NCBI GenBank assembly: GCA_964506845.1 | Contig: CAZDNS010000006.1 | Coordinates: 1 to 59,575, forward strand | Source: an uncultured Planctomycetia bacterium | GTDB lineage: Bacteria > Omnitrophota > Gorgyraeia > VGKN01 | Direction: 5' to 3' | Length of the DNA: 59,575 bases | Shown here: piece by piece, positions 1 through 59,575 of the stretch | How positions within the stretch are numbered: position 1 is the stretch's first letter | How the letters are laid out: each line of letters begins with the position of its first letter | Translations under genes and position numbers: made by a program | Notes under the pieces: generated by a model | The model's input: the letters and a program-made list of their open reading frames with translations, nothing else | Database searches by the model: none | Told to the model about the DNA's origin: nothing

Positions 1-1330
1 AAGGGAACCTGTATAATTAGTTTTATCCTTTGAACGATTTAAAAGTTCTTTCATGGCAAATAAACCGTAGCCAAAGAAAAAATGAGTTTTACTGTCATCA
101 TCAGAATAATATTTGTCTCCTGTTTTTTTCATAGCAGCTCTGACAGCTTTTTTTAAGCTCTCAGCTTCTTTTGGATTTAATTCCTTTAGTTTTTGTTCAT
201 ATTGTATAAAGTTAATCCTTTCCTTTTTTCTGTTATACCAAGAACCTGTTTCTATTTCTAATTCATCAACGGTGATATATATATTTTCTTTCCCAACGTA
301 TTCTTCAATTTCCTCTAAGTAAATCAGGGTATTTTTGTCAAAGGCGCTCAGAATTACCTTTGTTTTTATTCCGCCCTTTAGTGTTTCTTTGATAATCCGC
401 AGGGCTTCTGCATATTGGCGTTGCTCAATATTAGCGTCAACAGAGGAAATAAAACTCTTAAACAAATGCTCTTCAAATCTTTCCCATATCCTATCAAGCC
501 CGGGATAAACCTCACGCTTCAAGAAAGCCTGCATCTCATTCCCATCGGCCTTAAGCGTTTCATCCTGCATCAACCTCTCAACCTTTTCAACAAGCACGGT
601 GAGCTCGTCAATAATTTCAGTGCCTGCTTTTTGTTCTTGGGCATAGGCAATAAACCTTTTTAAGCCTTCAGGCACTTTATCAAATTCCTTTTTATCCAAG
701 GCATCGCTAATTTCTTTTATTAAATCCGGCATTGGCAGTCTTATCTCGCTTAGGGTATTATTTATCCTTATTACAAGATTCTTAATGCCACCTGCTACAT
801 CTTCGCCATCTTTAAGGCTGCCAAGATACTCTAACAGGCCTGTTATTTCCTTATCCAACTTTGCCCTTGCCCGTACAATAGAGACGATAGTAGGTATGGC
901 TCCGCCTAAACCTATGGTTAATACTTCGCCAACGAGCCCGGAAAATTTTGAGGGTTTTCCTGCAGGCCCATTTACACTAAAGAACCTGTCGCCTGCCTTC
1001 ATATTATTCATTATAACTGTAGAGATGCCGGCATCCTGAACGGCAAATCTTACAGTTCCCGGGATATCGCCATCGCCAAGATATGTAAGGGGTATTTTTT
1101 CGCCTGTCTCGTCTGACATTACTGTAAAGAACTGGCCTGGTTTTATCCTTCTGACAAGATACGGTGCATAGACAACAAATTCCACAATTCTTTGCCTTCC
1201 GTCTATCAAATATTTTACTAAAGGCATACTAGATAACAAATCCCTATATGCTATTTCTTTTATATCAAGTATCTCATACATCTCATATGGCTTTTTCTTA
1301 AAGAACAACTCTTCGGGATCCTCATCCTTT
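1..1330 (-). other. PyrK/NfnA-like FAD/NAD-binding module (domain, truncated by window edge)
   Basis: Translation gives 'RIKPGQFFTVMSDETGEKIPLTYLGDGD', 'GDRFFSVNGPAGKP' and 'VLTIGLGGAIPT', typical of the ferredoxin-reductase-type barrel plus Rossmann half of PyrK/NfnA/SudB proteins. There is a helical insertion before the last strands. Confidence 0.6.
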
Positions 1331-4300
1331 GACCTATTTTCTCGCGCTGGTTTATTGACGTCATTTTCAATAAAATAGAGCGCTGCATCTTTAGCCTGTG
1401 CAGCTGCTAATATAGCAGTGCCCTCTGCATCTTTTGGGTCCGTGGGACGCCTAGCTGCAACATCTCCTGATGCACATACAGACGCAAGCCCATCAGAACC
1501 ATCCAGTCCTTTAACCTGCATATTCACGTCTACATCAATGTATCTTCCATTGTTTAAAGGTATTGACGGACCATATGTCTCAGTTGCAGGAAATGTGCCC
1601 AAACATTCTACGACCTGATCCACATCTACAACATACCTCTTTTTTTCTTTTACAATTTCCTCGCCTTTTGGACCTTTAATAATTTCATACCTTATACATC
1701 TAATCCCTGTAATATTGCCCTCTTTGTCACCGATATATTCAATCGCCTGGTGCAACTCATAATCCTTCATGTTTATTACGCCGATACCTTCCTCTTTGGT
1801 ATGGCCTAATTCCTCTGCACGCGTTTTCAAACTCAGATATTCCTGGGAACGGCGGTATAAAAATAAGATATTCGGATCTACGTTTGTACCCAAGCGCCTG
1901 TTCAATACATTTATCCATCTGAGCGCAGTGCGCGCGCTATCCATTGCCACATTTCCAACGCCTAAAATTGCTATAGTTGTTTCTACTTTGATTTTATCAA
2001 GTTCTGAAGATAAGGCTTCTATCGCGTAATCAGAAAGAACTACATCATAAATAAATCCATTATTAGAAACAGGCCTTTTTTTAACAGCTTCTTCTAGCCT
2101 TTTTATAACCTCTTCTTCAAACCCGTATTGTCTTAAGCCGGATATTTCTCTAAGAAATTGCTCCCTTTCTCTCATCCCGCTGTCAATCATTCTCCTGATT
2201 TCTTCTAACTGGATAGATTTACTAAAAGCATCAAGCATCCTCTTTGCTAACGGAGCGGGCGTCTTATAGTTACGTCTCATTGCCTTCATAAGAAACGTCC
2301 ATGACAGGAAATGATACGCTGAGAATATGCCGTTTAGGTGCCTGCCGGGTATAGGGCTATACTCATTGGAACTTTCATAAAGCCTCTCTACGGCTTTTCT
2401 ATATTGTTCGTCCTCAGACAGTTTTAATAACGCCTCTTTTTCTTCCCTTGCCATTTTGCCTTTACATATCAGACGTTTTTTATCAGCATCATAAATAATC
2501 TTATACTTAAGGCTTTCGGGAAACTCTATTCCTGCGGGCAGGTTTTCAAGCCTTTCAAAAGCCTCCTTATATTCCATTACCTTTGACTTACCTGCTCCTG
2601 ATGAGATAAACACCACATCAAATATCCGCCTTAATTGGTTCATGGTAAAGGCGTTATCCTCGCCTATGGGAGTATCACGTACAAATTTTACACCCATATC
2701 TTCTTCCAAATATCTGATATGTTCTTCGACTACCCCTTCTTGCAACCTGAAGGTAGGTATGCCATATCGCAAAACACCACCTTCGCCTTTCAAAGGCAGG
2801 TGTTCAAAAACAACCACCTTATAACCGGCTCTAGCAAGGTTATATGCCTCTTGTAATCCTGCAGGGCCTGAACCAATAACCGCCGCATATTTACCGTTAT
2901 GTTTGGGTTTATCCTCTGGCCTTGGTTTAGGCAAACTTCCGTATAACTTGAAATAAGTCCTGAAGATAAGATACTCAAGTTTTCCTATATCTATGGGAAC
3001 AGGTCTTTCTTCTAATTTGCCAAATGTGCAGGCTGCCTGGCACAGATATTCCTGGGGACAGATAAGGCCAAGATATGCGCCGCCAAAACTCGCATCCATA
3101 AGCATACGCATAGCCTCTTCTATCTTTCCCTGCGCCATAAGGTCAAAGAGGATATTGATTGGCAGATGAAGCGGACAGCGGCTCTCTTTGGTCTTTACTC
3201 TTTCCCATATTTCGTTTGACTCATTCAAGAGTTTCTTTCGCTCTTGTTCAAGGCCTGCTTTATCCATAGCAAGCCATCTGTCAATTAATGCTATATTGGG
3301 TTCCCGCCTTAGACTCTCGTCACCTGCAATATTGTGTTTTGCTGAATTGCTTCTTAGTTTTCCGGATATATCCTCCTGCGTTTCTTTTGTTAAAAGACCT
3401 TTAAGGAATGAACCTATTGCCTGACCCTCTTTAAGTTCTGTCTCAACCAGATTACTCTGTATCTCTTCTTTAGAAAATTTACCCTTTCCATATTTTTCAT
3501 CAAGCTTCTGGCTTAACCATGCAATTGCTTCCTCTTTATCCTTTGCCAGGAAATTAAACTCAATCTCATCTGTTTTAAACTGGCACCTTTTCATCTGCGC
3601 AAGCGTTAGAATACCATTTATAAAACTCGCCTGATTTTTAAACCTTAGCGCAAGGCTGCCTTCCTGGCCAAATCCGCAAGCATTAGTTGCACACTTGTTG
3701 CAGAGAGTATAGTCCATTGCCTCAAATCCTGCTAAGGCCGCTCCGGGCTCGCCAAGGCTCTGACTGGTCATAGTTATATAAAAATCATAAATTCTGGTAT
3801 CTGCAGGCCTTTCGCCAAGCGACGAGCGAAAATCATGCCTATGTGCTTGTATCCACGCGCTAACGACAGCATGCTCATGGGCTATTTGCGCTACATTCTT
3901 TAGCACATTTTGGCGCTCTGTTTCCGGTTTTGTTTTACTGCCATAGTAGTAAAACCACGCCACAATCAAATTTTCTTTGAGGGTGTTAAGCAGGTTATAC
4001 CATGTTCCCGTTACATCTCCTGTAAATTGAAGATAGCTGAGGAGTTCCGGATAACCGCTCATAATACTATTAAATGCCTCATCCAATTCCTCCTTTGGAA
4101 TTGGAACATCTTCAGAATTCTTTAATCTCTCGGCAAAACCTGTAAATTCCCATGATTTAGAAAACTCACCTATCTGTTTTTCAACCTCGCTAATCCAGAA
4201 ACCCGGCCCTTTTTCGCTCGATGCAAGCGTTATAAAATAACTCATTGCTGCCTCTTTAAGGCCCTGGCTTGCCTCCTTAAAAGGCGTTGGCTCTCCAAAA

Positions 4301-5301
4301 TCCTGGCTGTAAAGCAGACTCTCTGCCTTGAATTTAAGCATATCCTTGTAGGTTTCATTTTCTTCCATACGCTCGGCAATATCAGATAGCATCTCAATAT
4401 CAGAGACCTTAAAGTTCTCTTTTGGACATATGCCGGCTTTATCCGGCGTAAGTATAACAACTTTCCATCTATCATAAAATGCCCTTCTTGCCATAGGAGT
4501 CAGCACAATACCGAGTTTTCTTACGCCTTTCTCATTTATAAAACACAGGCTTTCGTAAATGTTTAGTTCGCTGAATTTCGGATTTTTAAGGCTAAATTGG
4601 AATGCGGCTCTTGATACTCTCTGGGCTATGTTTAGCAGCTCCTTGGCCTGTTTCCCATCAAGTTTCCTGCCGGCAGGAATCCTCGCTATCTCATCCTTAA
4701 GTTCAACCATAGACGCAAGATGTCTCATAAGAGGCACCTTAACTCCGTTAATAGTAACATCCGTTTCAAAAACATTAGCCATGTGATTAACCAGCTCAAC
4801 TGCTCGGCTAAAGAGGTTTTTATGCCAAACTTCAAATCTTTTTAGATTTTCTATAAGGCGTATGAAAAGCTCGGGTGATAGGAGTCTGATATGGCTAAGC
4901 GATCCTATGACACCCTTTCTAAGAGATGCATCCCTTTGCATAGATTCATCTAACGTAGCTACGGATTCTTTCGATAAAGGTTTGCCCTGTAATCCCAGCG
5001 TTGATACAGCTTCTGCTGGAAGGAGGGTAGTTAACTCAACCGTGGCTGGCGCTGCATCATCGCCAACTACTTGTCCGCCAGTATTGACAAAACTAGTATT
5101 TGCAGCTACTTGAACTTGATGTCTCGCTCTCGTGCGCCTCTCCCCTGAACCATTATTTCCATCTTTATCTAAAATTAACGGTGGGACGAGCTTTGATGGG
5201 TCCTCGGCAAATGAGACTTCAGGACTAAAAGGCATGAGGCTTGATAGGAAAAAAGTCTCAATTAAGATTAAAGCAATTACCTTCTTTGTGTTTTTAAGCA
5301 C
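1..5301 (-). CDS. Leader-bearing multi-enzyme megaprotein, 3' end beyond window (>=1767 codons): signal/anchor leader + ~700 aa unassigned + GltD/NfnB-like Fe-S flavoprotein + PyrK/NfnA-like module
   Basis: Absent from the ORF track because it has no in-window stop. My reverse-complement translation from GTG 5301-5299 (GGAG 6 nt upstream) stays in one frame at every point checked (4500, 3000, 2898, 1500, 1440, 1149, 1). No competing minus-strand ORFs in that frame are listed. N-terminus VLKNTKKVIALILIETFFLSSLMPFSPEVSFAEDPSKLVPPLIL parallels the leader of the next gene. Confidence 0.8.
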   Translation of the reverse strand, partial: MLKNTKKVIALILIETFFLSSLMPFSPEVSFAEDPSKLVPPLILDKDGNNGSGERRTRARHQVQVAANTSFVNTGGQVVGDDAAPATVELTTLLPAEAVSTLGLQGKPLSKESVATLDESMQRDASLRKGVIGSLSHIRLLSPELFIRLIENLKRFEVWHKNLFSRAVELVNHMANVFETDVTINGVKVPLMRHLASMVELKDEIARIPAGRKLDGKQAKELLNIAQRVSRAAFQFSLKNPKFSELNIYESLCFINEKGVRKLGIVLTPMARRAFYDRWKVVILTPDKAGICPKENFKVSDIEMLSDIAERMEENETYKDMLKFKAESLLYSQDFGEPTPFKEASQGLKEAAMSYFITLASSEKGPGFWISEVEKQIGEFSKSWEFTGFAERLKNSEDVPIPKEELDEAFNSIMSGYPELLSYLQFTGDVTGTWYNLLNTLKENLIVAWFYYYGSKTKPETERQNVLKNVAQIAHEHAVVSAWIQAHRHDFRSSLGERPADTRIYDFYITMTSQSLGEPGAALAGFEAMDYTLCNKCATNACGFGQEGSLALRFKNQASFINGILTLAQMKRCQFKTDEIEFNFLAKDKEEAIAWLSQKLDEKYGKGKFSKEEIQSNLVETELKEGQAIGSFLKGLLTKETQEDISGKLRSNSAKHNIAGDESLRREPNIALIDRWLAMDKAGLEQERKKLLNESNEIWERVKTKESRCPLHLPINILFDLMAQGKIEEAMRMLMDASFGGAYLGLICPQEYLCQAACTFGKLEERPVPIDIGKLEYLIFRTYFKLYGSLPKPRPEDKPKHNGKYAAVIGSGPAGLQEAYNLARAGYKVVVFEHLPLKGEGGVLRYGIPTFRLQEGVVEEHIRYLEEDMGVKFVRDTPIGEDNAFTMNQLRRIFDVVFISSGAGKSKVMEYKEAFERLENLPAGIEFPESLKYKIIYDADKKRLICKGKMAREEKEALLKLSEDEQYRKAVERLYESSNEYSPIPGRHLNGIFSAYHFLSWTFLMKAMRRNYKTPAPLAKRMLDAFSKSIQLEEIRRMIDSGMREREQFLREISGLRQYGFEEEVIKRLEEAVKKRPVSNNGFIYDVVLSDYAIEALSSELDKIKVETTIAILGVGNVAMDSARTALRWINVLNRRLGTNVDPNILFLYRRSQEYLSLKTRAEELGHTKEEGIGVINMKDYELHQAIEYIGDKEGNITGIRCIRYEIIKGPKGEEIVKEKKRYVVDVDQVVECLGTFPATETYGPSIPLNNGRYIDVDVNMQVKGLDGSDGLASVCASGDVAARRPTDPKDAEGTAILAAAQAKDAALYFIENDVNKPARENRSKDEDPEELFFKKKPYEMYEILDIKEIAYRDLLSSMPLVKYLIDGRQRIVEFVVYAPYLVRRIKPGQFFTVMSDETGEKIPLTYLGDGDIPGTVRFAVQDAGISTVIMNNMKAGDRFFSVNGPAGKPSKFSGLVGEVLTIGLGGAIPTIVSIVRARAKLDKEITGLLEYLGSLKDGEDVAGGIKNLVIRINNTLSEIRLPMPDLIKEISDALDKKEFDKVPEGLKRFIAYAQEQKAGTEIIDELTVLVEKVERLMQDETLKADGNEMQAFLKREVYPGLDRIWERFEEHLFKSFISSVDANIEQRQYAEALRIIKETLKGGIKTKVILSAFDKNTLIYLEEIEEYVGKENIYITVDELEIETGSWYNRKKERINFIQYEQKLKELNPKEAESLKKAVRAAMKKTGDKYYSDDDSKTHFFFGYGLFAMKELLNRSKDKTNYTGSL
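1370..3200 (-). other. Glutamate-synthase small-subunit / NfnB-like FAD-NAD(P) oxidoreductase domain with N-terminal Cys-rich (Fe-S type) region
   Basis: 'ICPQEYLCQAACTFGKLEERPVPIDIGKLEY', 'KYAAVIGSGPAGLQEAYNLARAGYKVVVFEHLPLKGEGGVLRYGIP' and 'CASGDVAARRPTDPKDAEGTAILAAAQAKDAA', in the order seen in GltD/NfnB/SudA family proteins. Confidence 0.75.
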
Positions 5302-5416
5302 GGCTTACTCCGTTTTAGAATTGTAGAGTGAGATTATTGGCTTAAGCGTATAGTTTGAAAAGTATTTATACTTTGATTTTAGCATCGCCTGTATAACATT
5401 ATATAAATAATACCAC

Positions 5417-5440
5417 GGTTGAGGCCAAGATTTCTCAACC
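5417..5440 (-). terminator. Weak hairpin downstream of the 2295-aa gene
   Basis: ggttgag (5417-5423) pairs with ctcaacc (5434-5440). On the transcript the stem is followed by GUGGUAUUAUUUAUAU, which is U-rich but not a clean U-tract. Confidence 0.35.
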
Positions 5441-5492
5441 TCATCCTCAACCTTAATCCTTATCACTTATCACTTGTAACTTATAACTGTTC
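5441..5492. repeat. 7-nt-periodic degenerate spacer
   Basis: Minus strand reads AGTTACA AGTGATA AGTGATA AGGATTA AGGTTGA GGATGAG. The same style of heptad tract sits at many gene boundaries in this window. Confidence 0.5.
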
Positions 5493-5494
5493 TG

Positions 5495-8400
5495 TTACTT
5501 TGCTCCTAACTGCGCCTTGTATCCAGCCAACTGCTCTGAATAAACTGCTGAAACCTTTGTCGGGCTTAGGATATAGATATTACCTTCACCTGTTGTTACA
5601 ATATCTTCAAGTATCCATCCGCGGGCAACTCCTACAGCAACCGGCAGAATACCTATGTTAGCCGTATCCTGTGTCACTTTGGTATCCACCATTAGTTTCT
5701 TTATGTATGGATACGAGACCCAGCCCTCTAAATAAGTCTTGGTTCCTACCACAACTACATCGTCATCATCATTTGATTCAATTTGAGCAAGGGCTTTTTG
5801 TTTAAGAGATGCCACATCAACTGCGTCAGTTATTATGCTATATCCTTCACCTTTTATTTTTAAGCCTGTTGCTTGCATAAAACCTTCCAAATCCTCTATC
5901 TTACTTCCATCAATTACTATTTGGATTTTACCTTTTGTGGTCTGTATCAATCTCTCGAGAGAGATTTTAAAAAATAGCGCTTCTCCTATCATATGAGGCT
6001 GAAGCACAATTACCTTCTTAGAAATATGGGCAGTTGTTTCTTCTAATAACGGCCCATAATCAAAAGTAAGTGAAAAATCACTAAACGCCCAGTGCGTGAA
6101 TGAGCGTAGGTAATCAGGACCACCTGCCTTTGAGTCTCCTGAGCGCCTGCCTAAACCGCCGAAGGGCTGCCTGTCAACAACTGCGCCTGTAATCTTACGG
6201 TTAACATAGAGGTTTCCTACATAAAATTCCCTCTTTGCCTTTTCTATCTCACTCGGTGTTCGGGAATAAATCCCTCCTGTCAGGGCAAACGGTGACCTGT
6301 TTGCAATATTTAGCGCCTCATCAAAACTTTTAGCCTTCATAACTGCCAGAACCGGGCCAAATATTTCCTCCTGGCCTATTATTGAATCAGGCGGAACATT
6401 TTCTATAACCACCGGGTTTACAAAATATCCTTTGCCTTGAAATATCTCTGGCTTAACCAGAAAATGCGCTCTCCCGCCAAGTTTCTCTGCTTCTCCGATA
6501 TATTCCCATGTTTTCCTCTGGGCTCCTTCGTCAATTAATGGGCCCATATCTGTTCCAGGCTCTCTTGGGTTACCCACCTTTAAGGCACGAACCTTGCCCG
6601 CAAGTCTCTTTACAAACTCATCATATACCGCCTCGTGGACAATCACCCTTGAGCAGGCAGAGCACTTCTGGCCGCCATATCCGAAGCTAGATGCAACAAC
6701 TCCCTTTACAGCCGCATCAATATCTGCGCTCTCAGAAACAATAATGGCATTTTTACCTCCCATCTCAGCTAAAACCTGCTTGGGAGCCCTGTCAATGGAT
6801 GCAATAGCCGCATCCCTGTAAATACCAGAGCCTACCCCCCAGGAGCCGGTAAAGGTAATCATATCCACTTCTGGATGCTCAACAAGTTCTTTCCCGACTA
6901 TGCTACCCTCTCCCGGAAGATAATTGACAACCCCATCAGGAAGCCCTGCCTCTTTTAGAATCTCCATAAATTTGAAAGCCACAACCACAGACTGGCTGGA
7001 TGGTTTCATAATGACACTATTTCCTGCTGCCACTGCGCCTATTGTCATACCGGTAAGAATTGCAAGTGGGAAATTCCATGGCGCAATTACTGCTACCACA
7101 CCATTTGGCTCTCTTTTCCATCCTTCAGGTTTCCTTTTAGCGTCCTCTTTCTCCATCCGGACAGCCTCAAAGGCATAATAATTAATATAATCAATGGCTT
7201 CCTCTACATCACCCAATGCCTCCCGCCATGTCTTAGCCTCTTCTAAAACCATCCATGCGGCAAGTTCAAACTTTCGTTTTTGCATAATCTCTGCCGCCTT
7301 ATGAAGATACTGAGCGCGCTCCTTGGCTTTCTTTTCCTTCCAGGTCTCAAACGCCTGCCTGGCTATAGCAACAGTGTCTCCCGCATGTAATACAGCTGCC
7401 TTAGACACTATACCTATTATCTGTTCTGGATTGCTCGGATTAACTGACTGTATCCTGCCAAAAATATCTTCAGCAGGAATTACCCCTTTCCCGTCAATAA
7501 TCAGCGGATAGGGTTTATTACCTCTTTGCCTAATAGTATTTTCTACCTGTCTAATCGCATCAACCATTGCCTGACGGTTTTTAGGGTCAGAAAAATCTGC
7601 GGTTGGCTCATTTTTAAATCCCATCAGCCCGACTATTGAGGGACGCACCTCGCTGGATACAGTAATACCCCTGCGCATTGTGTTCTCTGTAATCGCCTTT
7701 GCCCTGACAAAATTAAATATGTAATCAGGCGTTATTTCTGTGATTATCCGCTTTATAGACAGGAGTTTCTCGGCTCTTATTGTGGCTCTTGTGCGAAGCC
7801 TTTGCTCCTCCTCTTGCGGCCCAGCAAATGATATCCACTCTATATCCTTATTTCCCAGAAGCGAATCAGCCGTTTCTGTCTGGTCAATAAGAGGTTGAAT
7901 AGCAGAAGAGGGAAGCTTCTCATCGCTGAGTAAGTGGGCTAACAATCTCGCCTCTTTAAGCGCCTGCTCCTTAGCATCAACAACCACTGTATTTCCGCCG
8001 GCAATAGCCGCTATCAACATCTCCGCCAGCATAGATAAACTTACATCCTCCTTGATAATAACCGCTCCCAGTCCTCGCGGCACATAAACATATTCGTTTG
8101 CCTCTCCGGGAAGGCTCTGAACCTTCTGCCAGCGCTCATCTGTCATATGTTCAAGCTGACGGGCATAGGTTTCTAAAATATCTATAATCCGGGCTACCTC
8201 TTTATCTGCCTCATCTACAGGTTTTGTCTGATGTGGCACATTTCCTCTTACAACCAAGAGCCCTGCTATAAAATCAATCCGCTGTTTTGAACCCTGTAAC
8301 CTCTCGGCAGTTTGCCTAAGTATCCTTGCGCGTTCCCTTGGAGTGGTATACCTAAATTTCTCAAATCCCTTAAATGCTACTTTAACAGCATCTGCTGCTG

Positions 8401-11400
8401 TAGTAGTTTTAATATCTGCATTAACCTCAGACCTCATACTACGCTTAAATGCATCTCGAAGGGCTTTTTCATTGGCTGGTATGTTGAAACCTATAAGAGG
8501 TCCTCCAATTTCAACCGGTAGGGTCGGCATAGGATGCCGGTCTGATAAATCAACCATAGGCGTTGTAACCCTTGTGTCTGGTTTTGGTATGCCTTGAGCA
8601 ATTCGCCTTCTATCCTCTCTCATATCATAAAGTATCTTTTTAATATCCTTTTCCTCCAAAAATGCTGCTCTAAGGAAGGATGACTGCGAGGTATTCTCTC
8701 GGATGCGCCTTGCTAAATAACCCATACCAGGCACTAAATCTCCAAAGGGCGTGTAGAAACGGACAGTATAGCCCCTTCCCCTTGCTACCAATGCCCTGCC
8801 GATATGCTCACCCATCCCCTTGAGCAATTGAAATTCAAAATATTTCTTATCTATACCTAATTCCTCGGCAAGTTCAATTACATAGGCAATATCGCCTATG
8901 TTGTGCGTGGCAAACGCAGGCTTTACCCTTATCTCTTCGCCCTTATCCAATCTTATCCTTATATATTCTAAGGATAATCTGGCTATCCTCTCAAAATTCC
9001 TGTCAGTGTCGTCCTTGCTCTTTCTAACAGGTATAGGACGGCCTTCCTGAATAGCCATAGCAATCTCGTATTCCAGATATGCGCCCTTTACAATCCTATT
9101 CGTAAGAAAAACCTCATTCTCATCCGCAAACGCAAATAACGCATTTAAATCATCCTCAGATTCCCGTATATTATCCTCAAGATAGGTCTGGGTAACAAAT
9201 CCCAAACCTTCTTGGTTTCTAAATTCTTTCTCCCTTAAAACATCTTTTAGGATATCCAAGGTAATCTGCCTAACAGCAAATTGCTCCATATCCACATGGA
9301 CAAAGACCCCCGCCTCTTTGGCAGCATTTAGCAATCTGCGCAACCTCTCCTTCACTGCTCTCTTAGTTCCCTCATAATCTATTGGGTCAAATGCCTCATA
9401 GAGCGAGGTAAACTTAATAGAAACATTCTTTAAAACCCCTCTCAATTTATTAAACAAATCCAGATAGGTGTTTAGATATCTGTCTGCCTCCTCCTTGCTT
9501 AATACCTCCTCTCCAAGCACATCTACGCTGTGTTTAAAACCTTCTTCATTCTGTTTTAGAATTGTCTTTCTTACATCCTCTATAGTTTCTCCGGCAAAAA
9601 ATTCCCGCGCTACAAGCGTTACTGAGAATCTTACAATCTTAGCAATTAACCTTGCCCCAAAGATTGGAAATCTTGCCGCAACACCACCGAATAAAACCAA
9701 GGTTCGCAATAATCTCGGCAAACGCTTGTCATTTCTTGGGAAATACTCCGCAAGGTGTTGAATAACGCCTCTATCGCTTAGTCTTGGAAGCACATCAATA
9801 AAACTTAGAAGTTGAAACATCGTGTGGTCATCCTTCATAGCCCAGCTCATAAGGATATTCTTGAAGCTAACCTTCTCTCTCCAGACATTTCTGTGCTTGC
9901 TTGCCTCCCTGAAAATAGCAAGCCCTGTCTCAGTGATTTTATCCTCCCTTTCCTCTGAATATATTTCCCTGAATATCTTGGGAGGAAGATACCCTCTTTT
10001 TTCAGCAGGGATTGTATTAAGTAATTGCGCGCGGCCTTGAACTGCCTTAGCGATAATATCCCTCCGCAGTTCTTCTGCTATAATAAGCGGTGAGATATTG
10101 CGCGCTTTTGCCTCAGTAAAAATTTTCCTCAGATTATTCGGGATAACCTGAAGTTGGTTGCTAACATCATAACCGAATATTCCGCTTAATACCGCAATCA
10201 AACCACCTGCGTTTATAACGAAATCTGGGGCATATAACATTCCATAATTATGCATAAGCTGGGCAAGCTCATACACCAAGTTTGCCGGCTCTCCCTTATC
10301 TGGTTCTGGCCGCTTTATCGGGTCATTAGAACTTCCTGCAATCAGTTTAACTCCAGATTTATGCAATCGTTCAATATTCTGCCTTGTCAACACCCATTCG
10401 GTAGAACACGGGCTGAACACATCTGCTCTAATATCATAGAGTTTATCAGCAATCTCAAAACCACGCTGCTCTACTGCCTTTTTCTCGGTATCATCTTTCT
10501 CTGCGCGTTCTAACCTCGCTACCAATTCGTCTGCTTCATCTGCGCCTAATATTACAAGCTGACCAGAATCAATAAAGGTTTTAAAACTCGCATTATCCTT
10601 TGCCTTCTTGACCTTACGAATATCTTTATCCGCTGCTGTTACCCTTGCGCCCTTATTCAATAAATGCACTAACTCCTCAGTCCCCACATTTCCAAGCCCT
10701 TGCAGTAGGATATGCTTACCTGACAATGTAGGTGCATCTGGAAAGGCAAACTCCACCCCCACCTCCATACCCAACACCACTCCTTCTCCTGTGCTTGGAG
10801 TAGGCGGTAACCCGCCCCTGCCTTTTCCCTCCACACCAATCATATCTGAAGGGTTAACATCAGCCATTGCCGCAGCAAGTTCCTTGCTAAGATTTTCATC
10901 CTGCCCTGTAAAAATTATACTCAGTTCTTTAAGCGCACCGGCTACGGCCTTTACCGCTATCTCCTTATCAGCGTATGATGCCTCTGGGTCATAAATTATA
11001 ACTACCTTCCCTCCTCCAACCCCCTGTTTTTTCTCTTCATCCCACAATAAACCTGCCATAGCAATCTTAGATGTCATATCCTCTGAAAGAAATAACCCGG
11101 GTCTGACCGCTGCCTCAAGCGAGGGATAAAGTTTTATTCTCGTTCCTCCGCATACGCGCGCTTCTATCTCGCCCCGCTCCATTAAGGGCAGAAATAGATG
11201 CGCTCCTGCAAAACCATAAAGACCAATCTTTAGATTTGAAAAAACATATAACGCATCGTGCTCCTTCCAGAGCGAGTGGACCTCCTTAGGCAGTTGCCAG
11301 GGTGCGTCCACGCGGTAAACCCCTGTTCCATCTTTCGTTGTAAACAGATGCACTCCCCATCTGTTTACTATGACGGCTGAGAGAATATTATCAATCCTTT

Positions 11401-12322
11401 TAATGAGTGAATCTAATCCCTTTTGACGAATCTCTTCAAATATTGAGGGATGCTTCAGGGCTTCAAGGTCTGTAATATAACCGAGTTGCTCCTCGGTTAA
11501 ACCTAAAAGGGTAAGGAGTTTTTTGGTGGGAAGGTATTCTCTGTTTTGCTTGGTAAAAAATCCTAATTCGACTAAGCCGTTAAACTCTTCTCTTATGATT
11601 TCGGCGCTTAAAGTTTCTGTATTGTCTTTTGCTCTCTTCCATCCACCTAATTGCTCACTGCCTCTTCTAACGGCTATTTTTCCTTCATCATTGACACTAA
11701 GAACAGAATCCTCTGTTACAGTGCTTTTATGATACCAAAAATCCTTAAGGGCTCCTGCTATTGAACCTCGAGCAGCTGTTCTTCTTGTCGGTTTTGGTTT
11801 GGCGGGTTTTACTACTGAACCGGCTGGCGATGAGACTGTGGAGGCTGAACTTGCCGCACCCCTGGTTCTAATTGCTTTCTCAACCTCATCCTTACTTGAT
11901 TTAACTACAGAGGGTTTTTCATCGCTAAGGTCTATCTTAAAAACTGATTCTCTCTTTTCCGTGCCAAATACAATAAAAAATGTTTTATCAGTTTCTATTA
12001 TGTCTAATTCAAAGCTTTTATCTCTGAGATTTGAGGTTGTGCCTTTTATAGCGCCTTCTAATTCAACCTTTGTGACAGCGCTACCTTTTTCTTCCAAAAT
12101 TTTTATAAGCGCTTCATAAACCACGTTGGCGCCAAGAGCCATACCAGCCAAAGTCAAGCGTTCTGACGTTGGAGAATCTGGCTCTTTTTTCTCTAACAGT
12201 AATTGTGGGGCGAGTTTTGATAGGTCTTTTGCAAATAAGTCTTCTGGGCTAAATGGCAAGATACTTGATAGGAAAAAAGTCTCAATTAAGAGTATAGTTA
12301 TTATTTTGTTAAATCTACGCAA
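5495..12322 (-). CDS. Leader-passenger-CTD megaprotein: Leu/Phe/Val-type amino-acid dehydrogenase + proline dehydrogenase + ALDH-like module + P5C dehydrogenase + shared C-terminal domain
   Basis: ORF track gives 5495..12382 (2295 aa). Preferred start is TTG 12322, with GAAGGAGAG 6 nt upstream. It gives MRRFNKIITILLIETFFLSS..., aligned with the neighbouring paralog. The track ATG 12382 lies inside an 18-nt palindrome of the 5' leader. Confidence 0.9.
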   Translation of the reverse strand: MRRFNKIITILLIETFFLSSILPFSPEDLFAKDLSKLAPQLLLEKKEPDSPTSERLTLAGMALGANVVYEALIKILEEKGSAVTKVELEGAIKGTTSNLRDKSFELDIIETDKTFFIVFGTEKRESVFKIDLSDEKPSVVKSSKDEVEKAIRTRGAASSASTVSSPAGSVVKPAKPKPTRRTAARGSIAGALKDFWYHKSTVTEDSVLSVNDEGKIAVRRGSEQLGGWKRAKDNTETLSAEIIREEFNGLVELGFFTKQNREYLPTKKLLTLLGLTEEQLGYITDLEALKHPSIFEEIRQKGLDSLIKRIDNILSAVIVNRWGVHLFTTKDGTGVYRVDAPWQLPKEVHSLWKEHDALYVFSNLKIGLYGFAGAHLFLPLMERGEIEARVCGGTRIKLYPSLEAAVRPGLFLSEDMTSKIAMAGLLWDEEKKQGVGGGKVVIIYDPEASYADKEIAVKAVAGALKELSIIFTGQDENLSKELAAAMADVNPSDMIGVEGKGRGGLPPTPSTGEGVVLGMEVGVEFAFPDAPTLSGKHILLQGLGNVGTEELVHLLNKGARVTAADKDIRKVKKAKDNASFKTFIDSGQLVILGADEADELVARLERAEKDDTEKKAVEQRGFEIADKLYDIRADVFSPCSTEWVLTRQNIERLHKSGVKLIAGSSNDPIKRPEPDKGEPANLVYELAQLMHNYGMLYAPDFVINAGGLIAVLSGIFGYDVSNQLQVIPNNLRKIFTEAKARNISPLIIAEELRRDIIAKAVQGRAQLLNTIPAEKRGYLPPKIFREIYSEEREDKITETGLAIFREASKHRNVWREKVSFKNILMSWAMKDDHTMFQLLSFIDVLPRLSDRGVIQHLAEYFPRNDKRLPRLLRTLVLFGGVAARFPIFGARLIAKIVRFSVTLVAREFFAGETIEDVRKTILKQNEEGFKHSVDVLGEEVLSKEEADRYLNTYLDLFNKLRGVLKNVSIKFTSLYEAFDPIDYEGTKRAVKERLRRLLNAAKEAGVFVHVDMEQFAVRQITLDILKDVLREKEFRNQEGLGFVTQTYLEDNIRESEDDLNALFAFADENEVFLTNRIVKGAYLEYEIAMAIQEGRPIPVRKSKDDTDRNFERIARLSLEYIRIRLDKGEEIRVKPAFATHNIGDIAYVIELAEELGIDKKYFEFQLLKGMGEHIGRALVARGRGYTVRFYTPFGDLVPGMGYLARRIRENTSQSSFLRAAFLEEKDIKKILYDMREDRRRIAQGIPKPDTRVTTPMVDLSDRHPMPTLPVEIGGPLIGFNIPANEKALRDAFKRSMRSEVNADIKTTTAADAVKVAFKGFEKFRYTTPRERARILRQTAERLQGSKQRIDFIAGLLVVRGNVPHQTKPVDEADKEVARIIDILETYARQLEHMTDERWQKVQSLPGEANEYVYVPRGLGAVIIKEDVSLSMLAEMLIAAIAGGNTVVVDAKEQALKEARLLAHLLSDEKLPSSAIQPLIDQTETADSLLGNKDIEWISFAGPQEEEQRLRTRATIRAEKLLSIKRIITEITPDYIFNFVRAKAITENTMRRGITVSSEVRPSIVGLMGFKNEPTADFSDPKNRQAMVDAIRQVENTIRQRGNKPYPLIIDGKGVIPAEDIFGRIQSVNPSNPEQIIGIVSKAAVLHAGDTVAIARQAFETWKEKKAKERAQYLHKAAEIMQKRKFELAAWMVLEEAKTWREALGDVEEAIDYINYYAFEAVRMEKEDAKRKPEGWKREPNGVVAVIAPWNFPLAILTGMTIGAVAAGNSVIMKPSSQSVVVAFKFMEILKEAGLPDGVVNYLPGEGSIVGKELVEHPEVDMITFTGSWGVGSGIYRDAAIASIDRAPKQVLAEMGGKNAIIVSESADIDAAVKGVVASSFGYGGQKCSACSRVIVHEAVYDEFVKRLAGKVRALKVGNPREPGTDMGPLIDEGAQRKTWEYIGEAEKLGGRAHFLVKPEIFQGKGYFVNPVVIENVPPDSIIGQEEIFGPVLAVMKAKSFDEALNIANRSPFALTGGIYSRTPSEIEKAKREFYVGNLYVNRKITGAVVDRQPFGGLGRRSGDSKAGGPDYLRSFTHWAFSDFSLTFDYGPLLEETTAHISKKVIVLQPHMIGEALFFKISLERLIQTTKGKIQIVIDGSKIEDLEGFMQATGLKIKGEGYSIITDAVDVASLKQKALAQIESNDDDDVVVVGTKTYLEGWVSYPYIKKLMVDTKVTQDTANIGILPVAVGVARGWILEDIVTTGEGNIYILSPTKVSAVYSEQLAGYKAQLGAK
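5498..6076 (-). other. Shared C-terminal domain (CTD), copy 1
   Basis: 'LTFDYGPLLEETTAHISKKVIVLQPHMIGEALFF..IQIVIDGS..GYSIITDA..VVVVGTKTYLEGW..ANIGILPVAVGVARG..YSEQLAGYKAQLGAK-stop'. Colinear with the C-termini of ORFs 12642..15377 and 18519..38564. Confidence 0.85.
6089..7615 (-). other. L-glutamate gamma-semialdehyde (P5C) dehydrogenase-type ALDH domain
   Basis: 'VIAPWNFPLAI', 'IMKPSS', 'FTGSWGVG', 'LAEMGGKNAIIV' (catalytic Glu context), 'GYGGQKCSACSR' (catalytic Cys context), 'EEIFGPVLAV' and 'ALTGGIYS'. Confidence 0.85.
7658..8485 (-). other. Degenerate ALDH-superfamily-like module without the catalytic Cys/Glu motifs
   Basis: 'VYVPRGLGAVIIKEDVSLSMLAEMLIAAIAGGNTVVVDAKE' resembles the ALDH NAD-binding half. 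No EMGGKN or GQKCSA equivalents were seen. It sits between the PRODH and P5CDH domains. Confidence 0.5.
8663..9865 (-). other. Proline dehydrogenase (PutA-type PRODH) domain
   Basis: 'HSVDVLGEEV', 'VFVHVDMEQ', 'TNRIVKGAYLEYE', 'PAFATHNIGD', 'FEFQLLKGMGE', 'VRFYTPFGDLVPGMGYLARRIRENTSQSSFL'. Confidence 0.85.
10028..11365 (-). other. Glu/Leu/Phe/Val dehydrogenase family domain, LeuDH-like
   Basis: 'CGGTRIKLY', 'GVGGGKVVIIYDP', 'STGEGVVLGME', 'LLQGLGNVGTEL', 'IAGSSNDP', 'APDFVINAGGLI'. Confidence 0.8.
11378..11800 (-). other. Arg-rich segment + winged-helix-like linker module
   Basis: 'KPAKPKPTRRTAARGS' followed by 'EEFNGLVELGFFTKQNREYLPTKKLLTLLGLTEEQLGYITDLEALKHPSIFEEI'. Colinear with a module in the 6681-aa protein. 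Confidence 0.6.
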
Positions 12323-12494
12323 TGGGATCTCTCCTTCGTTTAGTACTGTGACTTGAAAAAAATACTGGAGCCCCACGTGCATGCACGTGGTCCCCTAAAA
12401 CTTTTACGCCACTCGTGGGGGCGACGTCCCGAACCACCATTCACCCACGGGCGTAGCCCGTGGTCCTCTGGCAACGGGATAAAAATGTCTGAGT
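12323..12494 (-). promoter_or_regulatory. GC-rich structured 5' leader of the 2295-aa gene
   Basis: Lies between a consensus promoter and the TTG start. It is visibly GC-rich against AT-rich flanks. It contains hairpins ccacgggc/gcccgtgg (12445-12463) and the palindrome ccacgtgcatgcacgtgg (12373-12390). Confidence 0.55.
12356..12395 (-). terminator. Terminator/attenuator-like hairpin inside the 5' leader
   Basis: Transcript reads GGGGACCACGUGCAUGCACGUGGGGCUCC. That is a 7-bp GC-rich stem plus 4 outer pairs, followed by AGUAUUUUUUU. It ends ~35 nt upstream of the TTG start. Confidence 0.5.
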
Positions 12495-12523
12495 ATTATA
12501 GTATTATAGCGTAGATGTGTCAA
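12495..12523 (-). promoter_or_regulatory. Consensus sigma70-type promoter
   Basis: Minus strand has TTGACA (12523-12518), a 17-nt spacer, then TATAAT (12500-12495). Confidence 0.7.
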
Positions 12524-12539
12524 AATTTTTCTTTGACAC
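12517..12539. promoter_or_regulatory. Inverted repeat overlapping the -35 box (candidate operator)
   Basis: gtgtcaaa-N7-tttgacac, with perfect 8-bp arms. The left arm contains the -35 hexamer. Confidence 0.45.
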
Positions 12540-12597
12540 TCATTACGATATATCGCATTAACGCTTACCATTTCACCATTAAATCACGAGGAAATAT

Positions 12598-12641
12598 GCC
12601 CCACCTACGAGGTGGGACATATACGCCATTTGCCATTTTCC
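12598..12641 (-). repeat. Conserved 3' block after a CTD stop codon (ATGGCRW heptads + CCCACCT hairpin), copy 1
   Basis: Transcript after TAG reads GGAAAAUGGCAAAUGGCGUAUAU, then hairpin GUCCCACCU-CGU-AGGUGGGGC. It is nearly the same as the sequence after the 6681-aa stop. Confidence 0.65.
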
Positions 12642-15377
12642 CTACTTCGCTCCTAACTGCGCCTTGTAGCCAGCCAACTGCTGGGAATAGGCTGCAGATA
12701 CGGCGGCTGCGGCAAGGACATAGGTGTTGGTACCGGGAAGTTGTTCAACAAGCTGTGATGCCGGAATACCCAGCGCTATACTGACCGCAACAGGTAAGAT
12801 ACCTAGATTCGCATTGCCTGTTTCCGGTTCATTCACCTGAAGTTTACGGATATCACCATATTGCTGCCAGTTAGTCAGATAATCACCTGTCCCTACTATT
12901 ACTATATCATTGTCGCTTTGTGATTCGACTGTAGTAAGGGCAGTGTTTCGTAACGCTTCTATATCTTTTGCATCGGTTACTATCTTGTAGCCTTCGCCTT
13001 CTTTGCTAAGACCGGTTAAACCAAGGAAACCGTCCATATCTTTTATCAAACTACCATCAATAATCACGCTGACTTTGCCGTTTGTACTTGCTATTAGATG
13101 TTCAAGATATGCCCTAAATCCCAGCGCCTCTCCTATCATATGAGGCTGAATGACAATGACTTTCCGTGCGTTATCTTGCGCCCTAGATAAGAGACTTGCA
13201 TTATAGTCATAGACGAGTAAGGAATCGCCTAACCAGGTTGCCAGTTTAGTGTTCATATCTTTTTCTAACTCTCCAAGCTCTAAATTTGTCAGCGAGGGTT
13301 TGTTTAACAGTTCATTATCTGCTAATTCCTTAAACTGTTCATCTGTTAATGCTCCGAGCCTTTCGTCAAACATATAAGTTGCAGCCTTATTACCACGGGC
13401 AGAACTGAACTGCCTGACTAATTTTGATGCTTGCAATACATTAATCTCCGCTCGCGTGGTGGTTTCTTTGGCTTTAGGTATATCTCCCAGCTCTTGTTGG
13501 GTCATTTTGAGTAAATCTTGAACTGTAAATGTAGTCTTATCTGGGAACGTTGCAAAATATTTCTTGATATGCCTAAGCCCTCTTGCCGGGGTACCTGCGC
13601 CACGTGCCAGGCGTGTGGTGGCAGGTTCTGGCAGTGCGGCGGCTACTGCAAAAAGTTGTGCAGTTTCAGGAATTATACCTGTAGGCCTTGTAGCCCTTTC
13701 TTCTTTAGGTTTATTCTTAACCAAGAAAGGCGAGTCCGGAGCCTGAAGGGCTCTAAGCAGTTTTGCCAACGGATAGGCTGCCTCTACTGTTCGCCAGTTA
13801 GTCCCATAAGGTTCAAATTGTCCTCCCAGGCAAGCCTTCTTAAATTCAAAATTAAATTTAAACATCCTCCGCCTGATTGAGCTATAATCTCTACTTCCAA
13901 AAATATCTTTAACGCCAGCTAATGCCTTACCATCATCGGATAGCGTGTATTGTAAGCCTACTAATATGGGATGGCTTTCCTTGTTGGCTACCGCATATTT
14001 AGCTGCCGTGGGAATAGCCGCCAGCCAGTGCGAGCCATTCATATCTCCCTGGATAATAAGGGGATTTATCCTTAAGAATTCATAGATATGGCTCATCAGT
14101 TTCATACTTCCCACCATAACAGGGTCATCCTTGCCGATATATTCTCCTCCTGCTAATATTCCCAATTTTGTAACCGAACTGCCTAACACCGGTTTATCTA
14201 AATAAACTTGCGGGTTCTCAATATCCCATCCTGCATTCTTTTTTCTCCATACCTGTTTGATATTAAAGCGGTCAGAATCAGCAAGATAAAGATAGACTGC
14301 ACTCTTATCTCTCTCGGCGTCAAGGAATATCCTTTTACTTGGAACATAGCCGGATTTCTTTAGCAATCTCGCCAAATTTTGACTATCACCATCTTTGCCG
14401 ACATAATCACCTGCCTTCATCTGTCGTAATGGCTTTAGGTATTCCTTAAGAAAACCATCTGCCCCATAGCAGTTTTTAACAAACTCTTGCTCAGCTGTAT
14501 CTTTTAATTGAGTTATGGCATCTGCTACATCAGCAAACAATTCCGGCAATTCTTCTATAGGAATATTACCATGTTCGTCAAATGCCTTTGCATCCCATAT
14601 CTCAAACACCAGGCCGTTTGCAAACTCACCTTTAGCTAATGCAGCATATACCCCTTCTCTTATCAGCCTGTTTAGGGCTGCGGGTCCCATTTTATCTCCG
14701 GCCAGTATGCCAAAAGTCCTCTCGCCGCCGGCTATATCAACTAAATAGCGGGCTGAGCCAATACCCTGTTGGGAGACATTCCCAGAAAAAGGATCAAGAA
14801 GGGCTGTTTCTTGTTTTGTACTTTGCCAATGCCTCCAGCCTTTTTCCATATTATCAACCATCTGCATATAGTCCTGAGGCATAACTTCTCTTAATATCTC
14901 AAAGAAGCGTCCGCTAAGCTGGGAATAAAAATAAGGATTGGCCATAGCTAGCTTTGCTTCTTTACCTGCAAAATCCTGACCGCGGCCATAAGGTTTCTTG
15001 GGCTTCTTAAATCCCTTTGCAGGGTCAAACTTACCGGTGTTGCCTACCATAGAGGCAAGATATCCTCGCGTAAATGCTAAGAACGATAATTGATGGCCCT
15101 GTGCGCTGTTGCGCGATTTATCTCCTAACATTAAAATATGGCTATCATCTCCGATACTTAAAGTTATTCCTCTTCTTAAGCGCTTTTGATCCTTTGCGCC
15201 AATAATATTACCGTCTGTAAGCATTTCTTTTTCTTTGGCTTCTAGAACCGTTGCCAAATCAATCGCTAACATATATTGCGGCGTAAAGTTATGCCCGAAC
15301 ATTCCTCCCATATCGGCTTTATCATCAGTAACTGACAATAACTCACCTGCGGCTACTCTTGCCTCTACCTCATCCAT
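12642..15377 (-). CDS. FBP aldolase/phosphatase (class V FBPase)-like module + Arg-rich/winged-helix linker + shared C-terminal domain; no leader of its own
   Basis: ORF track (911 aa). It lies in the same frame as the upstream 466-aa ORF, separated only by TAG plus 26 sense codons. No good SD sits at normal spacing before its ATG. Confidence 0.85.
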   Translation of the reverse strand: MDEVEARVAAGELLSVTDDKADMGGMFGHNFTPQYMLAIDLATVLEAKEKEMLTDGNIIGAKDQKRLRRGITLSIGDDSHILMLGDKSRNSAQGHQLSFLAFTRGYLASMVGNTGKFDPAKGFKKPKKPYGRGQDFAGKEAKLAMANPYFYSQLSGRFFEILREVMPQDYMQMVDNMEKGWRHWQSTKQETALLDPFSGNVSQQGIGSARYLVDIAGGERTFGILAGDKMGPAALNRLIREGVYAALAKGEFANGLVFEIWDAKAFDEHGNIPIEELPELFADVADAITQLKDTAEQEFVKNCYGADGFLKEYLKPLRQMKAGDYVGKDGDSQNLARLLKKSGYVPSKRIFLDAERDKSAVYLYLADSDRFNIKQVWRKKNAGWDIENPQVYLDKPVLGSSVTKLGILAGGEYIGKDDPVMVGSMKLMSHIYEFLRINPLIIQGDMNGSHWLAAIPTAAKYAVANKESHPILVGLQYTLSDDGKALAGVKDIFGSRDYSSIRRRMFKFNFEFKKACLGGQFEPYGTNWRTVEAAYPLAKLLRALQAPDSPFLVKNKPKEERATRPTGIIPETAQLFAVAAALPEPATTRLARGAGTPARGLRHIKKYFATFPDKTTFTVQDLLKMTQQELGDIPKAKETTTRAEINVLQASKLVRQFSSARGNKAATYMFDERLGALTDEQFKELADNELLNKPSLTNLELGELEKDMNTKLATWLGDSLLVYDYNASLLSRAQDNARKVIVIQPHMIGEALGFRAYLEHLIASTNGKVSVIIDGSLIKDMDGFLGLTGLSKEGEGYKIVTDAKDIEALRNTALTTVESQSDNDIVIVGTGDYLTNWQQYGDIRKLQVNEPETGNANLGILPVAVSIALGIPASQLVEQLPGTNTYVLAAAAVSAAYSQQLAGYKAQLGAK
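12645..13220 (-). other. Shared C-terminal domain (CTD), copy 2
   Basis: 'LVYDYNASLLSRAQDNARKVIVIQPHMIGEALGF..VSVIIDGS..GYKIVTDA..IVIVGTGDYLTNW..ANLGILPVAVSIALG..YSQQLAGYKAQLGAK-stop'. Confidence 0.85.
13278..13625 (-). other. Arg-rich segment + helical/winged-helix-like linker
   Basis: 'PATTRLARGAGTPARGLRHIKKYF' followed by 'FTVQDLLKMTQQELGDIPKAKETTTRAEINVLQASKLVRQF'. Same position (before the CTD) and same Arg-rich style as the linkers in the other megaproteins, but similarity is weaker. Confidence 0.4.
13743..15350 (-). other. FBP aldolase/phosphatase catalytic module with insertions
   Basis: 'DDKADMGGMFGH', 'SIGDDSHILMLGD', 'LLDPFSGNVSQQGIGS', 'GILAGDKMGPAA', 'LAGGEYIGKDDPVMVG', 'IQGDMNGSHW'. 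These are colinear with the motifs I recall from archaeal bifunctional FBP aldolase/phosphatases (KADIGS..GHH, VGDD, DSFSGNV, ADKTEPGA, GKYVGKDDPVM, GWMRGSH). Confidence 0.75.
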
Positions 15378-15381
15378 AAAC

Positions 15382-15456
15382 GGGTCAACCTGTGCCTCTT
15401 TGGGTGCTTGTCTAAAAAGAGGGCTTTGCGCCTTTCTTAAAGGGTCAACCTGTGCC
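15382..15456 (-). repeat. 15-nt direct repeat flanking the read-through spacer
   Basis: gggtcaacctgtgcc occurs at 15382-15396 and 15442-15456, exactly 60 nt apart. It encodes AQVDP twice in the read-through frame. Confidence 0.8.
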
Positions 15457-15458
15457 TA
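15456..15458 (-). other. Single in-frame TAG separating the 466-aa and 911-aa ORFs
   Basis: 15378-15455 is 78 nt (26 codons) with no further stop. It translates as AQVDPLRKAQSPLFRQAPKEAQVDPF, directly in frame with MDEVEARV... Confidence 0.9.
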
Positions 15459-16856
15459 TGCTGCAAATGGGGCAATATAAGGTTGGTCATGCTGATGAGT
15501 GATCATAACTTTTGCAAGGAAATCTGCCAATTCTCTCTCTGGGCCCAAAGCCGGAGGATTAATAGCTACGTGATCAATTACTTCTTCCTCTTCTCTAGGT
15601 ATGACTCCGCCTAATTCACTCTGCCAGCCATAGACCACAACATGAGCAATCCCTTCTTTAGGGGCTCTCCTTGCCTCTTTCAATGTTACCGGCTTTGTAA
15701 CCACATAACGTTCGCCGTTAGCACCGCCGGGAACAAAATTGACATCGTAAAACATACTGGCAACCCCACCCACAGCATCTGCTCCGCTCTGGCTTCTGCA
15801 TATGAATGTGGGGTTAAGCGTCCGTAAATTTCCTTCCTCTCCGTAGGCTGGTTGATAGACAACGCTCACTATCGGCTCAGTTGAAGTTATGGTACTGCCC
15901 TCTACAGTATAAATACCAGTAATAAGAAAATCATTGGGTTGGCTTGCAAGTGCCAGAAGCTCCAGACTCTCATCCTTAGAGGAATATTTTTTACCATCCG
16001 CGTCTTCAAAGGCTGAGGACACTTCAAATTCCCAGACAGGTCCGTCAAATTTTCCCTTTAAAACATCCTCGGTTTTTCTGACTATGGCTCTAAAACCACG
16101 GACACCCTTCTTGCCCTTAGGGGTAAACCCCAGTTTTTTCAGTGGCGTAGACCCGGGCATAAAAAACTCGTGATAGAGTTTAATATTGGCTGCTCCGATA
16201 CCGGCGCCCACCATTTTTGCCATAACCACAGGCTCAGAACCACGTTCGGTTATGGAATGTGCTTGGTATTTCACTCTAAGCACTTTGGCTAAATCAGTCA
16301 GACTCATAGAGGCTATTTCTATTTCCTCCTTTAGCAAGCCAAGTTCCTGGGCTTTTAAAACTCCCTCTCTCATTGCCTCAAGTATCAGTCTCTGCACCGT
16401 GGCATTTACTTCACCATACCTGTGGGTCACATGAATATCTATATCCGTGGCGCCAAAATCCTTTACTACGGCACCTAATAGCTTTCCATCGGATATATAT
16501 TCGTCTAATTTCTTCGTGATTGCTTTCACCACTGCATCGGGAATCTGCTCAACTGGTTTTGCCAATAACTCAGCTATTCTATATCCGTGAATATCATTGG
16601 TGAAAAATCCCTCTTTCTGTCCTTCCGGCTCTTTTAGTTCCGTTCTTATCCTGCTGTCTAAAACTAATCTTGCCAGTTCTGCTGTTTTTCCATTGGCCTG
16701 TTTTCCTAAAGTGAGTGGCGGTGCCAATTTACTCTTTTCCAAACCGCTGGTAGCGCTTGCATTTGCGGTGTCAAAAAAAGTGGGTGAAACTACTAAATTA
16801 AAAGACACCAAAACCGTAACCAGGATGTGCCAGAATTTTTTATACTCTTTACCCAT
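15456..16856 (-). CDS. Leader + divergent FBP aldolase/phosphatase-like module (Y-x-G-K-DDP motif absent); no CTD
   Basis: ORF track (466 aa), with AGGAGGGG 6 nt upstream of the ATG. Leader is MGKEYKKFWHILVTVLVSFNLVVSPTFFDTANASATSGLEKSKLAPPLTLGKQANG. The body aligns with FBPA/P: 'GATDIDIHVTHRYGEV', 'SEPVVMAKMVGAGIGAANIKLY', 'GFRAIVRK', 'LELLALASQP'. Where 'GKYVGKDDP' is expected it reads 'AYGEEGNLRTLNP'. Confidence 0.8.
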   Translation of the reverse strand: MGKEYKKFWHILVTVLVSFNLVVSPTFFDTANASATSGLEKSKLAPPLTLGKQANGKTAELARLVLDSRIRTELKEPEGQKEGFFTNDIHGYRIAELLAKPVEQIPDAVVKAITKKLDEYISDGKLLGAVVKDFGATDIDIHVTHRYGEVNATVQRLILEAMREGVLKAQELGLLKEEIEIASMSLTDLAKVLRVKYQAHSITERGSEPVVMAKMVGAGIGAANIKLYHEFFMPGSTPLKKLGFTPKGKKGVRGFRAIVRKTEDVLKGKFDGPVWEFEVSSAFEDADGKKYSSKDESLELLALASQPNDFLITGIYTVEGSTITSTEPIVSVVYQPAYGEEGNLRTLNPTFICRSQSGADAVGGVASMFYDVNFVPGGANGERYVVTKPVTLKEARRAPKEGIAHVVVYGWQSELGGVIPREEEEVIDHVAINPPALGPERELADFLAKVMITHQHDQPYIAPFAA

Positions 16857-16898
16857 TTTAAACCCCTCCTGTTTTTAAAAGGTTAAAAGTTAAACAAA

Positions 16899-16929
16899 AA
16901 GTCATAAGTTTTAAGTCACAAGTCATAGG
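16899..16929. repeat. Heptad-type spacer element, also present at 38372-38402
   Basis: aagtcataagttttaagtcacaagtcatagg here, against aagtcataggttttaagtcacaggccataag upstream of the 6681-aa leader. Confidence 0.55.
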
Positions 16930-17322
16930 TTAAAAGCTTTTGTAAAATTTCCAGAGAAGACGCCCTACTTCTTTACGTAAAGCCTGTAATGTTTCATAAT
17001 CCTTTTGTTTTAGATAGCCTAATCTTAAAGAGAAATCCAAAAGATATGTTACCTCTGCTAATGAACCCAAGGCAATAGATGAGAACTGTTTTATCTCACC
17101 CTTACTCTGTCTTCCTGAGCCTTCTACTAAATTTGTAGGAACTGATAATGCCGCTCTTCTCAATTGCGATGTAATGCCGTATAATTCGTCTTTTGGAAAA
17201 TCTTTAGTTGCAACATAAACTTTATAGGCTAAATCATCCGCCTTTTGCCACACGATTAATCTCTTATAGCCTTTTTCACTTGTGACTTTTGACTTAAGAC
17301 TTGCGTATCCTTTTTCTTCCAT
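16930..17322 (-). CDS. Four-helix-bundle protein (23S rRNA intervening-sequence protein family)
   Basis: 'YKRLIVWQKADDLAYKVYVATKDFPKDELYGITSQLRRAALSVPTNLVEGSGRQSKGEIKQFSSIALGSLAEVTYLLDFSLRLGYL' matches the characteristic pattern of this family. Confidence 0.85.
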   Translation of the reverse strand: MEEKGYASLKSKVTSEKGYKRLIVWQKADDLAYKVYVATKDFPKDELYGITSQLRRAALSVPTNLVEGSGRQSKGEIKQFSSIALGSLAEVTYLLDFSLRLGYLKQKDYETLQALRKEVGRLLWKFYKSF

Positions 17323-17397
17323 TTTTACTTGTGTCTTCTGACTTATACCTTATGACTTCTAATTTGTTGCTTGATTGTGACTTACAACAGGGTTAGT
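17323..17397. repeat. 7-nt-periodic degenerate spacer
   Basis: Minus strand reads GTAAGTC ACAATCA AGCAACA AATTAGA AGTCATA AGGTATA AGTCAGA AGACACA AGTAAAA. Confidence 0.5.
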
Positions 17398-17799
17398 CTA
17401 AAACGGCATATCTACTTCAGTATGAAGCGCCTTGATTTTCGCAAGTTTTTCCCTCTCTACCTTTGCAATAAAATTATAGATTCGGCTTCTGGAGGGATTA
17501 TCTATATCCAGAAACTGGATGCCGCTTTCTATCTTATCTCGCTCATTTTGAACAGAGCCTCTCTCTATAAACGGCCTCTGCCACACATCCTTGCCTTTAA
17601 CCCTTAAGGGTAAAAATCTGCTATCAAAATTAAGTTCTATGTCTAAGGTATCGCCTGTGTTAATACCCTTATCGGATATAATCCTAATGCCTCCTGAGCT
17701 CATATCCACGCACTTTACAATAAATGCGGCCCCATTCTCATCCTGGCATCTAATATTGAACGAGTATCTGAAACGCCTGTATTTTCTATGTTCTCTCAT
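17398..17799 (-). CDS. PilZ-domain protein, paralog 1
   Basis: ORF track gives 17398..17817. The internal ATG 17799 gives MREHRKYRRFRY..., the same length (133 aa) as paralog 2. It carries the RxxxR ('RKYRR') and D-x-S-x-x-G ('DMSSGG') PilZ signatures. Confidence 0.8.
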   Translation of the reverse strand: MREHRKYRRFRYSFNIRCQDENGAAFIVKCVDMSSGGIRIISDKGINTGDTLDIELNFDSRFLPLRVKGKDVWQRPFIERGSVQNERDKIESGIQFLDIDNPSRSRIYNFIAKVEREKLAKIKALHTEVDMPF

Positions 17800-17810
17800 A
17801 ATTCTATCTC

Positions 17811-17838
17811 TTGACAATGTTCATTTTTATGCTATACT
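17811..17838 (+). promoter_or_regulatory. Sigma70-type promoter of the AbrB/RelE-like cassette
   Basis: TTGACA (17811-17816), 16-nt spacer, TATACT (17833-17838). AGGGGG Shine-Dalgarno precedes ATG 17896. Confidence 0.6.
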
Positions 17839-17850
17839 TAATTTTGGAAA

Positions 17851-17865
17851 ATAAGAAATTCTTAT
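17851..17865. promoter_or_regulatory. Perfect 7+1+7 palindrome between promoter and antitoxin start (candidate operator)
   Basis: ataagaa-a-ttcttat. Confidence 0.45.
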
Positions 17866-17895
17866 ATTCTGACATTTCGTAAAGGGGGTATAAAA

Positions 17896-18165
17896 ATGGT
17901 TCTACAGATAAGACATAATTTCCAAATAACCCTGCCTGCTTCCATCCGTAAAAGGCTGGGCTTAAACATTGGAGACCTGCTGGAGACAGAAATCAAGGAT
18001 GGAAAGATTATCATTGTTCCTAAAAAGACTATAGATGCTGAGCAGGCCTGGTTTTGGACTAAGGAATGGCAAGAGCAAGAATTAGAGGCTGAGGCTGATA
18101 TTAAAGCCGGAAGAGTGAAGAAGTTTAAAAATGTAGAGGAATTAATCAGGGAATTGGATAAGTGA
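17896..18165 (+). CDS. AbrB/MazE/SpoVT-family antitoxin
   Basis: 'IRHNFQITLPASIRKRLGLNIGDLLETEIKDGKIIIVPKK' is a SpoVT-AbrB looped-hinge-helix pattern. It overlaps the downstream toxin gene by 4 nt. Confidence 0.85.
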   Translation: MVLQIRHNFQITLPASIRKRLGLNIGDLLETEIKDGKIIIVPKKTIDAEQAWFWTKEWQEQELEAEADIKAGRVKKFKNVEELIRELDK

Positions 18166-18422
18166 ATTTTATACTGACTTCGCACTTTAAAAAGGCCTAT
18201 AAGTCTCTGCCGCAAGAGGTTAAAAACCGTGTTAAAGAAACCCTGCGAACCTTCTCTACCAACCCTCGATATCCATCTCTGCATACAAAGAAAATCAAAA
18301 GCACTAAAAATATCTGGGAGATGCGCGTAAGTTCTGACTATAGAATTACCTTTCAGATGGTTAAAGATTATCTCATTCTTCGCAATGTTGGTCATCATGA
18401 GCCTACCTTAAAAAATCCGTAA
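18162..18422 (+). CDS. RelE/ParE-superfamily toxin
   Basis: 86 aa with a GTG start overlapping the antitoxin stop. 'FKKAYKSLPQEVKNRVKETLRTFSTNP..SLHTKKIKSTKNIWEMRVSSDYRITFQMVKDYLILRNVGHH' fits the RelE/YafQ-like pattern. Confidence 0.75.
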   Translation: MNFILTSHFKKAYKSLPQEVKNRVKETLRTFSTNPRYPSLHTKKIKSTKNIWEMRVSSDYRITFQMVKDYLILRNVGHHEPTLKNP

Positions 18423-18460
18423 ATTTTTCTGAACCCTGCTTCCTTAAGCAAGAACAGTCT

Positions 18461-18518
18461 TGTCCCACCTCGTAGGTGGGACAGAATACTACTTGCCATA
18501 CGCCATTTGCCATTTCCC
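18461..18518 (-). repeat. Conserved 3' block after a CTD stop codon, copy 2
   Basis: Transcript after TAG reads GGGGAAAUGGCAAAUGGCGUAUGGCAAGUAGUAUUCU, then hairpin GUCCCACCU-ACG-AGGUGGGAC (18461-18483). It lies between the convergent 6681-aa and RelE-like genes. Confidence 0.65.
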
Positions 18519-21500
18519 CTACTTAGCTCCAAGCATTGCCCTGTATGAATTCAACTGGTCTGAATAACCTTGTGGAATATTTCCTGTTGGTATTAACGCG
18601 AAGGTTGTATCGCTAAGTTTTTTAACAAGCCCTTCTATTGGCGCATTTAAAGCTATGCTACGGACAGCAGGGAAAATACCTAAATTAGCCGTGTTTTCTG
18701 GAGCTTCATTTACCTGCAGGTTAAACAGATTTTCTCTCTCCAGTCTCCACCCATCTAAATATTCCTTAGTTCCAGCTCTAACTATCTTGTTATATTCTCC
18801 TGAACCCATAAGCTCTTCTATTCCCCTCTTGGTCTTTAACTGAACTTTTCCAGAAGAAACCAAATCTTTCAAACCTGCCAATTCTAAATAGCTATCTATT
18901 TCTCCCTCTTGTATTCCCTCTTTATCAACAACAACCGTTATTCCTTCATCGCTCGCTAACAAACTATTGATAGAAAGTTGCAAGCCAAGCGCCTGCGCCA
19001 GCATATGGGGCTGTAGAACGATAAGATTCCTAAATCCTTCTTTAGGTTTTTGAAAATTGGTGGCGTAATTAAACGTTAGCCAGTTATCAGTATTAATAAT
19101 GGTTTGGGCTCTATCCATAATAGAATTATAGTAAGCTGCGAATAATAGTAACGGGCCAAGCGGCGCTGGTGTGAGTGCTGCTGGCCACGTTGATAATATT
19201 GCTTCAAACTCACTCTTCGCATTACTTAAGACATTTATCACACCTTGAGGATTAGTATTAATAAGTTGCTCTGCCTTAAAAAGTTTCTGCATATGGTTTT
19301 CAAACTCCCAGCTTATATAAATAATGTTGGCTTCTTCGTTGTAAACGAGCGGTTCCTTTTGAGTCTTTGGACCCAAGAATATGTGGGCAGAGGTAATTGT
19401 CTCTGTTTCTGGTAATAGTTTAAGAAGAAGTTTCTGAATTTCTGAATTGGCAAACCAATCAGGCATAGTATCAACCTCTAAACCTCTCTGGTATTGAGCC
19501 TGCTTTCTATCAAGGATTTTATCTCTGTCAATTAAAGATGGGTCGTTTGTTCTCATTTTGGCAATATAAGCAGCTGTATTCGGCATATCTGGTTCTTCTG
19601 TGTCTCCTTTTGCTAATTCAAAGAACATCTTCGGATGCACCTCACCAATCGCATTGCTCAATATTGCACTTATTCTGGCATCAGCAGTTGATGGATAGGA
19701 TTTAATCCTTGCCTCGGTGCCGGATGGTCTGATTATCTCCCAGGTACCGTTACTAAATTCCATATAAACTGCATCCCCTGTAAAAAGATAACGTTGTAAA
19801 TCATCTATTTGTTTTAATAAATCCTCAAGTGCCTTATCATCAGTTACAGCCTTAATCTTTGCTACCATAACCTCATCCTTTACAAGGACTTCTTTTAGAA
19901 TCGCCTTCACATCATTTAATGTGATATTGCCACTTTCTAGGGCAAATGCTAAACTCAAAAAGAAGGCAAAATTGTTATCACGCCATTCAAAACCAACATC
20001 CAACATTTCTTTCCTTCTTTCAGGCGTAGCCTGCGCAGTAGCTAAGACATCCACAAGGTCTACATCTGTCCTGAGTTCTGCTGTATTTTGCATCTGTTTT
20101 TGTTCAATAATCTTTTGGAGCATATTGCTTAAAGATATATCTTGCAAGAATTCTGCATCTTGATATAGGCCTGTTTCATTTACACCGCGCTTTAAAGCAG
20201 CCTCCCTTGCTTTATTGAACCTTTTACTTATCATAATAAACGTAAGAACGCTTGCTTCAACAGCATTCTTTTCCCTCCAGCTTAAATACCTGCGCAAACC
20301 ATCTTCTGTAGTAAGTAGTTCTGTTGAGCCAACTACCATACCGCCCGATTCTTCTCCGGCGAACAATAACCGTGGATTATAGCCAAGCCTGATAGGATTT
20401 CCAAAAATATCGTGTATAACCACCATTCTTGGCTTAAGCCCAAGTTTATGCCTTACTTCATTTATCATAAGCTGTAATTCTACTTTCCGCATAATGGAGC
20501 CTATCTCTTTAAAACCAACTGGAACTTGAACCACAGGTATATCTTCACCATTAGATAATTCAAGCCATGCACTTGAAGAAACGGTTGTTTTTATTGAAAA
20601 AAATGTGGCTGCATTGGGATCTTCAATATTCTGGCTCCATTTTCCTTCTTCTTTAAGTTGTTCTATATAGGCATCCTGAATCTGAAGGAACGTCTGATTG
20701 GGCACATAAACCGCCAAAATCTTCTCATCTGAAAGAACTAAGTATGCTATATTTAAATGTTCTAATCTCTGCTTGGTTTCTTTATCATTTTTCTCCACCT
20801 GCATTAAAACAAATCTGTCTCCATCAGGGTCTGTGGTAGGGTATACAAAACCTATTGGCTGATTCAGCATAAAAACAGGTAATTTAGACGCTGCAACAAC
20901 CTGAAGTAAACTTACATCCTCGGAAATATCGGCCATTTTTGGTCTATAATAAGCAAGCAGATTGCTATTGGCAAGTTTTCGATAGGGCACGCCCAATCTT
21001 TTGAGTAGACCTTCCTCTTCTTTTGCATATATTTTAAATTTAATATTAACTACATCGTTTTCTTTGTCCTGTCTTGGTGTTTCGCCTATATTTGAAGCAA
21101 GCTCTCTTTCGGAAATTGTTGCCACTAACACGTAGGTTAAAGGAAGGTTTCCAAAGAATTCGTCAAGCCTTGTACTGATTTTTTCAACATATCTCTTTAC
21201 GAATTCATCTGGCGGCTGTTTCTGGTTAAAATCTGTCATACCCGTATCGCCAAAGAAAGAATCGGGTATTGTGCCTGTCCAGACTATTTTACCAACAGTC
21301 TCTCTATTAAAAACCTTCTCAAATACACCTCTAAAAAACTGGTAAGCAGAGCCCCTTGCTTGGTCAAATCCAATCTTCAAGCCATTAGCCAATGCCTCTT
21401 GGACGGCTTGTATATTTGAAGAAGTAACATATGAGCCCCTTAAATATTTTGCATATTTATCGCTCACGGGTATATTGTTAGCATCAACTGGACTTTCAAT

Positions 21501-24500
21501 ATCAAAATGAATATGCTCATCACTGCTGGATGCAAACTCTATAATTAAAGGCTTACCTGTTTCAAGAATATCATCTATCTTCCTGCCGATATTATCTGCA
21601 AGGGCTACCATATCTTCTATTAAAAGCTGTGCGCCCTCACTTCTCGCTCTTCTATAAGCCTTAACATCTATACCTAATTTCTCAAGATTTGCCTCAATAA
21701 AAGGAGAAATAGGCGGCCTCAAATTCCCCATCAATTTTGAAGCATAAATATTACGGGCAGAATGACTCGCTGTATCATACATTGTAAACATTATATTTAA
21801 TACAGTTGTAATAAAAGATGTGGCTCCTATGGGCAGATAGGTTCCTCGTGATGGGCTATGCACTATTATGCCTAATTTGGCAAATCTTCTGCGCAACATC
21901 TCGCTTACCAAAGGTGTGTTATATCTAACCTCACCACCTATTATTGTTTCTGTCATGGTTGCTTCTTGTTCGGCGGCAATTTTAAGTGCCGTCTCAGCCA
22001 ACTCATTGCCCAAAAGAAGTGTTAATAAAATATTCATAGGTGAATTTAGGTCAAAAGGAGCAAGTGGGTTTTGTGAATTTCTCATTCCGGCAACAGCAAT
22101 AGGCGCCATTGCTTTGACTACATCTGCCAGTCCTTTTTTGAGATTCCATTTTTCGGCAAGTTCTTTTGTAATCTCAAGTTTAAATGGGCCGCTGTTTGGG
22201 TCTTTCAGATGCTCAATAAGCGCTGCAAGTTCAGGATATTGCGTTCGCGCCTTTTCAGCCGCTTTTTCAAAACCTTTAAGAAATTCTATTTCAAGCTTTG
22301 CGCCAAAAATAAACCTCTGCATAAGCGGTGTGATTGAATATGCAGGTTCTTCATAAGTTAAACCATCTGCAATTTTTTTCTTCTCAGTTATAAGATTAGC
22401 TACAATCTGGCGAATCATCTCTCGCCTTGCAGCTGGCTCGCTGGCAGCAATTGAAATTCTCGTAACAGTTCCTATGTCAACATCTTCACTAACTAATTCA
22501 GCTTCAGAAACCTCAACAACTTTTTTGATTCCTTCTGATATGCCTGCCTGCTTATTCGGGTTTATTCGCATAAAAACCTGCGGCTTATCCTCCTGTTCAG
22601 GTCCCACAATCCAGAGCCCGTCGCTACAAACCATAAAACTCAGTTCACTGATTTTTATATAGGGTGGAAGGCTAACAGCTATCTGTTGAGCAAGCCCGTC
22701 AAAACCATCTTTAAATGTTTTCTCTAAGTATGGCAGTAAATCAACCAAGCGAATAGCAATCTCTGCGGCTTGTGGTAATTTTTGCCAAATCCCACCCATA
22801 GTTGACGGTTGGACAACTACCTTTCCCGGCGGGTCTTCATCGCCTTTAGCCATTGCCGTTATGTAGGAAGGTAATCCCCTCAAGTCTATTTTGGTTGAAA
22901 CTAACCTTTCAAAAGGAAGTTCGGGATTTTGTAATAAACCAAAAGCTTTTTGAAAATCAGGCGACTCTGCTCCATATGCACCACTAAGAAATAGCATTTT
23001 ATCATCAATCATAGCTCGTTCTTTGGTTTCATTCCTCCTTATCGAGTCTATATCTGCTCCAGCAAATATATCTCCTTTTCTTGTCCCGCCATAAAGATGA
23101 ATAACTCCATCATTAGTAATAAGTTGTGATGCCACTCTAAGGGTCTTGGGTGTAATCGCAGTAGGAACTACAATAACCACATCAAACTTTCCGCCATCCT
23201 CACCAAGATTTTCTTCTATACCTTCTTTGTTAAATAACTTGGTGCGACCATCAAATAATCCCTGTTTTCTTAAGAAGTCAAGCCGATTACTATCTATATC
23301 TAATGCAACTATCTCCTCTGCGCCAAGATTTTTGGCTAAAAGAAGATGCATTGTCCCAACGTTACCGGCACCAATAACAGCAACCCTTTTACCTCTTAAA
23401 TCACTAACTCCCATATGAGATAAAAGTTTATCTACGCTCCTGACAACACAAGCCAAGGGTTCTGACAATACAGCCTTTTCTAATGGGATTTCTTCGGGAA
23501 CAATATTAAGCGCCTCTTTCACTCTTGCGCCCCTTACGCTAAAATACTCTGCAAAGCCTGTGGTTCTATCTGGTGTAATATTTGGATTAAAGGTTATTCT
23601 GTCACCCACTTTAAATCCTGTATCCTTTCCAGCCGCAACTATCTCACCAACTAACTCATGGCCAAATAGTGGTCCTCTATCCTCTGGAATATCCCTTGAA
23701 CTCGTTACCTCTTTTACATCCGCCCTGCAAATTCCTGCCAGAGCAACCCTTACAATAACCTCGTCTTTTGCACATTTTGAAAGGTCTATTTGTTTTTCTT
23801 GGACCGTAACCACGCCGTTTTTCAATGCACAAAATTTACAATCAACCACAGAATCAGATCTACGACCTAATGAGTCTATCATATACTTTGTCAATCCCTC
23901 ACAAGCAGGGCCGTATTTGCCAAGAATTATAGTTATTCTATCCCTAAGACCAGCCAGGAAGGGATCATCATCTAGCGGTGTTTTTTCTGGAACCAATAAA
24001 CCTCTGGCTTTATCTGCATTGTTAATTTCTTCTGAAGAGGCATTGGCAATTCCACTTAACATCGCTACCAAACTTGACGGACTATCCTCGCCAACCAAGA
24101 TTTCCAACCCATCTATTTTCCTTCCTAATAATCCTTCTATCAAACCCCTATCAATTATCGCAGTAGTCACCACCCTCTTGTTAATACCTTCGATACCTGT
24201 ATCTAAAGCACCTGTTCCTGGTAATGATAAACCTAAATTAGTTAAAGCAATTCCTTTTTCTCTTTCTGTTTTCTTATAAAGGAACTGCAAGTATTCCTTC
24301 AAAGGTATTCGCAAATCATATTTTTCGTCACTAAGACTTAACTGAGGGATATTCGCTTCAGAATTTTGTTGATTAAAGTCACGGATTCTTCTATTTAACT
24401 CCTCAACAACCTGCTGTTTTTTTTGCCCTGCCAAGCTATTCAAAGCAGCATTACGACTATCAAACTCAAAGGTTACCTGAACTGGATGCCCCTGCTGATA

Positions 24501-27500
24501 CCCCCTGCGGTCATACCGCCTATCTACTCTCACCCGAGGTATGCTAACCTCAACAACCTCAGTGCTGTCTAAACTAAAAAATTCTGCTGCCTTATCTATT
24601 GCTGCCATCCATTCCCTTTCAAAACTCGCTCTACCTTCTTCATCTATTTTTCTTTCTTCGAAGAATTCGGCCACAAAATCAATAGCTGGTCTATCTACAA
24701 GATTGCCTTGCTCATCAAACGTATAAACTTGTTTACCGCCGCAATGCGCAATAATAATCTGCCTGCGTAGATGCGCTGGTAATATATCAACAACCCTGAG
24801 TAATAAATTATTTAAATCACCACCAGAAAGAATAACCAATATTCCGCCGCGACTTAGATATTTCGTAAGCAAAACATAGTTATCAGGGGAAAGCCGATAC
24901 TTTGCTGGCATGGGTTTCTTCCCTTTAATTATCTCTTCTAATTCCTCAGCGGATAAATCAATAACCGGCCATGTAAGAAACTGGTCATTGTCAAATATCA
25001 ATACATTTGTCCCTGGCATAACATCTTCTATCTCCTCATATCTCTGCTCTGCCTCTCTAAGGGCTCCGCTTGAGAAGAAAGCTTCAACTGTATCGCCTCT
25101 ACCAAAGATACGCGCTTGGCTAATAAGTTCAGCGCTTTTGGCAAAAATATCCGAGAGTGTCCTTATTGTAGCTTGGTCCAATTTATCAACCGTGATCACA
25201 ATAGTGGGAGATTTTGCTGCTAAAGCATTGGCATTTCCCTTTGCCAAGCCATAATTCACATCAGCAACACTTAACCCTATGTGATGTGGCGTATGCACAT
25301 CATCTACTTTCAATAGAGATTCTAATGCTTTGCCCTCTGGGCGTTCATAATCACGGGCAAGGATAAGAATATCTAAAAACCGCGCGCTTTGTCCTATAAC
25401 ACCTTCAATATATGAATGTGAATCAGTCGGAAGCTCTCCTGTAAAAACAATCATTCCATTTTTTCCGGATACACTTTCCTTAAATGCTCTTGTAAGTAGC
25501 TTTAAACTGCTGTTATTAACAAGGAAATTTATATACTGACGTGCGGGATCCTCAGCATAAGCCAACGCTAAAAAGGTTGCAAGCTGTATAGCCAACAAGG
25601 TTTTTTGATCGCCCTGAGCCTCTGCCCTTTGAATGATAGGAGAAATCTGTGCTTCAAATTGTTCTCTCCTTGCTTTCACAGCAGACTCGTTATAACTTGC
25701 TTCGCCTAATGATATATTCACATCTATTCCAAGCGCTTGCGCTGCGGTATTTAAAACGCCTGTTTTAACAAAAACATCCGCCTTCGCCACCCCTGCTTTT
25801 AAGCTAACTGCATTTTTATATCGTGGAGTAAGCCTTCCAAAAATGGGCAGATTTTGAATCTTGTTCGCCATACTTATGCTTCTTAACATTTTTGCATTTT
25901 CAGCAGAATCCACGCAAAACTTAAACGCATTAATAGCCTCATCAAATAATACTGCCAGCATATCTTCATAAGAAATGCCAATTTCTTCTGCCAATAGTGA
26001 AAATTGTTTCCATAAAGAAATAGCTGCTTCATCCGGTTTAACTTCTTCATCGCCACGAAGAATATCTGTCTCATCAGGTCGTCCTTTGGCAACAGGCAAT
26101 TCGCCTACTTCTACCGTAATCCTATGTCTTTCTCTCGTTCTCTCTCCCAATTGAGCTAAAGCCACAGCGCCTTCATTCCTGACCCTTCTTACCATAGGAT
26201 TTGAATAATGGTCCTGGTTCACCATATGGCTGTAAGAGGCGATTGTATCCTCAAACAGAGTTGTCAATTCAGCGCTAGATTCTATCGTCATTTTCTCTAT
26301 CTCTATAACTATAACTGGCATTCTCTGTTTTAAAGACTCTGCCTTCTTAGATGCCTCGGCATAACCTGGGTCGCTCTTATCTAAGAGAACTATTACTATA
26401 TGGTCATCAGCCATATTCTCTGCCACTCTATCAAGTGATTTATCGCCAGGGGGATAGATACTAAGCAGTGTGGGTGAAAGTGCCTCTGGTTTATTGACAC
26501 CCTCCATAACCCACTGCCTCAATTCTTTTGCCTTGGGCATTAGGCGCTCACTGCCGATAACCATAGCTATATTCTGACGTCTTCCTAAGCGCATATTGAC
26601 GTCAATAAATCGGGCAAGCTGAAAAGCAAAGCCGTCTTTTTTTGTGAAACTAAGTTTCTGGTCAGCCGTATCGGTCACCTCTACATATCTCTGTGTAATC
26701 TTCGGGCCAAAGGCTAAATAGAAAGGCCCATATACCATTTCCGTCTTTCGGCGCATAAACCTGCCTCCTATATTGCGTTTTGGGCTAAACGGAAAAACCC
26801 TTGCGCCTGCATCAGCAAAACGTTCTCCTAATATCTTAAGCGCACCCTGGTTAGCAAATGCAATATTATGCGTAAATTTATTATGCGTAAATCCAAGAAC
26901 TTTCTCTGTCTCGGTAGTTTCACCACTACGGGACAGATAAATCCACAGACTATTGTCATCTTGAATATCGGGATGTTCTGAAAGAATCCTTTCAAGCTCA
27001 ACAGGGTTATTGACTAAAATCAATCTCGGCCTCTTTCCAAGGGTGCCTCCTTCTCTCATTTCTTCCTGCAACCTCATCATTTCATGAAGTAGGAATTCAT
27101 TTGCTCCCATACCCATAACAAAGAGCCAGTCAACATTTTCAATGCCTCTAAAATGTTCCGCAACATATTCATCTAATTGTTCTGCTACAGCAGAAAATTC
27201 CTCGTTATAATATTCTTTAACCTCTCCACGATAATTTAAATTGCCTCTTCTTTCTTCCGGCTGGCTTTCTTTATTTTGCATAATATCCTGCACTTCACTA
27301 TGAAGCCTTCTGACAACTGCAAGTTCTTCTCTATCTACTATAACCTCATCCTTGGGCAGGCTTACGCTAATAGCTACGCCGTGTTTGGAATACCCAGAGA
27401 CCTTCTCAGCATCAACTAAATCGCCTGCTTTTAAACGGGTTTGCCTTTCTGCAGGTATGGTGGGAGGAACATCGGTTGCAGCAATTTGCTCTAATTTATA

Positions 27501-30500
27501 CCGGCTGACCAATCCTTTAAGTAACGGCTGTTTTGATAAAATGTTTAAAATATCCTCTGGGTTCTTTCTAGAAAGCTCAGCCAATCTGGTAATAAACACC
27601 TGCACAGCTGTGGCATTTAGCAGAATTTCTGTCAACTGGGAAGAGGGGAGCCCTGTTGTTTGCACAATTCTTGCAAACTCTTCGCTTACGGTTTGCAGTA
27701 AGGATTCAGAAGGCTTTGATACCGGAGCAGGATGGCCACTCCCAGAAGAAGTGCGGCTTGCAGCCATATCATTCAGTGTGCTAACATAATGTAAACTATG
27801 AAAGGCTTCGCTTACTCGTGGCTCGGCATTCTCTATCAATCTGGATAGCCGAGCGGAAATATCCTTAAACCTATCTTCTTTGTTTAAGGCACTTTCATCG
27901 GTGCTCAGACGGCCTAAAATGCGCACCTGCCCTTTTTCCATCTGATATGCTAAATCACCTGCCTCGACTAAAGATATAGCCTCTCCTGAAGCGGCAGGCC
28001 AATTGAGGAAAAAGTTAATGCCATCAATACTTCCTAAAGAGATATAGAAGCGCCTGTTGCGATAATCCTTATCTACAGCATAATATATCTTGCCTATGGA
28101 AACTTGGGTTTTAATCTCGTGTCTATCAATATTCTCTCTCTCATAGTGACGGAGATTATATAAAGGTAGCAGTATCTCATCCAGCGCCTCCTTATGCCTT
28201 AATAATATCTCTGCCATCTTTCGCTTTCCTTCAGCACTTAAGTCCCATACATTAGATATACTCCCCCTAAAATCATCTTGCAAAATCAAACCTTTAAGTC
28301 TTCTTAAAAGCTCCTCAGGGTTTGGTGGTTCTTTACTCTTTAAAAGATATACAAGCGGCGCCATTGCATCAGGGACAAGGTAAAAATCCTCGCCTGCCTT
28401 TCCCTGGTCAAAGCATAATGCCACAAAAATATCTCTTAACTTATCCAAAATCTGAGCTGCAATTTCAAAGTTACCTTTTTCTATTAAGCCCGTTTCTACA
28501 GCGCGCCCTGCCTGACGCAGCTCTTCCTGCATCATAAATCTGATAATTGCCTTCTTTTTATCCTCCGCATATTTATTCCAGTTCTTTTCCAAAAATGCAA
28601 AATAGGGCTGTCTTGCTAATTCTGGATGAGCCTTAAGCGCCGCTTCTAATTCTTCGCTGCGATTTTTCTTTAGCCAGGCGTAGAAGAGAAGGTCTTCATC
28701 CAAAGCAACCGATTCGGTGAGGTTAGCCTCGTGGTTTAAAAGCAATGTCTGCAGTATTGCGGGCAACATCGTCCATTCATCGTCTATCTCTAAGAACCCA
28801 TCCCCGGGATTTGAGATATAAAATTCATTGTCAGGGTCAACGAAAAATCTTGTTTTAAAAGAATATGAGCTACCAGGAAATCTACGAGCTGCATAAGAAG
28901 AATTTACCCCATGGGAGTTTAAGTAAGCCTGCCAGGTAGCAAGGGCTCCAGAAAGATTAGCATTTATTCGCCTGAGTTCTTCAGCGGTATACAAAGGCCG
29001 TGGTTCTTTGGCAAATTTATGACTAACCTTAACCAAACCTTCAACTACTAATTCTAACTGACCCTCGGCCTTATAGCTCTTATATACACCCTTTTCTTTA
29101 ACAACTGTTTTTCTTAAAGGCGCTCTATGAGCAACTGTAAGAGGGATAGTAGACGCATACACATATGCCTCGCGGGCTAAGCTCGGAGGTATGACTATTA
29201 AACAATTTTTATAACTACCTTCTTCTACAACCTCTTTAAGTAAGTCTCTTAAATAAACTAAATCTGATATCAAGACAATATTTTTTTCTCTTAGCCCAAC
29301 TACTTTCAATCCCGCCTCTTCTGCCCTTATAACCCTTGGGTCATCCTCAGTAACTTCGTCCGCAACTATTACATGCTTTACACCTGCCAACCTTAGAGCC
29401 TCTGCGGTAATATCAGAGGTATGGGCACCTGGTTTAAATGGAGAAAGCCATTTTATATCCACGGCCAATTCCATTCCATTAGGCAGTGTGGCTTGGTTTA
29501 AATCAAACAGGTCTGCTGGGCTTTCACCCCTTAGGGCGCGGTCAAAAAGCGATATATCTGTATCCGATACAGCAAAAAAGATACGGATATCATTTTCAAG
29601 GTCAATATCAGAAAGGTTTGCTTCAATAAATTTAAAAATATCCATTAGCTCTCTTAAATATGCGGCTTCCATTTTAGCGCCGCCAACCTCAGCCTTGAGA
29701 TTAAAACCCAAAGTCGGAATGCGGCCTGAAAAGGTTCCTGATTTTTTCTGCGCTCGCACTGTCTCAACTATAGCCCTTATCAGGCTAAGAGCGGCCTCTT
29801 TTGTAAGGGATGCTCCGCCAATAAGGCCGCCGTCAATATCAACCTCAACCATAAGGCCAGCGGCATTCTTTGCATTCATACTGCCGCCATACTGAATGAC
29901 CACTTTATCTGCATCGCCACCAACTAACTCCCTAAGTATTCCCTTGATAAACCCTTGCACCTCTTCTGCTTCTTGTGGCGTAGCGGGCCGTATGGCTTTT
30001 TCGCCAATAGCCCAAATCGGCTCATAGGCTATAATAGTGTTAAGAATCTGCTCTCTTGTACGACCGGCTAAACCATTAACTACCTGACTACGAATAAAGT
30101 TCCATCCTTCCTCTTTAAGTTTCCCTTCATTTGCATCGTCCTTTGGATAGCGCATCTCTGCTGGTTCGCCTACTGCCAACACATTAATACCACCCATTAT
30201 CCCATCAGCTTGCTTTAAAAGCGCATTGACATCTTCATCAGTCAATTCATGAGCAACTCTTGATTCAGAGTGGCCGCTTAGGATACCATCCGCGCCTAAG
30301 GATTTAAGAAGTTTTATGTTCGTTTTTTCGTTTGCCTGAGCCATAAGCCGCATAGGTCGGTAAAAATAACGAACTTCGCCATCCACGATTTCCTTTTTGA
30401 CTATCCATTTAGAGCGTGCCAATGCCTCCAATACCTCTTCTGCAGAATAACTCCCTGCTACTCCACTCTCCTCTAACTCTTTTACACTTAAAGACTTTCT

Positions 30501-33500
30501 TTGCTTTAAAATCTCAAAGACTCTATCTTCTGCAATTTTTAACAAAATATTGTTAATCCCTAAAATTAATTCAGTTAAATTTTTTGTTGAAAATGCTTCA
30601 AAAACTGAGGGGTGTTGGAAGGCGGGTAGATTTGCAATCTCATTAAGTTGTGCTTGTCGAGCCTCGAGTAAAATAAAGAATTTCTCGGTGGGGCGGTATT
30701 CTAAGCGTTGGCCTTTGTCTGTTTTGACCTTTTCTTTGGTGAAGAATCCTAAACTTGCAAGACCATCTAATTCCCATGTGAGGGTGGTGCGGGAGAAGGG
30801 CTTAGCTTCTCTTCTTGGCGCGCCGCGAGTCCTATGCAACTTTCTCCACCTCTTCTTTTTCCCATCCGTTTCAACATAACCATCAGTAGTAATAATAGAG
30901 TTCGCGTTAATAAGCCCCTTTCTCCCAGCCGAATACAAATCCAAAATTGCCTCTGCCAAAGAACCTTGAGTAGGTGTAGTCGGCACTGTCATTGCGTAGG
31001 ATTCTGTGGTTGTGTTTTGTGAGGTAATCTTAACATACTGCGCTGCCTCGCCATTTATAAGCGCCCTTGCAGCAAGTCCTGTCCTATCCCATTTATTCTC
31101 TCTATCCATACCCCAATAGCGGCCCATAGCATCAACTATTCTTCCAACGCCTAACTCATCGCACTTAGTTTGCAGTTCATCAAGATATTTCTTAGCGCTA
31201 TCAGGCGAAGTATCTCTGCCGTCTAAGAAGGCGTGTATAACAACCTGTTCACTCTTAAGACCTAAGCGTTTTGCCAATTCAAGAGTAGCAAACCAATGCT
31301 CCATTGAGGAATGAACATTTCCGTCGGACAAAAGCCCTAAAAGATGAAGGGTTGTACCTTTTTGTTTAACTTGTTGCATGGCCTGTACAAGAGTTTCATT
31401 TTGAAAAAACGAGCTATCTTGAATACTTTCATTAATTAGTTCACGGGCTGTCATTAACCTCCTGCCAGCACCTATTTCTCTATGACCATTTTCTGAACTT
31501 GGAATCTCTGAAGCCTTAAGCGAGGTATGCGGATATTGCTTCCAAAAAGTATCCATATTTGGTGTATTTGCCTGCGCAATGGCATTTCCCTCTGTCTCTT
31601 TCCTTATACCCCATCCATCAAGAACAATGGTTAATATCTTATTATGGGTCGTGTTAAGTGGGCTGGTAATTAGACTCTCTTGATCCATTTCCTGCGGCTT
31701 TTCAATTCTGCGCAGATGTAACAATGTAGGTGCAACATTTGTTAAGTTACCGCCTTCTCTAAGACTAACCTGTCCATCTAAACCAATAATGATAAAGGGA
31801 ACCGGATTTGAGGTATGAGAAGTAAGCAGTTTACCTGATTTATCAACCATCTGCTCTGCGTTACCGTGGTCGGCAGTAATAACAACAATATAACCTTGCC
31901 TCTTTGCCTCTTCTATAAGCCTTCCGAGTTGTTCATCAACTACCTCTATTCCTTTTTTGGCTGCCTCAAAATCACCCGTATGACCAAGCATATCCGCATT
32001 TGCAAAATTAAGAACAATGTCTTCAATGCCTGATCTCATATCGCTAATTACTGCATTCGCTAATTCGACTGCTTTCATCTCAGGCGCTGAATTATAAGTT
32101 GCCACTTGTTGGGAAGGAATAAGCCCCCATTCTTCTCCTTCTGATTTCTCCTGTTTTTCTCCATCTAAGAAATAGGTTACATGCTTAATCTTTGCATCCT
32201 CAGCCCTTCTCATCTGGCGGATACCATGCGCAGCAAGCACCTCGCCATAGGTATTTGTTAACGGTGGTGTCTTTAAAACTACTGGAACTGTAAAAGCACC
32301 GTCATATTGAGTCATTGTTACAAATTCTACTTGAGGTACTTTGCCACGCTCAACATCTCCAGCGCGGTCTTCATAATTCTGCCCTGTAAACCACCATATT
32401 AACTGACGTGGCCTATCTGTGCGGAAGTTTACGAAAAATAGAGTATCTCCATCTTTGACTCTACCTATCGGATTCCCGTCTTCGTCAACTACTACAATAG
32501 GCAGAACAAATTCATCTCCTTTAGCCTTTCCTTTAAAATGGTCTTCTACAAGTTTATATGCACTGGCCAAAACATCACTGATTCTCTTAACTAACTTAAC
32601 CTTCTTAGTCTGTTCTTCAATCTCTATCATTCTCAGATACTTAACCCTGCGGACTAATGGCTGTCCTTGGTACTGTCCACCTTCAGCAAAATCATATGGT
32701 GGCTGCGGGTCGCCTGTCTTCAATCCAAAGGCATTTGTGGCATACGCCAAGTCTGCAATACCATTATCCATGGTTTCGCCAGAGCGATGCGATATTATCC
32801 ATCCCATACCTGCACGTTTTGCAGCCTTTATAGCCTCTAATGTTCCATACATTGTTCCATTCTGATTTACCTTTATTAAAATATCCGTGGCTGCCTCCAT
32901 CTCTATCCCTTTATTTAAGCGTTGTAGCTGTGTCACAAATAAATCATCCCCGACTGTTCTAATGCCACGTTTTGTTCTAACGCCACGTCTCATCATTTCC
33001 TTTGTCAATTTCTGCCAGCCTTCCCAGTCATTCTCTGCTAAACCGTCTTCAATGGATATAATTTTTCCAGCATATTGCTCAGCCAATTGAACATAGTAAT
33101 CTATCATCTTGTCTGAAGTCCAAGCTTTGCCTTGAAAATTATATACTCCTCTGTCTTTATCATAGAAGGAGCTTGCTGCTACATCCAAAGCCAATTTCAC
33201 ATCCTCGCCAACTCTATAACCTGCTTTTTCTATGGCTTCAAATACATATCCGATTGCTTCTGTACTATTGCCTAATCCTTTAACTGAGAATCCTGCCTCA
33301 TCTGCACGCTTTATTGTTTTTGCATCAAATCTTCCCAATAATATCTCCTTTAAGGCACTGTCTATCATGTCGCCCATTTCTAATTGTTCACGATAACTCT
33401 TAGCGCCAACTGGAACTATCATTATCTCCTGAATATCTATGCGGTCTTTGCCTAATACTTCGCCTTCTGCTTTCTTTAAGGCGTGAAGGCCCCCATTATA

Positions 33501-36500
33501 GATATTCATATAGAAATACACTGGTTCTGTTTTATCGCTAACTGCATCGGGCTCGTATTTACGAATATATTCCCATAACTCCATTCCTTGTAACTTTGCT
33601 GCCATTTTCCACAATGCCCAAGAGACAGGAACAACAGCATTAGCGCCCAAAACTGCAAAATTCTCTCCTGCTTTCTCTATTATCAATTGTTCCATTTTTA
33701 TTAAGTCTTCATACTTTCTTAAATCTAACCCGCTTTGCATTAGCAATTGAGTAATTATCTCATTAACATTCCTGATAGCCTGTTCTGTGGTTACAGTCTT
33801 TGCCTCATCTTCACCTTTAGATGCACCTGCAGGCACAGTGCCAGTCACTTCAATATCGCCTAATCTCAGCACCGCTTCTACTGTTGATTTACCGCGAGAA
33901 TCAAAAGCCTCTCTTGCCACTAAGTTAAGTTGAATTGGCGCATTACGATTGATTAAGAACTGTATTTCTGGATACTCACCGGCTATTCCTTTAGCAGAAT
34001 CAACTTGTAATGTTCTCCAATTCAGTTGGCGAGGATGTTCAAAATTTTTGGGCTCATCATCTATTAATATTAATTCTTCGGCTGAGGTTATTCCAAATTC
34101 TCTTTTAAGTATTTTAAATGCTTCGTCAAATGCCTTTGACTCCGGTTTTAGTTCACCCAATTCTGCTGAGGTGATAATACGAACATTTTGTAAAAATGGA
34201 AATTTTTTCTTTAGATATTCCGCTCTCTCTTTTTCCATATTAGTAAGGATTGCTAAATTATAACCGCGCTCTGAAATGGCTTTAACTAACTCGGCAACTC
34301 CCGGGATTTCCTTGTATGCGTCATATAAATATAACTTAAGTGTTTCTTTACGCTTATCTTTGCCTAATTCAAAAAACTCTATTGCCTTCTTAGTTTTAGG
34401 TTTTCCTATGGTTTCTCTTAAAAGCTTATTTAACACATAAGACCAGTATTCATCTGCGGAAATCTTACCCAGCCTGAAGTCTTTTGCCTCATTGCTTGTT
34501 TGAAGCCACACGCGCAATGTATCTTCATCAACGCCAAATATCTTATTCATCTTATCTATACAATCATTAAGCCCGTCTGTCAGCAACGTCCCGGTTAAAT
34601 CAAAAAGGACGGTATTGACTTTGGATAACTCAGTTGTCAGCTCTTCTGTTGCCTCCCTTATAAGCTCTTGATAGAGCGGCTGTAACTCATCAGGAAGTTG
34701 GAAGCCTTTTGCTTCTATCTCTTTCAGGAATAAAACCCACCGAAGCGCCTCGCTTGCCCCATATCTATGGTGATAACTAAACATATCAACGATGACTTCT
34801 GGAGCAATGTTTAACCCTTTAAGAAATAGCTTCACCGCTTCAGGATTTGGAATCCGACCGATTGGAGTATCAATTGCTTCTACTTTCATACCTTCAAACT
34901 TACCCGCCATTGCTAGTGCAAGCATAATGAGCCGCACATCCTGACGAAAACCTGGCCAACCTTTTCGGAATTGGTCAAAATGGAAAAAGGCAGGAGCTTT
35001 GCCATTTTGTTTGGCTTGTTTCATAACATAAAGCCAAGTATCAAGATGCTGCCGTTCAGTAGTGGCATAGAATGGCCTTAATGCAAATGGATCTGGCCTT
35101 CGTCTTCCGACTACAGCGCCTTCAACGGCAAATGTTTCCTCTGGAGCCATAAAGAATGCATCTAATATTGCTCTCTCAGGAGTATTCAGTTGGACAAGCG
35201 GAGGTTGCCCGTCTGGAATTTTGCCGCCAAAGAAAATCGCATCAATCCGTCCGCCTTTATGCCAATTGGGTGAGCGGGTTTCAAGATTTACCTTGTTCAA
35301 TGTGAAACGGGCATTTGGATGAGCCCATTTTTCACCCCGTTTGCCTTGTGGGCGTTCTGCAATAGGTTGACCTGTCCAATCCTGCCATCCCTCCAGGCTC
35401 TTTGGAGGAGTGTCTGTTTCACCTTTTACCCAGCGCTCATATTGCTCTAACTCACTCACGTCAATTGGCACAGTATCAGTTAATTCCTCCCACCATACTT
35501 TACCTGTCTTTCGGTTAATGGCAGTGTTAGTAAAGATTACGGGTTTATTTCCAGGTTTAACTTTTGGGCTGAGTGTAGCCTCAACAAGCCTTGCGTTCGT
35601 TCTGGGGCTTGTTTTTGGTGCCACAGCAAAAAGCCCGTCCTCGGGATTTGCACCCACAAGATAACCCTCCTCATCAAACCACATACCTACTAGGTCATCG
35701 CTGATTGTAAGAACCTCCCAATCATCCGCTAATTCATCAGGAGGAAGATAGGTTGCAAACGTGCTTTTACCTGAGGCGCTTGGACCGAATAACATAATAC
35801 GGTATGTTTTGCTGGTTTTCTTATTTATTAATTCAATTAAAGCCGCATGCTCTGCCAGCACAAGCGTATTCGGAGGTATTGACTCTCCTTTATCGCGAGC
35901 TCGTTTTACATTTTGATACGCTATATACTGGGCTAAACGAAGCCCAAATTTCTTTGGACCTAAGAGATTGCCGCCATAGGCTGACCCAAAAAGGCCAACC
36001 TCTCTCTCTTTTGGAAATTCAACAAACAATCTGTCCTCTGGTTCATCAGGCTTAGTGGCTCGTCTAATTTTATCCAAATCTCCTGTGGAGTGCCAAATTT
36101 TTAAAACCTCATCCGGATTAGCCGAATTAAGCTTCTGTAATGCACTATCGCCAATAACCGCCTGTCCGACTTTAACCAGTTCCAATAAACTTATCGCCCC
36201 ATAGATACTGTCTGTAACCTGCACACCCACCATCTCAATCGGAGAACCTGGGAACATAATAAATGGTATTACATACATCTTCTTTCCTTTATAGCTTCCA
36301 TACGCCCTATCTTTAAGCTGTTTTTTTGCTTCATCTGCATGCATCCAGTTATTAAAAATTCCCTTATCAGCTGGGTCGTCAGTCGCAATATGGGTCGGAG
36401 CTTCGGCGCGGGCAGTATCCTTTGGATGAGACCTATGATGGTAATTACCATCGGGAAGCGCGGTTAAAACTCCTTCCTTAACAGCAAGGTCAAAAAGACG

Positions 36501-38564
36501 CTGTTCATCTGTCGCATCAATAACTTCAATCCCTCCGGCTCCGAGAAACCCTGCCTTGCCATTAATCCATTCCTTAATAGGAGCATTCTGAATCGTATCT
36601 ATAGCTTTTCCAATGGCTAAATAATCCTCCGGATGTTTGATAGTTTGCCTTGCAGCTACTACTCTGCGAATAGCGATGCGGGTGGCTGCTTTACGCAAGG
36701 ATATGTTCTCACTCTTAACCAATGACCACATCTCACTAAAGTTAGTGCGCATACGTGTATTTACATCTTCAGCAATCTCATCATCCGTCATCCGTTTATT
36801 CGCAGGGTCATTGAGCCACCATTCCCAGAAAGAGACAATCACTCCGCCTGCACTGGCTAAGATGTCTGGAAGGACAAATACCCCCCTACTTGAGAGTTCT
36901 TGGTCAGCTTGTCTGGTAATAGGTCCATTTGCTGCTTCGGCAATCAAGCGCGCTTTGACACGGCCTACATATCCCGGACGCTCTGGGTCAGTATGAATAA
37001 CATCTTCTACGCTGGCAAGTAATAGAATGTCCGCATCTGCTTCAAGAACTGCCCTATCTCCCTCATCCTTACCTCTAACTGCTTTTGCTCCTACCTTATC
37101 AGCAACATCCACAACCGATTGTTTGTTCTCCTTTGCCTTTATAAGGATATTAATATCATCCTCAGAAAAACCCTTTTCTTTAAGAACTGCTCCACCTGTA
37201 TCATTAATCGCAACTATTTTTTTACCACGCTTAATCTCCTCAAGGGCTCCGAAACGACCTGCATTTCCAAAACCAGTAATGGCTTCAATGGGTGCATCCG
37301 GATTTTTCATCTTAGAGCGTATCTCAGGCTCTTCTAATGCCCGGCTAATTACATATGAGGCACCCAAGCCGGTAGCGATATTACGCACCTTCAAGCCACC
37401 TAAGTCAGTGGGTTTTCCAGTAATCATTCCAATCTCACGCGCTTCTTTGCGATGGGCAGCCACTAAATATGGAACATCGAGGGAATGCTTTTTATCTTCA
37501 TTTGTTGGTGTTAACCCAAGCTCTTTAGCCCTAACCTCCAGTGCTCCATCCAATATCCAAGCCATATCTTCACCTGTTGTGTTGACATCAGGCGCTGGAA
37601 TATCTATGTCATATCTAATTATGCCTTGTCTTGCCCAATCAGCTCCAATAGCTCGCATCATATTCCTTCGGTCATCTCTTAAAAGCTCTTTTTGCCTAAG
37701 AGGTTTAACCTCTACAATACGTCCTTCTCTATTCCTTCTATACAATACTCCAAGAATCTGGGCTTTACCGCCGCCATATAGAAGGTTAGCCAAGGCAACT
37801 TTCCACGTCATATCCTTTGACATCGCTCGCCCCTCTTGAGTTGTCCATTCTTGTGAATCCTCCACAAGCACCTGTAACTCCTCTTGGGTATGTGGACGTT
37901 GACTTAATGCCTCAAGACGCTCATTAAGTGCTCTGCCCAAAGGGTCATCTCCTGCAAATATAAGTCTAATCCCACCCTTAAATTGTCCTCGCCAGTTGTT
38001 ATCCTGACAACGGACAACAAAGAGATTCCATTCTTCACCATTCACTTTTACGGGAATTTCTGCTTTGTGGATGTTCTGGGTTTGTAAGAGTGCTTCAGCA
38101 ATATCATCAGAAATTCCTTCTGTTTTAATAGCCTCTTTCGTCTCAGCCAGCACCTTGGTAAGAAATGGATTTAAGTATCCATTACTGCCTCTCCTCATAC
38201 TACCTTGTTTTCCTAAGAATAGGGGTGGTGCAAGGTGAGAATCTGGCTTTTGAGTTAAGGAATAAGCAGGGGAAGGTAGAATCAGGGATGTAACAAGAAA
38301 AGTCTGTGCCACAATCAACGCTACAAGTTTTTTAAAATATTTTCTAAAGCCTTTAGTTTTGTGCCATAATAAAGTCATAGGTTTTAAGTCACAGGCCATA
38401 AGTAAAGGGGTTACCGCTTGTGGCTTGTAACTTGTCCAGAATGAAGTTGCTTTCTTAAGTAGTACTTCGGAATCCCGAAGCTTAATTCTATCAGACCGTA
38501 TCATTGGGGATGACTTTTGGCTTCTATTTTCTATTGTCTGTTTTCTGTCTTCCGCCATTTCCAC
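18519..38564 (-). CDS. Leader-passenger-CTD megaprotein (6681 aa): GDH + GTP-PEPCK + HAD + enolase + permuted iPGM + WH linker + permuted TIM + PGI + HAD-IIB + Zn-ADH + phosphohexomutase + shared C-terminal domain
   Basis: Single uninterrupted ORF in the track. The start is uncertain. GTG 38564 / ATG 38558 have an AAGGA upstream. ATG 38378 (M63) gives MTLLWHKTKGFRKYFKKLVALIV..., aligned with the paralog leaders, and 38379-38564 is built from intergenic-type repeats, but that ATG lacks an SD. Confidence 0.9.
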   Translation of the reverse strand: MEMAEDRKQTIENRSQKSSPMIRSDRIKLRDSEVLLKKATSFWTSYKPQAVTPLLMACDLKPMTLLWHKTKGFRKYFKKLVALIVAQTFLVTSLILPSPAYSLTQKPDSHLAPPLFLGKQGSMRRGSNGYLNPFLTKVLAETKEAIKTEGISDDIAEALLQTQNIHKAEIPVKVNGEEWNLFVVRCQDNNWRGQFKGGIRLIFAGDDPLGRALNERLEALSQRPHTQEELQVLVEDSQEWTTQEGRAMSKDMTWKVALANLLYGGGKAQILGVLYRRNREGRIVEVKPLRQKELLRDDRRNMMRAIGADWARQGIIRYDIDIPAPDVNTTGEDMAWILDGALEVRAKELGLTPTNEDKKHSLDVPYLVAAHRKEAREIGMITGKPTDLGGLKVRNIATGLGASYVISRALEEPEIRSKMKNPDAPIEAITGFGNAGRFGALEEIKRGKKIVAINDTGGAVLKEKGFSEDDINILIKAKENKQSVVDVADKVGAKAVRGKDEGDRAVLEADADILLLASVEDVIHTDPERPGYVGRVKARLIAEAANGPITRQADQELSSRGVFVLPDILASAGGVIVSFWEWWLNDPANKRMTDDEIAEDVNTRMRTNFSEMWSLVKSENISLRKAATRIAIRRVVAARQTIKHPEDYLAIGKAIDTIQNAPIKEWINGKAGFLGAGGIEVIDATDEQRLFDLAVKEGVLTALPDGNYHHRSHPKDTARAEAPTHIATDDPADKGIFNNWMHADEAKKQLKDRAYGSYKGKKMYVIPFIMFPGSPIEMVGVQVTDSIYGAISLLELVKVGQAVIGDSALQKLNSANPDEVLKIWHSTGDLDKIRRATKPDEPEDRLFVEFPKEREVGLFGSAYGGNLLGPKKFGLRLAQYIAYQNVKRARDKGESIPPNTLVLAEHAALIELINKKTSKTYRIMLFGPSASGKSTFATYLPPDELADDWEVLTISDDLVGMWFDEEGYLVGANPEDGLFAVAPKTSPRTNARLVEATLSPKVKPGNKPVIFTNTAINRKTGKVWWEELTDTVPIDVSELEQYERWVKGETDTPPKSLEGWQDWTGQPIAERPQGKRGEKWAHPNARFTLNKVNLETRSPNWHKGGRIDAIFFGGKIPDGQPPLVQLNTPERAILDAFFMAPEETFAVEGAVVGRRRPDPFALRPFYATTERQHLDTWLYVMKQAKQNGKAPAFFHFDQFRKGWPGFRQDVRLIMLALAMAGKFEGMKVEAIDTPIGRIPNPEAVKLFLKGLNIAPEVIVDMFSYHHRYGASEALRWVLFLKEIEAKGFQLPDELQPLYQELIREATEELTTELSKVNTVLFDLTGTLLTDGLNDCIDKMNKIFGVDEDTLRVWLQTSNEAKDFRLGKISADEYWSYVLNKLLRETIGKPKTKKAIEFFELGKDKRKETLKLYLYDAYKEIPGVAELVKAISERGYNLAILTNMEKERAEYLKKKFPFLQNVRIITSAELGELKPESKAFDEAFKILKREFGITSAEELILIDDEPKNFEHPRQLNWRTLQVDSAKGIAGEYPEIQFLINRNAPIQLNLVAREAFDSRGKSTVEAVLRLGDIEVTGTVPAGASKGEDEAKTVTTEQAIRNVNEIITQLLMQSGLDLRKYEDLIKMEQLIIEKAGENFAVLGANAVVPVSWALWKMAAKLQGMELWEYIRKYEPDAVSDKTEPVYFYMNIYNGGLHALKKAEGEVLGKDRIDIQEIMIVPVGAKSYREQLEMGDMIDSALKEILLGRFDAKTIKRADEAGFSVKGLGNSTEAIGYVFEAIEKAGYRVGEDVKLALDVAASSFYDKDRGVYNFQGKAWTSDKMIDYYVQLAEQYAGKIISIEDGLAENDWEGWQKLTKEMMRRGVRTKRGIRTVGDDLFVTQLQRLNKGIEMEAATDILIKVNQNGTMYGTLEAIKAAKRAGMGWIISHRSGETMDNGIADLAYATNAFGLKTGDPQPPYDFAEGGQYQGQPLVRRVKYLRMIEIEEQTKKVKLVKRISDVLASAYKLVEDHFKGKAKGDEFVLPIVVVDEDGNPIGRVKDGDTLFFVNFRTDRPRQLIWWFTGQNYEDRAGDVERGKVPQVEFVTMTQYDGAFTVPVVLKTPPLTNTYGEVLAAHGIRQMRRAEDAKIKHVTYFLDGEKQEKSEGEEWGLIPSQQVATYNSAPEMKAVELANAVISDMRSGIEDIVLNFANADMLGHTGDFEAAKKGIEVVDEQLGRLIEEAKRQGYIVVITADHGNAEQMVDKSGKLLTSHTSNPVPFIIIGLDGQVSLREGGNLTNVAPTLLHLRRIEKPQEMDQESLITSPLNTTHNKILTIVLDGWGIRKETEGNAIAQANTPNMDTFWKQYPHTSLKASEIPSSENGHREIGAGRRLMTARELINESIQDSSFFQNETLVQAMQQVKQKGTTLHLLGLLSDGNVHSSMEHWFATLELAKRLGLKSEQVVIHAFLDGRDTSPDSAKKYLDELQTKCDELGVGRIVDAMGRYWGMDRENKWDRTGLAARALINGEAAQYVKITSQNTTTESYAMTVPTTPTQGSLAEAILDLYSAGRKGLINANSIITTDGYVETDGKKKRWRKLHRTRGAPRREAKPFSRTTLTWELDGLASLGFFTKEKVKTDKGQRLEYRPTEKFFILLEARQAQLNEIANLPAFQHPSVFEAFSTKNLTELILGINNILLKIAEDRVFEILKQRKSLSVKELEESGVAGSYSAEEVLEALARSKWIVKKEIVDGEVRYFYRPMRLMAQANEKTNIKLLKSLGADGILSGHSESRVAHELTDEDVNALLKQADGIMGGINVLAVGEPAEMRYPKDDANEGKLKEEGWNFIRSQVVNGLAGRTREQILNTIIAYEPIWAIGEKAIRPATPQEAEEVQGFIKGILRELVGGDADKVVIQYGGSMNAKNAAGLMVEVDIDGGLIGGASLTKEAALSLIRAIVETVRAQKKSGTFSGRIPTLGFNLKAEVGGAKMEAAYLRELMDIFKFIEANLSDIDLENDIRIFFAVSDTDISLFDRALRGESPADLFDLNQATLPNGMELAVDIKWLSPFKPGAHTSDITAEALRLAGVKHVIVADEVTEDDPRVIRAEEAGLKVVGLREKNIVLISDLVYLRDLLKEVVEEGSYKNCLIVIPPSLAREAYVYASTIPLTVAHRAPLRKTVVKEKGVYKSYKAEGQLELVVEGLVKVSHKFAKEPRPLYTAEELRRINANLSGALATWQAYLNSHGVNSSYAARRFPGSSYSFKTRFFVDPDNEFYISNPGDGFLEIDDEWTMLPAILQTLLLNHEANLTESVALDEDLLFYAWLKKNRSEELEAALKAHPELARQPYFAFLEKNWNKYAEDKKKAIIRFMMQEELRQAGRAVETGLIEKGNFEIAAQILDKLRDIFVALCFDQGKAGEDFYLVPDAMAPLVYLLKSKEPPNPEELLRRLKGLILQDDFRGSISNVWDLSAEGKRKMAEILLRHKEALDEILLPLYNLRHYERENIDRHEIKTQVSIGKIYYAVDKDYRNRRFYISLGSIDGINFFLNWPAASGEAISLVEAGDLAYQMEKGQVRILGRLSTDESALNKEDRFKDISARLSRLIENAEPRVSEAFHSLHYVSTLNDMAASRTSSGSGHPAPVSKPSESLLQTVSEEFARIVQTTGLPSSQLTEILLNATAVQVFITRLAELSRKNPEDILNILSKQPLLKGLVSRYKLEQIAATDVPPTIPAERQTRLKAGDLVDAEKVSGYSKHGVAISVSLPKDEVIVDREELAVVRRLHSEVQDIMQNKESQPEERRGNLNYRGEVKEYYNEEFSAVAEQLDEYVAEHFRGIENVDWLFVMGMGANEFLLHEMMRLQEEMREGGTLGKRPRLILVNNPVELERILSEHPDIQDDNSLWIYLSRSGETTETEKVLGFTHNKFTHNIAFANQGALKILGERFADAGARVFPFSPKRNIGGRFMRRKTEMVYGPFYLAFGPKITQRYVEVTDTADQKLSFTKKDGFAFQLARFIDVNMRLGRRQNIAMVIGSERLMPKAKELRQWVMEGVNKPEALSPTLLSIYPPGDKSLDRVAENMADDHIVIVLLDKSDPGYAEASKKAESLKQRMPVIVIEIEKMTIESSAELTTLFEDTIASYSHMVNQDHYSNPMVRRVRNEGAVALAQLGERTRERHRITVEVGELPVAKGRPDETDILRGDEEVKPDEAAISLWKQFSLLAEEIGISYEDMLAVLFDEAINAFKFCVDSAENAKMLRSISMANKIQNLPIFGRLTPRYKNAVSLKAGVAKADVFVKTGVLNTAAQALGIDVNISLGEASYNESAVKARREQFEAQISPIIQRAEAQGDQKTLLAIQLATFLALAYAEDPARQYINFLVNNSSLKLLTRAFKESVSGKNGMIVFTGELPTDSHSYIEGVIGQSARFLDILILARDYERPEGKALESLLKVDDVHTPHHIGLSVADVNYGLAKGNANALAAKSPTIVITVDKLDQATIRTLSDIFAKSAELISQARIFGRGDTVEAFFSSGALREAEQRYEEIEDVMPGTNVLIFDNDQFLTWPVIDLSAEELEEIIKGKKPMPAKYRLSPDNYVLLTKYLSRGGILVILSGGDLNNLLLRVVDILPAHLRRQIIIAHCGGKQVYTFDEQGNLVDRPAIDFVAEFFEERKIDEEGRASFEREWMAAIDKAAEFFSLDSTEVVEVSIPRVRVDRRYDRRGYQQGHPVQVTFEFDSRNAALNSLAGQKKQQVVEELNRRIRDFNQQNSEANIPQLSLSDEKYDLRIPLKEYLQFLYKKTEREKGIALTNLGLSLPGTGALDTGIEGINKRVVTTAIIDRGLIEGLLGRKIDGLEILVGEDSPSSLVAMLSGIANASSEEINNADKARGLLVPEKTPLDDDPFLAGLRDRITIILGKYGPACEGLTKYMIDSLGRRSDSVVDCKFCALKNGVVTVQEKQIDLSKCAKDEVIVRVALAGICRADVKEVTSSRDIPEDRGPLFGHELVGEIVAAGKDTGFKVGDRITFNPNITPDRTTGFAEYFSVRGARVKEALNIVPEEIPLEKAVLSEPLACVVRSVDKLLSHMGVSDLRGKRVAVIGAGNVGTMHLLLAKNLGAEEIVALDIDSNRLDFLRKQGLFDGRTKLFNKEGIEENLGEDGGKFDVVIVVPTAITPKTLRVASQLITNDGVIHLYGGTRKGDIFAGADIDSIRRNETKERAMIDDKMLFLSGAYGAESPDFQKAFGLLQNPELPFERLVSTKIDLRGLPSYITAMAKGDEDPPGKVVVQPSTMGGIWQKLPQAAEIAIRLVDLLPYLEKTFKDGFDGLAQQIAVSLPPYIKISELSFMVCSDGLWIVGPEQEDKPQVFMRINPNKQAGISEGIKKVVEVSEAELVSEDVDIGTVTRISIAASEPAARREMIRQIVANLITEKKKIADGLTYEEPAYSITPLMQRFIFGAKLEIEFLKGFEKAAEKARTQYPELAALIEHLKDPNSGPFKLEITKELAEKWNLKKGLADVVKAMAPIAVAGMRNSQNPLAPFDLNSPMNILLTLLLGNELAETALKIAAEQEATMTETIIGGEVRYNTPLVSEMLRRRFAKLGIIVHSPSRGTYLPIGATSFITTVLNIMFTMYDTASHSARNIYASKLMGNLRPPISPFIEANLEKLGIDVKAYRRARSEGAQLLIEDMVALADNIGRKIDDILETGKPLIIEFASSSDEHIHFDIESPVDANNIPVSDKYAKYLRGSYVTSSNIQAVQEALANGLKIGFDQARGSAYQFFRGVFEKVFNRETVGKIVWTGTIPDSFFGDTGMTDFNQKQPPDEFVKRYVEKISTRLDEFFGNLPLTYVLVATISERELASNIGETPRQDKENDVVNIKFKIYAKEEEGLLKRLGVPYRKLANSNLLAYYRPKMADISEDVSLLQVVAASKLPVFMLNQPIGFVYPTTDPDGDRFVLMQVEKNDKETKQRLEHLNIAYLVLSDEKILAVYVPNQTFLQIQDAYIEQLKEEGKWSQNIEDPNAATFFSIKTTVSSSAWLELSNGEDIPVVQVPVGFKEIGSIMRKVELQLMINEVRHKLGLKPRMVVIHDIFGNPIRLGYNPRLLFAGEESGGMVVGSTELLTTEDGLRRYLSWREKNAVEASVLTFIMISKRFNKAREAALKRGVNETGLYQDAEFLQDISLSNMLQKIIEQKQMQNTAELRTDVDLVDVLATAQATPERRKEMLDVGFEWRDNNFAFFLSLAFALESGNITLNDVKAILKEVLVKDEVMVAKIKAVTDDKALEDLLKQIDDLQRYLFTGDAVYMEFSNGTWEIIRPSGTEARIKSYPSTADARISAILSNAIGEVHPKMFFELAKGDTEEPDMPNTAAYIAKMRTNDPSLIDRDKILDRKQAQYQRGLEVDTMPDWFANSEIQKLLLKLLPETETITSAHIFLGPKTQKEPLVYNEEANIIYISWEFENHMQKLFKAEQLINTNPQGVINVLSNAKSEFEAILSTWPAALTPAPLGPLLLFAAYYNSIMDRAQTIINTDNWLTFNYATNFQKPKEGFRNLIVLQPHMLAQALGLQLSINSLLASDEGITVVVDKEGIQEGEIDSYLELAGLKDLVSSGKVQLKTKRGIEELMGSGEYNKIVRAGTKEYLDGWRLERENLFNLQVNEAPENTANLGIFPAVRSIALNAPIEGLVKKLSDTTFALIPTGNIPQGYSDQLNSYRAMLGAK
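18522..19082 (-). other. Shared C-terminal domain (CTD), copy 3 (most divergent)
   Basis: 'WLTFNYATNFQKPKEGFRNLIVLQPHMLAQALGL..ITVVVDKEG..KIVRAGTKEYLDGW..ANLGIFPAVRSIALN..YSDQLNSYRAMLGAK-stop'. Confidence 0.8.
19635..22112 (-). other. alpha-D-phosphohexomutase (PGM/PMM) domain with large insertions
   Basis: All four family loops occur in canonical order: 'YDTASHSARN' (phosphoserine loop), 'TTDPDGDRFVL' (metal loop), 'FAGEESGGMV' (sugar loop), 'IIRPSGTEARIK' (phosphate loop). Spacing between loops is much larger than in free-standing enzymes. Confidence 0.75.
22800..23852 (-). other. Medium-chain Zn-dependent alcohol/polyol dehydrogenase-like domain
   Basis: 'VRVALAGICRADV', 'LFGHELVGEIVAAGK', 'VAVIGAGNVGTMHLLLAK'. 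No structural-zinc Cys cluster was seen. Confidence 0.65.
24075..25022 (-). other. HAD-IIB-like (sugar-phosphate phosphatase/PMM-type) domain
   Basis: 'NVLIFDNDQFLT' (DxD motif I), 'GGILVILSGGD', 'IEGINKRVV', 'EILVGEDSPSS' in place of GDxxND. Confidence 0.5.
25095..27182 (-). other. Glucose-6-phosphate isomerase-like (two SIS halves split by a long insertion)
   Basis: 'WLFVMGMGANEF', 'LWIYLSRSGETTETEKV' and 'NIGGRFMRRKTEMVYGP' form SIS-1. 'MIVFTGELPTDSHSYIEGVIGQSARF' forms SIS-2. Confidence 0.65.
29175..30311 (-). other. Triosephosphate isomerase, permuted / one-and-a-half copy
   Basis: First come beta4 to the C-terminus: 'LGADGILSGHSESR', 'IIAYEPIWAIGEKA', 'VIQYGGSMNAKNA', 'DIDGGLIGGASL'. 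Then the N-terminal half follows: 'IPTLGFNLKAEVGG', 'IRIFFAVSDTDISLF', 'FKPGAHTSDITAEALRLAGVKHVIVADE'. Confidence 0.75.
30345..30869 (-). other. Arg-rich segment + two winged-helix-like modules
   Basis: 'GKKKRWRKLHRTRGAPRREAKPF', then 'LTWELDGLASLGFFTKEKVKTDKGQRLEYRPTEKFFILLEARQAQLNEIANLPAFQHPSVFEAF', then 'RVFEILKQRKSLSVKELEESGVAGSYSAEEVLEALARSKWIVKKEIVDGEVRYFYRP'. Confidence 0.6.
31047..32564 (-). other. Cofactor-independent phosphoglycerate mutase (iPGM), circularly permuted
   Basis: The canonical C-terminal part comes first: 'GDEFVLPIVVVDEDG', 'FFVNFRTDRPRQ', 'NFANADMLGHTGD', 'VVITADHGNAEQM', 'TSHTSNPVPFI'. A ~10-aa linker follows. Then comes the canonical N-terminus: 'ILTIVLDGWGIRKETEGNAIAQANTPNMD', 'SSENGHREIGAGR', 'HLLGLLSDGNVHSSMEH', 'FLDGRDTSPDSA', 'GRYWGMDRENKWDR'. 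Confidence 0.8.
32610..33938 (-). other. Enolase domain, catalytic motifs intact
   Basis: 'AREAFDSRGKSTVEA', 'VPAGASKGEDEA', 'NIYNGGLHA', 'ADEAGFS', 'LALDVAASSFY', 'IISIEDGLAE', 'TVGDDLFVT', 'ILIKVNQNGT', 'IISHRSGETMD', 'FGLKTG'. Confidence 0.9.
33990..34622 (-). other. HAD-superfamily domain with P-type-ATPase-like D-x-T-G-T motif I
   Basis: 'TVLFDLTGTLLTD', 'NLAILTNMEKE', 'ELILIDDEPKN'. Confidence 0.6.
34695..36587 (-). other. GTP-type phosphoenolpyruvate carboxykinase domain
   Basis: 'KKMYVIPFIMFPGSPIEMVGVQVTDS', 'FGSAYGGNLLGPKKFGLRLA', 'IMLFGPSASGKST', 'GANPEDGLFAVAP', 'KWAHPNARFT', 'IDAIFFGGK', 'FHFDQFRKGWPGF'. Confidence 0.85.
36645..38072 (-). other. Glutamate dehydrogenase-like (ELFV family) domain
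   Basis: 'WRGQFKGGIRL', 'LLYGGGKAQI', 'YDIDIPAPDVNTTGEDMAW', 'ITGKPTDLGG', 'AITGFGNAGRFGA', 'EAANGPIT', 'LPDILASAGGVIVSFWEW'. Confidence 0.85.
38190..38378 (-). other. Family leader of the 6681-aa protein
   Basis: MTLLWHKTKGFRKYFKKLVALIVAQTFLVTSLILPSPAYSLTQKPDSHLAPPLFLGKQGSMRRGSNG. Confidence 0.7.
38435..38510. repeat. ~75-nt palindromic intergenic repeat, diverged copy E3
   Basis: tccagaatga...cttcggaatcccgaag...tcattgggga is colinear with E1 (50426-50500). It lies inside the N-terminal extension of the 6681-aa ORF. Confidence 0.7.
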
Positions 38565-38625
38565 TTTTCCTTTAATTACTCGTTACGCGTTACTGATTAC
38601 TATTTTTTATCACTTATAGCTCTCA
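38565..38625. repeat. 7-nt-periodic degenerate spacer
   Basis: Minus strand reads AGTGATA AAAAATA GTAATCA GTAACGC GTAACGA GTAATTA AAGGAAA. Confidence 0.5.
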
Positions 38626-41600
38626 TTATATCGCCAGCTTCATATTCATTTTCTTCATAGCGGTTTTGGTTATGGCTACAGGTTTTTTCAAAATTCGCAT
38701 CATTTGTTCTTCGCTAAACAATGGAATCTTTTTCCCATCATAAAGCTCAACCATATTCAGCAAATCCACCATCAGATGGTCCTGACCCAACTGCTCATCA
38801 TCTATCCTGCAGAAGGATATTATTTTTTTCTTGGCATATTCCATAAGATAATCATAGATTCTTATGTAGTTACCTATGGAGCTTATGCTGAAACCTATCT
38901 GGTCTTTCCCTTCGCCAAGTTCAAACCCCGCCTGTTCTAAAAACTCAATGGCAGATTTCAGTATCTTTGGATTGTGCGCCATATTTAACTGAATTGCCAC
39001 TTTATCTCTTCCATGTTCGTTGATTGACTTTTTCGTTGCCCTTAGAAACATTATGAACACTTCGTTATATCCGGGCGACATATTCTTAATAAGCCCTCTA
39101 AAACCTAATGGCGAATTTGTGGTTGACCTTTCATATCTATCGCCAAATTTAAGACCTTTAAGCAATACTTGACCACCTACAGTGCTACCTTTGAAAAAAT
39201 CTGGCTCCTGCTGCGAGGTCTCAAAAACCACTAATTCCCCCTTTTCTGTTGCTTCTCTTACTGCCGCATCAATGTGTTCTTTGACCACTTTATTAATAAA
39301 ATCTTGAATGGAGCTCGCCTCATATCTCCCTAATAACTCTTCCACAGCTCTAACGGTATCTCTCTCTACGGCTTCGTCAATTACTATCCCCTTTTCTTTC
39401 TGAAAAGCCCTCAAGTCATTATAGGCCTCTTCGAATGTCTCTTTTGCAAGTCCTGATAATTGTCCAGTTTTGTAGAGATAAATAGCAAAAGCAAAAGGAT
39501 GTAAACCTAATTCGACAAATATATCATCCATGCTTACTACTTTAACATTTACCTTCTCAGGCTCTGCAGTATAATCTATATTTTCAGGAGTAAATATAGT
39601 GTTGTCTACAATCTTCTCGGTATAGAGTTTTATGCTCTTTTCTAAATACACAAAACCTCTCTGAAAATCAACCACATAGTCTCTATTATCTTCTAAAGCC
39701 CTGAAAGGATCCTGAGCAGTATCAACAAGAATAGCGGGTTTTCGCCAGTTTACTCTTAACCACTCCATGACAGGAGAATCCTCTCTAACACCACTTGTTA
39801 TAATCCCGCTTGCCTTTGAAAGCTGTATAGCAAGAATGCTTTCTTTTTTAGCATCTGTCTCTGTAAAATCCACATCTGGACCCAAGATAACGATATCCCC
39901 CTCAACAATCTTTGGCACTTCAACTTTTTTACCATCCGGCAATTTTTCTAAATATGTTAAATCTCTATTGTTTTTTATAAAAACTACTCTGCGTAATGCA
40001 GCGCCCTTTTGCTCCTCTCTAAGTTTTTTGCCTGTTACTATCTTAGTTAGTGGTCCGACATCCTTTGAATCTATATAATTTGTTTCTAAGTGGCTATCTG
40101 CTGTGAGGCTGACAGTCTGACCAAATGCAGGGATACTAGTTCCAACAGAATCCAATACTGCGACTATCTGCATAGCGGCTCTTCTGGCTTCAGGGGTGGG
40201 TTTTCTTAGCAAGTTTATTATGGCATTACCGCATAAACCCAGTGTAAAATCCACCAATGCCTCTCCTGTCTTTGGGTCTGTAAATTCCTCTTCAATAACT
40301 CTCTTTGCCTCAAGCGCGCTATGTAATATAGCGTCTATAACCTCTGGGTCTCCTTCGTCAAAGACTGATATCTCGCTGACCTTATCTGTTCCTGGAATAT
40401 ATATTTTTGTCTTTTTGAATCCCTTCTCATCCCTGTCTGCCTTTTTAACGGACTGGGTAAGGTCATTTGTCCCATATGAAAAGAAGGTATGGACATTGTA
40501 TTTCCTGGCAAAATTAGCCAGAATTCTTGCGTAATCAGCTGCCAGAGGAACGTTATTTCCAAGCTCAAGCATCATACCTATATATGGAGGAAGCTCTATC
40601 TCACCTGCTTCATAAAGTTTTGCTATCCTATCTAAACCCTTCTCTAAATCCTCGGGCGACCTTAAGAACACAAAGAAGAATCCAAACGTTCCCACATTTG
40701 TCCCCTTTGTGGCTTTTATGGCATCGTTCATAGCCTTAAGTTGAATATCCACGGCATAGATATTCTCATCCCTGACCTCAAGGCCTGTGCCTCTGTCACC
40801 CACCATAGAAGCCCTCTCCTCATTGTAAAATAACTCGGCACCAATCAAATCTTTTATAATCTCGTTCTTTTTAAAATCCCTTGCCCTGACTAAAACCAAT
40901 TGTTCTGGTGTAACTGTTCTTGCCAAGCCAATAAAATGTGCCTTTAGTTTATCTCTCAGATATGCCTCTGCTGTGGGATAGCCTGCTATCTTTTCTCTGA
41001 TTTTAGCCTGTATATCCTTTCGCGGTCTTAACTTCTCTACATCCGCCATCATTCTCTTTTGCCTTGCTATTTCTGCTGGTCCTTGGGGATTTTCTAATAG
41101 GTAGAGTTGCTTTTTATTGGCTCTTAAAATAGCCAATTCCCAGAGTTGTTCTCTTATCCTGTTATTCTTATGTAATTTTATACCCCGTAAAAGCCCCATA
41201 GTGTACTCAACTGGTCCAACAACCTCTCCTCCTTCGGAAACGGCAAAGTTCCTTATTGTCTCTTCATTATCCAACAGGTCTTCCACATTGGCTATTATCC
41301 ATTCTCGCCTTTCCTCTCTCGGCACCTCAAGCCATTCGCCGTTAATCTCTATCTTAGAAGGCCCGAGCTCAGTCTTATCCAAGATTATATTAAGTGCACC
41401 TTCAAGTTCCTCTTTTGCTGTAATCAACTCCGCTTCTAAACCTTCTAACTCTTTTAAACGTGCCAAAATCTTCTCCTTATTATTGAGAATCTGTAGATTG
41501 TCATAGGCCTCGCCTGCCCTGAAATCCACTCCGATAGCTAAAAGTGCCTCTTCTATTCTATCGAGACTGAATCCATAATAACCGCTTAGTTTTTTCTTTA

Positions 41601-44600
41601 ACTCTTTAATAAATTTGGGCGCCCAGAGACTAAGCTTTGAGACTCGTTCTGCATCGAGAACAGATGCCAGTATAAGACCTACCTTTGTCTTAAAATGCTG
41701 CCATCTGGTTGGCGAGTAAAATATAATCTCTTCAATAATAGGATATTTACCCAAGTATATTCTTCCCTGATTTGCATCTACAGTGAGTTCTATCTCTGAT
41801 TTTTTAACCTTGTTTAAAATATCCTTATCCTCAGAAAGCAATGCAGGATTTATTACTAACCCCACAACTGCAGGAATTCCCCTTTCTCCGCAAAAGATTG
41901 TGGCATGGGAGGTTTCAGAGCCAGTTAGGGTAACCACGTAACTTGCCACCATCATCGCTCTGTCATATTCAGGTTTTGGGTCAGCTGCCAGCATACCCAC
42001 AGTCTCTCCCGCATTCTTTAATAAATCTACCACCTCTATAAACCTGTCTATCTGTCGCGATAAAATTTCAGACACAAAAACATTAACTTCGCTTGTAAAA
42101 AGGTGATTTGAAATATCTATATTCGTCCTTATGTCAATAAAAATAGTAAGTAAAAGGGATTGCCTGTCTTGGGATACCTGTCTCTTGGCCTCAGGGCTTA
42201 GCTCACCTTCAACTGGTAAACTTAGCTCGGTTAATAAGTTTTTAAGGCCTCGTTTAAATCCTTCTTTATTTTGGACTTTATCTGGTAAGGTTAATTCTTC
42301 TATAGCCCTATCTATCTGTGATGCAGAAACCCCTACTAAATCCTCTCTTCCTATAAATGACAAAATCTTCTCAAAATCCTCTTTATTTATATCTCCTAAG
42401 TCTGCAAAATCCTTTTCTAACTCAATCTCTTTAATCCTCTTTGCCCTTTTATAACGCCAGATTATGTCTTTTAGTTCCTCATCTGTAAACCATTCTTTAT
42501 CCAGAGCCTTCTTAACATTTTCGAAATCCTTAAAAGGCTCAGAATATCTTCCAGGTAAGAGTGCTTTTAAAATCGCAATTCCCTCTTGAAGCTTTCTTCC
42601 AACGCTTTGAGTTAATGCTTCGGCTACATCCCTTTTGCTTTTTTCATCAATGTAAATTGCCCTACCTGCTCCTGCATTTGAGGTAGCCACACCTTCTCCG
42701 AATTTCTTGGCATGCTCTATCTGCTCTGGGTCCGGAATTGTTCTTTTAAGCCTTAGATTTTTCGGGTCATCCTTATCCAAATCCGGAATAGCAACTGCTC
42801 GCATCTGGACAGTATTAAAACGCAGTCTTCCTTTATACTCGTAATATAAACATTCGGTATCAACGGTCTTTCCAAGCGCCCCTTGTATCTCTACAATCCA
42901 TCTGGCTATTTCAATGGCTTTCTGTTCTATATCCGATTCATATAAACTCTCGGTTATGCAAAAGCGTTCCCTCATTTCTTGAGGAACTTCTATTCCCTCA
43001 GGATGTTCTTTTGTCATCATACGCTCTTTTTTGCCACGGTGTTTAAAATTAACTACCGCCTTTCCTGTTTTAAGGTCGATATAAACCTCAAGCCTGTCAG
43101 GTTCAACCTTTCCTTCAACCAAGAATGGACCAAGTCCGTATGTAGCATCAAAGGTTATAGTCAAGGTGTTATTGCTAAAACCTGTCATCTTACTTGCCTT
43201 TTTCACAGTAAAACCTGTGATACAGAATTTACTCTGTCTCATAGCCTGTACGCCAAGACCCATCCCAACATTAAGCGGATCTACAATTCTGCTTCTGATA
43301 TCAGTCAATGATTTTCTTAGACGTGAAACTTCCACAGGTGCTTCCTGTTCAATTAAAGAGAGTATCTTTAGCAATCTATAAGTGGAGACAAACTGCTCCT
43401 TTCTTTCGCCCTGGTCCTTAATTGCCTTATTTAACCTTAAAATGACATCTCTGGTAGACGCAGTTTTTCCTTCCTTAATCTCAATCCAAGTTATGTTAGA
43501 ATTTGCCTCGTCTGACTCAAAAGCATTTATAACCAAGTCTCTATCTAATGTTTCAACAAACCTTCTCTTCAAATCTATTTCGCTAATCCCATCCGTCTCT
43601 TTCTGCTGAGTCTTCCAAATCTCAAATGTAGTATTATGCTTAGCTTCTACCTTATTAACCAAATCAGCTATATTTTCTCTTACCCATCTATCGTAAGCAG
43701 AGTTATATCTCTTTTCTAATATAGTTATAACCGTTTGTAAATCCCGCTTGTCTATACTCTGGGTAAGCCACTCATCAAACACCAAAAGGTCTCTATATAC
43801 AATTGGCATTGACTTCCATAATGAAGCGAATCCCTTTAAAACATTAGCAAAAAGCGCTTCAAATGTGACATTTAAATATGTATCCTGCAAGCCTGCAGCT
43901 GCGCCAATTGGACGGTCTTCATAATAAGAGGAACTTCTTACAGCCATAAGTAAGCCAATGAGATTAGTTACTTCTTCTTCATTTAAAATCTTGCCTTCTT
44001 TAGCTCCTTCGAAGAAATCCTTGACTTTTATTTCTTCCTGAGAATTCTTAAGTTCCATAAGTTTTTCTATCTTATCTTTTGTTATAATTCCTTCCTGAAC
44101 AGCAAGCAGTAAAAACTCGGCAAATAATTCATCTGCAAGCGATTCTGGAACTGTGGCACTTTGATGCCAACCGCTTATCAATCCTTCGGCAATGCTTGGC
44201 TCATAGGCATCCTGCGCATCAAGGTCTATAATAACCTCTCTGATTTTTTTCAACATACTTTCGTTCTCTACTGTATTAAGCCGCAAAAAGAAATTATGCC
44301 CTGCGCCAGTAATGCCGAATACGCTCGGAACAGGCGGTTTATCCAAACCCATCCTTAAAAGACGCTTGGCAACAATCTCAGTAAGGAAATACCGCACCAT
44401 CTTAAAAAGGTTATGCACCTTACCGCCAACTGTATCAAGCGTGCTTAACTCCTCAGGCACATCCGCTCTTTGAACAAGATAACCTGCCTTTGTCTTCTCA
44501 ATAGCCTCGGCTAATGCTTTGCAGTCAACTATGCGGTGGGCTAAAGGTGTATTTTTTAGGTCGGGTTGGGATAATATATATCTCTCTAAAGCTTGCTGCT

Positions 44601-45027
44601 TATCATCTGCAAGCTCTCCTACTGCCTTCATAATTACATATATCCGCCTGAAATCCCTGTTGATAGAACCAATAAGAACGGCTAATACATTATTTAAGTC
44701 CGTTTCCTTACCAGTTTTTAAAAGCTCTATAGCATCTTCAAGTTGTGCCTTAGCATGAGAGAAATCTCCTTTGTCTAAATACGCATCCATCTGCTGCCAG
44801 GTGATTGAACCTCCGATAGCGGGACCTGGCGCAGTGCTTAAAGTTTTTCTTGCGCCATTTCTTCTGCCCGCGCCCTGCTCACCTAACATAATAGGAGGTG
44901 CGAGCTTGTCTTTCTTTAAGGCAGTATTAGCATAGGCAGTATCAAAATAAGTGGGCGAGATTACTAAATTAAAAGAAACTAGAATTGTGATTACGGCTGA
45001 AAAAAATCTTTTATATCCTTTAAACAT
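38626..45027 (-). CDS. Leader-bearing PEP synthase / pyruvate-phosphate-dikinase-family megaprotein (2133 aa) with large insertions and a second, degenerate swivel + TIM-barrel unit; no CTD
   Basis: ORF track, with GAAGGGA 6 nt upstream of the ATG. Leader is MFKGYKRFFSAVITILVSFNLVISPTYFDTAYANTALKKDKLAPPIMLGEQGAGRRNG. Confidence 0.9.
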   Translation of the reverse strand: MFKGYKRFFSAVITILVSFNLVISPTYFDTAYANTALKKDKLAPPIMLGEQGAGRRNGARKTLSTAPGPAIGGSITWQQMDAYLDKGDFSHAKAQLEDAIELLKTGKETDLNNVLAVLIGSINRDFRRIYVIMKAVGELADDKQQALERYILSQPDLKNTPLAHRIVDCKALAEAIEKTKAGYLVQRADVPEELSTLDTVGGKVHNLFKMVRYFLTEIVAKRLLRMGLDKPPVPSVFGITGAGHNFFLRLNTVENESMLKKIREVIIDLDAQDAYEPSIAEGLISGWHQSATVPESLADELFAEFLLLAVQEGIITKDKIEKLMELKNSQEEIKVKDFFEGAKEGKILNEEEVTNLIGLLMAVRSSSYYEDRPIGAAAGLQDTYLNVTFEALFANVLKGFASLWKSMPIVYRDLLVFDEWLTQSIDKRDLQTVITILEKRYNSAYDRWVRENIADLVNKVEAKHNTTFEIWKTQQKETDGISEIDLKRRFVETLDRDLVINAFESDEANSNITWIEIKEGKTASTRDVILRLNKAIKDQGERKEQFVSTYRLLKILSLIEQEAPVEVSRLRKSLTDIRSRIVDPLNVGMGLGVQAMRQSKFCITGFTVKKASKMTGFSNNTLTITFDATYGLGPFLVEGKVEPDRLEVYIDLKTGKAVVNFKHRGKKERMMTKEHPEGIEVPQEMRERFCITESLYESDIEQKAIEIARWIVEIQGALGKTVDTECLYYEYKGRLRFNTVQMRAVAIPDLDKDDPKNLRLKRTIPDPEQIEHAKKFGEGVATSNAGAGRAIYIDEKSKRDVAEALTQSVGRKLQEGIAILKALLPGRYSEPFKDFENVKKALDKEWFTDEELKDIIWRYKRAKRIKEIELEKDFADLGDINKEDFEKILSFIGREDLVGVSASQIDRAIEELTLPDKVQNKEGFKRGLKNLLTELSLPVEGELSPEAKRQVSQDRQSLLLTIFIDIRTNIDISNHLFTSEVNVFVSEILSRQIDRFIEVVDLLKNAGETVGMLAADPKPEYDRAMMVASYVVTLTGSETSHATIFCGERGIPAVVGLVINPALLSEDKDILNKVKKSEIELTVDANQGRIYLGKYPIIEEIIFYSPTRWQHFKTKVGLILASVLDAERVSKLSLWAPKFIKELKKKLSGYYGFSLDRIEEALLAIGVDFRAGEAYDNLQILNNKEKILARLKELEGLEAELITAKEELEGALNIILDKTELGPSKIEINGEWLEVPREERREWIIANVEDLLDNEETIRNFAVSEGGEVVGPVEYTMGLLRGIKLHKNNRIREQLWELAILRANKKQLYLLENPQGPAEIARQKRMMADVEKLRPRKDIQAKIREKIAGYPTAEAYLRDKLKAHFIGLARTVTPEQLVLVRARDFKKNEIIKDLIGAELFYNEERASMVGDRGTGLEVRDENIYAVDIQLKAMNDAIKATKGTNVGTFGFFFVFLRSPEDLEKGLDRIAKLYEAGEIELPPYIGMMLELGNNVPLAADYARILANFARKYNVHTFFSYGTNDLTQSVKKADRDEKGFKKTKIYIPGTDKVSEISVFDEGDPEVIDAILHSALEAKRVIEEEFTDPKTGEALVDFTLGLCGNAIINLLRKPTPEARRAAMQIVAVLDSVGTSIPAFGQTVSLTADSHLETNYIDSKDVGPLTKIVTGKKLREEQKGAALRRVVFIKNNRDLTYLEKLPDGKKVEVPKIVEGDIVILGPDVDFTETDAKKESILAIQLSKASGIITSGVREDSPVMEWLRVNWRKPAILVDTAQDPFRALEDNRDYVVDFQRGFVYLEKSIKLYTEKIVDNTIFTPENIDYTAEPEKVNVKVVSMDDIFVELGLHPFAFAIYLYKTGQLSGLAKETFEEAYNDLRAFQKEKGIVIDEAVERDTVRAVEELLGRYEASSIQDFINKVVKEHIDAAVREATEKGELVVFETSQQEPDFFKGSTVGGQVLLKGLKFGDRYERSTTNSPLGFRGLIKNMSPGYNEVFIMFLRATKKSINEHGRDKVAIQLNMAHNPKILKSAIEFLEQAGFELGEGKDQIGFSISSIGNYIRIYDYLMEYAKKKIISFCRIDDEQLGQDHLMVDLLNMVELYDGKKIPLFSEEQMMRILKKPVAITKTAMKKMNMKLAI
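38743..39960 (-). other. Second, degenerate PEP-utilising unit (His-less swivel-like segment + partial TIM barrel)
   Basis: 'KASGIITSGVREDSPVMEWL' has no His where TSH is expected. 'FVELGLHPFAF', 'NSPLGFRGLI', 'IGFSISSIGN' and 'SFCRIDDEQLGQ' stand against the canonical F-S-I-G-[ST]-N-D-L-T-Q. Confidence 0.5.
40108..41700 (-). other. PEP-utilising enzyme TIM-barrel domain (with insertions)
   Basis: 'YGFSLDRIEEALLAIGV', 'MVGDRGTGLE', 'YIGMMLELG', 'TFFSYGTNDLTQS', 'TLGLCGNAI'. Confidence 0.7.
41848..42015 (-). other. Phosphohistidine swivel domain
   Basis: 'VVTLTGSETSHATIFCGERGIPAVVG'. Confidence 0.8.
42643..44505 (-). other. PPDK_N / ATP-grasp nucleotide-binding region (with insertions)
   Basis: 'LDTVGGKVHNLFKM', 'LMAVRSSSYYEDRPIGAAAGLQDTYLNV'. 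Confidence 0.7.
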
Positions 45028-45041
45028 TTCAAATCCCTTCT

Positions 45042-45074
45042 GTTTTTACCCTGTTAGAGATAGGAAACGCCTCA
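45042..45074 (-). promoter_or_regulatory. Conserved 33-nt upstream element, copy A (14 nt before the 2133-aa start)
   Basis: Minus strand TGAGGCGTTTCCTATCTCTAACAGGGTAAAAAC against TGAGGCATTTCGTATCTCTAACGGGGTAAAAAC at 47414-47446 (30 of 33 identical). Confidence 0.55.
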
Positions 45075-45222
45075 AGCGATTCCTAAGATATCGTTTACCC
45101 ATTCCTGTTTTTAGGTATTCTTCTCTAATAATAGGTAATAGGGTCAAATCTCAATATTCCACATTTTGGCTCATAATTATAAGCCTTTAGTGTTTACCGT
45201 AAGGAGCTGTTAACCGTAACTC

Positions 45223-45251
45223 TTGACATATTCTTTCCAATCTGTTATATT
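45223..45251 (+). promoter_or_regulatory. Sigma70-type promoter of the MNT/HEPN cassette
   Basis: TTGACA (45223-45228), 17-nt spacer, TATATT (45246-45251). AAGGAG precedes ATG 45272. Confidence 0.6.
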
Positions 45252-45271
45252 TCTCAGTTAAAGGAGCTTAA

Positions 45272-45682
45272 ATGAAAAATCTTCAAATCAACAAACATAT
45301 ATTCAAAAAGTTCAATGTAAAACTTGCCTATCTTTTCGGCTCACACGCAAAGGGTAATGCCGCCAAAGAAAGCGATTTTGATATTGCCGTGTTATTCGAA
45401 AAAGATGGCGGCCGCACAGATTATTTTGATAAAGCCATATACCTTGCGGAAGAATTAAGGGATTATTTCCCAGCCGAAATTGATATAGTGGCGTTAAACC
45501 AAGCAAGTAGTCTTCTGAAATATGAAGTGGTTGCCCACGGAAAACCCATTTACTGCGAAGATGAAGCTGAGCGAATAGACTTTGAAGTTGCCGTGACAAA
45601 AGAGTATATAGATGAACAATATGTGCGAGAGATTTATTACAATGCTTTGAAGGAACGAGTAGAAAAAGGGGTGTATAAATGA
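45272..45682 (+). CDS. Minimal nucleotidyltransferase (MNT/MntA-type antitoxin)
   Basis: 'LAYLFGSHAKGNAAKESDFDIAVLF' carries the GS-x(n)-DxD nucleotidyltransferase signature. It overlaps the HEPN gene by 4 nt. Confidence 0.85.
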   Translation: MKNLQINKHIFKKFNVKLAYLFGSHAKGNAAKESDFDIAVLFEKDGGRTDYFDKAIYLAEELRDYFPAEIDIVALNQASSLLKYEVVAHGKPIYCEDEAERIDFEVAVTKEYIDEQYVREIYYNALKERVEKGVYK

Positions 45683-46095
45683 CAAATCCCAGTATTATAA
45701 AAGAGCGGCTACAAGAAATAGATGAGAATTTAAAGATTCTATCAAAATTAAAACAATTGAGTAAAGAAAAATTTACGGCTAACCCTGAAATCTTTAAACT
45801 TGCTGAGCGTTGTTTAGAAATCAACATACAGGCACTCCTTGATATTTGTCATCATATAATTGCCGCCAACAACCTGATAAGGCCTCGCGACAACAAAGAT
45901 GTGTTTGAAATTATAGCTGCACAAAAAATAATCCCTCGCAATTTTGCCAAGCGCATCGAACCAATGGTGGGTCTGCGCAACATCCTTGTTCATGAATACA
46001 TTAAAATTAACCCTAAACAGATCTACCAACATCTCAAGCGCCTTGAAGACTTCCGCACCTTCCAAAAACATATTATCGCCTTCCTTAAAAAATAG
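45679..46095 (+). CDS. HEPN/DUF86 (HepT-type toxin)
   Basis: 'MVGLRNILVHEYIKI' carries the R-x4-H HEPN motif. It has the typical size and is paired with the MNT gene. Confidence 0.85.
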   Translation: MTNPSIIKERLQEIDENLKILSKLKQLSKEKFTANPEIFKLAERCLEINIQALLDICHHIIAANNLIRPRDNKDVFEIIAAQKIIPRNFAKRIEPMVGLRNILVHEYIKINPKQIYQHLKRLEDFRTFQKHIIAFLKK

Positions 46096-46125
46096 ATAAA
46101 AATAGGGCCAGACCCTTTTTATTTT

Positions 46126-46723
46126 CTATTGTAATCTCTCTAATTCCCAATTCCTGAATTCCATATCCAACAACCCCGTGCGGTTAAATAGAAGCGTCCC
46201 CTTTTTCCTTGTTTTAAGTGCTTCTATTTCCTCTGCGCTTGCCATTCTAAGTTTGCCAGAACTAACTAAATTGGCTAAGCCCGACTGCTTTAAGAAACCC
46301 TCTGTTTTTCCTTGCTCTATTCCTCTTTCATCAATAGAAAATCTGATACCCTTGGTTTCTGATAACCAGTGAAAAACCTAACTCATCTAACTCTCTATTT
46401 TGCTCTTTTAAAAGAATAATACCCTGTCTAATTTGCTCTGCTATTTGCTGCAAATCTGTTGTTGTCCTAACCACTTTTTCCGCCAGTTCTATCATTACCG
46501 CAGCACCCAGCGCACGTCTGGCTGCATTTAATTTTCCATCAGCACCATTTCTACGGCTACTATGCGCAGAGGTCATAGGAGGCGCAAGGCGAGATTTTTT
46601 CTTCTGGTTTAAGGAATAGGCAAAGACGGGGTCTATAAGGGATGTGGCGATAAAAACCTCGGCAACAATTAGCGCTATTAGCTTTTTAAAATAATTTCCA
46701 ATGTTATTACTTTCGGGCAACAT
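46126..46723 (-). pseudogene. Cargo-less family member: leader fused almost directly to the CTD, frameshifted and 3'-truncated next to the HEPN gene
   Basis: Frame A (track ORF 46331..46723) gives a leader, MLPESNNIGNYFKKLIALIVAEVFIATSLIDPVFAYSLNQKKKSRLAPPMTSAHSSRRNG, then 'GIILLKEQNRELDELGFSL', which aligns with CTD 'NLIVLQPHMLAQALGLQL'. Frame B (46377-46129) gives 'HWLSETKGIRFSIDERGIEQGKTEGFLKQSGLANLVSSGKLRMASAEEIEALKTRKKGTLLFNRTGLLDMEF', which aligns with CTD 'SLLASDEGITVVVDKEGIQEGEIDSYLELAGLKDLVSSGKVQLKTKRGIEEL..YLDGW'. The last ~75 CTD residues are missing. Confidence 0.65.
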
Positions 46724-46732
46724 AAAAAGCTC

Positions 46733-46921
46733 CTAATTCTTGGAAGAATAAACTAATTTAGTATCTCTTTTATTCACACCTGAAGGGATATTGCTCGTAT
46801 TCCAGATTTTTAACATCTCCTCTATCGAAGCAGTTAAAAGACGTATAGTCTCCTCATTCCTTTTTGATAAGGCTTGTATAACTATATCTCTGGGTTTAAG
46901 TTCAGATTTCTTGTCTTCCAT
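46733..46921 (-). CDS. Small hypothetical protein (62 aa)
   Basis: ORF track only, with no recognisable motif. It occupies the slot between PilZ-2 and a leader gene that the four-helix-bundle gene occupies after PilZ-1. Confidence 0.35.
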   Translation of the reverse strand: MEDKKSELKPRDIVIQALSKRNEETIRLLTASIEEMLKIWNTSNIPSGVNKRDTKLVYSSKN

Positions 46922-46999
46922 TTTTCACCATAATTGTAATGTATAATTACTTTGGTAGCGCTACCGTTGTAGTGTAAAAAAGTTTGTTAAATCACAAAA

Positions 47000-47401
47000 T
47001 TAAAACGGCATATCGATTTCGGCATGAAGCTCTCTCATTTTTTCCAGTTTTTCTCTCTCGACATTTGTAATAAAGTTATAGATTCTGCTTCTGGAATGAT
47101 TATCTATGTCCAGAAACTGGATGCCGCTTTCTATCTTATCTTGTCCATTTTGAATAGAACCTCTGTCTATAAACGGCCTCTGCCACACATCCTTGCCTTT
47201 AACCTTCAGGGGTAAAAATCTGCTATCAAAATTAAGTTCTATGTCTAAGGTATCGCCTGTGTTAATATTCTTATCGGATATAATCCTAACGCCTCCGGAG
47301 CTCATATCCACACACCTTGCAGTAAATATGGTTTTATCCCCGTTTTGACATTTAATATCAAAAGAGTATCTGAAGCGTCTGTATTTTCTATGTTCTCTCA
47401 T
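47000..47401 (-). CDS. PilZ-domain protein, paralog 2
   Basis: 133 aa, with 106 of 133 residues identical to paralog 1 by manual alignment. It has the 'RKYRR' and 'DMSSGG' motifs. Confidence 0.8.
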   Translation of the reverse strand: MREHRKYRRFRYSFDIKCQNGDKTIFTARCVDMSSGGVRIISDKNINTGDTLDIELNFDSRFLPLKVKGKDVWQRPFIDRGSIQNGQDKIESGIQFLDIDNHSRSRIYNFITNVEREKLEKMRELHAEIDMPF

Positions 47402-47413
47402 TACCGTAGATTA

Positions 47414-47446
47414 GTTTTTACCCCGTTAGAGATACGAAATGCCTCA
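47414..47446 (-). promoter_or_regulatory. Conserved 33-nt upstream element, copy B (12 nt before the PilZ-2 start)
   Basis: See copy A at 45042-45074. Confidence 0.55.
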
Positions 47447-47530
47447 TAATAAATTCTCAATTCCTTAATTACCAATTCCTAATTCCTTTTTTCACTCATC
47501 ACTTGTGACTTATCACTTCTAATCGTTCTG
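47447..47530. repeat. 7-nt-periodic degenerate spacer
   Basis: Minus strand reads AGAAGTG ATAAGTC ACAAGTG ATGAGTG AAAAAAG GAATTAG GAATTGG TAATTAA GGAATTG AGAATTT. Confidence 0.5.
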
Positions 47531-47587
47531 TTAGCGCTACCTTTTTTGTCTAAAAAAATAAAGTCCTATTTGGTTATTTAAGGGCTC

Positions 47588-49186
47588 TTATTTTATCTCT
47601 GTTTCGTCTTCCTCCTCAAGGAGTTTTTCAACAGGTATTTCCTGATTGGTCATAACAGAGTAATACAAATCCTCGTCTATATTGGTGACATTGGGAGAGA
47701 TTACTATATAGGATATGCCTTTTTCTTTTAATTGCTGGGTAAAACCCTTGGTGTGGTATCCTCCGGCAATCAGGGCAGAGAGATTAGCTTTATTAAAATC
47801 CATCTTGTCAAGTGCATTTCTAATCAATGCCTCGTCCCTTACTGTGGCTATCTCGTAAAATTCCTCCTCATCCTGCAGGCTTGAATCTATCGAGGATATG
47901 CTAGGGTCAAGAGAATAGCGTACATTGTATTTCGGCGCTGTCTCTTTTAAAAAATCGCTAAATGCTGTTGATTTAAACTCTTCTTTATGGTTATTATAAT
48001 ATTCCATTTCCTCGTTAGACATACTCATATCAAAAAATTTCTTAAGGAGTGCTACATTCTTTGAGAACCTTGCAAGGCGTTTTTGCTCTGGAGTTGTCAG
48101 GTAACTTTCTCTTATTGCATCTGCTACCCCGTCTAACTCAGTAAAAAGCAAAACCTTATTTATCCTCTCGGAATAATTGACATACTCAATATAATTCTTT
48201 AGATTCGGATAACCACCCAAATCCACATTATTCTCTTCGGCAGTCTCTTTCATAGTTGTAAAATACTCAAGTGCCGTTATCTCCCCTGATTTATAGGAAA
48301 GGCTTTTCTGGAAAAAGGTGCTGAATGCCTCTTTGGGAAGCGCCCTGCTTAAATCATCTATTGCTTGGCTGCGCTCTTTATCTACCTTGGCGAACTCAAT
48401 ATTTCCTTCAATGGATACTAATTTTGTAAGAAAATAAAAGTTCTCAAACTTTGAAAGGTCTATGTTTCTCGCCTCGGTCTTTTCCTTCATGTAATCCACG
48501 TAATCGGTTACCTCGAGCTCTTTGTTTTCATATGCGTCATATTTCTCATCCAATTCCATTATCTCTTCGGGATATATCGCCTTCTTTACCTTGGAAAGCG
48601 CTCCTTTAATATTATCGCAGAGTCTTTTAAGCTCCTTTGACTTTGGATAGGTTTTATTGAACACCTCTACATGCTTTAGATATGGTCCTTCATCCTCAAC
48701 GCCCCATAACTCTAAAGGATATTCTCCTTCGTTGTTTATCAAAAGGTATTCTGCGCCGGTAAGTTGTCCCTGTTTTAAGAAAAATCTGGTAATTTTTCTC
48801 TGCATCTTTTTATCCTTAAAGGTGAAAAGGGTGGGATCCACTGCTCCTGCAGCTCCCTCGCAATTTACCAGGCGAAGCCCATAGTTTTTCATAAGGTGCT
48901 TAAGTATCCTTACTATATTCATCTGGCAATCGTAATTACAATGAAGATCCTGGAGATGAACAATAACCCTATCGGATGACCCCTTGTAGGATTCTACCAC
49001 CTTTCCAAAACCCTCAGGAATTTTTAAATCAGAAACATCTGTTTTATCTTCTGAATTTAAGGCAGGAACGCTATCTGATAGAGCAGCTGAAAGGATATGG
49101 CTTTGAGATATAACTACGAAAAAAAGGACTATGATACCTATAAGAAAAGAAAAGACAACTCTTTTTTTAGTTGACCTGTCTGCCAT
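47588..49186 (-). CDS. Hypothetical membrane-anchored protein (532 aa)
   Basis: ORF track. It has an N-terminal hydrophobic segment, 'VVFSFLIGIIVLFFVVISQS'. 'RVIVHLQDLHCNY' near the N-terminus and 'ALIAGGYHTKGF' near the C-terminus faintly recall the GxxH motifs of the Tiki/TraB/GumN/ChaN superfamily. That link is low-confidence inference. Confidence 0.7.
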   Translation of the reverse strand: MADRSTKKRVVFSFLIGIIVLFFVVISQSHILSAALSDSVPALNSEDKTDVSDLKIPEGFGKVVESYKGSSDRVIVHLQDLHCNYDCQMNIVRILKHLMKNYGLRLVNCEGAAGAVDPTLFTFKDKKMQRKITRFFLKQGQLTGAEYLLINNEGEYPLELWGVEDEGPYLKHVEVFNKTYPKSKELKRLCDNIKGALSKVKKAIYPEEIMELDEKYDAYENKELEVTDYVDYMKEKTEARNIDLSKFENFYFLTKLVSIEGNIEFAKVDKERSQAIDDLSRALPKEAFSTFFQKSLSYKSGEITALEYFTTMKETAEENNVDLGGYPNLKNYIEYVNYSERINKVLLFTELDGVADAIRESYLTTPEQKRLARFSKNVALLKKFFDMSMSNEEMEYYNNHKEEFKSTAFSDFLKETAPKYNVRYSLDPSISSIDSSLQDEEEFYEIATVRDEALIRNALDKMDFNKANLSALIAGGYHTKGFTQQLKEKGISYIVISPNVTNIDEDLYYSVMTNQEIPVEKLLEEEDETEIK

Positions 49187-49241
49187 TTTAAGTTATCTCT
49201 GTTTTAATCTACTTTTTAAAATGTTTATTAATGTTGATTAA

Positions 49242-49270
49242 AATATAACACATAATCTACTATTTGTCAA
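49242..49270 (-). promoter_or_regulatory. Sigma70-type promoter upstream of the 532-aa gene
   Basis: Minus strand has TTGACA (49270-49265), a 17-nt spacer, then TATATT (49247-49242). Confidence 0.6.
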
Positions 49271-49367
49271 GAGATTGGATTAAAAAAAATATACGATTTA
49301 ACTATTTGAAAATAAATAAGTTATATTAATCGTTAAAAAAAAATTAAAGTAGGAAGCGCTTTCTTTA

Positions 49368-49817
49368 CTAAATCTTCAGGATTTCCAATGTTTTTAAAAT
49401 TAAATTGGTGTATATGCCGCTCATAATATCATCTAACATAATTCCGGCAGAACCTTTTATTTTTTCAATTTCCTTTATAGGATATGGCTTAAAAATATCT
49501 ATGACTCGGAAAAAAACAAATCCTGATATTATATGAAATGGCGATAACTCTATTAAAAAAAAACTCAAGAGAATGCCGCAGAATTCATCAATAACTACTT
49601 CTTTGGGGTCCTTTCTGTTAAAAATCTGCTCTGCTTTGCCCGATACTGCAAAACCTAAAATTAAGGATATTATTAATAATATATAATATATAATGTTATT
49701 ATTTTTAATTAATGTTATTCCTATAATTCCTATAAGACTTGCAAGTGTGCCGGGAAAATTAGAGTTATAACCCAGAAAATATAGGGTTGAGATTTTCTTA
49801 ATAAGGCTATCCCTCAA
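49368..49817 (-). CDS. pgpA: Phosphatidylglycerophosphatase A
   Basis: 'FPGTLASLIG', 'VVIDEFCG', 'FFRVIDIFKPYPI', 'GIMLDDIMSGIY'. Confidence 0.85.
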   Translation of the reverse strand: MRDSLIKKISTLYFLGYNSNFPGTLASLIGIIGITLIKNNNIIYYILLIISLILGFAVSGKAEQIFNRKDPKEVVIDEFCGILLSFFLIELSPFHIISGFVFFRVIDIFKPYPIKEIEKIKGSAGIMLDDIMSGIYTNLILKTLEILKI

Positions 49818-50413
49818 GCTATAACCTTCCTGTTCTTCCAGAAAAAGTTTATTCCGGAGTAAATGGTTAAAACCATTACAATCACCATAGAGGAATAAAT
49901 AATAATAGAAAGTATTCTCTCTGAGGAAATGTTCCAGAGGCCGAATTTTAAAAATGTATCCCTGAGTATGAGATACACCAAAATAGAAATTATGGCTATA
50001 AATTGTGAAACGGTTTTATGCTTTCCTTCTCTCTCTGCCGCGAGGATAATAGACCTTGATGCCGCAAAGAGCCTCAGGCTCGTTATGGTAAGCTCCCTCC
50101 ATATTATTATTGCCACCATCCACGCAGGAACTATCTTAAGTTCCACGAATGCCAGAAAACTTGCCAGTATCAGAACCTTATCCGCTATGGGGTCCATAAT
50201 CTTTCCGAAATTGGTGATAAGATTCTTCTTTCTTGCAATCCTTCCGTCATACAGGTCTGTGAGTGAGGCAATAATAAAGATAAAAAGCGCTATATACTTT
50301 GAAAGTATCCCTGATTTAAAAAGAAAGAACATATAAACAAAGGTGAGTAAAATTCGGGATATGGTTAGTTTATTGGGAAGGTTCATAAAAATAATCCAAA
50401 AATCAAAGTCCAA
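49814..50413 (-). CDS. pgsA: CDP-diacylglycerol--glycerol-3-phosphate 3-phosphatidyltransferase
   Basis: CDP-alcohol phosphatidyltransferase motif 'DLYDGRIARKKNLITNFGKIMDPIADKV'. It overlaps pgpA by 4 nt. Confidence 0.9.
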   Translation of the reverse strand: MDFDFWIIFMNLPNKLTISRILLTFVYMFFLFKSGILSKYIALFIFIIASLTDLYDGRIARKKNLITNFGKIMDPIADKVLILASFLAFVELKIVPAWMVAIIIWRELTITSLRLFAASRSIILAAEREGKHKTVSQFIAIISILVYLILRDTFLKFGLWNISSERILSIIIYSSMVIVMVLTIYSGINFFWKNRKVIA

Positions 50414-50425
50414 AAATCAAAATTA

Positions 50426-50500
50426 TCCCGAATGTAGCAACTTCTTAAGAAGCCCTTCGGGATCCCGAAGCTATGCTTCGCAGAAAAGCAACATTCGGGA
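50426..50500. repeat. ~75-nt palindromic intergenic repeat, copy E1
   Basis: tcccgaatgt...cttcgggatcccgaag (50455-50470)...acattcggga. It has 10-nt terminal inverted repeats plus a 16-nt central palindrome. Confidence 0.8.
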
Positions 50501-50576
50501 CATATCAAAATCCAAAATGTTTTAAACATTTTAAATTTTGGATTGTCATTTTGCATTTTAATTTTTGAATTTTGAA

Positions 50577-51980
50577 TTATACAGGTATTCCCACTAAATC
50601 ATACTCCAGCGTATCAATTATTTTAACTTTCACAAATTCCCCAATTTTCACTTTTAATTTTTGATTTTTAATTTTTGATTTTACATACACTATCCCATCC
50701 ACTTCCGGAGCATCAAACTCAGTCCGCCCAATAAAAAGAGCGGAGTCATTCTCGTCTTTCTCGTCGATAAGAACGTCTAAAACCATGCCTAAAAACTTTC
50801 TATTATTCCGTCTTGATATTTCCTGCTGCGTCTTCATTATTAAATCGAAACGCTCTTTTTTTATCTTTTCCGGGACCTGGTTTCTGAAACTAAAAGCAGG
50901 CGTCCCCTCTTCCCTTGAATATATGAATACCCCTAACCTGTCAAATTCTGTCTGACAGACAAAATCAAGAAGCTCCTTAAAGTCGCTTTCTGTTTCTCCG
51001 GGAAAACCTACTATCAGAGAGGTCCTTATGGCTATATCCGGAATTTCCTTCCTTAATTTCTCAATAAGTCCTATTATACCACCTCTAGAAATCCCTCTGT
51101 TCATCCTTTTGAGAATCCTATCGCTTATATGCTGAACAGGTAGGTCTATATACTTGCATATTGAAGGCTCATCTCTAACTACATCTATAAAATCTCTTTT
51201 GATATGGCTGGGGTGGGTATATAAAAGCCTGAGCCATTTAAAACGGTTTAGCGAACAAACCTCTCTTAGAAGTTTGGATATCTTAGGTTTTCCGTATAAA
51301 TCTACTCCATATAATGTTGTATCCTGACCTATAAGGACTATCTCTTTTAAGGGTTTATTCTCGGCTAATGCCTTAAGTTCCTTTAGTACTGATGGAAGAG
51401 GCCTGCTTCTAAAATCTCCCCTCAGCTTTTTAATAACACAATAGCTACAGTTATTTTTGCAGCCTTCGGATATCTTTAGGTAGGTATAATGGGAGGGGGT
51501 AAGTAAAAATCTCGGGCTCTTGTGGTCATAAACCCAGTTAGAAATCCCACGGCGCCTGACGTCATTTCTAACGGGGTAACTAAAATTGCCTGTTTTTATC
51601 TTTAACCTGTTTCCGTTGGACGGCAGGGATTTTATTGCATCGGCTATGTATTTAAATTCACTTGTGCCTAAAAAGACATCTACCTCAGGCAATTCTTTTT
51701 TAAGTTGGTCTTTATACCTCTGAGAAAGGCAACCGGTTACTATAAGGCCTCTAAGCGAACCTTCTTTTTTTAGAGCAGCTACTTTAAGTATCATTTCTAT
51801 AGATTCTTCTTTGGCGTCCTTGATAAAACCGCAGGTATTTACTACAGCAACATCCGATTGATTTATGTCTTCTTCGACTATGTAACCTGCGTTTTTAATA
51901 AGACCTAACATAACCTCTGTATCAACTAAATTTCGAGGACAGCCGAGACTTAGAAAGCCAATTTTGAGAGATGGGTTCAT
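50577..51980 (-). CDS. rimO: Ribosomal protein S12 methylthiotransferase
   Basis: 'IGFLSLGCPRNLVDTE', radical-SAM 'EGCKNNCSYCVI', 'DLPVQHISDRILKRMNRG', 'LIVGFPGETE', and a C-terminal TRAM-like 'EYDLVG'. Confidence 0.85.
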   Translation of the reverse strand: MNPSLKIGFLSLGCPRNLVDTEVMLGLIKNAGYIVEEDINQSDVAVVNTCGFIKDAKEESIEMILKVAALKKEGSLRGLIVTGCLSQRYKDQLKKELPEVDVFLGTSEFKYIADAIKSLPSNGNRLKIKTGNFSYPVRNDVRRRGISNWVYDHKSPRFLLTPSHYTYLKISEGCKNNCSYCVIKKLRGDFRSRPLPSVLKELKALAENKPLKEIVLIGQDTTLYGVDLYGKPKISKLLREVCSLNRFKWLRLLYTHPSHIKRDFIDVVRDEPSICKYIDLPVQHISDRILKRMNRGISRGGIIGLIEKLRKEIPDIAIRTSLIVGFPGETESDFKELLDFVCQTEFDRLGVFIYSREEGTPAFSFRNQVPEKIKKERFDLIMKTQQEISRRNNRKFLGMVLDVLIDEKDENDSALFIGRTEFDAPEVDGIVYVKSKIKNQKLKVKIGEFVKVKIIDTLEYDLVGIPV

Positions 51981-52066
51981 CGCTTATTTTAAAAAATAGT
52001 AACCAGTAAATGGTAATTGGGAATTAGTAACGTCAAAATTATTGATTACGGATTACTATTTACTAT
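51981..52066. repeat. 7-nt-periodic degenerate spacer
   Basis: Minus strand reads AGTGAAT AGTAAAT AGTAATC CGTAATC AATAATT ... TACTAAT TCCCAAT TACCATT TACTGGT TACTATT. Confidence 0.5.
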
Positions 52067-52804
52067 TCACTGCATTTTTTCTGGAAGTTTCATTCCTTCG
52101 TGGGTGATGAGGATATCCCTTTTGACGCCCCTGCCAGGTGGGCCTAAACTCTGGCCGTTTAAATTCAGCTCAAGTCCTGCGGCATTTCCAACCCATAGAA
52201 CTATCTGTTCTTTTGCCTGGAATAATTCGGATGAGCCTGTTTTTAAAATACTCTGATAAACAATCTTTCCGTCGCATTTAATGTGCATCCAGCTGTCCTG
52301 ATTCGCCGTTACGGTAAGTTTAAGCGGCTCGCTTTCCTTAACCAGAAGCGGTTTTGGCTTCTCTTTTTTTGAGGCTTTAACAGAAACTACTTTCTTTGCT
52401 TTTGGCGCTGAGGCAACCTTTCCTATCAATTTAGAAAGCCCGAGCCCTGCTACCAAAACTACTATTACGCTGGCCAGAATAATCGTGGTAAGGTTAGATT
52501 TTTTCTTTACTGGCGAGGCAGCGGTTTTTATCTTTTCATCCTCGCTTTTTACGGCTATTTCCTGCGGAGGCGTCTGAGGATTTAAGGAGGCATATTCGTT
52601 AAGCAAAGGCTCAGGGTCAAGGCCAAGATACTGGGCATACTGTTTGATAAAACCCTTCACATAGGTGGGATTTGGGAGCTTGCTAAAGGCGTCTGTTTCA
52701 AGGCTGGCTAATACTTTTAATTGAATCTTGGTGTCCCGCTGCGCCTGTTCAAGGGTTAGTTTTTTCTCTTCCCTTGCTTTTTTTAATACTTCACCGATAG
52801 ACAT
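52067..52804 (-). CDS. RodZ-like cytoskeleton protein (XRE HTH + TM + DUF4115-like C-terminus)
   Basis: 'IGEVLKKAREEKKLTLEQAQRDTKIQLKVLASLE', 'YVKGFIKQYAQYLGLD', a central hydrophobic segment, and a C-terminal beta-rich domain. Confidence 0.7.
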   Translation of the reverse strand: MSIGEVLKKAREEKKLTLEQAQRDTKIQLKVLASLETDAFSKLPNPTYVKGFIKQYAQYLGLDPEPLLNEYASLNPQTPPQEIAVKSEDEKIKTAASPVKKKSNLTTIILASVIVVLVAGLGLSKLIGKVASAPKAKKVVSVKASKKEKPKPLLVKESEPLKLTVTANQDSWMHIKCDGKIVYQSILKTGSSELFQAKEQIVLWVGNAAGLELNLNGQSLGPPGRGVKRDILITHEGMKLPEKMQ

Positions 52805-52844
52805 TTCTCGTTACTGATTTTGATTAACTGCTATTTCCTAATTA

Positions 52845-52918
52845 TCCCGAATGTAGTTTCTTTCGCAGTATTTCTTCGGGATCCCGAAGCTAAGCAGAAG
52901 CAGTCGCTACATTCGGGA
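52845..52918. repeat. ~75-nt palindromic intergenic repeat, copy E2
   Basis: tcccgaatgt...cttcgggatcccgaag (52874-52889)...acattcggga. Confidence 0.8.
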
Positions 52919-52931
52919 CTATTTACTATAT

Positions 52932-55139
52932 CTATATCTCTTCTTCCTTCTTCTGCCCTATTTCTTCCACATTATCAACTAAAATCTCTCTCGGCTTGCT
53001 CCCTCTGAAGGGCCCTATAATACCCTCCTCCTCCATCATATCTATAAGCCGTGCTGCGCGTGTATATCCGAGCCTCAGGCGCCTCTGGAGTATTGATATG
53101 GAGGCCTGGCCTGTCTCGACCACGAGCTTTGCCGCCTCTTCAAAGAGTTTGTCCTTTGGCTGGTCCTTCAGCGAATATCTTTTTTCCTGTTCCTTTAAAA
53201 TCTCCTCATCATAGAATGGCTCTCTCTGCTCCTTTATGAAATTAACCAACCGCTCTATCTCTTTGTCGGATATAAGGCAGCCCTGAGCCCTTATAGGTTT
53301 TGCCTGACCCGGTTTTAAAAACAGCATATCTCCTCTGCCTAATAGTTTATCCGCGCCGTTCATATCAAGGACTGTCCTTGAATCTACCTTGGAGGCTACC
53401 TTGAATGAAACCCTTGCAGGGAAATTTGCCTTAATCACGCCTGTTATTACATCCACAGATGGCCTTTGGGTTGCAAGAATAATGTGTATGCCAACCGCCC
53501 TTGATAGTTGCGCGAGCCTTGTTATTGCCTCTTCTATATCCCGCGATGCAATGAGCATAAGGTCAGCGAGTTCATCTATTATAACCACTATATATGGCAG
53601 CACTGCCCTTGTAATTTCCTTTTCCTCTTTCGGCTCCTTGGGCACCTGGAGTTTTTCGTTATAAATACTGATGTTCCTGACTCCGAGTTTTGCAAACAGT
53701 TTGTATCTTTCCTCCATCTCATTTACTACCCATGAGAGCGCTCCGGAGACCTTTTTGGGGTCAGTGAGCACTGGGCATAAAAGATGCGGTAAGCCGTTAA
53801 AAATAGCAAGTTCTACCATCTTGGGGTCAACCATTAAAAATTTTACTTCATCAGGGGTAGCGTTGAATAGAATGCTCGTTATAAGGCTGTTTACGCAAAC
53901 GGTCTTGCCTGAGCCGGTAGTGCCTGCTATCAAAATGTGCGGCATCTCTGCTAAGTCCGCTATTACTGCCTGGCCTGATACATCCTTTCCAAGCGCAAGG
54001 GTAAGCTTGCCGGATGAGCCCTGAAACTCCTGAGCGCTTAAGAGTTCCTTAAGATACACCAAAGTCATTGTGGAGTTTGGCACCTCTACCCCTACCCTTG
54101 ATTTACCCGGGATAGGCGCAACAATCCGGACACTCATTGCCTTCATAGCAAGCGCTATGTCATCGCTAAGGTTGGCTATCCTCTGCACCTTAACGCCTGG
54201 AGCCGGTTCAAGTTCATACATCGTTATAACAGGGCCCCTCTCTATATCCACCACCTTTGCCTCTATGCCGAAGTCTCCCAGCGTCTCCTCTAAGACCCTT
54301 GCGCTATTTTGAAGGTCCTCTTTAATCTTCCGCTCTTCTATGGGCGGAGGCGAATCTAAAATATCCAGGCTGGGCAATTTGTAATCTCCTGTATCCCTTC
54401 TTATAACCGCCTTCGCCGTAACAGGCTCTTTTCTTTCCTTAGGTTCTTTTATTTCCTTCTTAATAATTATGGCGGGTTTTAACCGCGGTTTTTCCTCAGG
54501 GATGGCTGCTTTTTCTTCTCTCTTGTCTTCTCTCTTTGTAGCAACAGGCCTTGGCTTTTCTTCGGAAAAAACAGTTTTCTTTCTTCTGTTAGAGAGAAAA
54601 CTTGAGATTGTTTCCTTAATGGCTTCAGCTATTCTGTTAATGTAAGGAAATATTATAAATTCAGTTGAAATCAATACCGAAAGCAACGCAAAGGTAAGAG
54701 ACAGTATATATGCGCCGACCTTTCCAAAATACCTGACCAGGATATTGGAGACAAAAAATCCCATATAACCGCCGAAATTAAATCTTCTTACGGGGTTTGG
54801 GCCAAACAGGAGGCTTAAGAGGCTACCTGAGGAACACAAAAAGATAACTGTGCCTATAATTTTTATATACAGCCTCTGAAACTCGCTCTGGAAAAATCGG
54901 CTTAATGCCCAGAGCAGGCACAGCGCCGGGACTAAAAATGCAGCCTTTCCGAATAAGAAAAAAAACATCCCGGAAATATAAGCGCCGAAAATCCCGATAA
55001 AATTTTTAGCAGGCCTGTTCGGGATTGAGGTGTAAAAAGGGATGTCGTTCGGGGTATAGGAAACAAAACTCAGAAAAAGCAGGACGGCAATAACAAAAAG
55101 CGCTATGGCATAAACTTGCCTTATATTTTCTTCTTTCAT
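52932..55139 (-). CDS. ftsK: DNA translocase FtsK/SpoIIIE
   Basis: N-terminal TM segments, Walker A 'GTTGSGKTVCVN', 'VVIIDELADLM', 'ILATQRPSVDVITG', and a C-terminal gamma domain 'ASISILQRRLRLGYTRAARLID'. Confidence 0.9.
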   Translation of the reverse strand: MKEENIRQVYAIALFVIAVLLFLSFVSYTPNDIPFYTSIPNRPAKNFIGIFGAYISGMFFFLFGKAAFLVPALCLLWALSRFFQSEFQRLYIKIIGTVIFLCSSGSLLSLLFGPNPVRRFNFGGYMGFFVSNILVRYFGKVGAYILSLTFALLSVLISTEFIIFPYINRIAEAIKETISSFLSNRRKKTVFSEEKPRPVATKREDKREEKAAIPEEKPRLKPAIIIKKEIKEPKERKEPVTAKAVIRRDTGDYKLPSLDILDSPPPIEERKIKEDLQNSARVLEETLGDFGIEAKVVDIERGPVITMYELEPAPGVKVQRIANLSDDIALAMKAMSVRIVAPIPGKSRVGVEVPNSTMTLVYLKELLSAQEFQGSSGKLTLALGKDVSGQAVIADLAEMPHILIAGTTGSGKTVCVNSLITSILFNATPDEVKFLMVDPKMVELAIFNGLPHLLCPVLTDPKKVSGALSWVVNEMEERYKLFAKLGVRNISIYNEKLQVPKEPKEEKEITRAVLPYIVVIIDELADLMLIASRDIEEAITRLAQLSRAVGIHIILATQRPSVDVITGVIKANFPARVSFKVASKVDSRTVLDMNGADKLLGRGDMLFLKPGQAKPIRAQGCLISDKEIERLVNFIKEQREPFYDEEILKEQEKRYSLKDQPKDKLFEEAAKLVVETGQASISILQRRLRLGYTRAARLIDMMEEEGIIGPFRGSKPREILVDNVEEIGQKKEEEI

Positions 55140-55170
55140 TAAGAAAATAGGGGTTCTCGTTACTGTTATA

Positions 55171-55947
55171 TCAAAATCTTAATACCGCAAACAATCCCAT
55201 CGATATACAATATACTACAAAAAGATGCAGCCTTCCCTTTAATATCATATTCTCTAAAATCTTCAGCGATATAATACCAAAGAAAAAGGCAGATAAAAAA
55301 CCAATAAGTGAATTTGTAAAATGCATACTTCCCAACATCGTTATCTCTCTACTCTTAAGTAAAGAAGCGCCTAAAACAGCGGGTATGGATAAAAGAAAAG
55401 AAAACCTGATCGCATTCTTGGCATTTACTCCGAGCAAAATCCCGCTTGAGATAGTCATCCCACTCCTTGAAATTCCGGGCACAATAGCCACACCCTGTGA
55501 AATACCTATCAGAAAGGCCTTGCCAATAGAAGGCCCGGTGGTTTCTTCCTTAAGTCTATTTTTAAATATTGAAAATCTCTCTTTTAATGCGGCCGCTAGC
55601 AGCACAAAGGCGGTGATAAAAAACATAAACCCCACCATCTTTGGTTTTGCAAAAAGCGCCTCAAATTTCTCTTTGAAGGCCAACCCTATAAATGCGGTTG
55701 GTATTGAGCCTATTATAATGGATAAACCAATAGCCTTCTGGGTACTAAAAATTTCCTTTATTTCTTTTCTAAAGAATATGACAACGGAGAAAATCGTGGC
55801 TATATGCAGCAGCACATCGAAATCTATCCTCGGCTTGGTTACGCCGAATAGGCTATGCAAAATAACAAGATGGCCGGAGCTTGATACGGGAAGGAACTCT
55901 GTTATACCTTGAAGGCAACCAGAGATAAACGCCTCAAGCGCGTTCAC
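55171..55947 (-). CDS. uppP: Undecaprenyl-diphosphate phosphatase
   Basis: 'GITEFLPVSSSGHL', 'GISRSGMTISSG'. It is polytopic and overlaps the pnp 3' end by 14 nt. Confidence 0.9.
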   Translation of the reverse strand: MNALEAFISGCLQGITEFLPVSSSGHLVILHSLFGVTKPRIDFDVLLHIATIFSVVIFFRKEIKEIFSTQKAIGLSIIIGSIPTAFIGLAFKEKFEALFAKPKMVGFMFFITAFVLLAAALKERFSIFKNRLKEETTGPSIGKAFLIGISQGVAIVPGISRSGMTISSGILLGVNAKNAIRFSFLLSIPAVLGASLLKSREITMLGSMHFTNSLIGFLSAFFFGIISLKILENMILKGRLHLFVVYCISMGLFAVLRF

Positions 55948-58051
55948 CGCTAGTCTCCTCTGGCGGCTCTTTTGCCTGCTTTCTGCTTAAGTTTATCCTG
56001 CCCTGGGAGTCAATCTCTATCACCTTTACCTGAACTTCTTCTCCAACGCTTACCTCATCTTCAACCTTTTCCACAAATTTGTTGGAGAGTTCTGATATAT
56101 GTATGAGCCCTTCTTTACCAGGCAATATCTCGCAGAAGGCGCCAAAGTTTAGTATGCGTTTTATTTTCCCCAGATAAATCTTCCCCACCTCAACGTCTTC
56201 GGTCAGGCCTTTTATTATATCAATTGCCTTCTTTGAAGCGCCTTCATCGCTTGAGGCAATCAATATCTTGCCGTCATCTTCTATGTCTATTGTAACGCCT
56301 GTTTCTTCTATTATCTTCTTTATTGTCTTGCCGCCAGGCCCTATAACCTCTCTTATCTTATCAGGATTTACCTTTATACTTACTATGCGAGGCGCATAAA
56401 CAGAAAGCGATTCCCTCGGAGCAGAAATACTCTTAAGCATCTTATCCAGAATAAACAACCTGTGTTCTTTTGATTCTATAAGCGCCTTTGAAATTAAATC
56501 CAGGTCTATCCCTTCTATCTTAATATCAAGCTGAAGGGCGGTAACACCTTTGACTGTCCCTGTAATCTTAAAATCCATATCTCCGAAATGGTCTTCAAGG
56601 CCGGATATGTCGGCAAGTATCGCTACCTTATCCTGCCCCTTTACGAGGCCCATCGCTATCCCGCTTACAGGCGCCTTTATCGGAACCCCTGCATCCATAA
56701 GGGAGAGTGTTCCCGCGCATACAGTAGCCATACTCGATGAGCCATTGGATTCTAAAATATCCGAAACCACCCTGACAGTATAAGGGAATTCCTCCTTCGA
56801 AGGCATAACGGGTTTAAGCGCCCTCTCGGCAAGCGCGCCGTGGCCTATCTCTCTTCTTCCAGGACCTCTTATGGGCCTGACCTCACCCACGCTAAAAGGC
56901 GGAAAGTTATAATGAAGCATAAAACTCTTCAACATCTCTCCTTCTAAGGCATCCACCATCTGCTCATCTGAGCTGGTGCCCAGGGTAGTAACCGAGAGGC
57001 TCTGGGTCTGGCCGCGGGTAAAAAGACCCGACCCGTGTGTTCTGGGGAGTATGCCCACTTCGCAACTTATTGGCCTTATGGTGCTGTAATCTCTGGCATC
57101 CGCCCTTATACCCTCTTCTAATATCCGGCGCCTTACCTCGGTTTTTTCAACCTCTATCAAGGCTAATTCTATATCTGCCTCAAGGTAATTCGGATTTTCG
57201 CTTGTAAGTTTTTGCACGAGGTCTTTTTTAATGATGCCCATAAGCTCTTCCCTGGTTTCTTTTGACGCTGTTTTATTAACCTCGGTAAGTTTTTCAAATG
57301 AAAGCAGCTTTACCTTTTCTAAAAGTTCCTTATCTATCGTCCTTAAAGACACCTCTTGTTTTTGTTTTCCGCATAGCAAGACGAGTTTTTCCTGAGCCTC
57401 TATTATATTTCTAATCTTTGAGTGGCCGAACCTTATAGCCTCTGCGAGCAGTTCCTCCGGGAGTTCGTTTGCACCTGCTTCAATCATAATTACGCTTTCT
57501 CTTGTGCCTGCAACCACAAGGTCAAGAGAACTCTTATCGAGCTGCGCATAGGTAGGATTTATTACAAATTCATTGTCTATTCTTCCTACTCGCACTGCGC
57601 CTATGGGATGTTTAAATGGGATACCTGATATGGAGAGGGCGCTGGAGGCGCCTACGCAGGCAAGGATATCGGGGTCGTTTTCTCCGTCGCTTGAAAGCAC
57701 GATAGCCACTATCTGAACCTCATTTAAAAACCCTTTGGGGAATAAGGGTCTTAGCGGCCTATCAATAAGACGGGCTGTCAGAATCTCCTTTTCGGAGGGC
57801 TTTCCTTCTCTTTTAAAGAAACCGCCTGGAATTTTACCCGCAGCGTATGTTTTTTCCTGATACTCAACGGTAAGCGGTAAAAAGGTATGGTCTTCCTTAG
57901 GCTCTTTTGACATAACGGCTGTTACCAGCACAACGGTTGCGCCGTACTGCACGGTAACCGCGCCGTCTGCCTGCTTTGCTATCTTGCCTGTCTCTATTAT
58001 GAGATTTTTGGAATCGAGGCTTACTTCAATCCTATGTGGCATATATATCAC
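55934..58051 (-). CDS. pnp: Polyribonucleotide nucleotidyltransferase (PNPase)
   Basis: Two RNase PH-like halves, '[15 protein letters not shown]', a KH domain ('[11 protein letters not shown]') and an S1 domain ('[18 protein letters not shown]'). Confidence 0.95.
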
Positions 58052-58326
58052 TTACGCAGGCTCAGCTTATCCAGGAGTTCTTGATATTTCTTGAGATTAT
58101 ACCGCTTTATATAATCCAAAAGGTACCTTCGTTGTCCCACCATTTTAAGAAGCCCGCGCCTTGAACCGTGGTCTTTCTTATGAGACTTGAAGTGCTCTGT
58201 CAGATTATTTATTCTCTCCGTAAGAAGCGCTACCTGGACACTCGCAGAACCCGTATCCTTTGCGTGTATCTTAAATTCATCTATCAGAGAGGTTTTCTTT
58301 TCCCTATTTAAACTCACCTTTCGCAC
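58048..58326 (-). CDS. rpsO: 30S ribosomal protein S15
   Basis: '[47 protein letters not shown]'. It overlaps the pnp start by 4 nt. Confidence 0.9.
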
Positions 58327-58476
58327 CTCCTTGTTGTTAATTATAACAAACGAATTTTTATAAGTAAAGAAAAATTATAGAACCAACCGCTGAAACGCGA
58401 AAATTCCGCAAAAGCGCAAAATTCGCTCGATTGTAAACTCTTTGCGTCTTTGCGGGTTTTTGCGACCTTTGCGGTA

Positions 58477-59454
58477 TCAAAGTAGGTTTTTCAGCGTAAC
58501 TAAAATTGCCTTTGCTATAACACTATCCTTTCTAAGCCTTTCCATAAGGCTGTGCCTATCTTTGAATTTCCTTTCATCCCTTATTTTTTTTACCGGAAAA
58601 ATCTCCATCTCTTTTCCATACAGAAATCTGTTAACTCCAAATAAATGCACCTCTATTTCTGGTTTTATAGCTAATTTACTCATCTTGCGGCTATGAGGTG
58701 TTTTTAAAAAAGTAGGTCTGGTTCCAATGTTCAACATACCCATATAGCAGCGTTTTTCTATATCGGCCATTACCGCATATACGCCGTTGGGCGGCAGCAC
58801 TTCCTGGTAAGTCTTTATATTGGCGGTCGGAAATCCGAGTCCTGCTCCTCTCTTTTCTCCCTTAACAACTACTCCGTAAATAGAATAAGGCTTTCCTAAC
58901 AGCCTGCCTGCCTCTGATAATTTTCCTTCTTCTGTCAGTCTTCTTATCGCTGTGCTGCTTATTGGTCTTCCTTTAACCTTAACCTCTCTTACAATCGTAA
59001 CCTTTAAACCTGCTTGTCTTGAGATTTTTTTAAGGAGGTTTATATCGCCCTTGGCTTTAAAGCCAAACCTGAAATTATACCCTATAAACAATTCTTTTAT
59101 CCTCAATCGCTTTATCAGTACCTTATGAACAAAATTTACAGCTGAAAGCCCGGCAAATATCTTGGTAAAATTTATAATTACACATAAATCAACACCTAAT
59201 TCCTCAAAAATCTTCAGTCTCTGCTCAAGCGACATTATTAGCGGCGGGCATAACTTAGTATTCAACCTCTTTAAAGGATGGGGATAAAAAGTAATTAAAA
59301 TAGATGAACCTTTACTTTGTCTTGCCTTATCTACACACTTAGCTATTATGTGCCTGTGACCTAAATGCACGCCGTCAAATATTCCTACGGTGGCGATAAC
59401 AGGCTGCCTCAGTTTCTCCTGTATTATATGTTTGTAATTTTTAATTATCACCAT
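58477..59454 (-). CDS. ribF: Bifunctional riboflavin kinase / FMN adenylyltransferase
   Basis: 'ATVGIFDGVHLGHRH', 'ITFYPHP', 'GFPTANI', 'EVHLF'. Confidence 0.9.
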   Translation of the reverse strand: MVIIKNYKHIIQEKLRQPVIATVGIFDGVHLGHRHIIAKCVDKARQSKGSSILITFYPHPLKRLNTKLCPPLIMSLEQRLKIFEELGVDLCVIINFTKIFAGLSAVNFVHKVLIKRLRIKELFIGYNFRFGFKAKGDINLLKKISRQAGLKVTIVREVKVKGRPISSTAIRRLTEEGKLSEAGRLLGKPYSIYGVVVKGEKRGAGLGFPTANIKTYQEVLPPNGVYAVMADIEKRCYMGMLNIGTRPTFLKTPHSRKMSKLAIKPEIEVHLFGVNRFLYGKEMEIFPVKKIRDERKFKDRHSLMERLRKDSVIAKAILVTLKNLL

Positions 59455-59575
59455 TTTGGATTTATAATATAATGCTTTGTCAAATAAATACCAATATGAT
59501 AACAGCGATTAAGAGAACGATTAGAGAGATAAATACCTCTTCAATAATCGTTGTAATCTTATTTTAAAATCGCTG

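What the first reader, a model, noticed from the sequence alone, without database searches (positions are those of the whole stretch)
1..46723. Array of leader-passenger-CTD megaproteins that hard-wire amino-acid oxidation and gluconeogenesis into single polypeptides
Seven co-oriented genes or remnants share one layout. (i) Each has a near-identical N-terminal module: a basic n-region, an ~18-residue hydrophobic stretch, a small-x-small site, a K-L-[AV]-P-[PQ] motif, and often RRNG. (ii) Each carries a passenger made of covalently joined enzymes that are normally separate cytosolic proteins. (iii) In three genes plus one remnant there is a shared ~185-aa C-terminal domain ending Y[KR]A[QM]LGAK-stop. 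The passengers are: PPS/PPDK-like (2133 aa); GDH-PEPCK-HAD-enolase-iPGM-TIM-PGI-HAD-ADH-PGM (6681 aa); two FBP aldolase/phosphatase-like modules (466+911 aa); LeuDH-like-PRODH-P5CDH (2295 aa); NfnB/GltD-like-NfnA/PyrK-like (partial). Together they cover proline/glutamate/branched-chain amino-acid oxidation and most steps from pyruvate/oxaloacetate to hexose phosphates. Catalytic motifs are largely intact, so these are not decayed fusions. I do not know of a described system with this architecture. Possible readings, all inference: a membrane-tethered covalent metabolon co-assembled through the CTD; an exported or surface-displayed enzyme array; or polyprotein precursors processed at the linkers.
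Basis: partly seen in the sequence, partly recalled or inferred. Interest (0 to 1): 0.95.

Follow-up and report, generated by a model that had tools for sequence, protein, structure and literature searches.

The report
Omnitrophota fused-enzyme genes with shared ends
An uncultured Omnitrophota bacterium carries a row of very large genes, each fusing several central-metabolism enzymes between a shared secretion-type leader and a shared, previously undescribed tail domain; this is a compact new variant of the multi-enzyme giant proteins already reported for this phylum.

Summary
On the minus strand of 1-46723 lie five large genes and one decayed remnant, not seven units: the 466- and 911-aa ORFs are one gene split by a single TAG. 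They share a ~55-aa leader. Three genes plus the remnant share a ~195-aa C-terminal domain (CTD).

Pfam, NCBIfam and PDB searches confirm most enzyme calls: GDH, PEPCK, HAD, enolase, iPGM, TIM, MDR-ADH, PGM, FBP aldolase/phosphatase, PutA, PEPS/PPDK-like and GltD+PyrK-like. PGI is only weakly supported. The second HAD was not found. One FBPA/P copy lacks its catalytic motifs. No PGK or GAPDH domain was detected, so the pathway is incomplete.

The organism is Candidatus Omnitrophota. Two preprints already describe membrane- or signal-peptide-bearing multi-enzyme giant proteins in this phylum with TIM, PGI, FBPase, PGM, FBA and PPDK domains and adjacent pilZ genes. The concept is therefore not new.

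The new parts are the compact single-leader format, the K-L-A/V-P-P leader, the winged-helix + Rossmann-like CTD with no Pfam or PDB relative, and the amino-acid dehydrogenase and PutA modules. Leader and CTD recur together in other Omnitrophota contigs at the same chromosomal position. Localisation (exported versus cytoplasmic face) is unresolved. Verdict: new variant of a known kind.

The parts
1..5301 (-). Gene Z (partial; runs off the left end; likely GTG start at 5301): leader, ~650 aa of unassigned sequence, GltD/NfnB-like, then PyrK/NfnA-like
   Evidence: NF009414, E = 4e-41; RBS GGAG + GTG
5495..12382 (-). Gene A (2295-aa ORF; likely true start is TTG at 12322): leader, spacer module, ELFV (Leu/Trp-DH-like) dehydrogenase, PutA_N + PRODH + P5CDH, CTD
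   Evidence: Aldedh 562 bits, Pro_dh 258 bits; EMGGKN and GQKC intact
5495..6100 (-). CTD of A, ending YKAQLGAK
12642..16856 (-). Gene C/B: one gene of ~1404 codons interrupted by a single TAG. Layout: leader, FBPase_3-like copy without catalytic motifs (C), FBP aldolase/phosphatase with intact KADMGG, FSGN and YIGKDDP motifs plus two large insertions (B), winged helix, CTD
15456..15458 (-). In-frame TAG that splits C from B. The homolog P0005 has GAG (Glu) at this codon
13299..13613 (-). Winged-helix module upstream of the CTD in B (RG.GTPKR...SETT.RRE...)
12642..13244 (-). CTD of B
17398..17817 (-). PilZ-2, heading the second sub-array and lying downstream of E; 80% identical to PilZ-1
   Evidence: literature
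18519..38564 (-). Gene E (6681-aa ORF; the leader begins near aa 63-77, so the true start may be the ATG at 38378). Layout: leader, GDH, PEPCK(GTP), HAD, enolase, permuted iPGM, spacer, TIM (partial), ~800 aa unassigned, weak PGI, ~780 aa unassigned, MDR-ADH, PGM/PMM, CTD
30993..32567 (-). Circularly permuted iPGM inside E: the C-terminal half comes before the N-terminal half
   Evidence: same order in P0008
18519..19121 (-). CTD of E, ending YRAMLGAK
38626..45027 (-). Gene F (2133 aa): leader plus a PEP synthase/PPDK-like enzyme with large insertions; no CTD
   Evidence: TSHA and GTNDLTQ intact
46216..46723 (-). Remnant R: leader ORF (46331-46723) plus a CTD fragment (46216-46365). The passenger is lost and the locus is truncated next to the MNT/HepT insertion
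47000..47401 (-). PilZ-1, at the head of the first sub-array
47588..49186 (-). H_532: a conserved membrane-anchored protein of unknown function that directly precedes leader-gene arrays in four related contigs

Best explanation
SHOWN. This is a chromosomal array in an uncultured Candidatus Omnitrophota bacterium. Its genes belong to one rare, lineage-restricted, modular protein family. Each member has three parts:
- a ~55-aa N-terminal leader;
- a variable passenger made of fused central-metabolism enzymes (sugar-phosphate and gluconeogenic enzymes plus amino-acid dehydrogenases and PutA);
- in most members, a C-terminal unit of a winged-helix domain plus a ~190-aa Rossmann-like alpha/beta domain ending ...Y(K/R)A(Q/M)LGAK.
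It is the small, single-leader end of the already described spectrum of Omnitrophota very long multi-enzyme proteins. Like those, it sits beside pilZ genes. Passengers are exchanged between orthologs as whole modules.

INFERRED. The leader is a Sec-type signal. It has a basic n-region, a ~20-residue hydrophobic core, and a Pro-containing c-region with small residues at -3/-1. It targets the nascent chain to the cytoplasmic membrane, where it is either cleaved or kept as an N-in anchor. The passenger therefore ends up outside the cytoplasm, on or near the envelope.

The conserved K-L-(A/V)-P-P motif lies 4-9 residues after the predicted cleavage site. Together with the shared winged-helix + CTD unit, it probably acts as a common handle for retention, co-assembly or a second sorting step. 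Different enzyme cassettes would then be brought to the same place as a multi-enzyme assembly. That assembly would interconvert amino acids, C3/C4 acids and triose or hexose phosphates, probably at the interface with a host or prey cell. It may be controlled by c-di-GMP through the PilZ proteins.
For: Taxon and context. The MiaB-like neighbour is 71% identical to an Omnitrophota MAG with the same gene order. All CTD homologs come from Candidatus Omnitrophota.

Family. An exhaustive HMM search of 1.84 billion cluster representatives finds the CTD in only 8 clusters, always at the C-terminus. An additional complete member is in L087.

Co-occurrence of leader and CTD.
- L082 has three consecutive leader genes; one carries wH+CTD.
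- L085 has a leader(SKLAPP)...CTD gene at the syntenic position.
- L087 has a complete 2829-aa leader-PGM-PGI-CTD gene directly after the H_532 homolog.

Passenger coherence. Passengers include FBPase_3, FBPase_glpX, FBA_II, HAD, PGM, iPGM, PGI and AlaDH.

Module shuffling. P0005 equals C/B plus an inserted AlaDH.

Leader features. Each protein has a single N-terminal hydrophobic segment. The charge difference favours N-in/C-out in 9 of 10 leaders. Small residues sit at -3/-1 in all 11 leaders; this is my own reading of the sequences.

CTD fold. The models have pLDDT 71.5 and 76.7. They show a winged helix (PadR/RTP/ROQ-type matches) followed by a Rossmann-like sandwich. There is no significant PDB match and no Pfam hit.

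Enzyme integrity: enolase SHRSGE; Aldedh EMGGKN and GQKC; PEPCK GPSASGKS, YGGN and HPNARF; GDH GGGK; TIM His and Glu; FBPA/P YIGKDDP; PEPS TSHA and GTNDLTQ.

Literature. The same enzyme classes, signal peptides, predicted extracellular location and downstream pilZ genes are reported for Omnitrophota giant proteins.
Against: Cofactors. Most passengers need cytoplasmic cofactors: GTP, ATP, NAD(P), FAD and possibly Fe-S. To my knowledge (not checked in the literature here) there is no precedent for Sec export of such enzymes. There is no conserved twin-arginine motif; only A has RR.

Topology. Several leaders have K/R clusters just after the hydrophobic core (R: +8 within 30 aa), which disfavours Sec translocation. 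Neither SignalP nor DeepTMHMM could be run, so the topology rests on simple rules.

CTD. Its role as an assembly or sorting handle is pure inference. F and one L082 gene lack it, so it is not obligatory.

Pathway. No PGK or GAPDH was detected, so the set is not a self-contained pathway. One FBPA/P copy lacks its catalytic motifs. The TIM N-terminal third does not align. Z keeps only 4 Cys in its Fer4_20-like region.

Expression. There are no expression or proteomic data for this family.
Confidence: 0.45

Rival explanations
1. Membrane-tethered cytoplasmic metabolon. The hydrophobic leader is an uncleaved N-terminal anchor and the enzyme chain stays on the cytoplasmic face. There it has access to nucleotides, FAD, Fe-S assembly and membrane quinones. 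The CTD oligomerises or co-assembles the different chains, so intermediates are channelled from amino acids and C3/C4 acids to hexose phosphates, for example to feed envelope or polysaccharide synthesis under c-di-GMP control.
For: The cofactor needs of PutA, PEPCK, PEPS/PPDK, GDH/AlaDH/LeuDH and GltD/PyrK-like modules, with catalytic motifs intact. From general knowledge, PutA is normally a peripheral membrane enzyme acting from the cytoplasmic side. Basic clusters (KK.K, RRNG) follow the hydrophobic core in several leaders. There is no Tat motif. The 2026 preprint reads 46% of Omnitrophota long proteins as TM-anchored with cytoplasmic domains, and West-Roberts et al. themselves doubt the extracellular call for the sugar-phosphate enzymes. 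PilZ neighbours are present.
Against: The positive-inside rule gives N-in/C-out for 9 of 10 leaders. All 11 leaders have a Pro-containing c-region with small residues at -3/-1, as expected for signal peptidase I substrates and not required for a simple anchor (and my own reading). An N-out orientation would need translocation of a basic N-tail.
Confidence: 0.33
2. Prey-directed effector enzymes. After Sec export the proteins are passed on, with the CTD or the mature N-terminal motif as the second signal. They go to the cell surface or into the attached host or prey cell. There they use the victim's cofactors, PGK and GAPDH to turn its amino acids and organic acids into sugar phosphates or sugars that the sugar-fermenting Omnitrophota cell can take up.
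For: The signal-peptide-like leaders. Published predatory or epibiotic lifestyles for Omnitrophota, and secretion-system loci next to giant genes. No PGK or GAPDH was detected, so the set depends on enzymes supplied elsewhere. HAD phosphatase modules could release free sugars.
Against: No secretion-system genes lie in this window; the flank is housekeeping. There is no similarity to any known effector signal. The CTD is alpha/beta, unlike T5SS or T9SS domains. Secreting anabolic enzymes would be unprecedented. The lifestyle of this particular lineage is unknown.
Confidence: 0.12
3. Polyprotein precursors. The long chains are cut at inter-domain linkers into ordinary single enzymes, and the fusion only serves co-expression or co-targeting.
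For: West-Roberts et al. propose proteolytic processing for Omnitrophota giant proteins, based on C39 and S8 peptidase domains. Long unassigned spacers separate the enzymes here.
Against: No peptidase domain was found in any of the window's large proteins. No recurrent linker or cleavage motif exists among them. PutA and the GltD-PyrK fusions are known to work as fusions.
Confidence: 0.07
4. Decaying or artefactual genes. The array is a graveyard of fused pseudogenes or a mis-assembly, with no current function.
For: An in-frame TAG in C/B, a leader+CTD remnant (R), two toxin-antitoxin insertions, one FBPA/P copy without catalytic motifs, and a TIM lacking an alignable N-terminus. Contigs of relatives tend to break at the array.
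Against: A 20-kb ORF and several 6-7-kb ORFs without stops cannot persist without selection. Catalytic motifs are intact in most domains. Orthologs in other MAGs keep the architecture: 67.5% identity over 976 aa, a conserved permuted iPGM, and a complete 2829-aa member. No long repeats could cause chimeras.
Confidence: 0.03

Closest known systems
Omnitrophota 'Archaeovorin' giant proteins (West-Roberts et al. 2023, bioRxiv 10.1101/2023.11.21.568195)
   Same: Same phylum. Fused sugar-phosphate and gluconeogenic enzyme domains (TIM, PGI, FBPase, PGM/PMM, FBP aldolase, PPDK). N-terminal signal peptides and a predicted extracytoplasmic location that sits uneasily with the enzymology. Small pilZ genes next to the giant genes.
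   Different: Archaeovorins are >=30,000 aa with many TM helices, HEAT repeats, glycosyltransferases, SecA_DEAD domains and C39/S8 peptidases, and are preceded by a T2SS/T4P-like locus. Here the proteins are 1.4-6.7 kaa with one N-terminal hydrophobic segment. None of those domains is present, and the flank is housekeeping. There are several genes in a row that share a leader and a CTD. There are also amino-acid dehydrogenase, PutA and PEPCK modules that the passages I read do not mention.
'Multi-enzyme metabolic clusters' class of Omnitrophota long proteins (2026 preprint 10.64898/2026.06.07.730766)
   Same: Many different enzyme Pfams tile one polypeptide. The sugar-metabolism module includes PGM/PMM and HAD. 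94% of those proteins carry a signal peptide and/or TM helices, including a 9-13% 'SP-only' class.
   Different: That catalogue covers only proteins >=10 kaa. The sections I read describe no shared leader motif, no shared C-terminal domain and no tandem gene arrays. The window's proteins fall below its size cut-off.
PutA (bifunctional PRODH-P5CDH) and GltD/PyrK (NfnAB-like) fusions
   Same: The core of A is a canonical PutA_N + Pro_dh + Aldedh. Z matches NCBIfam PRK12778-type bifunctional proteins.
   Different: Here they are embedded behind a signal-like leader with extra dehydrogenase and spacer modules and, for A, the CTD. The domain order in Z (GltD-like then PyrK-like) is the reverse of PRK12778.
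Leader-passenger-CTD secretion substrates (T5SS autotransporters, T9SS cargo) and cellulosome dockerin logic
   Same: Formal layout of signal peptide + variable passenger + shared C-terminal module. Many different enzymes in one organism carry the same C-terminal tag.
   Different: The CTD is predicted as a winged helix plus a Rossmann-like alpha/beta sandwich. It is not a beta-barrel, beta-sandwich or dockerin. It has no sequence or significant structural similarity to those families. This is an analogy only.

Membership tests
Archaeovorin giant proteins (Omnitrophota) | Length >=30,000 aa | tested here: not met
   The largest ORF is 6681 aa
Archaeovorin giant proteins (Omnitrophota) | Numerous transmembrane helices along the chain | tested here: not met
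   A Kyte-Doolittle scan finds only the N-terminal segment; other hydrophobic hits lie inside enzyme cores. DeepTMHMM was not available
Archaeovorin giant proteins (Omnitrophota) | SecA_DEAD, HEAT, glycosyltransferase or C39/S8 peptidase domains | tested here: not met
   No such Pfam hits in any window protein. One CTD-bearing relative, P0004, has HEAT repeats
Archaeovorin giant proteins (Omnitrophota) | Sugar-phosphate or gluconeogenic enzyme domains fused in one chain, Omnitrophota host, pilZ neighbour | tested here: met
Multi-enzyme metabolic class of Omnitrophota long proteins (2026 preprint) | Many distinct Pfams tiling the polypeptide with no dominant repeat | tested here: met
   E carries at least 12 different Pfam families
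Multi-enzyme metabolic class of Omnitrophota long proteins (2026 preprint) | Length >=10 kaa (catalogue threshold) | tested here: not met
   threshold taken
Sec (signal peptidase I) signal peptide | Basic n-region, hydrophobic h-region, c-region with small residues at -3/-1 | tested here: inconclusive
   Features are present in 11 of 11 leaders by manual inspection, and the charge rule gives N-in in 9 of 10. However, the h-region is long (20-29 uncharged residues), some leaders have basic clusters after it, and SignalP could not be run
Tat signal peptide | Conserved twin-arginine (S/T-R-R-x-F-L-K) in the n-region | tested here: not met
   Only A has RR (MRRFNK). The others have KK, KR or K only
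Lipoprotein or type IV pilin-like leaders | Lipobox Cys, or G/A(-1) F(+1) E(+5) prepilin site | tested here: not met
   No Cys in the c-regions and no prepilin site register in the aligned leaders
T5SS / T9SS C-terminal domains | Beta-barrel translocator or beta-sandwich CTD | tested here: not met
   AF2 models are alpha/beta Rossmann-like with a C-terminal helix. No Foldseek match has E < 1e-3 and there is no Pfam hit
PutA | PutA_N + Pro_dh + Aldedh in one chain with the catalytic Glu/Cys of the ALDH | tested here: met
   (58, 258 and 562 bits); EMGGKN and GQKC present. This applies to the core of A only
DeoR/SorC-type wHTH + sugar-phosphate-binding domain | Sequence or structural match of the C-terminal unit to DeoR_C / SorC / ISOCOT folds | tested here: inconclusive
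   A winged helix is supported. The alpha/beta domain gives only weak eIF2B/MtnA-like Foldseek hits (E = 7e-3 to 5e-2, TM about 0.2). No Pfam hit even at E <= 10

The most novel reading that the evidence does not exclude
The K-L-A-P-P leader and the winged-helix + Rossmann-like CTD together form a previously unknown two-signal sorting system. It takes a nucleotide-, flavin- and NAD(P)-dependent enzyme set for amino-acid oxidation and gluconeogenesis out of the cytoplasm of an ultra-small Omnitrophota cell. The destination would be an energised periplasm-like compartment, the cell surface, or the attached prey cell. Part of central metabolism would then run outside the cytoplasm.
Probability: 0.15. 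Interest if true: 0.9.

Novelty: new variant of a known kind. Interest (0 to 1): 0.6.

Why it matters
The puzzle of secretion-signal-bearing glycolytic and gluconeogenic enzymes in Omnitrophota giant proteins is already in the literature. It is hard to study there because those proteins are 30-150 kaa with dozens of TM helices.

This family offers the same puzzle in a tractable form. The proteins are 1.4-6.7 kaa with one leader. There is one conserved post-leader motif and one conserved, undescribed C-terminal unit. The enzyme domains have recognisable catalytic residues.

That makes several questions directly testable. Where do these enzymes end up? Are they active? Does a shared tail co-assemble them? 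Simple topology reporters, recombinant domains and CTD interaction assays would answer these.

The family also gives a sequence handle, in the form of leader and CTD HMMs, to find more members in the new complete Omnitrophota genomes. It adds a conserved circularly permuted iPGM as an evolutionary curiosity.

Tried and rejected
Searches that found nothing.
- Word-indexed searches of the 5.8-billion-protein database with the CTD (3- and 8-sequence profiles) returned nothing. With the leader they returned only the window's own remnant. I treat these as limits of the index, because the exhaustive HMM search did find relatives.
- A GTDB genome scan with CTD patterns found nothing.
- A metagenome scan with CTD patterns found nothing. 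The 8-sequence alignment was too divergent for pattern design.

CTD identity.
- There is no Pfam hit even at E <= 10 in any of 8 members.
- NCBIfam gave nothing.
- Foldseek against the PDB gave no match with E < 1e-3 for either model. I therefore rejected T5SS, T9SS, dockerin and HAD identities.

Leader identity. Tat, lipoprotein and type IV pilin leaders were considered and rejected from the aligned leaders.

Processing. No exact pentapeptide recurs among the proteins apart from one chance case.

Domains not found.
- No DxD(G/N)(T/V) motif and no similarity to HAD#1 in E 4100-4950.
- E 2950-4900 versus PDB sequences matched only the ADH edge.

Recoding of the in-frame TAG (pyrrolysine or read-through). 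Rejected as the default reading. TAG is a normal terminator for B, E, PilZ-2, PgpA and FtsK, and the homolog has GAG at that codon.

Other checks.
- Rfam gave no RNA family in the window.
- The passengers of P0007 and P0009 could not be identified. My first motif-based guesses (nucleotidyltransferase, UGPase) are withdrawn.
- H_532 has no PDB or NCBIfam relative.
- The internal spacer shared by A and E is only marginally similar to the C-terminal winged helix.

Full report
1. WHAT IS IN THE WINDOW

All large ORFs lie on the minus strand. They are Z (partial, 1-5304), A (5495-12382, 2295 aa), B (12642-15377, 911 aa), C (15456-16856, 466 aa), E (18519-38564, 6681 aa) and F (38626-45027, 2133 aa). 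A 130-aa leader-only ORF, R, lies at 46331-46723. The right flank from 47.5 to 59.5 kb is ordinary bacterial housekeeping: PgpA, PgsA, MiaB/RimO-like, RodZ, FtsK, UppP, PNPase and RibF.

An all-against-all comparison confirms two shared modules.
- **Leader.** An N-terminal leader is present in Z, A, C, E, F and R. Identity is 23-58%. Best pairs are A-Z 53%, C-F 56% and E-R 58%, with E = 1e-11 to 1e-15.
- **CTD.** A ~195-aa C-terminal domain is present in A, B and E at 29-50% identity (E = 1e-18 to 1e-45). A 50-aa CTD fragment lies just downstream of R at 46216-46365.

The leader motif reads K/H/R-L-A/V-P-P/Q in all six. The CTD ends Y(K/R)A(Q/M)LGAK.

2. CORRECTIONS TO THE OBSERVATION

**C and B are one gene.** They share a frame and are separated by a single TAG at 15456-15458. 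Joined, they align as one 976-aa HSP at 67.5% identity to an Omnitrophota protein, P0005, which reads GAG (Glu) at that codon. TAG is a normal terminator elsewhere in the window. This is therefore a nonsense mutation, a population variant or a sequencing error, not recoding. The array holds five genes plus one remnant.

**Start codons.**
- The annotated ATG of A lies inside a palindromic hairpin. A TTG at 12322 behind the RBS GAAGGAGAG gives the typical n-region MRRFNK.
- Z probably starts at the GTG at 5301.
- The hydrophobic core of E's leader begins at aa 77. Its 5' extension overlaps a sequence that is 5'-UTR in gene C.

**Assembly.** No DNA repeat is longer than 123 nt (79% identity) inside the array, so repeat-driven chimeric assembly is unlikely.

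3. DOMAIN MAP

Confirmed above the curated thresholds:

| Gene | Domains |
|---|---|
| A | ELFV dehydrogenase, PutA_N, Pro_dh, Aldedh (562 bits) |
| C and B | FBPase_3 (class V FBP aldolase/phosphatase) |
| E | ELFV GDH, PEPCK_N + PEPCK_GTP, HAD, Enolase_N + Enolase_C, iPGM_N + Metalloenzyme, TIM, ADH_N + ADH_zinc_N, PGM_PMM_III |
| F | PPDK_N, PEP-utilizers, PEP-utilizers_C |
| Z | Fer4_20 + Pyr_redox_2 |

NCBIfam shows Z to be GltD-like followed by PyrK-like (E = 4e-41).

Weak or absent:
- PGI is supported by only a 19-bit hit (E = 5e-4) at about E 3800-4135.
- PGM domains I and IV are sub-threshold.
- A second HAD was not found.
- About 1.6 kaa of E, and several hundred residues at the start of A, Z and F, have no detectable relative in Pfam, NCBIfam or PDB sequences.
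- No PGK or GAPDH domain was detected, so the set does not form a closed gluconeogenic route.

Catalytic signatures:
- **Intact:** enolase (KVNQ, SHRSGE); ALDH (EMGGKN, GQKC); PEPCK (GPSASGKS, YGGN, HPNARF); GDH (GGGK); TIM (GHSESR, AYEPIWAIG, phosphate loops); the FBPA/P copy in B (KADMGG, FSGN, YIGKDDP, collinear with 1UMG but with two large insertions); the PEPS-like enzyme (TSHA, GTNDLTQ).
- **Not intact or uncertain:** the FBPase_3-like copy in C lacks all three signatures. The N-terminal third of TIM is not alignable. HAD#1 has DLTGT instead of DxDGT. Z keeps only four cysteines in its Fer4_20-like region.

The iPGM in E is circularly permuted, with the C-terminal half before the N-terminal half. 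P0008 shows the same order, so the permutation is conserved.

4. WHOSE GENOME, AND DOES THE ARCHITECTURE RECUR?

The MiaB-like neighbour is 71% identical to a Candidatus Omnitrophota MAG. That MAG's contig has the same gene order and ends exactly where the array would start.

The word-indexed protein searches and pattern scans found nothing for the CTD. An exhaustive profile search of 1.84 billion cluster representatives did find it. It occurs in only eight clusters, two of them the window's own, and always at the extreme C-terminus. All are singletons from Candidatus Omnitrophota, named 'hypothetical protein', 'fructose 1,6-bisphosphatase' or 'HEAT repeat protein'.

Their contexts:
- **L082.** The tail of an H_532 homolog is followed by three co-oriented genes that all carry the leader. 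One has winged helix + CTD. One has FBPase_glpX + class II aldolase + HAD. One has PGM.
- **L085.** The same PNPase...PgpA-H_532 synteny as the window is followed by a leader(SKLAPP)...CTD gene at the contig end.
- **P0005.** FBPase_3 x2 + AlaDH + winged helix + CTD.
- **P0008.** Permuted iPGM + PGM + winged helix + CTD.

Using H_532 as an anchor pulled one more locus, L087 (86% identity). There a complete 2829-aa gene follows H_532 directly. It has a leader (ELVPPL), PGM_PMM_II, a bacterial PGI SIS domain and a CTD 57% identical to B's. In the window this position holds only the decayed remnant R.

Leader and CTD therefore recur together, at a conserved chromosomal position, with functionally coherent but shuffled passengers. 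The family is rare and restricted to one Omnitrophota clade.

5. THE SHARED ENDS

**Leader.** Each protein has just one strongly hydrophobic segment, the leader. This contrasts with published Omnitrophota giants, which have dozens of TM helices. The leaders have 2-6 basic residues, then 20-29 uncharged residues with a conserved internal polar residue (E, Q or N), then a Pro. By my own reading of the aligned sequences, small residues sit at -3/-1 in 11 of 11 leaders. The K-L-A/V-P-P motif follows 4-9 residues later.

The charge difference favours N-in/C-out in 9 of 10 leaders. These features fit a Sec/signal-peptidase-I signal. They do not fit Tat (only A has RR), lipoprotein or prepilin signals. 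Some leaders carry K/R clusters just after the core (R: +8 within 30 aa), which argues the other way. SignalP and DeepTMHMM were not available.

**C-terminal unit.** Upstream of the CTD, most members carry a conserved ~100-aa module, RG.GTPKR...TFT...SETT.RRE...Y.LD.R. AlphaFold models of the CTD alone (pLDDT 71.5) and of the last 340 aa of B with six sequences (pLDDT 76.7) show a winged helix followed by a Rossmann-like alpha/beta sandwich with a long C-terminal helix.

Foldseek supports the winged helix through PadR, RTP and ROQ matches. It gives no significant match for the alpha/beta domain; the best hit has E = 1.6e-3 with TM about 0.2. None of the eight CTDs hits any Pfam family even at E <= 10. 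The CTD is an undescribed domain. Its function is unknown. A role as a common association or sorting handle is inference from its position and its sharing by otherwise unrelated passengers.

6. NEIGHBOURHOOD

The array consists of two sub-arrays.
- PilZ-1 (47000-47401), a 62-aa ORF, R, then [MNT/HepT pair on the plus strand], F, E, then [MazE/ParE-like pair on the plus strand].
- PilZ-2 (17398-17817), a 23S-rRNA-IVP four-helix-bundle gene, C/B, A, Z.

The two PilZ proteins are 80% identical. By my own inspection of the alignment they keep the RxxxR and DxSxxG motifs. West-Roberts et al. report that Omnitrophota giant genes are usually followed by small pilZ homologs. This ties the array to the giant-gene phenomenon.

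7. COMPARISON WITH WHAT IS KNOWN

Two preprints do describe the general phenomenon.
- West-Roberts et al. 2023 describe 'Archaeovorins' with TIM, PGI, FBPase, PGM/PMM, FBP aldolase and PPDK domains. They report a predicted extracellular location that the authors themselves question, a proposed proteolytic processing, and pilZ neighbours.
- The 2026 complete-genome survey defines a 'multi-enzyme metabolic clusters' class and reports that 94% of long proteins carry signal peptides and/or TM helices.

Both treat only much larger proteins (>=10 or >=30 kaa). The parts I read do not mention a shared leader motif, a shared C-terminal domain, tandem arrays of such genes, or amino-acid dehydrogenase, PutA or PEPCK modules.

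Membership in the Archaeovorin family fails on size, TM count and hallmark domains (SecA_DEAD, HEAT, GT, C39/S8). The window's family works like, and is probably evolutionarily related to, the multi-enzyme class, but it is a distinct compact variant.

8. MECHANISM

**Shown:** the architecture, its recurrence, its modular evolution and the integrity of most catalytic sites.

**Inferred:** the leader targets the chain to the membrane by the Sec/SRP route. The sequence rules favour an exported passenger. The enzymology (GTP, ATP, NAD(P), FAD, possibly Fe-S) favours a cytoplasmic passenger. This is the same conflict already noted in the literature.

I place about 0.45 on the Sec-targeted, envelope-associated assembly reading. 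I place 0.33 on an N-terminally tethered cytoplasmic metabolon and 0.12 on prey-directed effectors. Polyprotein processing gets 0.07, since there is no protease and no linker motif. Decay or artefact gets 0.03.

9. VERDICT

This is a new variant of a known kind. Its interest is moderate to high because it turns an existing puzzle into an experimentally tractable one and defines two undescribed sequence modules.

Noticed in passing
window 30993-32567 (E aa ~2000-2524); also P0008 aa ~147-509: The cofactor-independent phosphoglycerate mutase is circularly permuted. The C-terminal metalloenzyme half (NFANADMLGHTG...ITADHGNAE) comes before the N-terminal half (ILTIVLDGWG...SENGH...HAFLDGRDT). The same order occurs in a homolog from another MAG.
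   Followed up: partly
window 15456-15458: A single in-frame TAG splits one leader-FBPA/P x2-wH-CTD gene into ORFs C and B. The ortholog has GAG at this codon. The downstream 911 codons are still open, so the change is recent, a variant or an error.
   Followed up: yes
window 17398-17817 and 47000-47401: Two PilZ-domain paralogs (80% identical; RKYRR and DMSSGG motifs intact) each sit at the head of a sub-array. pilZ genes next to Omnitrophota giant genes are reported in the literature.
   Followed up: partly
window 47588-49186; L002 9796-11406; L085 8394-10007; L082 1-657; L087 1329-2882: H_532 has an N-terminal TM segment and no Pfam, NCBIfam or PDB relative. It is 67-86% conserved and lies immediately upstream of the leader-gene array in every related contig recovered. 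It may be functionally linked.
   Followed up: partly
window 17896-18422 (+) and 45272-46095 (+): Two toxin-antitoxin pairs (MazE-like/ParE-like and MNT/HepT) are inserted on the opposite strand inside the array. The MNT/HepT pair abuts the truncated CTD fragment of remnant R.
   Followed up: partly
window 46733-46921; L082 4374-4864; L087 12579-12767: A small conserved ORF of ~60 aa ('...SIEEMLKIWNTSN...') recurs between or next to leader genes in three loci (65% identity to L087). It has no family assignment.
   Followed up: partly
window 12621-12647 and 18498-18524, plus hairpins at ~12560-12600 and ~18450-18490: Directly after the stop codons of B and E there is a near-identical 22-nt element (GGGRAAATGGCAAATGGCGTAT on the coding strand). 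A GC-rich hairpin follows (GTCCCACCT...AGGTGGG). More GC-rich palindromes fill the B-A intergenic region.
   Followed up: no
window 16898-16933 and 38371-38406: A 36-nt element with three [AG]TGACTT repeats lies in the 5'-UTR of gene C. It recurs (86% identity) inside the annotated N-terminal extension of E, which suggests E's real start is downstream. Similar AAGT[GC]A heptads occur after the stops of A and F. It may be a regulatory site.
   Followed up: partly
window 12322-12382: The annotated ATG start of A sits inside the palindrome CCACGTGCATGCACGTGG. A TTG at 12322 with the RBS GAAGGAGAG is the more plausible start. It gives MRRFNK, the only leader with a twin arginine.
   Followed up: partly
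window 16930-17322: A 23S rRNA-intervening-sequence protein (four-helix bundle, PF05635, 120 bits) is encoded between PilZ-2 and gene C.
   Followed up: no
window A aa 175-341 (~11360-11860) and E aa 2505-2681 (~30520-31050): A ~170-aa non-enzymatic spacer module is shared by A and E (31% identity, E = 1e-13). It is marginally similar to the C-terminal winged-helix module, so divergent winged helices may serve as inter-enzyme spacers.
   Followed up: partly
L002 (end), L085 (end), L083/L084/L086 (short contigs): Contigs of related MAGs repeatedly break at or inside these arrays. The family is therefore probably under-represented and fragmented in short-read assemblies.
   Followed up: no

Follow-up and report, generated by a model that had tools for sequence, protein, structure and literature searches.

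A Probable Recent Nonsense Mutation Interrupts a Conserved Leader-Bearing FBP Aldolase/Phosphatase-Like Gene on a Putative Omnitrophota Contig

Organization of the Locus

The window (the whole 59,575-nt stretch of DNA that was analyzed) carries on its minus strand two open reading frames (ORFs) that share one frame, with one TAG and 26 sense codons between them. The upstream ORF (15456..16856, 466 aa) encodes a leader and an FBPase-like module with degenerate motifs; the downstream ORF (12642..15377, 911 aa) encodes an FBPase module with catalytic motifs and a family C-terminal domain (CTD). The stop at 15456-15458 reads TAG on this strand and the next 26 codons translate as AQVDPLRKAQSPLFRQAPKEAQVDPF. 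A preliminary description of this DNA had reported the arrangement, with a leader but no CTD on one side and a CTD but no leader on the other; coordinates and sequence confirm it, including the TAG and the length of the intervening stretch. On the coding strand of the 59.6-kb window, this is the only case of two long open stretches in the same frame being split by a single stop. The comparisons described below establish that 12642..16856 is one gene, not two, for a protein of ~1404 aa. Its features, in the direction of transcription, are the following:

16857..16876, minus strand: ribosome-binding region of the real start, AGGAGGGG followed by 6 nt and ATG (read from the sequence)
16692..16856, minus strand: family leader, aa 1-55, with a basic N-terminal end, a hydrophobic core of ~15 residues and A-N-A followed by S
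15492..16649, minus strand: module 1, FBP aldolase/phosphatase fold, catalytic motifs lost (Pfam PF01950, 58 bits)
15456..15458, minus strand: in-frame TAG at the place of the ancestral Gln467 (CAG in the ortholog, Q or E in the homolog column; TAG also in a Logan contig)
15442..15457, minus strand: repeat copy 1, AGGCACAGGTTGACCC, 16 nt, which takes in the AG of the TAG; the ortholog does not differ in the sequence that follows the stop
15378..15455, minus strand: 26 codons of conserved coding sequence (inter-module helices), gapless in 47 homologs
15382..15397, minus strand: repeat copy 2, AGGCACAGGTTGACCC, 16 nt, EADID changed to EAQVD; a product of 5 clustered substitutions in this lineage
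15375..15377, minus strand: ATG of a conserved internal Met494, with no Shine-Dalgarno sequence at working distance (M in 42 of 47 homologs, L in 5)
13641..15344, minus strand: module 2, FBP aldolase/phosphatase fold, catalytic residues kept, large insertions (Pfam PF01950, 93 bits; alignment to 1umg)
14115..14147, minus strand: GEYIGKDDPVM, the Tyr, Schiff-base Lys and Asp-Asp motif of module 2 (alignment)
12645..13244, minus strand: family CTD, ~200 aa, ending in YSQQLAGYKAQLGAK (identity to family members)
12642..12644, minus strand: true gene stop TAG, then G; the aligned C-terminal end (LGAK) matches the paralogs, whose stops are TAA or TAG

The Two FBPase-Like Modules

Both modules pass the Pfam domain threshold for FBPase_3 (58 and 93 bits versus 25), while their scores against the NCBIfam equivalog NF041126 (56 and 86 bits) lie far below the cut-off of 520. 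Module 1 aligns to residues 29-332 of 1umg, with K232, D233 and D234 replaced by T, L and N, and reads NLRTLNPT where the S. tokodaii FBP aldolase/phosphatase (FBPA/P; 1umg/3r1m) reads YVGKDDPV. The other catalytic motifs are likewise missing from it, and the same degenerate motifs are found in all homologs. In the same alignment, module 2 retains GEYIGKDDPVM, KADMGG..GH, GDD and GDK, and its DDKADMGG.FGH, GDD and GDK are conserved across homologs. The catalytic residue set (N-terminal Asp/His, Asp-Asp, Asp-Lys and Tyr-x-x-Lys-Asp-Asp), whose roles we take to be those described for 1umg, 3r1m and 3t2b, is thus present in module 2 and absent in module 1. Judged by these motifs, module 1 would be a catalytically dead pseudo-enzyme module and module 2 appears active. 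The proposal that two FBPase-fold modules are present, the first lacking and the second keeping the Y-x-G-K-DDP segment, is therefore upheld by the Pfam matches and the 1umg/3r1m alignments. An AF2 model of an intact homolog (P0002, pLDDT 80.8) matched 1umg and 3r1m in Foldseek with E ~1e-17 and TM 0.79-0.83.

The relationship to the bifunctional FBP aldolase/phosphatases (PF01950; NF041126; 1umg, 3r1m, 3t2b) consequently includes the fold, with Foldseek TM values of 0.71-0.83 normalised to the target, and, for module 2, the Asp/His N-terminal motif, GDD, GDK and Y-x-G-K-D-D. In contrast to the known PF01950 enzymes, which are single-module proteins of ~360-400 aa, the fold occurs here in tandem: the first copy is dead, and the second, which has large insertions, looks active. 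A further difference is that the tandem unit has a signal-peptide-like leader before it and an extra domain after it. Known FBP aldolase/phosphatase enzymes are cytoplasmic.

Leader, C-Terminal Domain and Start Sites

The hydropathy of the leader reaches its maximum of 2.15 over aa 11-25. The leader is 56% identical to the N-terminal end of a 2133-aa gene of the window and 72% identical to that of the nearest ortholog (P0001, see below), and matches the N-terminal end of a 6681-aa gene more weakly; a second leader variant is common to a 2295-aa gene, the left partial gene and the 6681-aa gene. By appearance it is a signal peptide or signal anchor, and export of the protein is predicted accordingly. 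Among relatives of the CTD, P0001 is 67% identical to it and the homolog P0009 56%; within the window, the end of the 2295-aa gene reaches 50% and the 6681-aa gene 35%. It has no Pfam match, even at E = 5, and its AF2 model (pLDDT 73) is a generic alpha/beta domain for which no PDB match better than E = 4e-3 was obtained. A search of a large protein collection with the CTD as query returned no match, probably owing to a word-index limit, since P0001 should have been found.

The real start is preceded by AGGAGGGG at a spacing of 6 nt, and the paralog start at 45027 by a similar arrangement. At the ATG at 15377, only GAGG is present, 17 nt away, which agrees with the earlier statement that this ATG has no Shine-Dalgarno sequence at the 6-nt spacing. 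Its proposed role as a start codon did not hold, as Met is kept at this position in 42 of the 47 homologs. Sequence conservation thus identifies the ATG at 15375..15377 as an ancestral internal Met and not as an evolved start.

Homologs Across the Junction

Each of the 47 homologs crosses the junction within one HSP (about q70-1072). In the column of the TAG, Gln is found in 30 homologs and Glu in 17, and none has a stop; the comparison of orthologous loci that the preliminary description had called for therefore returned a sense codon throughout. An exhaustive HMMER search of 1.84 billion representatives identified 46 relatives. Every homolog with a source name belongs to Omnitrophota or Omnitrophica, which, together with the nearest ortholog, points to an Omnitrophota origin of the window. 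This ortholog (P0001; MAG DeMMO3_15, GCA_020052955.1, Candidatus Omnitrophota bacterium) shares 78% identity with the read-through product over its full length (100%), exists as a single 1382-aa ORF with leader and CTD, and carries CAG at the position of the TAG. The predicted ~1404-aa read-through product, with the order leader, pseudo-FBPase, FBPase and CTD, accordingly has an intact counterpart. A leader is present in nearly all full-length family members and, on the basis of these alignments, the architecture of leader, dead module, live module and CTD is conserved in Omnitrophota.

Neither the 47 homologs nor the HMMER search of representatives contained a naturally split relative or a gene boundary near this codon. 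One homolog, P0050, at first resembled a natural split as it starts exactly at the internal Met. It is a fragment cut off by a contig edge: only 55 nt separate its gene start from the contig end, and the 54 nt upstream remain open and show homology. Strain variants were searched for with the DNA around the stop, leaving the first two bases of the codon free: genome contigs yielded only the 78% ortholog and metagenome contigs yielded nothing. A search for related loci in metagenomes returned one relative with 63% identity, which is intact.

The 26 codons downstream of the TAG had been described as a spacer flanked by a direct repeat. They are instead conserved coding sequence in all 47 homologs (consensus ..V.PLR..Q.HLF.RAPKEADIDP.), and in the AF2 model of the intact P0002 the equivalent residues lie in and between confidently modelled helices (444-457 and 473-484, pLDDT 80-89). 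The repeat itself is real, although it measures 16 nt (15382-15397 and 15442-15457) rather than 15 nt and brackets no inserted element. AGGCACAGGTTGACCC is found nowhere else in the window even at two mismatches, with 0 matches expected by chance, and the T of the TAG lies outside it. Most homologs carry EADIDP at the second repeat site, where P0001 has GCA GAT ATT GAT TCG and the window GCA CAG GTT GAC CCG; the repeat exists because five clustered substitutions turned the second site identical to the first. An origin as an insertion or duplication footprint was rejected, as there is no gap at this place in the homologs or in P0001 and a deletion between the repeats would leave the TAG. A link to the adjoining bAvd/IVP-like gene (diversity-generating retroelement) was also discarded, the five clustered changes not being adenine-specific.

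Authenticity and Age of the Mutation

A Logan contig of run SRR4343426 (SRR4343426_23581) matches at 100% identity for 2783 nt, TAG included, and probably derives from the same reads as the deposited contig. Exact-protein and cluster look-ups for a second sample returned both halves as singletons whose sole occurrences are the NCBI contig and Logan SRR4343426; a look-up of the neighboring 2295-aa protein in other samples and a literature search on the run accession returned nothing. No interruption occurs in approximately 38 kb of adjoining giant ORFs (6681, 2295, 2133 and at least 1768 codons). These intact ORFs and the Logan contig with the same TAG make a random assembly or sequencing error less likely, and the base call presumably represents the living population.

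Both halves are under purifying selection: relative to P0001, dN/dS is 0.15 for the upstream and 0.21 for the downstream half, and the 911 downstream codons contain no further stop or frameshift. In a relative-rate test over columns with at least 80% conservation in the other 45 homologs, changes found only in the window and changes found only in P0001 numbered 2 versus 3 upstream and 5 versus 5 downstream. Relaxed selection after the stop, which is expected only for an old mutation, was not seen in the downstream dN/dS or in the downstream counts. As the downstream half shows no decay, the mutation must be recent or the region still expressed, and the lack of extra damage to this lineage in the relative-rate test argues for a recent change.

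Zero downstream decay is in itself equally compatible with efficient read-through or with a wrong base call.

Origin of the Interrupted Gene

Programmed stop read-through, a recent nonsense mutation, a sequencing error and a deliberate two-part split had previously been left unranked. Of these options, an ordinary recent nonsense mutation, a single C-to-T change at the conserved Gln467 codon, is very probably the correct one, whereas programmed read-through and a designed split are both contradicted by the homologs. The split is ascribed to one C-to-T transition because the codon is CAG in the closest ortholog and TAG in the window. In this scenario, CAG would have become TAG at Gln467, inside the structured helix that joins both modules. 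The ribosome would terminate at the TAG and release a 466-aa fragment of leader and dead module, and the catalytic module and the CTD would be made only at the level of background near-cognate amber read-through. Such read-through mostly inserts Gln, and insertion of Gln at the TAG would restore the wild-type protein; the only other route to module 2 would be inefficient re-initiation at the internal Met. The mutation may be fixed in the population or may represent the majority allele of a polymorphic population. What a nonsense mutation explains less well is the loss of module 2, which might be costly: the gene cluster resembles an otherwise complete set of gluconeogenic enzymes, and no other FBPA/P module in it has catalytic residues. 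In addition, the organism is represented by one sample only, and the total lack of downstream decay fits efficient read-through or a wrong base call equally well.

An artefact of base calling, consensus or amplification, or the assembler's choice of a minority allele, is an unlikely source of the T; the organism would in that case have CAG and an intact 1404-aa gene. Such an error would agree with the undecayed state of both halves, with the single sample and with the fact that one substitution brings back a universally conserved residue. However, the same base stands in the unbroken Logan contig, and the ~38 kb of adjacent giant ORFs without stop or frameshift indicate a very low error rate of the contig; consensus substitution errors are rare in short-read assemblies. 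Decoding of the TAG at a useful rate by a suppressor tRNA, weak RF1 or programmed read-through, so that a short leader-plus-module-1 protein and the full-length enzyme are both made, is regarded as very unlikely. The perfectly preserved downstream half and the identity of the replaced residue are in its favor, since near-cognate or supE-type decoding of UAG inserts Gln more often than any other amino acid. Support also comes from in-frame stops under purifying selection reported in bacteria, including alternation of CAG and TAG at one codon, which serves as a worked example (Belinky et al., 2021; PMC7918605). The argument for read-through in that study rests on stops common to at least two genomes, while the stop discussed here is absent from all 47 homologs. 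Moreover, TAG terminates ftsK and two paralogs on the same contig, both of these paralogs ending in TAG at conserved LGAK C-termini with the same +4 G as the split TAG. There is no stimulatory RNA structure around the TAG (fold z = -0.23), no tRNA and hence no suppressor tRNA in the 59.6-kb window, no match to an Rfam element in the window, and no other in-frame TAG in ~55 kb of coding sequence. That the amber codon is tolerated and decoded as Gln at a meaningful rate via a suppressor tRNA or weak RF1 is highly improbable; if true, one gene would give rise to a short exported pseudo-FBPase module and a full-length enzyme in a set ratio, and would represent a bacterial chromosomal case of functional read-through.

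The least probable explanation is a functional split into two genes, yielding an exported accessory module and a cytoplasmic FBPA/P-CTD enzyme that starts from the ATG at 15377. The stop does lie between the fold modules, upstream of the first catalytic motif of module 2 (DDKADMGG), an in-frame ATG follows 78 nt after it, and a promoter-like TTGGCA-17-TATGAT (10 of 12) is present at 15530..15502. Yet the region contains 13 such promoter-like matches, modestly above the shuffle mean of 8.9 (sd 2.3), and the ATG is an ancestral internal Met without a Shine-Dalgarno sequence within working distance. Stop and ATG are both situated inside confidently predicted helices, and neither protein collection contains a homolog with a split at this place, the apparent exception being the contig-edge fragment. 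The downstream product would also be devoid of the leader, which is found in nearly all full-length members of the family.

A recent nonsense mutation would make the locus a young pseudogene or truncated allele. It resembles the in-frame stops in prokaryotic genes surveyed by Belinky et al. (2021; PMC7918605) in the change from CAG to TAG at a conserved Gln and in the dN/dS of the flanks, which is well below 1, and differs from them in that the stop is unique to one contig. With phages that recode TAG to Gln (Borges et al., bioRxiv 10.1101/2021.08.26.457843) and with pyrrolysine genes it shares an in-frame TAG where relatives have Gln. Unlike in these systems, the TAG occurs once, is a true stop elsewhere on the same contig, is accompanied by no suppressor tRNA in the window and by no conserved context or structure, and is itself not conserved.

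Relation to Giant Proteins of Omnitrophota

Long and giant proteins of Omnitrophota that combine signal-peptide or TM N-termini with glycolytic and gluconeogenic domains, among which FBPase, TIM and pyruvate phosphate dikinase are named, are described in two preprints (West-Roberts et al., 2023, bioRxiv 10.1101/2023.11.21.568195; 2026 preprint 10.64898/2026.06.07.730766). The window appears to stem from the same phylum and holds a row of such genes, although the present gene, at 1.4 kaa, is small by comparison. It likewise has a signal-peptide-like leader (hydropathy, A-x-A motif), which predicts export, followed by central-metabolism domains (FBPase_3). One neighboring gene is PEP synthase/PPDK-like, another is a fusion of GDH-like and PutA parts, and the 6681-aa gene combines GDH, PEPCK, HAD, enolase, iPGM, TIM and ADH. 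Together, the row of leader-bearing genes carries PEP synthase/PPDK-like, PEPCK, enolase, iPGM, TIM, FBPA/P, GDH and PutA domains. The pair of leader and CTD found on this contig, in P0001 and in P0009 did not appear in a term search of the two preprints.

The split itself matters little, as it is a single-base loss-of-function allele of a kind common in metagenome-assembled genomes. For annotation, it follows that 15456..16856 and 12642..15377 should be treated as one disrupted gene and not as two proteins, and that a leaderless FBPase-CTD architecture should not be deduced from the 911-aa "protein". Of greater interest than the stop codon is its background: a conserved tandem of an apparently dead and an apparently live FBPA/P module behind a signal-peptide-like leader. 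While the class has already been described in the preprints, this tandem adds detail to the question of why central-carbon enzymes in Omnitrophota are built into giant proteins that appear to be exported.

Structure of the split gene

All large genes of the window are carried by the minus strand. The preliminary description had reported that one of them is divided by an in-frame TAG into a leader-bearing half and a half bearing the C-terminal domain (CTD) of its family, and rechecking of the ORFs, frame, TAG, spacer codons, start signals, modules, leader and CTD bore out all of its sequence-level statements. The elements are as follows.

15456..16856, minus strand: upstream ORF, 466 aa
15456-15458, minus strand: in-frame TAG, followed by 26 sense codons (AQVDPLRKAQSPLFRQAPKEAQVDPF) before the downstream ORF
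12642..15377, minus strand: downstream ORF, 911 aa, in a frame identical to that of the upstream ORF
15442-15457 and 15382-15397: 16-nt perfect direct repeat AGGCACAGGTTGACCC

The start of the upstream ORF is preceded by AGGAGGGG and 6 nt, while the nearest candidate signal for the ATG at 15377 is GAGG alone, 17 nt off. Both ORFs match Pfam FBPase_3 (PF01950; 58 bits upstream, 93 bits downstream) and the solved FBP aldolase/phosphatases (FBPA/P) 1umg and 3r1m. The second FBPA/P-fold unit (module 2) retains DDKADMGG.FGH, GDD, GDK and GEYIGKDDPVM; in the first (module 1), NLRTLNPT stands opposite the enzyme's YVGKDDPV and the remaining catalytic motifs are missing. As in characterised FBPA/P enzymes, both modules share the fold, with the catalytic residues in module 2; unlike those single-module enzymes, the protein is tandem, bears a leader and a CTD, and scores far under the NCBIfam equivalog cut-off.

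Homologs encode one uninterrupted protein

With the read-through product as query, 47 homologs were retrieved, all from Omnitrophota where a source is named. This set takes in fragments covering just part of the gene, and in 47/47 a single unbroken HSP runs over the TAG position within the equivalent of residues ~70-1072. The closest homolog, P0001 (Ca. Omnitrophota MAG DeMMO3_15, GCA_020052955.1, contig JAGVOB010000228.1), is a single 1382-aa ORF with 78% identity over 100% of the query and shares its leader and CTD with the split gene. Across the multiple alignment, the 26 “spacer” codons are gap-free and well conserved (consensus ..V.PLR..Q.HLF.RAPKEADIDP.), the residue at the TAG is Gln in 30 homologs and Glu in 17, and at the downstream ATG 42 have Met and five have Leu. 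An AlphaFold2 model of P0002, an intact homolog (mean pLDDT 80.8, pTM 0.82), matches FBPA/P crystal structures (TM 0.79-0.83, normalised to the target) and places the TAG-equivalent Gln448 and the ATG-equivalent Met475 in helices 444-457 and 473-484, respectively (block pLDDT 80-89). Alignment conservation and modelled helices therefore indicate that what the TAG breaks is no linker between genes but one protein, in a region that is structured and conserved.

HMMER was also run exhaustively against 1.84 billion representative proteins with the 300 residues directly after the TAG; of the 46 non-self relatives retrieved, P0050 alone begins exactly at the internal Met. It was rejected as a naturally split relative: 55 nt separate its gene start from the end of the contig (2055 nt), and the 54 nt ahead of that start are open, reading AQSYLFTRAPKEADIDST, which makes P0050 a truncated fragment. 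A natural split at the TAG site was found in neither protein collection (47 homologs; 46 HMMER relatives).

Across Omnitrophota, the tandem of a dead and a live FBPA/P unit is kept as a block of ~1000 aa (homologs P0001-P0047; P0002 model). In proteins of 1.0-2.2 kaa, it either follows a signal peptide with no other partner or is joined to TIM, GAPDH or alanine-dehydrogenase domains.

Origin and interpretation of the internal stop

When aligned codon by codon, the P0001 locus (L002:9979-14127) has CAG opposite the TAG of the window, and a single C-to-T transition therefore suffices; the split gene is one ancestral gene with one CAG-to-TAG substitution at Gln467 of the ancestral protein. The alignment contains no further stops or frameshifts, and dN/dS against P0001 is 0.15 over the 466 upstream codons and 0.21 over 886 aligned downstream codons. 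A relative-rate test counted the changes unique to either the window or P0001 at columns whose conservation in the other 45 homologs is 80% or more, and gave 2 vs 3 changes (window vs P0001) upstream and 5 vs 5 downstream. Judged from these comparisons, neither half has begun decaying, which implies that the stop is young, that the gene is still expressed, or that the base is wrong.

The last of these, a TAG that is an artefact or a minority allele, is improbable. Run SRR4343426 has a Logan contig that matches the window at 100% identity along 2783 nt, TAG included, and ~38 kb of neighbouring giant ORFs show no stop and no frameshift, so that the contig is accurate. However, both halves are singletons known just from the NCBI contig and this Logan run, and genome and metagenome contig searches and protein look-ups found no other samples or strains with the locus. 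Both assemblies probably derive from the same reads, so that the data for the TAG are not independent. Bacterial genes with in-frame stops are well known, cases of CAG/TAG alternation at a single codon among them, and the read-through argument made for them needs a stop common to several genomes (PMC7918605). In contrast, the stop of the split gene is not shared in this way, and functional amber suppression is very unlikely. TAG is a normal terminator in the contig: it ends ftsK (52932) as well as two paralogs, whose stops come after the conserved ...LGAK terminus and are followed by G, as is the internal TAG. At the stop, 141 nt of RNA fold no better than shuffles (z = -0.23); the window contains no tRNA and no Rfam match, and a scan of its six frames revealed no second case on the coding strand in which a lone stop separates two long open stretches. 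Signatures of a designed split, with the downstream product begun at Met494, are likewise absent. Such a product would be without the leader, which nearly all full-length family members have. A promoter-like match lies at 15530..15502 (10/12), and the region has 13 such matches against a shuffle mean of 8.9 (sd 2.3), a modest excess.

Of the four options raised in the preliminary description, namely read-through, recent nonsense mutation, sequencing error and a two-part split, the nonsense mutation is the least exotic. No signature of read-through or split was seen in the homologs, the RNA fold, the tRNA content of the window or TAG usage. Most likely, the split gene is an ordinary recent nonsense allele of one conserved gene.

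The direct repeat

The repeat had been described as 15 nt long; it is indeed perfect, but extends over 16 nt, and it is unique in the window with two mismatches allowed. The first copy is ancestral, as the sequence after the stop codon is the same in the ortholog. The second differs from ortholog L002 by five substitutions in 12 nt (GCA GAT ATT GAT TCG to GCA CAG GTT GAC CCG), at a site where most homologs read EADIDP, and all five bring it to identity with the first copy 60 nt upstream. The two sites already had AGGCA in common, and the pattern resembles the outcome of a single short templated event (for instance a micro-conversion or a template switch) rather than that of independent changes. 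That the copies bracket an insertion was rejected, the 26-codon stretch being gap-free in homologs. The T of TAG lies outside the repeat, the second copy being preceded by G (GAG), and a deletion between the copies would leave the stop in place; no functional link between repeat and stop was seen.

Genomic neighbourhood

Window positions 1-45027 carry five co-directional minus-strand genes with related signal-peptide-like leaders, the split gene among them. Neighbouring features are:

38626-45027, minus strand: 2133-aa gene, PEP synthase/PPDK-like, with family leader, without family CTD, ending in TAA
minus strand: 6681-aa gene with GDH, PEPCK, HAD, enolase, iPGM, TIM and ADH domains, in a frame different from that of the preceding 2133-aa gene
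minus strand: 2295-aa gene with GDH-like, proline dehydrogenase and P5C dehydrogenase domains
left window end, minus strand: partial gene with GltD-like Fer4_20 and Pyr_redox_2 domains
12645-13244, 5498-6142 and 18522-19166: family CTD, ~200 aa, end motif ...YS.QL.GYKAQLGAK
16930-17322, minus strand: 130-aa 23S rRNA intervening-sequence protein/bAvd-like four-helix-bundle protein (Pfam matches), directly upstream of the split gene
46331..46723, minus strand: 130-aa ORF with family leader, then double TAA

The leader consists of a basic N-end, a 15-residue hydrophobic core and A-N-A|S. The N-terminal 55 aa of the split gene are common to the 2133-aa gene, with a weaker likeness to the 6681-aa gene; the latter also shares a second leader variant with the 2295-aa gene and the left partial gene. 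A leader-like segment lies ~70 aa into the listed 6681-aa ORF, which therefore probably starts at an internal Met. The last ~200 aa of the split gene, the CTD, are common to the 2295- and 6681-aa genes; a Pfam search gave no match for this domain, and its model suggests a generic Rossmann-like alpha/beta domain without a specific PDB neighbour. Taken together, the domains of the five leader genes make up a nearly complete route from PEP to FBP, with Glu/Pro catabolism in addition, on fusion proteins that appear to be exported.

Just downstream of ORF 46331..46723, a CTD-like fragment (GLANLVSSGKLRMASAEEIEALK) occurs in another frame, and 46100-46723 has the appearance of a family member that decayed or suffered an internal deletion; on the adjoining plus strand (45272-46095), a nucleotidyltransferase/HEPN-like ORF pair was identified by eye. 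No sign of a diversity-generating retroelement was seen beside the bAvd-like gene. Segments 17399-17536 and 47001-47138 are 85% identical and lie in small paralogous ORFs (17398..17817 and 47000..47401), PilZ-like by eye, each upstream of a leader-bearing gene or gene remnant.

Consequences for the protein and its family

Ribosomes would stop at the TAG and release a 466-aa fragment of leader and dead module, whose leader would probably bring it to the membrane or through it. The catalytic module and CTD would be made solely through background near-cognate UAG decoding. Such decoding mostly inserts Gln, which at this codon would regenerate the wild-type protein. Polarity on the next gene should be limited, because that gene has its own perfect sigma-70-like promoter match within the 259-nt gap between the split-gene stop and the start of the 2295-aa gene:

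12523..12495, minus strand: sigma-70-type promoter match TTGACA-17-TATAAT, 12/12

The split gene is a member of the Omnitrophota class of multi-enzyme proteins with a signal peptide or TM segment, in which FBPase, TIM and pyruvate phosphate dikinase domains are on record (10.1101/2023.11.21.568195; 10.64898/2026.06.07.730766). Its two ORFs should be given a joint annotation, as a single gene that is disrupted.

What the first reader, a model, noticed from the sequence alone, without database searches (positions are those of the whole stretch)
18519..38564. 6681-aa pathway-on-a-string: ten recognisable enzymes in one ORF, ordered roughly along gluconeogenesis
Residue map from my count of the track protein. 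Leader 63-125; GDH ~165-640; GTP-PEPCK ~660-1290; HAD ~1315-1525; enolase ~1543-1985; iPGM ~2001-2506; Arg-rich + WH ~2566-2740; TIM ~2752-3130; unassigned ~3131-3790. PGI ~3795-4490; HAD-IIB ~4515-4830; Zn-ADH ~4905-5255; unassigned ~5256-5484; phosphohexomutase ~5485-6310; unassigned ~6311-6494; CTD ~6495-6681. The order follows OAA -> PEP -> 2PG -> 3PG ... triose-P ... F6P -> G6P -> G1P. FBP aldolase/phosphatase is supplied by the next gene downstream and PEP synthase by the gene upstream. Active-site signatures are retained. Enolase keeps SHRSGET, IKVNQNGT, VGDDL and SIEDG. TIM keeps the N/K, H and E contexts. PGM keeps all four loops, and PEPCK keeps its P-loop. Most domains carry large insertions relative to free-standing homologs.
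Basis: partly seen in the sequence, partly recalled or inferred. Interest (0 to 1): 0.9.

Follow-up and report, generated by a model that had tools for sequence, protein, structure and literature searches.

The report
Giant Omnitrophota multi-enzyme fusion protein
One unbroken 20-kb gene of an uncultured Omnitrophota bacterium strings at least eight intact-looking sugar- and amino-acid-metabolism enzymes (two of them naturally circularly permuted) behind a membrane-type leader; two recent preprints have noted such enzyme strings in this phylum, so it is an extreme new example, not a new kind of thing.

Summary
The ORF is real: window 18519-38564, minus strand, 6681 codons, no internal stop (chance about 1e-207), with uniform coding periodicity. 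Eight enzyme modules are confirmed: GDH, GTP-type PEPCK, a HAD hydrolase, enolase, iPGM, TIM, a Zn-MDR polyol-type dehydrogenase and a phosphohexomutase. PGI has only weak support. The 'HAD-IIB' call has none.

The iPGM is circularly permuted, which is proven against a solved structure. The TIM is permuted too, in a way shared by other Omnitrophota fusions. The host is an Omnitrophota bacterium. The gene sits in that phylum's conserved PPDK -> enolase/TIM fusion -> pilZ layout. The giant and its neighbours (PPDK, FBP aldolase/phosphatase, PutA-GDH, an Fe-S/FAD enzyme) share a hydrophobic N-terminal leader with a 'KLAPPLxLGK' motif. They also share a winged-helix adaptor and a 190-aa Rossmann-like C-terminal domain with no known relative.

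The 'pathway' is not continuous, because PGK, GAPDH and the 2-oxoglutarate-to-oxaloacetate steps are absent. The module order is not conserved in relatives.

Two preprints (West-Roberts 2023; Nielsen & Lui 2026) already describe glycolytic domains in Omnitrophota giant proteins. My verdict is a new variant of a known kind. The most likely mechanism is a membrane-tethered metabolon, and where it sits in the cell is unresolved.

The parts
18519..38564 (-). Giant ORF, 6681 aa from GTG. The likely real start is Met3 (SD-like AAGGA upstream) or Met63 (by homology with paralogous leaders).
38178..38357 (-). N-terminal leader (aa 70-129): basic stretch, about 20 hydrophobic residues, then the 'HLAPPLFLGKQG' motif. 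Shared with four other proteins of the window.
36645..38123 (-). Glutamate dehydrogenase module (aa 148-640). FKGGIR 195, GGGK 263 and DIPAPDVNT 321 are present. About two insertions.
34710..36572 (-). GTP-type PEPCK module (aa 665-1285). The P-loop GPSASGKST 927, LAEH 903, DD 956 and HPNARF 1082 are kept. GGRR is replaced by GGKI, and the guanine loop is shortened.
34008..34616 (-). HAD-superfamily hydrolase module (aa 1317-1519). Motif I reads DLTGT: the nucleophile Asp is kept and Asp+2 is replaced by Thr.
32610..33923 (-). Enolase module (aa 1548-1985). All metal and catalytic motifs are intact. 57-62% identical to the enolase of other Omnitrophota fusion proteins.
31665..32552 (-). Permuted iPGM, first half (aa 2005-2300), equal to residues 219-510 of B. 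stearothermophilus iPGM.
31035..31637 (-). Permuted iPGM, second half (aa 2310-2510), equal to residues 6-213 of the same enzyme. The Ser62-equivalent (SSENGH 2356) and all Mn and Arg motifs are intact.
30501..30995 (-). Winged-helix adaptor module with an Arg-rich insert (aa 2524-2688). The same module occurs in p2295, in p911 and before the CTD of relatives.
29760..30326 (-). Permuted TIM, beta4-beta8 part (aa 2747-2935, TIM profile positions 76-244). His motif at 2763, Glu motif at 2847.
29295..29729 (-). Permuted TIM, beta1-beta3 part (aa 2946-3090). Asn/Lys motif LGFNLK 2952 and GAHTSDIT 3046, followed by a degenerate second beta4 (VKHVIVADE 3062).
27708..29279 (-). Module E (aa 3096-3619), no known family. 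53-57% identical to a separate leader-bearing gene (P0009) in another Omnitrophota MAG.
25095..27182 (-). Probable, very divergent PGI/SIS module with large insertions (aa 3795-4490).
24075..25022 (-). It remains unassigned.
22800..23792 (-). Zn-dependent MDR dehydrogenase of polyol/threonine-dehydrogenase type (aa about 4925-5255). The catalytic Cys, His and Glu and the GxGxxG motif are kept. The structural-zinc Cys loop is absent.
19635..22112 (-). Phosphohexomutase module with about 300 aa of insertions (aa 5485-6310).
18522..19091 (-). C-terminal domain (aa 6492-6681). Rossmann-like alpha/beta/alpha fold ending in a conserved helix '...YRAMLGAK'. Shared with p911 and p2295.
38626..45027 (-). 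Upstream sister gene: leader plus PEP synthase/PPDK, 2133 aa, colinear with the 2601-aa PPDK of the typical Omnitrophota operon.
12642..16856 (-). Downstream sister gene: leader + FBP aldolase/phosphatase (FBPase_3) + WH + CTD. It is read as two ORFs (466 + 911 aa) because of one in-frame TAG at 15456-15458.
5495..12382 (-). Sister gene: leader + WH + GDH-like + PutA (proline dehydrogenase + aldehyde dehydrogenase) + CTD, 2295 aa.
1..5304 (-). Sister gene that runs off the window (>1768 aa): leader + Fer4_20 + Pyr_redox_2 (GltD/NfnB-like Fe-S flavoenzyme).
17398..17817 (-). pilZ gene just downstream of the giant. A paralog lies at 47000-47401.
47588..49186 (-). Conserved 532-aa membrane protein of unknown family that heads the array. 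67-75% identical in two other MAGs, where it sits directly upstream of leader-bearing genes.

Best explanation
Shown. This is a genuine, intact gene of an uncultured Omnitrophota bacterium. It encodes one polypeptide of about 6.6 kaa made of at least eight catalytically intact-looking enzymes: GDH, GTP-type PEPCK, a HAD hydrolase, enolase, circularly permuted iPGM, circularly permuted TIM, an MDR polyol-type dehydrogenase and a phosphohexomutase. It also carries a probable PGI and several non-catalytic modules: a leader, a winged-helix adaptor, module E and a Rossmann-like C-terminal domain. It is an expanded version of the TIM-PGK-enolase fusion gene and occupies the same place in the conserved Omnitrophota layout PPDK -> fusion -> pilZ. 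The same modules are separate leader-bearing genes in sister genomes, so fusion and fission are evolutionarily fluid.

Inferred. The hydrophobic leader fixes the chain to the cytoplasmic membrane. The WH and CTD modules join it to its sister proteins (PPDK, FBP aldolase/phosphatase, PutA-GDH, Fe-S flavoenzyme). The result would be a membrane-tethered metabolon that holds the near-equilibrium steps between amino-acid-derived C3/C4 acids and hexose phosphates close together. The adjacent PilZ proteins may put it under c-di-GMP control. The presence of FBP aldolase/phosphatase and PEPCK, and the absence of PFK from this locus, make net gluconeogenic flux the more likely direction here.
For: Real coding gene.

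Enzyme identities and catalytic motifs.

Omnitrophota origin: PNPase best hits at 63% identity, and all relatives are annotated as Omnitrophota.

Conserved operon: L085 has aldolase-PFK-GAPDH (1697 aa), PPDK (2601 aa), TIM-PGK-enolase (1530 aa), then PilZ. Its enolase is 58% identical to the giant's, and its PPDK is colinear with p2133.

Widespread fusions: enolase joined to TIM, PGK, dPGM, PPDK or PEPCK, all with similar leaders.

Shared modules: leader, WH and CTD recur across five window proteins and in relatives.

Fusion and fission: P0009 and L081 carry module E as a separate gene. P0004 has FBPase + AlaDH in one ORF. P0007 has iPGM + PGM. L084 has a GlpX + aldolase + HAD fusion and a leader-PGM gene.

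Cytoplasmic side: Fe-S/FAD, NAD(P)-, GTP- and ATP-dependent enzymes sit behind the same leader. They need cytoplasmic cofactors and cofactor-insertion machinery.

No internal starts: no excess of internal start signals at module borders, 3 found against 1.5 expected.
Against: The leader has basic residues before the hydrophobic stretch and an AxA-like site after it. That is the pattern of a Sec signal peptide or type II anchor and would put the enzymes outside the cytoplasm. West-Roberts et al. also predicted such domains to be extracellular. No topology predictor could be run here.

Nothing shows that WH or CTD mediate assembly. CTD has no structural relative, and WH gives only local matches.

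Some sites deviate from the canonical enzymes: PEPCK GGRR->GGKI with a shortened guanine loop, and HAD Asp+2->Thr. PGI and PGM are very divergent.

The neighbouring FBP aldolase/phosphatase carries a nonsense codon, and toxin-antitoxin genes interrupt the array. Some decay of the locus in this genome cannot be excluded.

There are no expression or protein data.
Confidence: 0.5

Rival explanations
1. Exported enzymes. The leader is a cleavable Sec-type signal peptide, and the following 'KLAPPL / NLRPxA' motif is a secondary sorting signal. The enzyme string, or its processed parts, would then work outside the cytoplasm: in an enlarged periplasm, on the cell surface, or inside or next to the prey or host cell of this episymbiotic or predatory lineage. 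There it would convert host metabolites into forms the bacterium imports.
For: The leader has signal-peptide anatomy: a basic n-region, a hydrophobic core and an AxA-like site (SFA|E, AYA|N, ANA|S, YAG|A). This is seen in all family members and in the common Omnitrophota fusions.

A conserved motif sits immediately after the putative cleavage site.

West-Roberts et al. predicted TIM, PGI, FBPase, PGM and aldolase domains of giant proteins to be extracellular. Nielsen & Lui found a signal peptide or TM helices in 94% of long Omnitrophota proteins.

Sugar ABC transporter, MFS and glycoside hydrolase genes follow the homologous operon.
Against: The enzymes need GTP, ATP, NAD(P) and, for the sister protein, Fe-S clusters and FAD. 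Sec substrates cross the membrane unfolded, and no Fe-S insertion is known in the periplasm. There is no consistent twin-arginine motif.

Leader-bearing fusions carry core glycolysis (PGK, GAPDH, PFK, enolase) in typical Omnitrophota. Exporting them would leave the cell without cytoplasmic glycolysis, unless other copies exist.

If the giant starts at Met3 (SD-like site), 77 residues precede the hydrophobic stretch, which is atypical for a cleaved signal peptide.
Confidence: 0.22
2. Polyprotein. The giant ORF is a precursor that a protease cuts at the inter-module linkers into individual enzymes, possibly with leader removal. Fusion would then serve co-expression and stoichiometry, not physical channelling.
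For: The same modules exist as separate genes in sister genomes, so they can work apart.

West-Roberts et al. proposed post-translational cleavage for giant Omnitrophota proteins.

A conserved, uncharacterised 532-aa membrane protein always heads these arrays. By my untested recollection its HxxDxH / GGxH motifs resemble TraB/Tiki-type metalloproteases.
Against: No protease domain was found in the giant or in the 532-aa protein. No repeated linker or cleavage motif was seen. The leader occurs once only. Several junctions are very short, for example about 15 aa between enolase and iPGM.
Confidence: 0.15
3. Artefact or dead gene: an assembly chimera, or a string of decayed genes that merely lost their stop codons and is no longer functional.
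For: The contig comes from a metagenome-assembled genome. The neighbouring FBPase gene has an in-frame stop. TA modules are inserted in the array. PGI, PGM and about 1,500 aa of the protein have no recognisable family.
Against: A 6681-codon open frame has a chance of about 1e-207, and coding periodicity is uniform. Catalytic motifs are intact in at least seven modules. Orthologous modules are 53-67% identical in independent assemblies. Comparable fusions occur in many independent datasets.
Confidence: 0.03

Closest known systems
Giant multi-domain proteins of Omnitrophota: 'Archaeovorins' (West-Roberts et al. 2023, bioRxiv 10.1101/2023.11.21.568195) and the class 'multi-enzyme metabolic clusters' (Nielsen & Lui 2026, bioRxiv 10.64898/2026.06.07.730766)
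   Same: The phylum is the same. Many different metabolic Pfam domains are tiled in one polypeptide. TIM, PGI, FBPase, PGM, aldolase and PPDK domains are explicitly reported. There is an N-terminal signal- or TM-like segment. pilZ gene(s) lie immediately downstream.
   Different: This protein is 6.7 kaa, below their size cut-offs of >=10 or >=30 kaa. It has no GT1, TPR, dockerin, C39/S8 peptidase, GGDEF or repeat scaffolds. It consists almost entirely of central-carbon enzymes. No secretion-system locus lies upstream within the window. The leader motif, the WH adaptor, the CTD and the circular permutations are not described in those papers, as far as my text searches show.
Omnitrophota TIM-PGK-enolase fusion (about 1500 aa, e.g. 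P0031) in the operon aldolase-PFK-GAPDH / PPDK / TIM-PGK-enolase / PilZ (found here)
   Same: The enolase is 57-62% identical. The TIM has the same permuted motif order. The leader is similar. The gene occupies the same slot between PPDK and pilZ.
   Different: The giant lacks PGK and has enolase before TIM. It adds GDH, PEPCK, HAD, iPGM, PGI, ADH, PGM, WH and module E. Its C-terminal domain is not detectably related (hhalign probability 0.2%). Its locus carries gluconeogenic FBP aldolase/phosphatase instead of PFK.
Classical bi- and multi-enzyme fusions of central pathways: Thermotoga PGK-TIM, stramenopile TPI-GAPDH with a mitochondrial presequence (PMC3527533), fungal pentafunctional AROM, CAD (own knowledge apart from the cited paper)
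   Same: Consecutive or neighbouring pathway steps sit on one chain. In stramenopiles there is also an N-terminal targeting signal that relocates glycolytic steps.
   Different: Those fuse 2-5 enzymes, whereas this one fuses 8-10 and adds adaptor modules. None of them contains permuted TIM or iPGM. Those are experimentally characterised.
Kinetoplastid glycosome (own knowledge)
   Same: This is only a functional analogy for the novel reading: a whole set of glycolytic or gluconeogenic enzymes carries a common targeting signal.
   Different: It is a eukaryotic peroxisome-derived organelle using PTS1/PTS2 signals, and its enzymes are not fused. No compartment is known in Omnitrophota.

Membership tests
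Omnitrophota giant / multi-enzyme metabolic proteins (West-Roberts 2023; Nielsen & Lui 2026) | Encoded by an Omnitrophota genome | tested here: met
   PNPase best matches are Omnitrophota MAGs at 63% identity. All proteins sharing the CTD, module E or the 532-aa partner are annotated as Candidatus Omnitrophota. There is synteny with L083.
Omnitrophota giant / multi-enzyme metabolic proteins (West-Roberts 2023; Nielsen & Lui 2026) | Many distinct metabolic Pfam families tiled along one polypeptide, with none dominating | tested here: met
   At least 14 Pfam families from 8 enzymes.
Omnitrophota giant / multi-enzyme metabolic proteins (West-Roberts 2023; Nielsen & Lui 2026) | Length >=10,000 aa (Nielsen & Lui catalogue) or >=30,000 aa (West-Roberts 'giant') | tested here: not met
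   6681 aa. It is smaller than the catalogued class, so it is filed as a variant.
Omnitrophota giant / multi-enzyme metabolic proteins (West-Roberts 2023; Nielsen & Lui 2026) | N-terminal signal peptide or TM segment | tested here: inconclusive
   A hydrophobic leader is present and conserved. No SignalP or DeepTMHMM was available to classify it.
Omnitrophota giant / multi-enzyme metabolic proteins (West-Roberts 2023; Nielsen & Lui 2026) | pilZ gene(s) immediately downstream | tested here: met
   PilZ at 17398-17817, 0.7 kb downstream of the stop codon on the same strand. The same is seen in L085 and L086.
Omnitrophota giant / multi-enzyme metabolic proteins (West-Roberts 2023; Nielsen & Lui 2026) | Preceded by a T2SS/T4P-like secretion locus | tested here: not met
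   The region upstream of the array (49.8-59.5 kb) holds housekeeping genes only: CDP-OH transferase, MiaB, RodZ, FtsK, UppP, PNPase and RibF. The locus may lie beyond the contig.
Cofactor-independent phosphoglycerate mutase (iPGM) | Phosphatase and transferase domains with Ser62, the Mn ligands and the substrate arginines, in the canonical N-to-C order | tested here: not met
   All residues and motifs are present and the score is 426 bits. However, the chain order is 219-510 followed by 6-213 of 1ejj. It is therefore a circularly permuted member.
Triosephosphate isomerase | (beta/alpha)8 barrel with Asn/Lys (beta1), His (beta4) and Glu (beta6) in that order | tested here: not met
   The motifs are present but ordered His 2763, Glu 2847, Asn/Lys 2952. 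Rejoining the halves extends the Pfam match from 76-244 to 62-244. Beta1-beta2 are not detected by any profile, and barrel closure was not modelled.
Enolase | N- and C-terminal domains with the metal ligands (D, E, D) and the catalytic E, K, K and H | tested here: met
   Pfam gives 63.6 + 222 bits. All motifs were read at 1578-1948.
GTP-dependent PEPCK | P-loop, catalytic His/Lys, DD metal site, NxR, and the guanine pocket (GGRR, NWF...WPGFGEN) | tested here: inconclusive
   The catalytic core is met. The nucleotide pocket is altered: GGKI, DQF, and a 6-aa deletion. Nucleotide specificity is not predictable.
Phosphoglucose isomerase | Two SIS domains with the SxSGxTxET and GGR[FY]S motifs and the catalytic Glu, His and Lys | tested here: inconclusive
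   Two weak colinear NCBIfam hits and two motifs. No Pfam or PDB hit. The catalytic residues were not located.
alpha-D-phosphohexomutase | Four domains with the phosphoserine, metal, sugar and phosphate loops | tested here: inconclusive
   Domain III is above the Pfam cut-off, and domains I and IV are weak. The four loops were read by eye. There is no PDB hit.
   No hit in Pfam, NCBIfam or PDB at permissive thresholds.
Sec-type cleavable signal peptide | n-h-c regions with a short h-region and an AxA site at the extreme N-terminus | not testable with these tools
   The pattern is visible by eye. The h-region is long (about 20 aa) and the start codon is ambiguous. No predictor was available.

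The most novel reading that the evidence does not exclude
The shared leader plus the 'KLAPPL / NLRPxA' motif would be a dedicated sorting signal, processed or recognised by the conserved 532-aa membrane protein or another factor. It would place the core sugar and amino-acid metabolism of Omnitrophota in a location other than the bulk cytoplasm. That location could be a specialised membrane domain or compartment, the periplasm or cell surface, or the prey cell. This includes the giant protein here and the common aldolase-PFK-GAPDH, PPDK and TIM-PGK-enolase fusions. It would amount to a bacterial counterpart of signal-directed pathway relocation, as in the glycosome or in stramenopile mitochondrial glycolysis. 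The WH and CTD modules would act as docking parts.
Probability: 0.2. Interest if true: 0.9.

Novelty: new variant of a known kind. Interest (0 to 1): 0.62.

Why it matters
If the chain is made and active, it is one of the largest natural single-chain assemblies of unrelated soluble enzymes. That would make it a natural test case for substrate channelling and for how far enzyme fusion can go.

It documents natural circular permutation of two textbook enzymes. For iPGM this is proven here. For TIM it is strongly indicated, and the permuted order is shared across Omnitrophota fusions. This is useful for protein-evolution and protein-engineering work.

The common leader on GTP-, ATP-, NAD(P)- and Fe-S-dependent enzymes sharpens a question both preprints left open. 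In these host-dependent nanobacteria, where does central metabolism actually take place? This question becomes directly testable with this compact, well-annotated locus.

Tried and rejected
Searches for relatives of the C-terminal domain:
- The word-indexed 5.8-billion-protein database found nothing.
- GTDB species genomes found nothing.
- JGI metagenome contigs found nothing (the first attempt failed because the alignment was too diverse).
- Only the exhaustive HMMER library found relatives, 8 representatives in all.

Other searches that found nothing:
- The 532-aa partner protein in JGI metagenomes.
- Queries with the whole giant (too long) and with its last 4.1 kaa (timed out).
- PDB sequence searches for the PGI region, PGM, the claimed HAD-IIB region and the 532-aa protein.
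- Rfam and tRNA scans of the window.
- An initial literature search on generic terms.
- A search for reports of natural TIM or iPGM permutation. This is not proof that none exist.

Ideas tested and rejected:
- Homology between the window's CTD and the C-terminal domain of the common Omnitrophota fusions: hhalign probability 0.2%.
- Homology between the CTD and the HAD-like tails of the sister MAG: probability 0.3%.
- TAG recoding as the cause of the interrupted FBPase gene. TAG is also the normal stop of the giant, p911 and FtsK, and the relative has GAG at that position.
- The two large 'gaps' being pseudogene remnants of enzyme genes. They hold pilZ, TA pairs, a 23S-rRNA-IVS protein and a small leader ORF.
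- The 178-aa and 171-aa ORFs (17862-18398, 45312-45827). I dismissed them as spurious because they overlap the TA genes on the other strand and have no family.

Left as suggestive only:
- An internal relic of a leader at aa about 3096-3135 (IPPSL against APPSL). BLAST extends through it, but the leader HMM does not detect it.

Full report
1. THE OBSERVATION

The ORF exists exactly where stated: window 18519..38564, minus strand, 6681 codons from a GTG to a single terminal TAG. It is far beyond chance. From the base composition, the probability of 6681 stop-free codons is about 1e-207, and the other two frames of that strand contain 512 and 700 stops. The GC1 > GC2 > GC3 pattern is the same in every 1.5-kb slice, so there is no compositional sign of a chimera.

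The real start is ambiguous. Met3 has an SD-like AAGGA upstream. Met63 would give a leader of the same length as in the paralogs.

2. THE MODULES

Clearly recognised by Pfam:
- GDH
- both PEPCK domains
- a HAD hydrolase
- both enolase domains
- iPGM
- TIM
- both domains of a Zn-dependent MDR dehydrogenase
- PGM domain III

Comparison with solved structures:
- PEPCK is a GTP-type enzyme (187 bits to M. tuberculosis PEPCK). The P-loop, catalytic His, DD and NxR motifs are present. The GGRR motif and the guanine pocket are altered.
- GDH is colinear with T. maritima GDH and has two insertions.
- The dehydrogenase is closest to iditol, threonine, xylitol and galactitol-1-phosphate dehydrogenases.

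Motifs read directly from the sequence, located and interpreted from textbook knowledge of these families:
- Every enolase metal ligand and catalytic residue is present.
- All iPGM Mn, Ser and Arg motifs are present.
- The GDH lysine motifs are present.
- The MDR catalytic-zinc ligands are present. The structural-zinc loop is absent.
- All four phosphohexomutase loops are present.
- The HAD module keeps the nucleophilic Asp but has Thr at Asp+2.

Weaker or unsupported calls:
- PGM is supported by domain III above threshold plus weak colinear hits to domains I and IV and to an archaeal GlmM model. It has no PDB sequence hit.
- PGI rests on two weak colinear NCBIfam hits and two signature motifs. 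Pfam and PDB give nothing.
- About 1,500 residues remain without any family: 3096-3790, 5256-5484 and 6311-6491.

The statement that most domains carry large insertions is true for GDH, TIM, PGI and PGM. It is not true for PEPCK, enolase, iPGM or the dehydrogenase.

iPGM. Giant residues 2005-2300 align to residues 219-510 of B. stearothermophilus iPGM. Giant residues 2310-2510 align to residues 6-213 of the same enzyme. The total score is 426 bits, and the Pfam coordinates agree. The old termini are joined by about nine residues, and the new termini lie inside the transferase domain. The iPGM of relative P0007 shows the same reversed Pfam order.

TIM. The body at 2747-2935 matches TIM positions 76-244. 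It is followed by a segment carrying the Asn/Lys motif (LGFNLK 2952), the alpha3 region (GAHTSDIT 3046, with weak TIM hits) and a degenerate second beta4 (VKHVIVADE). This is the signature expected from duplication followed by truncation. Rejoining the halves in silico extends the Pfam match to positions 62-244 and raises the score from 130 to 140 bits. Beta1-beta2 stay below detection, and I could not model barrel closure. The same motif order (His, Glu, then Asn/Lys) occurs in six independent Omnitrophota TIM-PGK-enolase proteins, so the permutation is old and clade-wide.

4. WHAT SURROUNDS IT

All large genes of the window lie on the same strand and are oversized metabolic enzymes:
- a 2133-aa PEP synthase/PPDK upstream
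- an FBP aldolase/phosphatase downstream
- a 2295-aa GDH-like + PutA protein
- a protein of more than 1768 aa with GltD/NfnB-like Fe-S and FAD domains

Shared modules among these genes:
- Five of them share an N-terminal leader. It has basic residues, about 20 hydrophobic residues with a central polar residue, an AxA-like site, then 'KLAPPLxLGK'. It occurs exactly once per protein.
- Three end in the same 190-aa C-terminal domain, '...QLAGYKAQLGAK'.
- A 150-aa adaptor recurs in the giant (2524-2688), in p2295 and in p911, and directly before the CTD in relatives.

Structure predictions:
- AlphaFold2 folds the CTD confidently (pLDDT 84, pTM 0.82) as a Rossmann-like alpha/beta/alpha sandwich ending in a long helix. 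It has no structural relative: the best TM-score is about 0.4 and no hit reaches E <= 0.001.
- The adaptor core folds with pLDDT about 90. It matches the winged helix of PadR, MarR and HxlR regulators locally only.

Small genes between the giant and its neighbours:
- two paralogous pilZ genes
- MazE/ParE and MNT/HepT pairs on the opposite strand
- a 23S-rRNA-IVS protein
- a 130-aa leader-only ORF

A 532-aa membrane protein of unknown family heads the array. It is 67-75% identical in two other MAGs, where it again lies directly upstream of a leader-bearing gene.

5. WHOSE GENE IT IS, AND HOW COMMON

The PNPase of the window is closest to Candidatus Omnitrophota MAGs at 63% identity.

The CTD is extremely rare. 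There are 8 representatives among 1.84 billion proteins, two of which are the window's own. Neither GTDB representative genomes nor JGI metagenome contigs contain any. All carriers are Omnitrophota MAGs, and all attach the CTD to metabolic enzymes:
- FBP aldolase/phosphatase + alanine dehydrogenase in one ORF (P0004)
- permuted iPGM + PGM (P0007)
- HD + HEAT repeats (P0003)

In sister MAG GCA_964579905.1 the modules are separate leader-bearing genes:
- PGI
- module E + WH + a HAD-like tail (53-57% identical to giant residues 3096-3619)
- GlpX-FBPase + class II aldolase + HAD
- PGM
- the Fe-S flavoenzyme

Contig L083 of another MAG is syntenic with the window: PNPase, UppP, FtsK, RodZ, MiaB, CDP-OH transferase, the 537-aa protein, then a leader/CTD gene.

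A search with the enolase + iPGM segment showed that enolase fusions are common in Omnitrophota:
- TIM-PGK-enolase (about 1500 aa, 57-62% identical in enolase)
- enolase-PGK
- enolase-dPGM
- enolase-PPDK
- enolase-PEPCK(ATP)

These carry similar leaders, followed by '(D/S)NLRPxAxK'.

On a 470-kb Omnitrophota contig the layout is as follows:
- an aldolase-PFK-GAPDH fusion (1697 aa)
- PPDK (2601 aa, with leader, colinear with p2133)
- TIM-PGK-enolase (1530 aa)
- a 401-aa protein
- PilZ
- sugar ABC transporter, MFS and GH2 genes

The window has the same backbone: PPDK, then the giant, then PilZ. The giant is therefore an expanded occupant of the TIM-PGK-enolase slot.

6. WHAT IS ALREADY KNOWN

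West-Roberts et al. (bioRxiv 2023) reported TIM, PGI, FBPase, PGM, aldolase and PPDK domains inside giant Omnitrophota 'Archaeovorins'. They predicted these domains to be extracellular but doubted that prediction. They also noted pilZ genes directly downstream of giant genes, followed by solute-binding proteins, transporters and glycoside hydrolases.

Nielsen & Lui (bioRxiv 2026) defined 'multi-enzyme metabolic clusters' as one of three classes of Omnitrophota proteins of >=10 kaa. They found signal peptides or TM helices in 94% of them.

As far as my text searches show, neither paper describes this 6.7-kaa protein, the leader motif, the WH adaptor, the CTD, the conserved 532-aa partner or the circular permutations. 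A search for natural permutation of TIM or iPGM found nothing relevant, which is not proof of absence.

7. HOW IT MOST LIKELY WORKS

Shown:
- an intact gene
- intact catalytic sites in at least seven modules
- shared non-catalytic modules among co-oriented neighbours
- a conserved operon position
- fluid fusion and fission among relatives

Inferred: the leader ties the chain to the cytoplasmic membrane. WH and CTD link it to its sister proteins. Together they form a tethered metabolon for the reversible steps between C3/C4 acids and hexose phosphates. PilZ and c-di-GMP may provide an input.

The main argument for the cytoplasmic side is that enzymes needing GTP, ATP, NAD(P), FAD and Fe-S clusters all sit behind the same leader, and that in typical Omnitrophota the leader-bearing fusions are core glycolysis. 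The main argument against is that the leader looks like a Sec signal peptide or type II anchor, which would place the enzymes outside.

FBP aldolase/phosphatase and PEPCK, with no PFK at this locus, favour gluconeogenic flux here. The chain is not a complete pathway, however. PGK, GAPDH and the 2-oxoglutarate-to-oxaloacetate steps are missing.

The monotone order has a post-hoc p of about 0.003. It is reversed relative to the common TIM-PGK-enolase fusion, so I give it little mechanistic weight.

Module borders show no excess of internal start signals. Whether the chain is cleaved after synthesis cannot be decided here.

8. VERDICT

The reading 'pathway on a string, ordered along gluconeogenesis' is only partly supported. 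It is best filed as a new, compact, enzyme-only variant of the recently described Omnitrophota multi-enzyme giant proteins. Several features appear to be new observations:
- permuted iPGM and TIM
- a shared leader, WH and CTD tool-kit
- a conserved partner protein

Its location in the cell and the functions of its modules remain open.

Noticed in passing
window 15456-15458 (minus strand); ORFs 15456-16856 and 12642-15377: The FBP aldolase/phosphatase gene is one gene split by a single in-frame TAG. Relative P0004 has GAG (Glu) at that position and aligns continuously at 67.5% identity across the break, including the 26 'intergenic' codons. TAG is a normal stop elsewhere in the window. A nonsense mutation or a sequencing error is therefore more likely than recoding.
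   Followed up: yes
window 17398-17817 (-) and 47000-47401 (-): There are two closely related pilZ genes with RxxxR and DxSxxG motifs. One lies just downstream of the giant, the other upstream of the PPDK gene. This matches the published remark that giant Omnitrophota genes are followed by pilZ. A 33-nt direct repeat (45042-45074 and 47414-47446, 91% identical) lies just upstream of the start codons of PPDK and of the second pilZ.
   Followed up: partly
window 47588-49186 (-): This is a 532-aa protein with an N-terminal TM segment. It is 67-75% identical in two other Omnitrophota MAGs and always lies directly upstream of a leader-bearing enzyme gene. It has no Pfam, NCBIfam or PDB match. By recollection only, its HLQDLHCNYD and AGGYHTKG motifs resemble TraB/Tiki-type metalloproteases. 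It is a candidate processing or assembly factor.
   Followed up: partly
window 17896-18422 (+) and 45272-46095 (+); 16930-17322 (-): Two toxin-antitoxin pairs (MazE/ParE-like and MNT/HepT) lie on the opposite strand, and a 23S-rRNA-intervening-sequence (bAvd-like) protein gene is inserted between the big enzyme genes. The mechanical ORFs 17862-18398 and 45312-45827 overlap them and look spurious.
   Followed up: yes
window 46331-46723 (-): A 130-aa ORF consists of little more than a leader (KKLIALIVAEVFIATSL...SRLAPPM) and a short helical tail. It could be a free-standing leader protein or the remnant of a truncated family member.
   Followed up: no
window 1-5304 (-) and L081 5038-11667: A further giant-family gene runs off the window. 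It has a leader, about 700 aa of unknown sequence, then GltD/NfnB-like Fer4_20 + Pyr_redox_2 domains. Its homolog in L081 also has a 2x[4Fe-4S] domain. Fe-S enzymes behind this leader argue against plain Sec export.
   Followed up: partly
proteins P0010-P0015 (about 1720 aa, sources Logan/JGI/NCBI, taxon not established): These show a nested architecture. The start of PEP synthase/PPDK comes first, then the C-terminal part of enolase, then a complete iPGM, then the N-terminal part of enolase, then the rest of PPDK. In effect this is a permuted enolase with iPGM inside it, all inserted into PPDK.
   Followed up: no
giant aa about 3096-3135 (window about 29160-29279): The alignment with the separate module-E gene of the sister MAG runs on into that gene's leader (HKLAPPSL against CLIVIPPSL). 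This may be a fossil of an internal leader left by gene fusion. The leader HMM does not detect it.
   Followed up: partly
L081 genes 1-2 and L084 gene 5081-9568: The sister MAG uses a different shared C-terminal tail, HAD-like and ending '...ANPDYLANGPINWQAELLxQLGI', on its PGI, module-E and FBPase-aldolase proteins. It is not detectably related to the window's CTD (hhalign probability 0.3%). The common Omnitrophota fusions have yet another C-terminal domain.
   Followed up: yes
window 49187-49813: This is a very AT-rich stretch (26% GC) between the 532-aa gene and the CDP-alcohol phosphatidyltransferase gene. It has a 147-aa open stretch on the minus strand that looks like the PgpA gene found at the same place in L083.
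   Followed up: no
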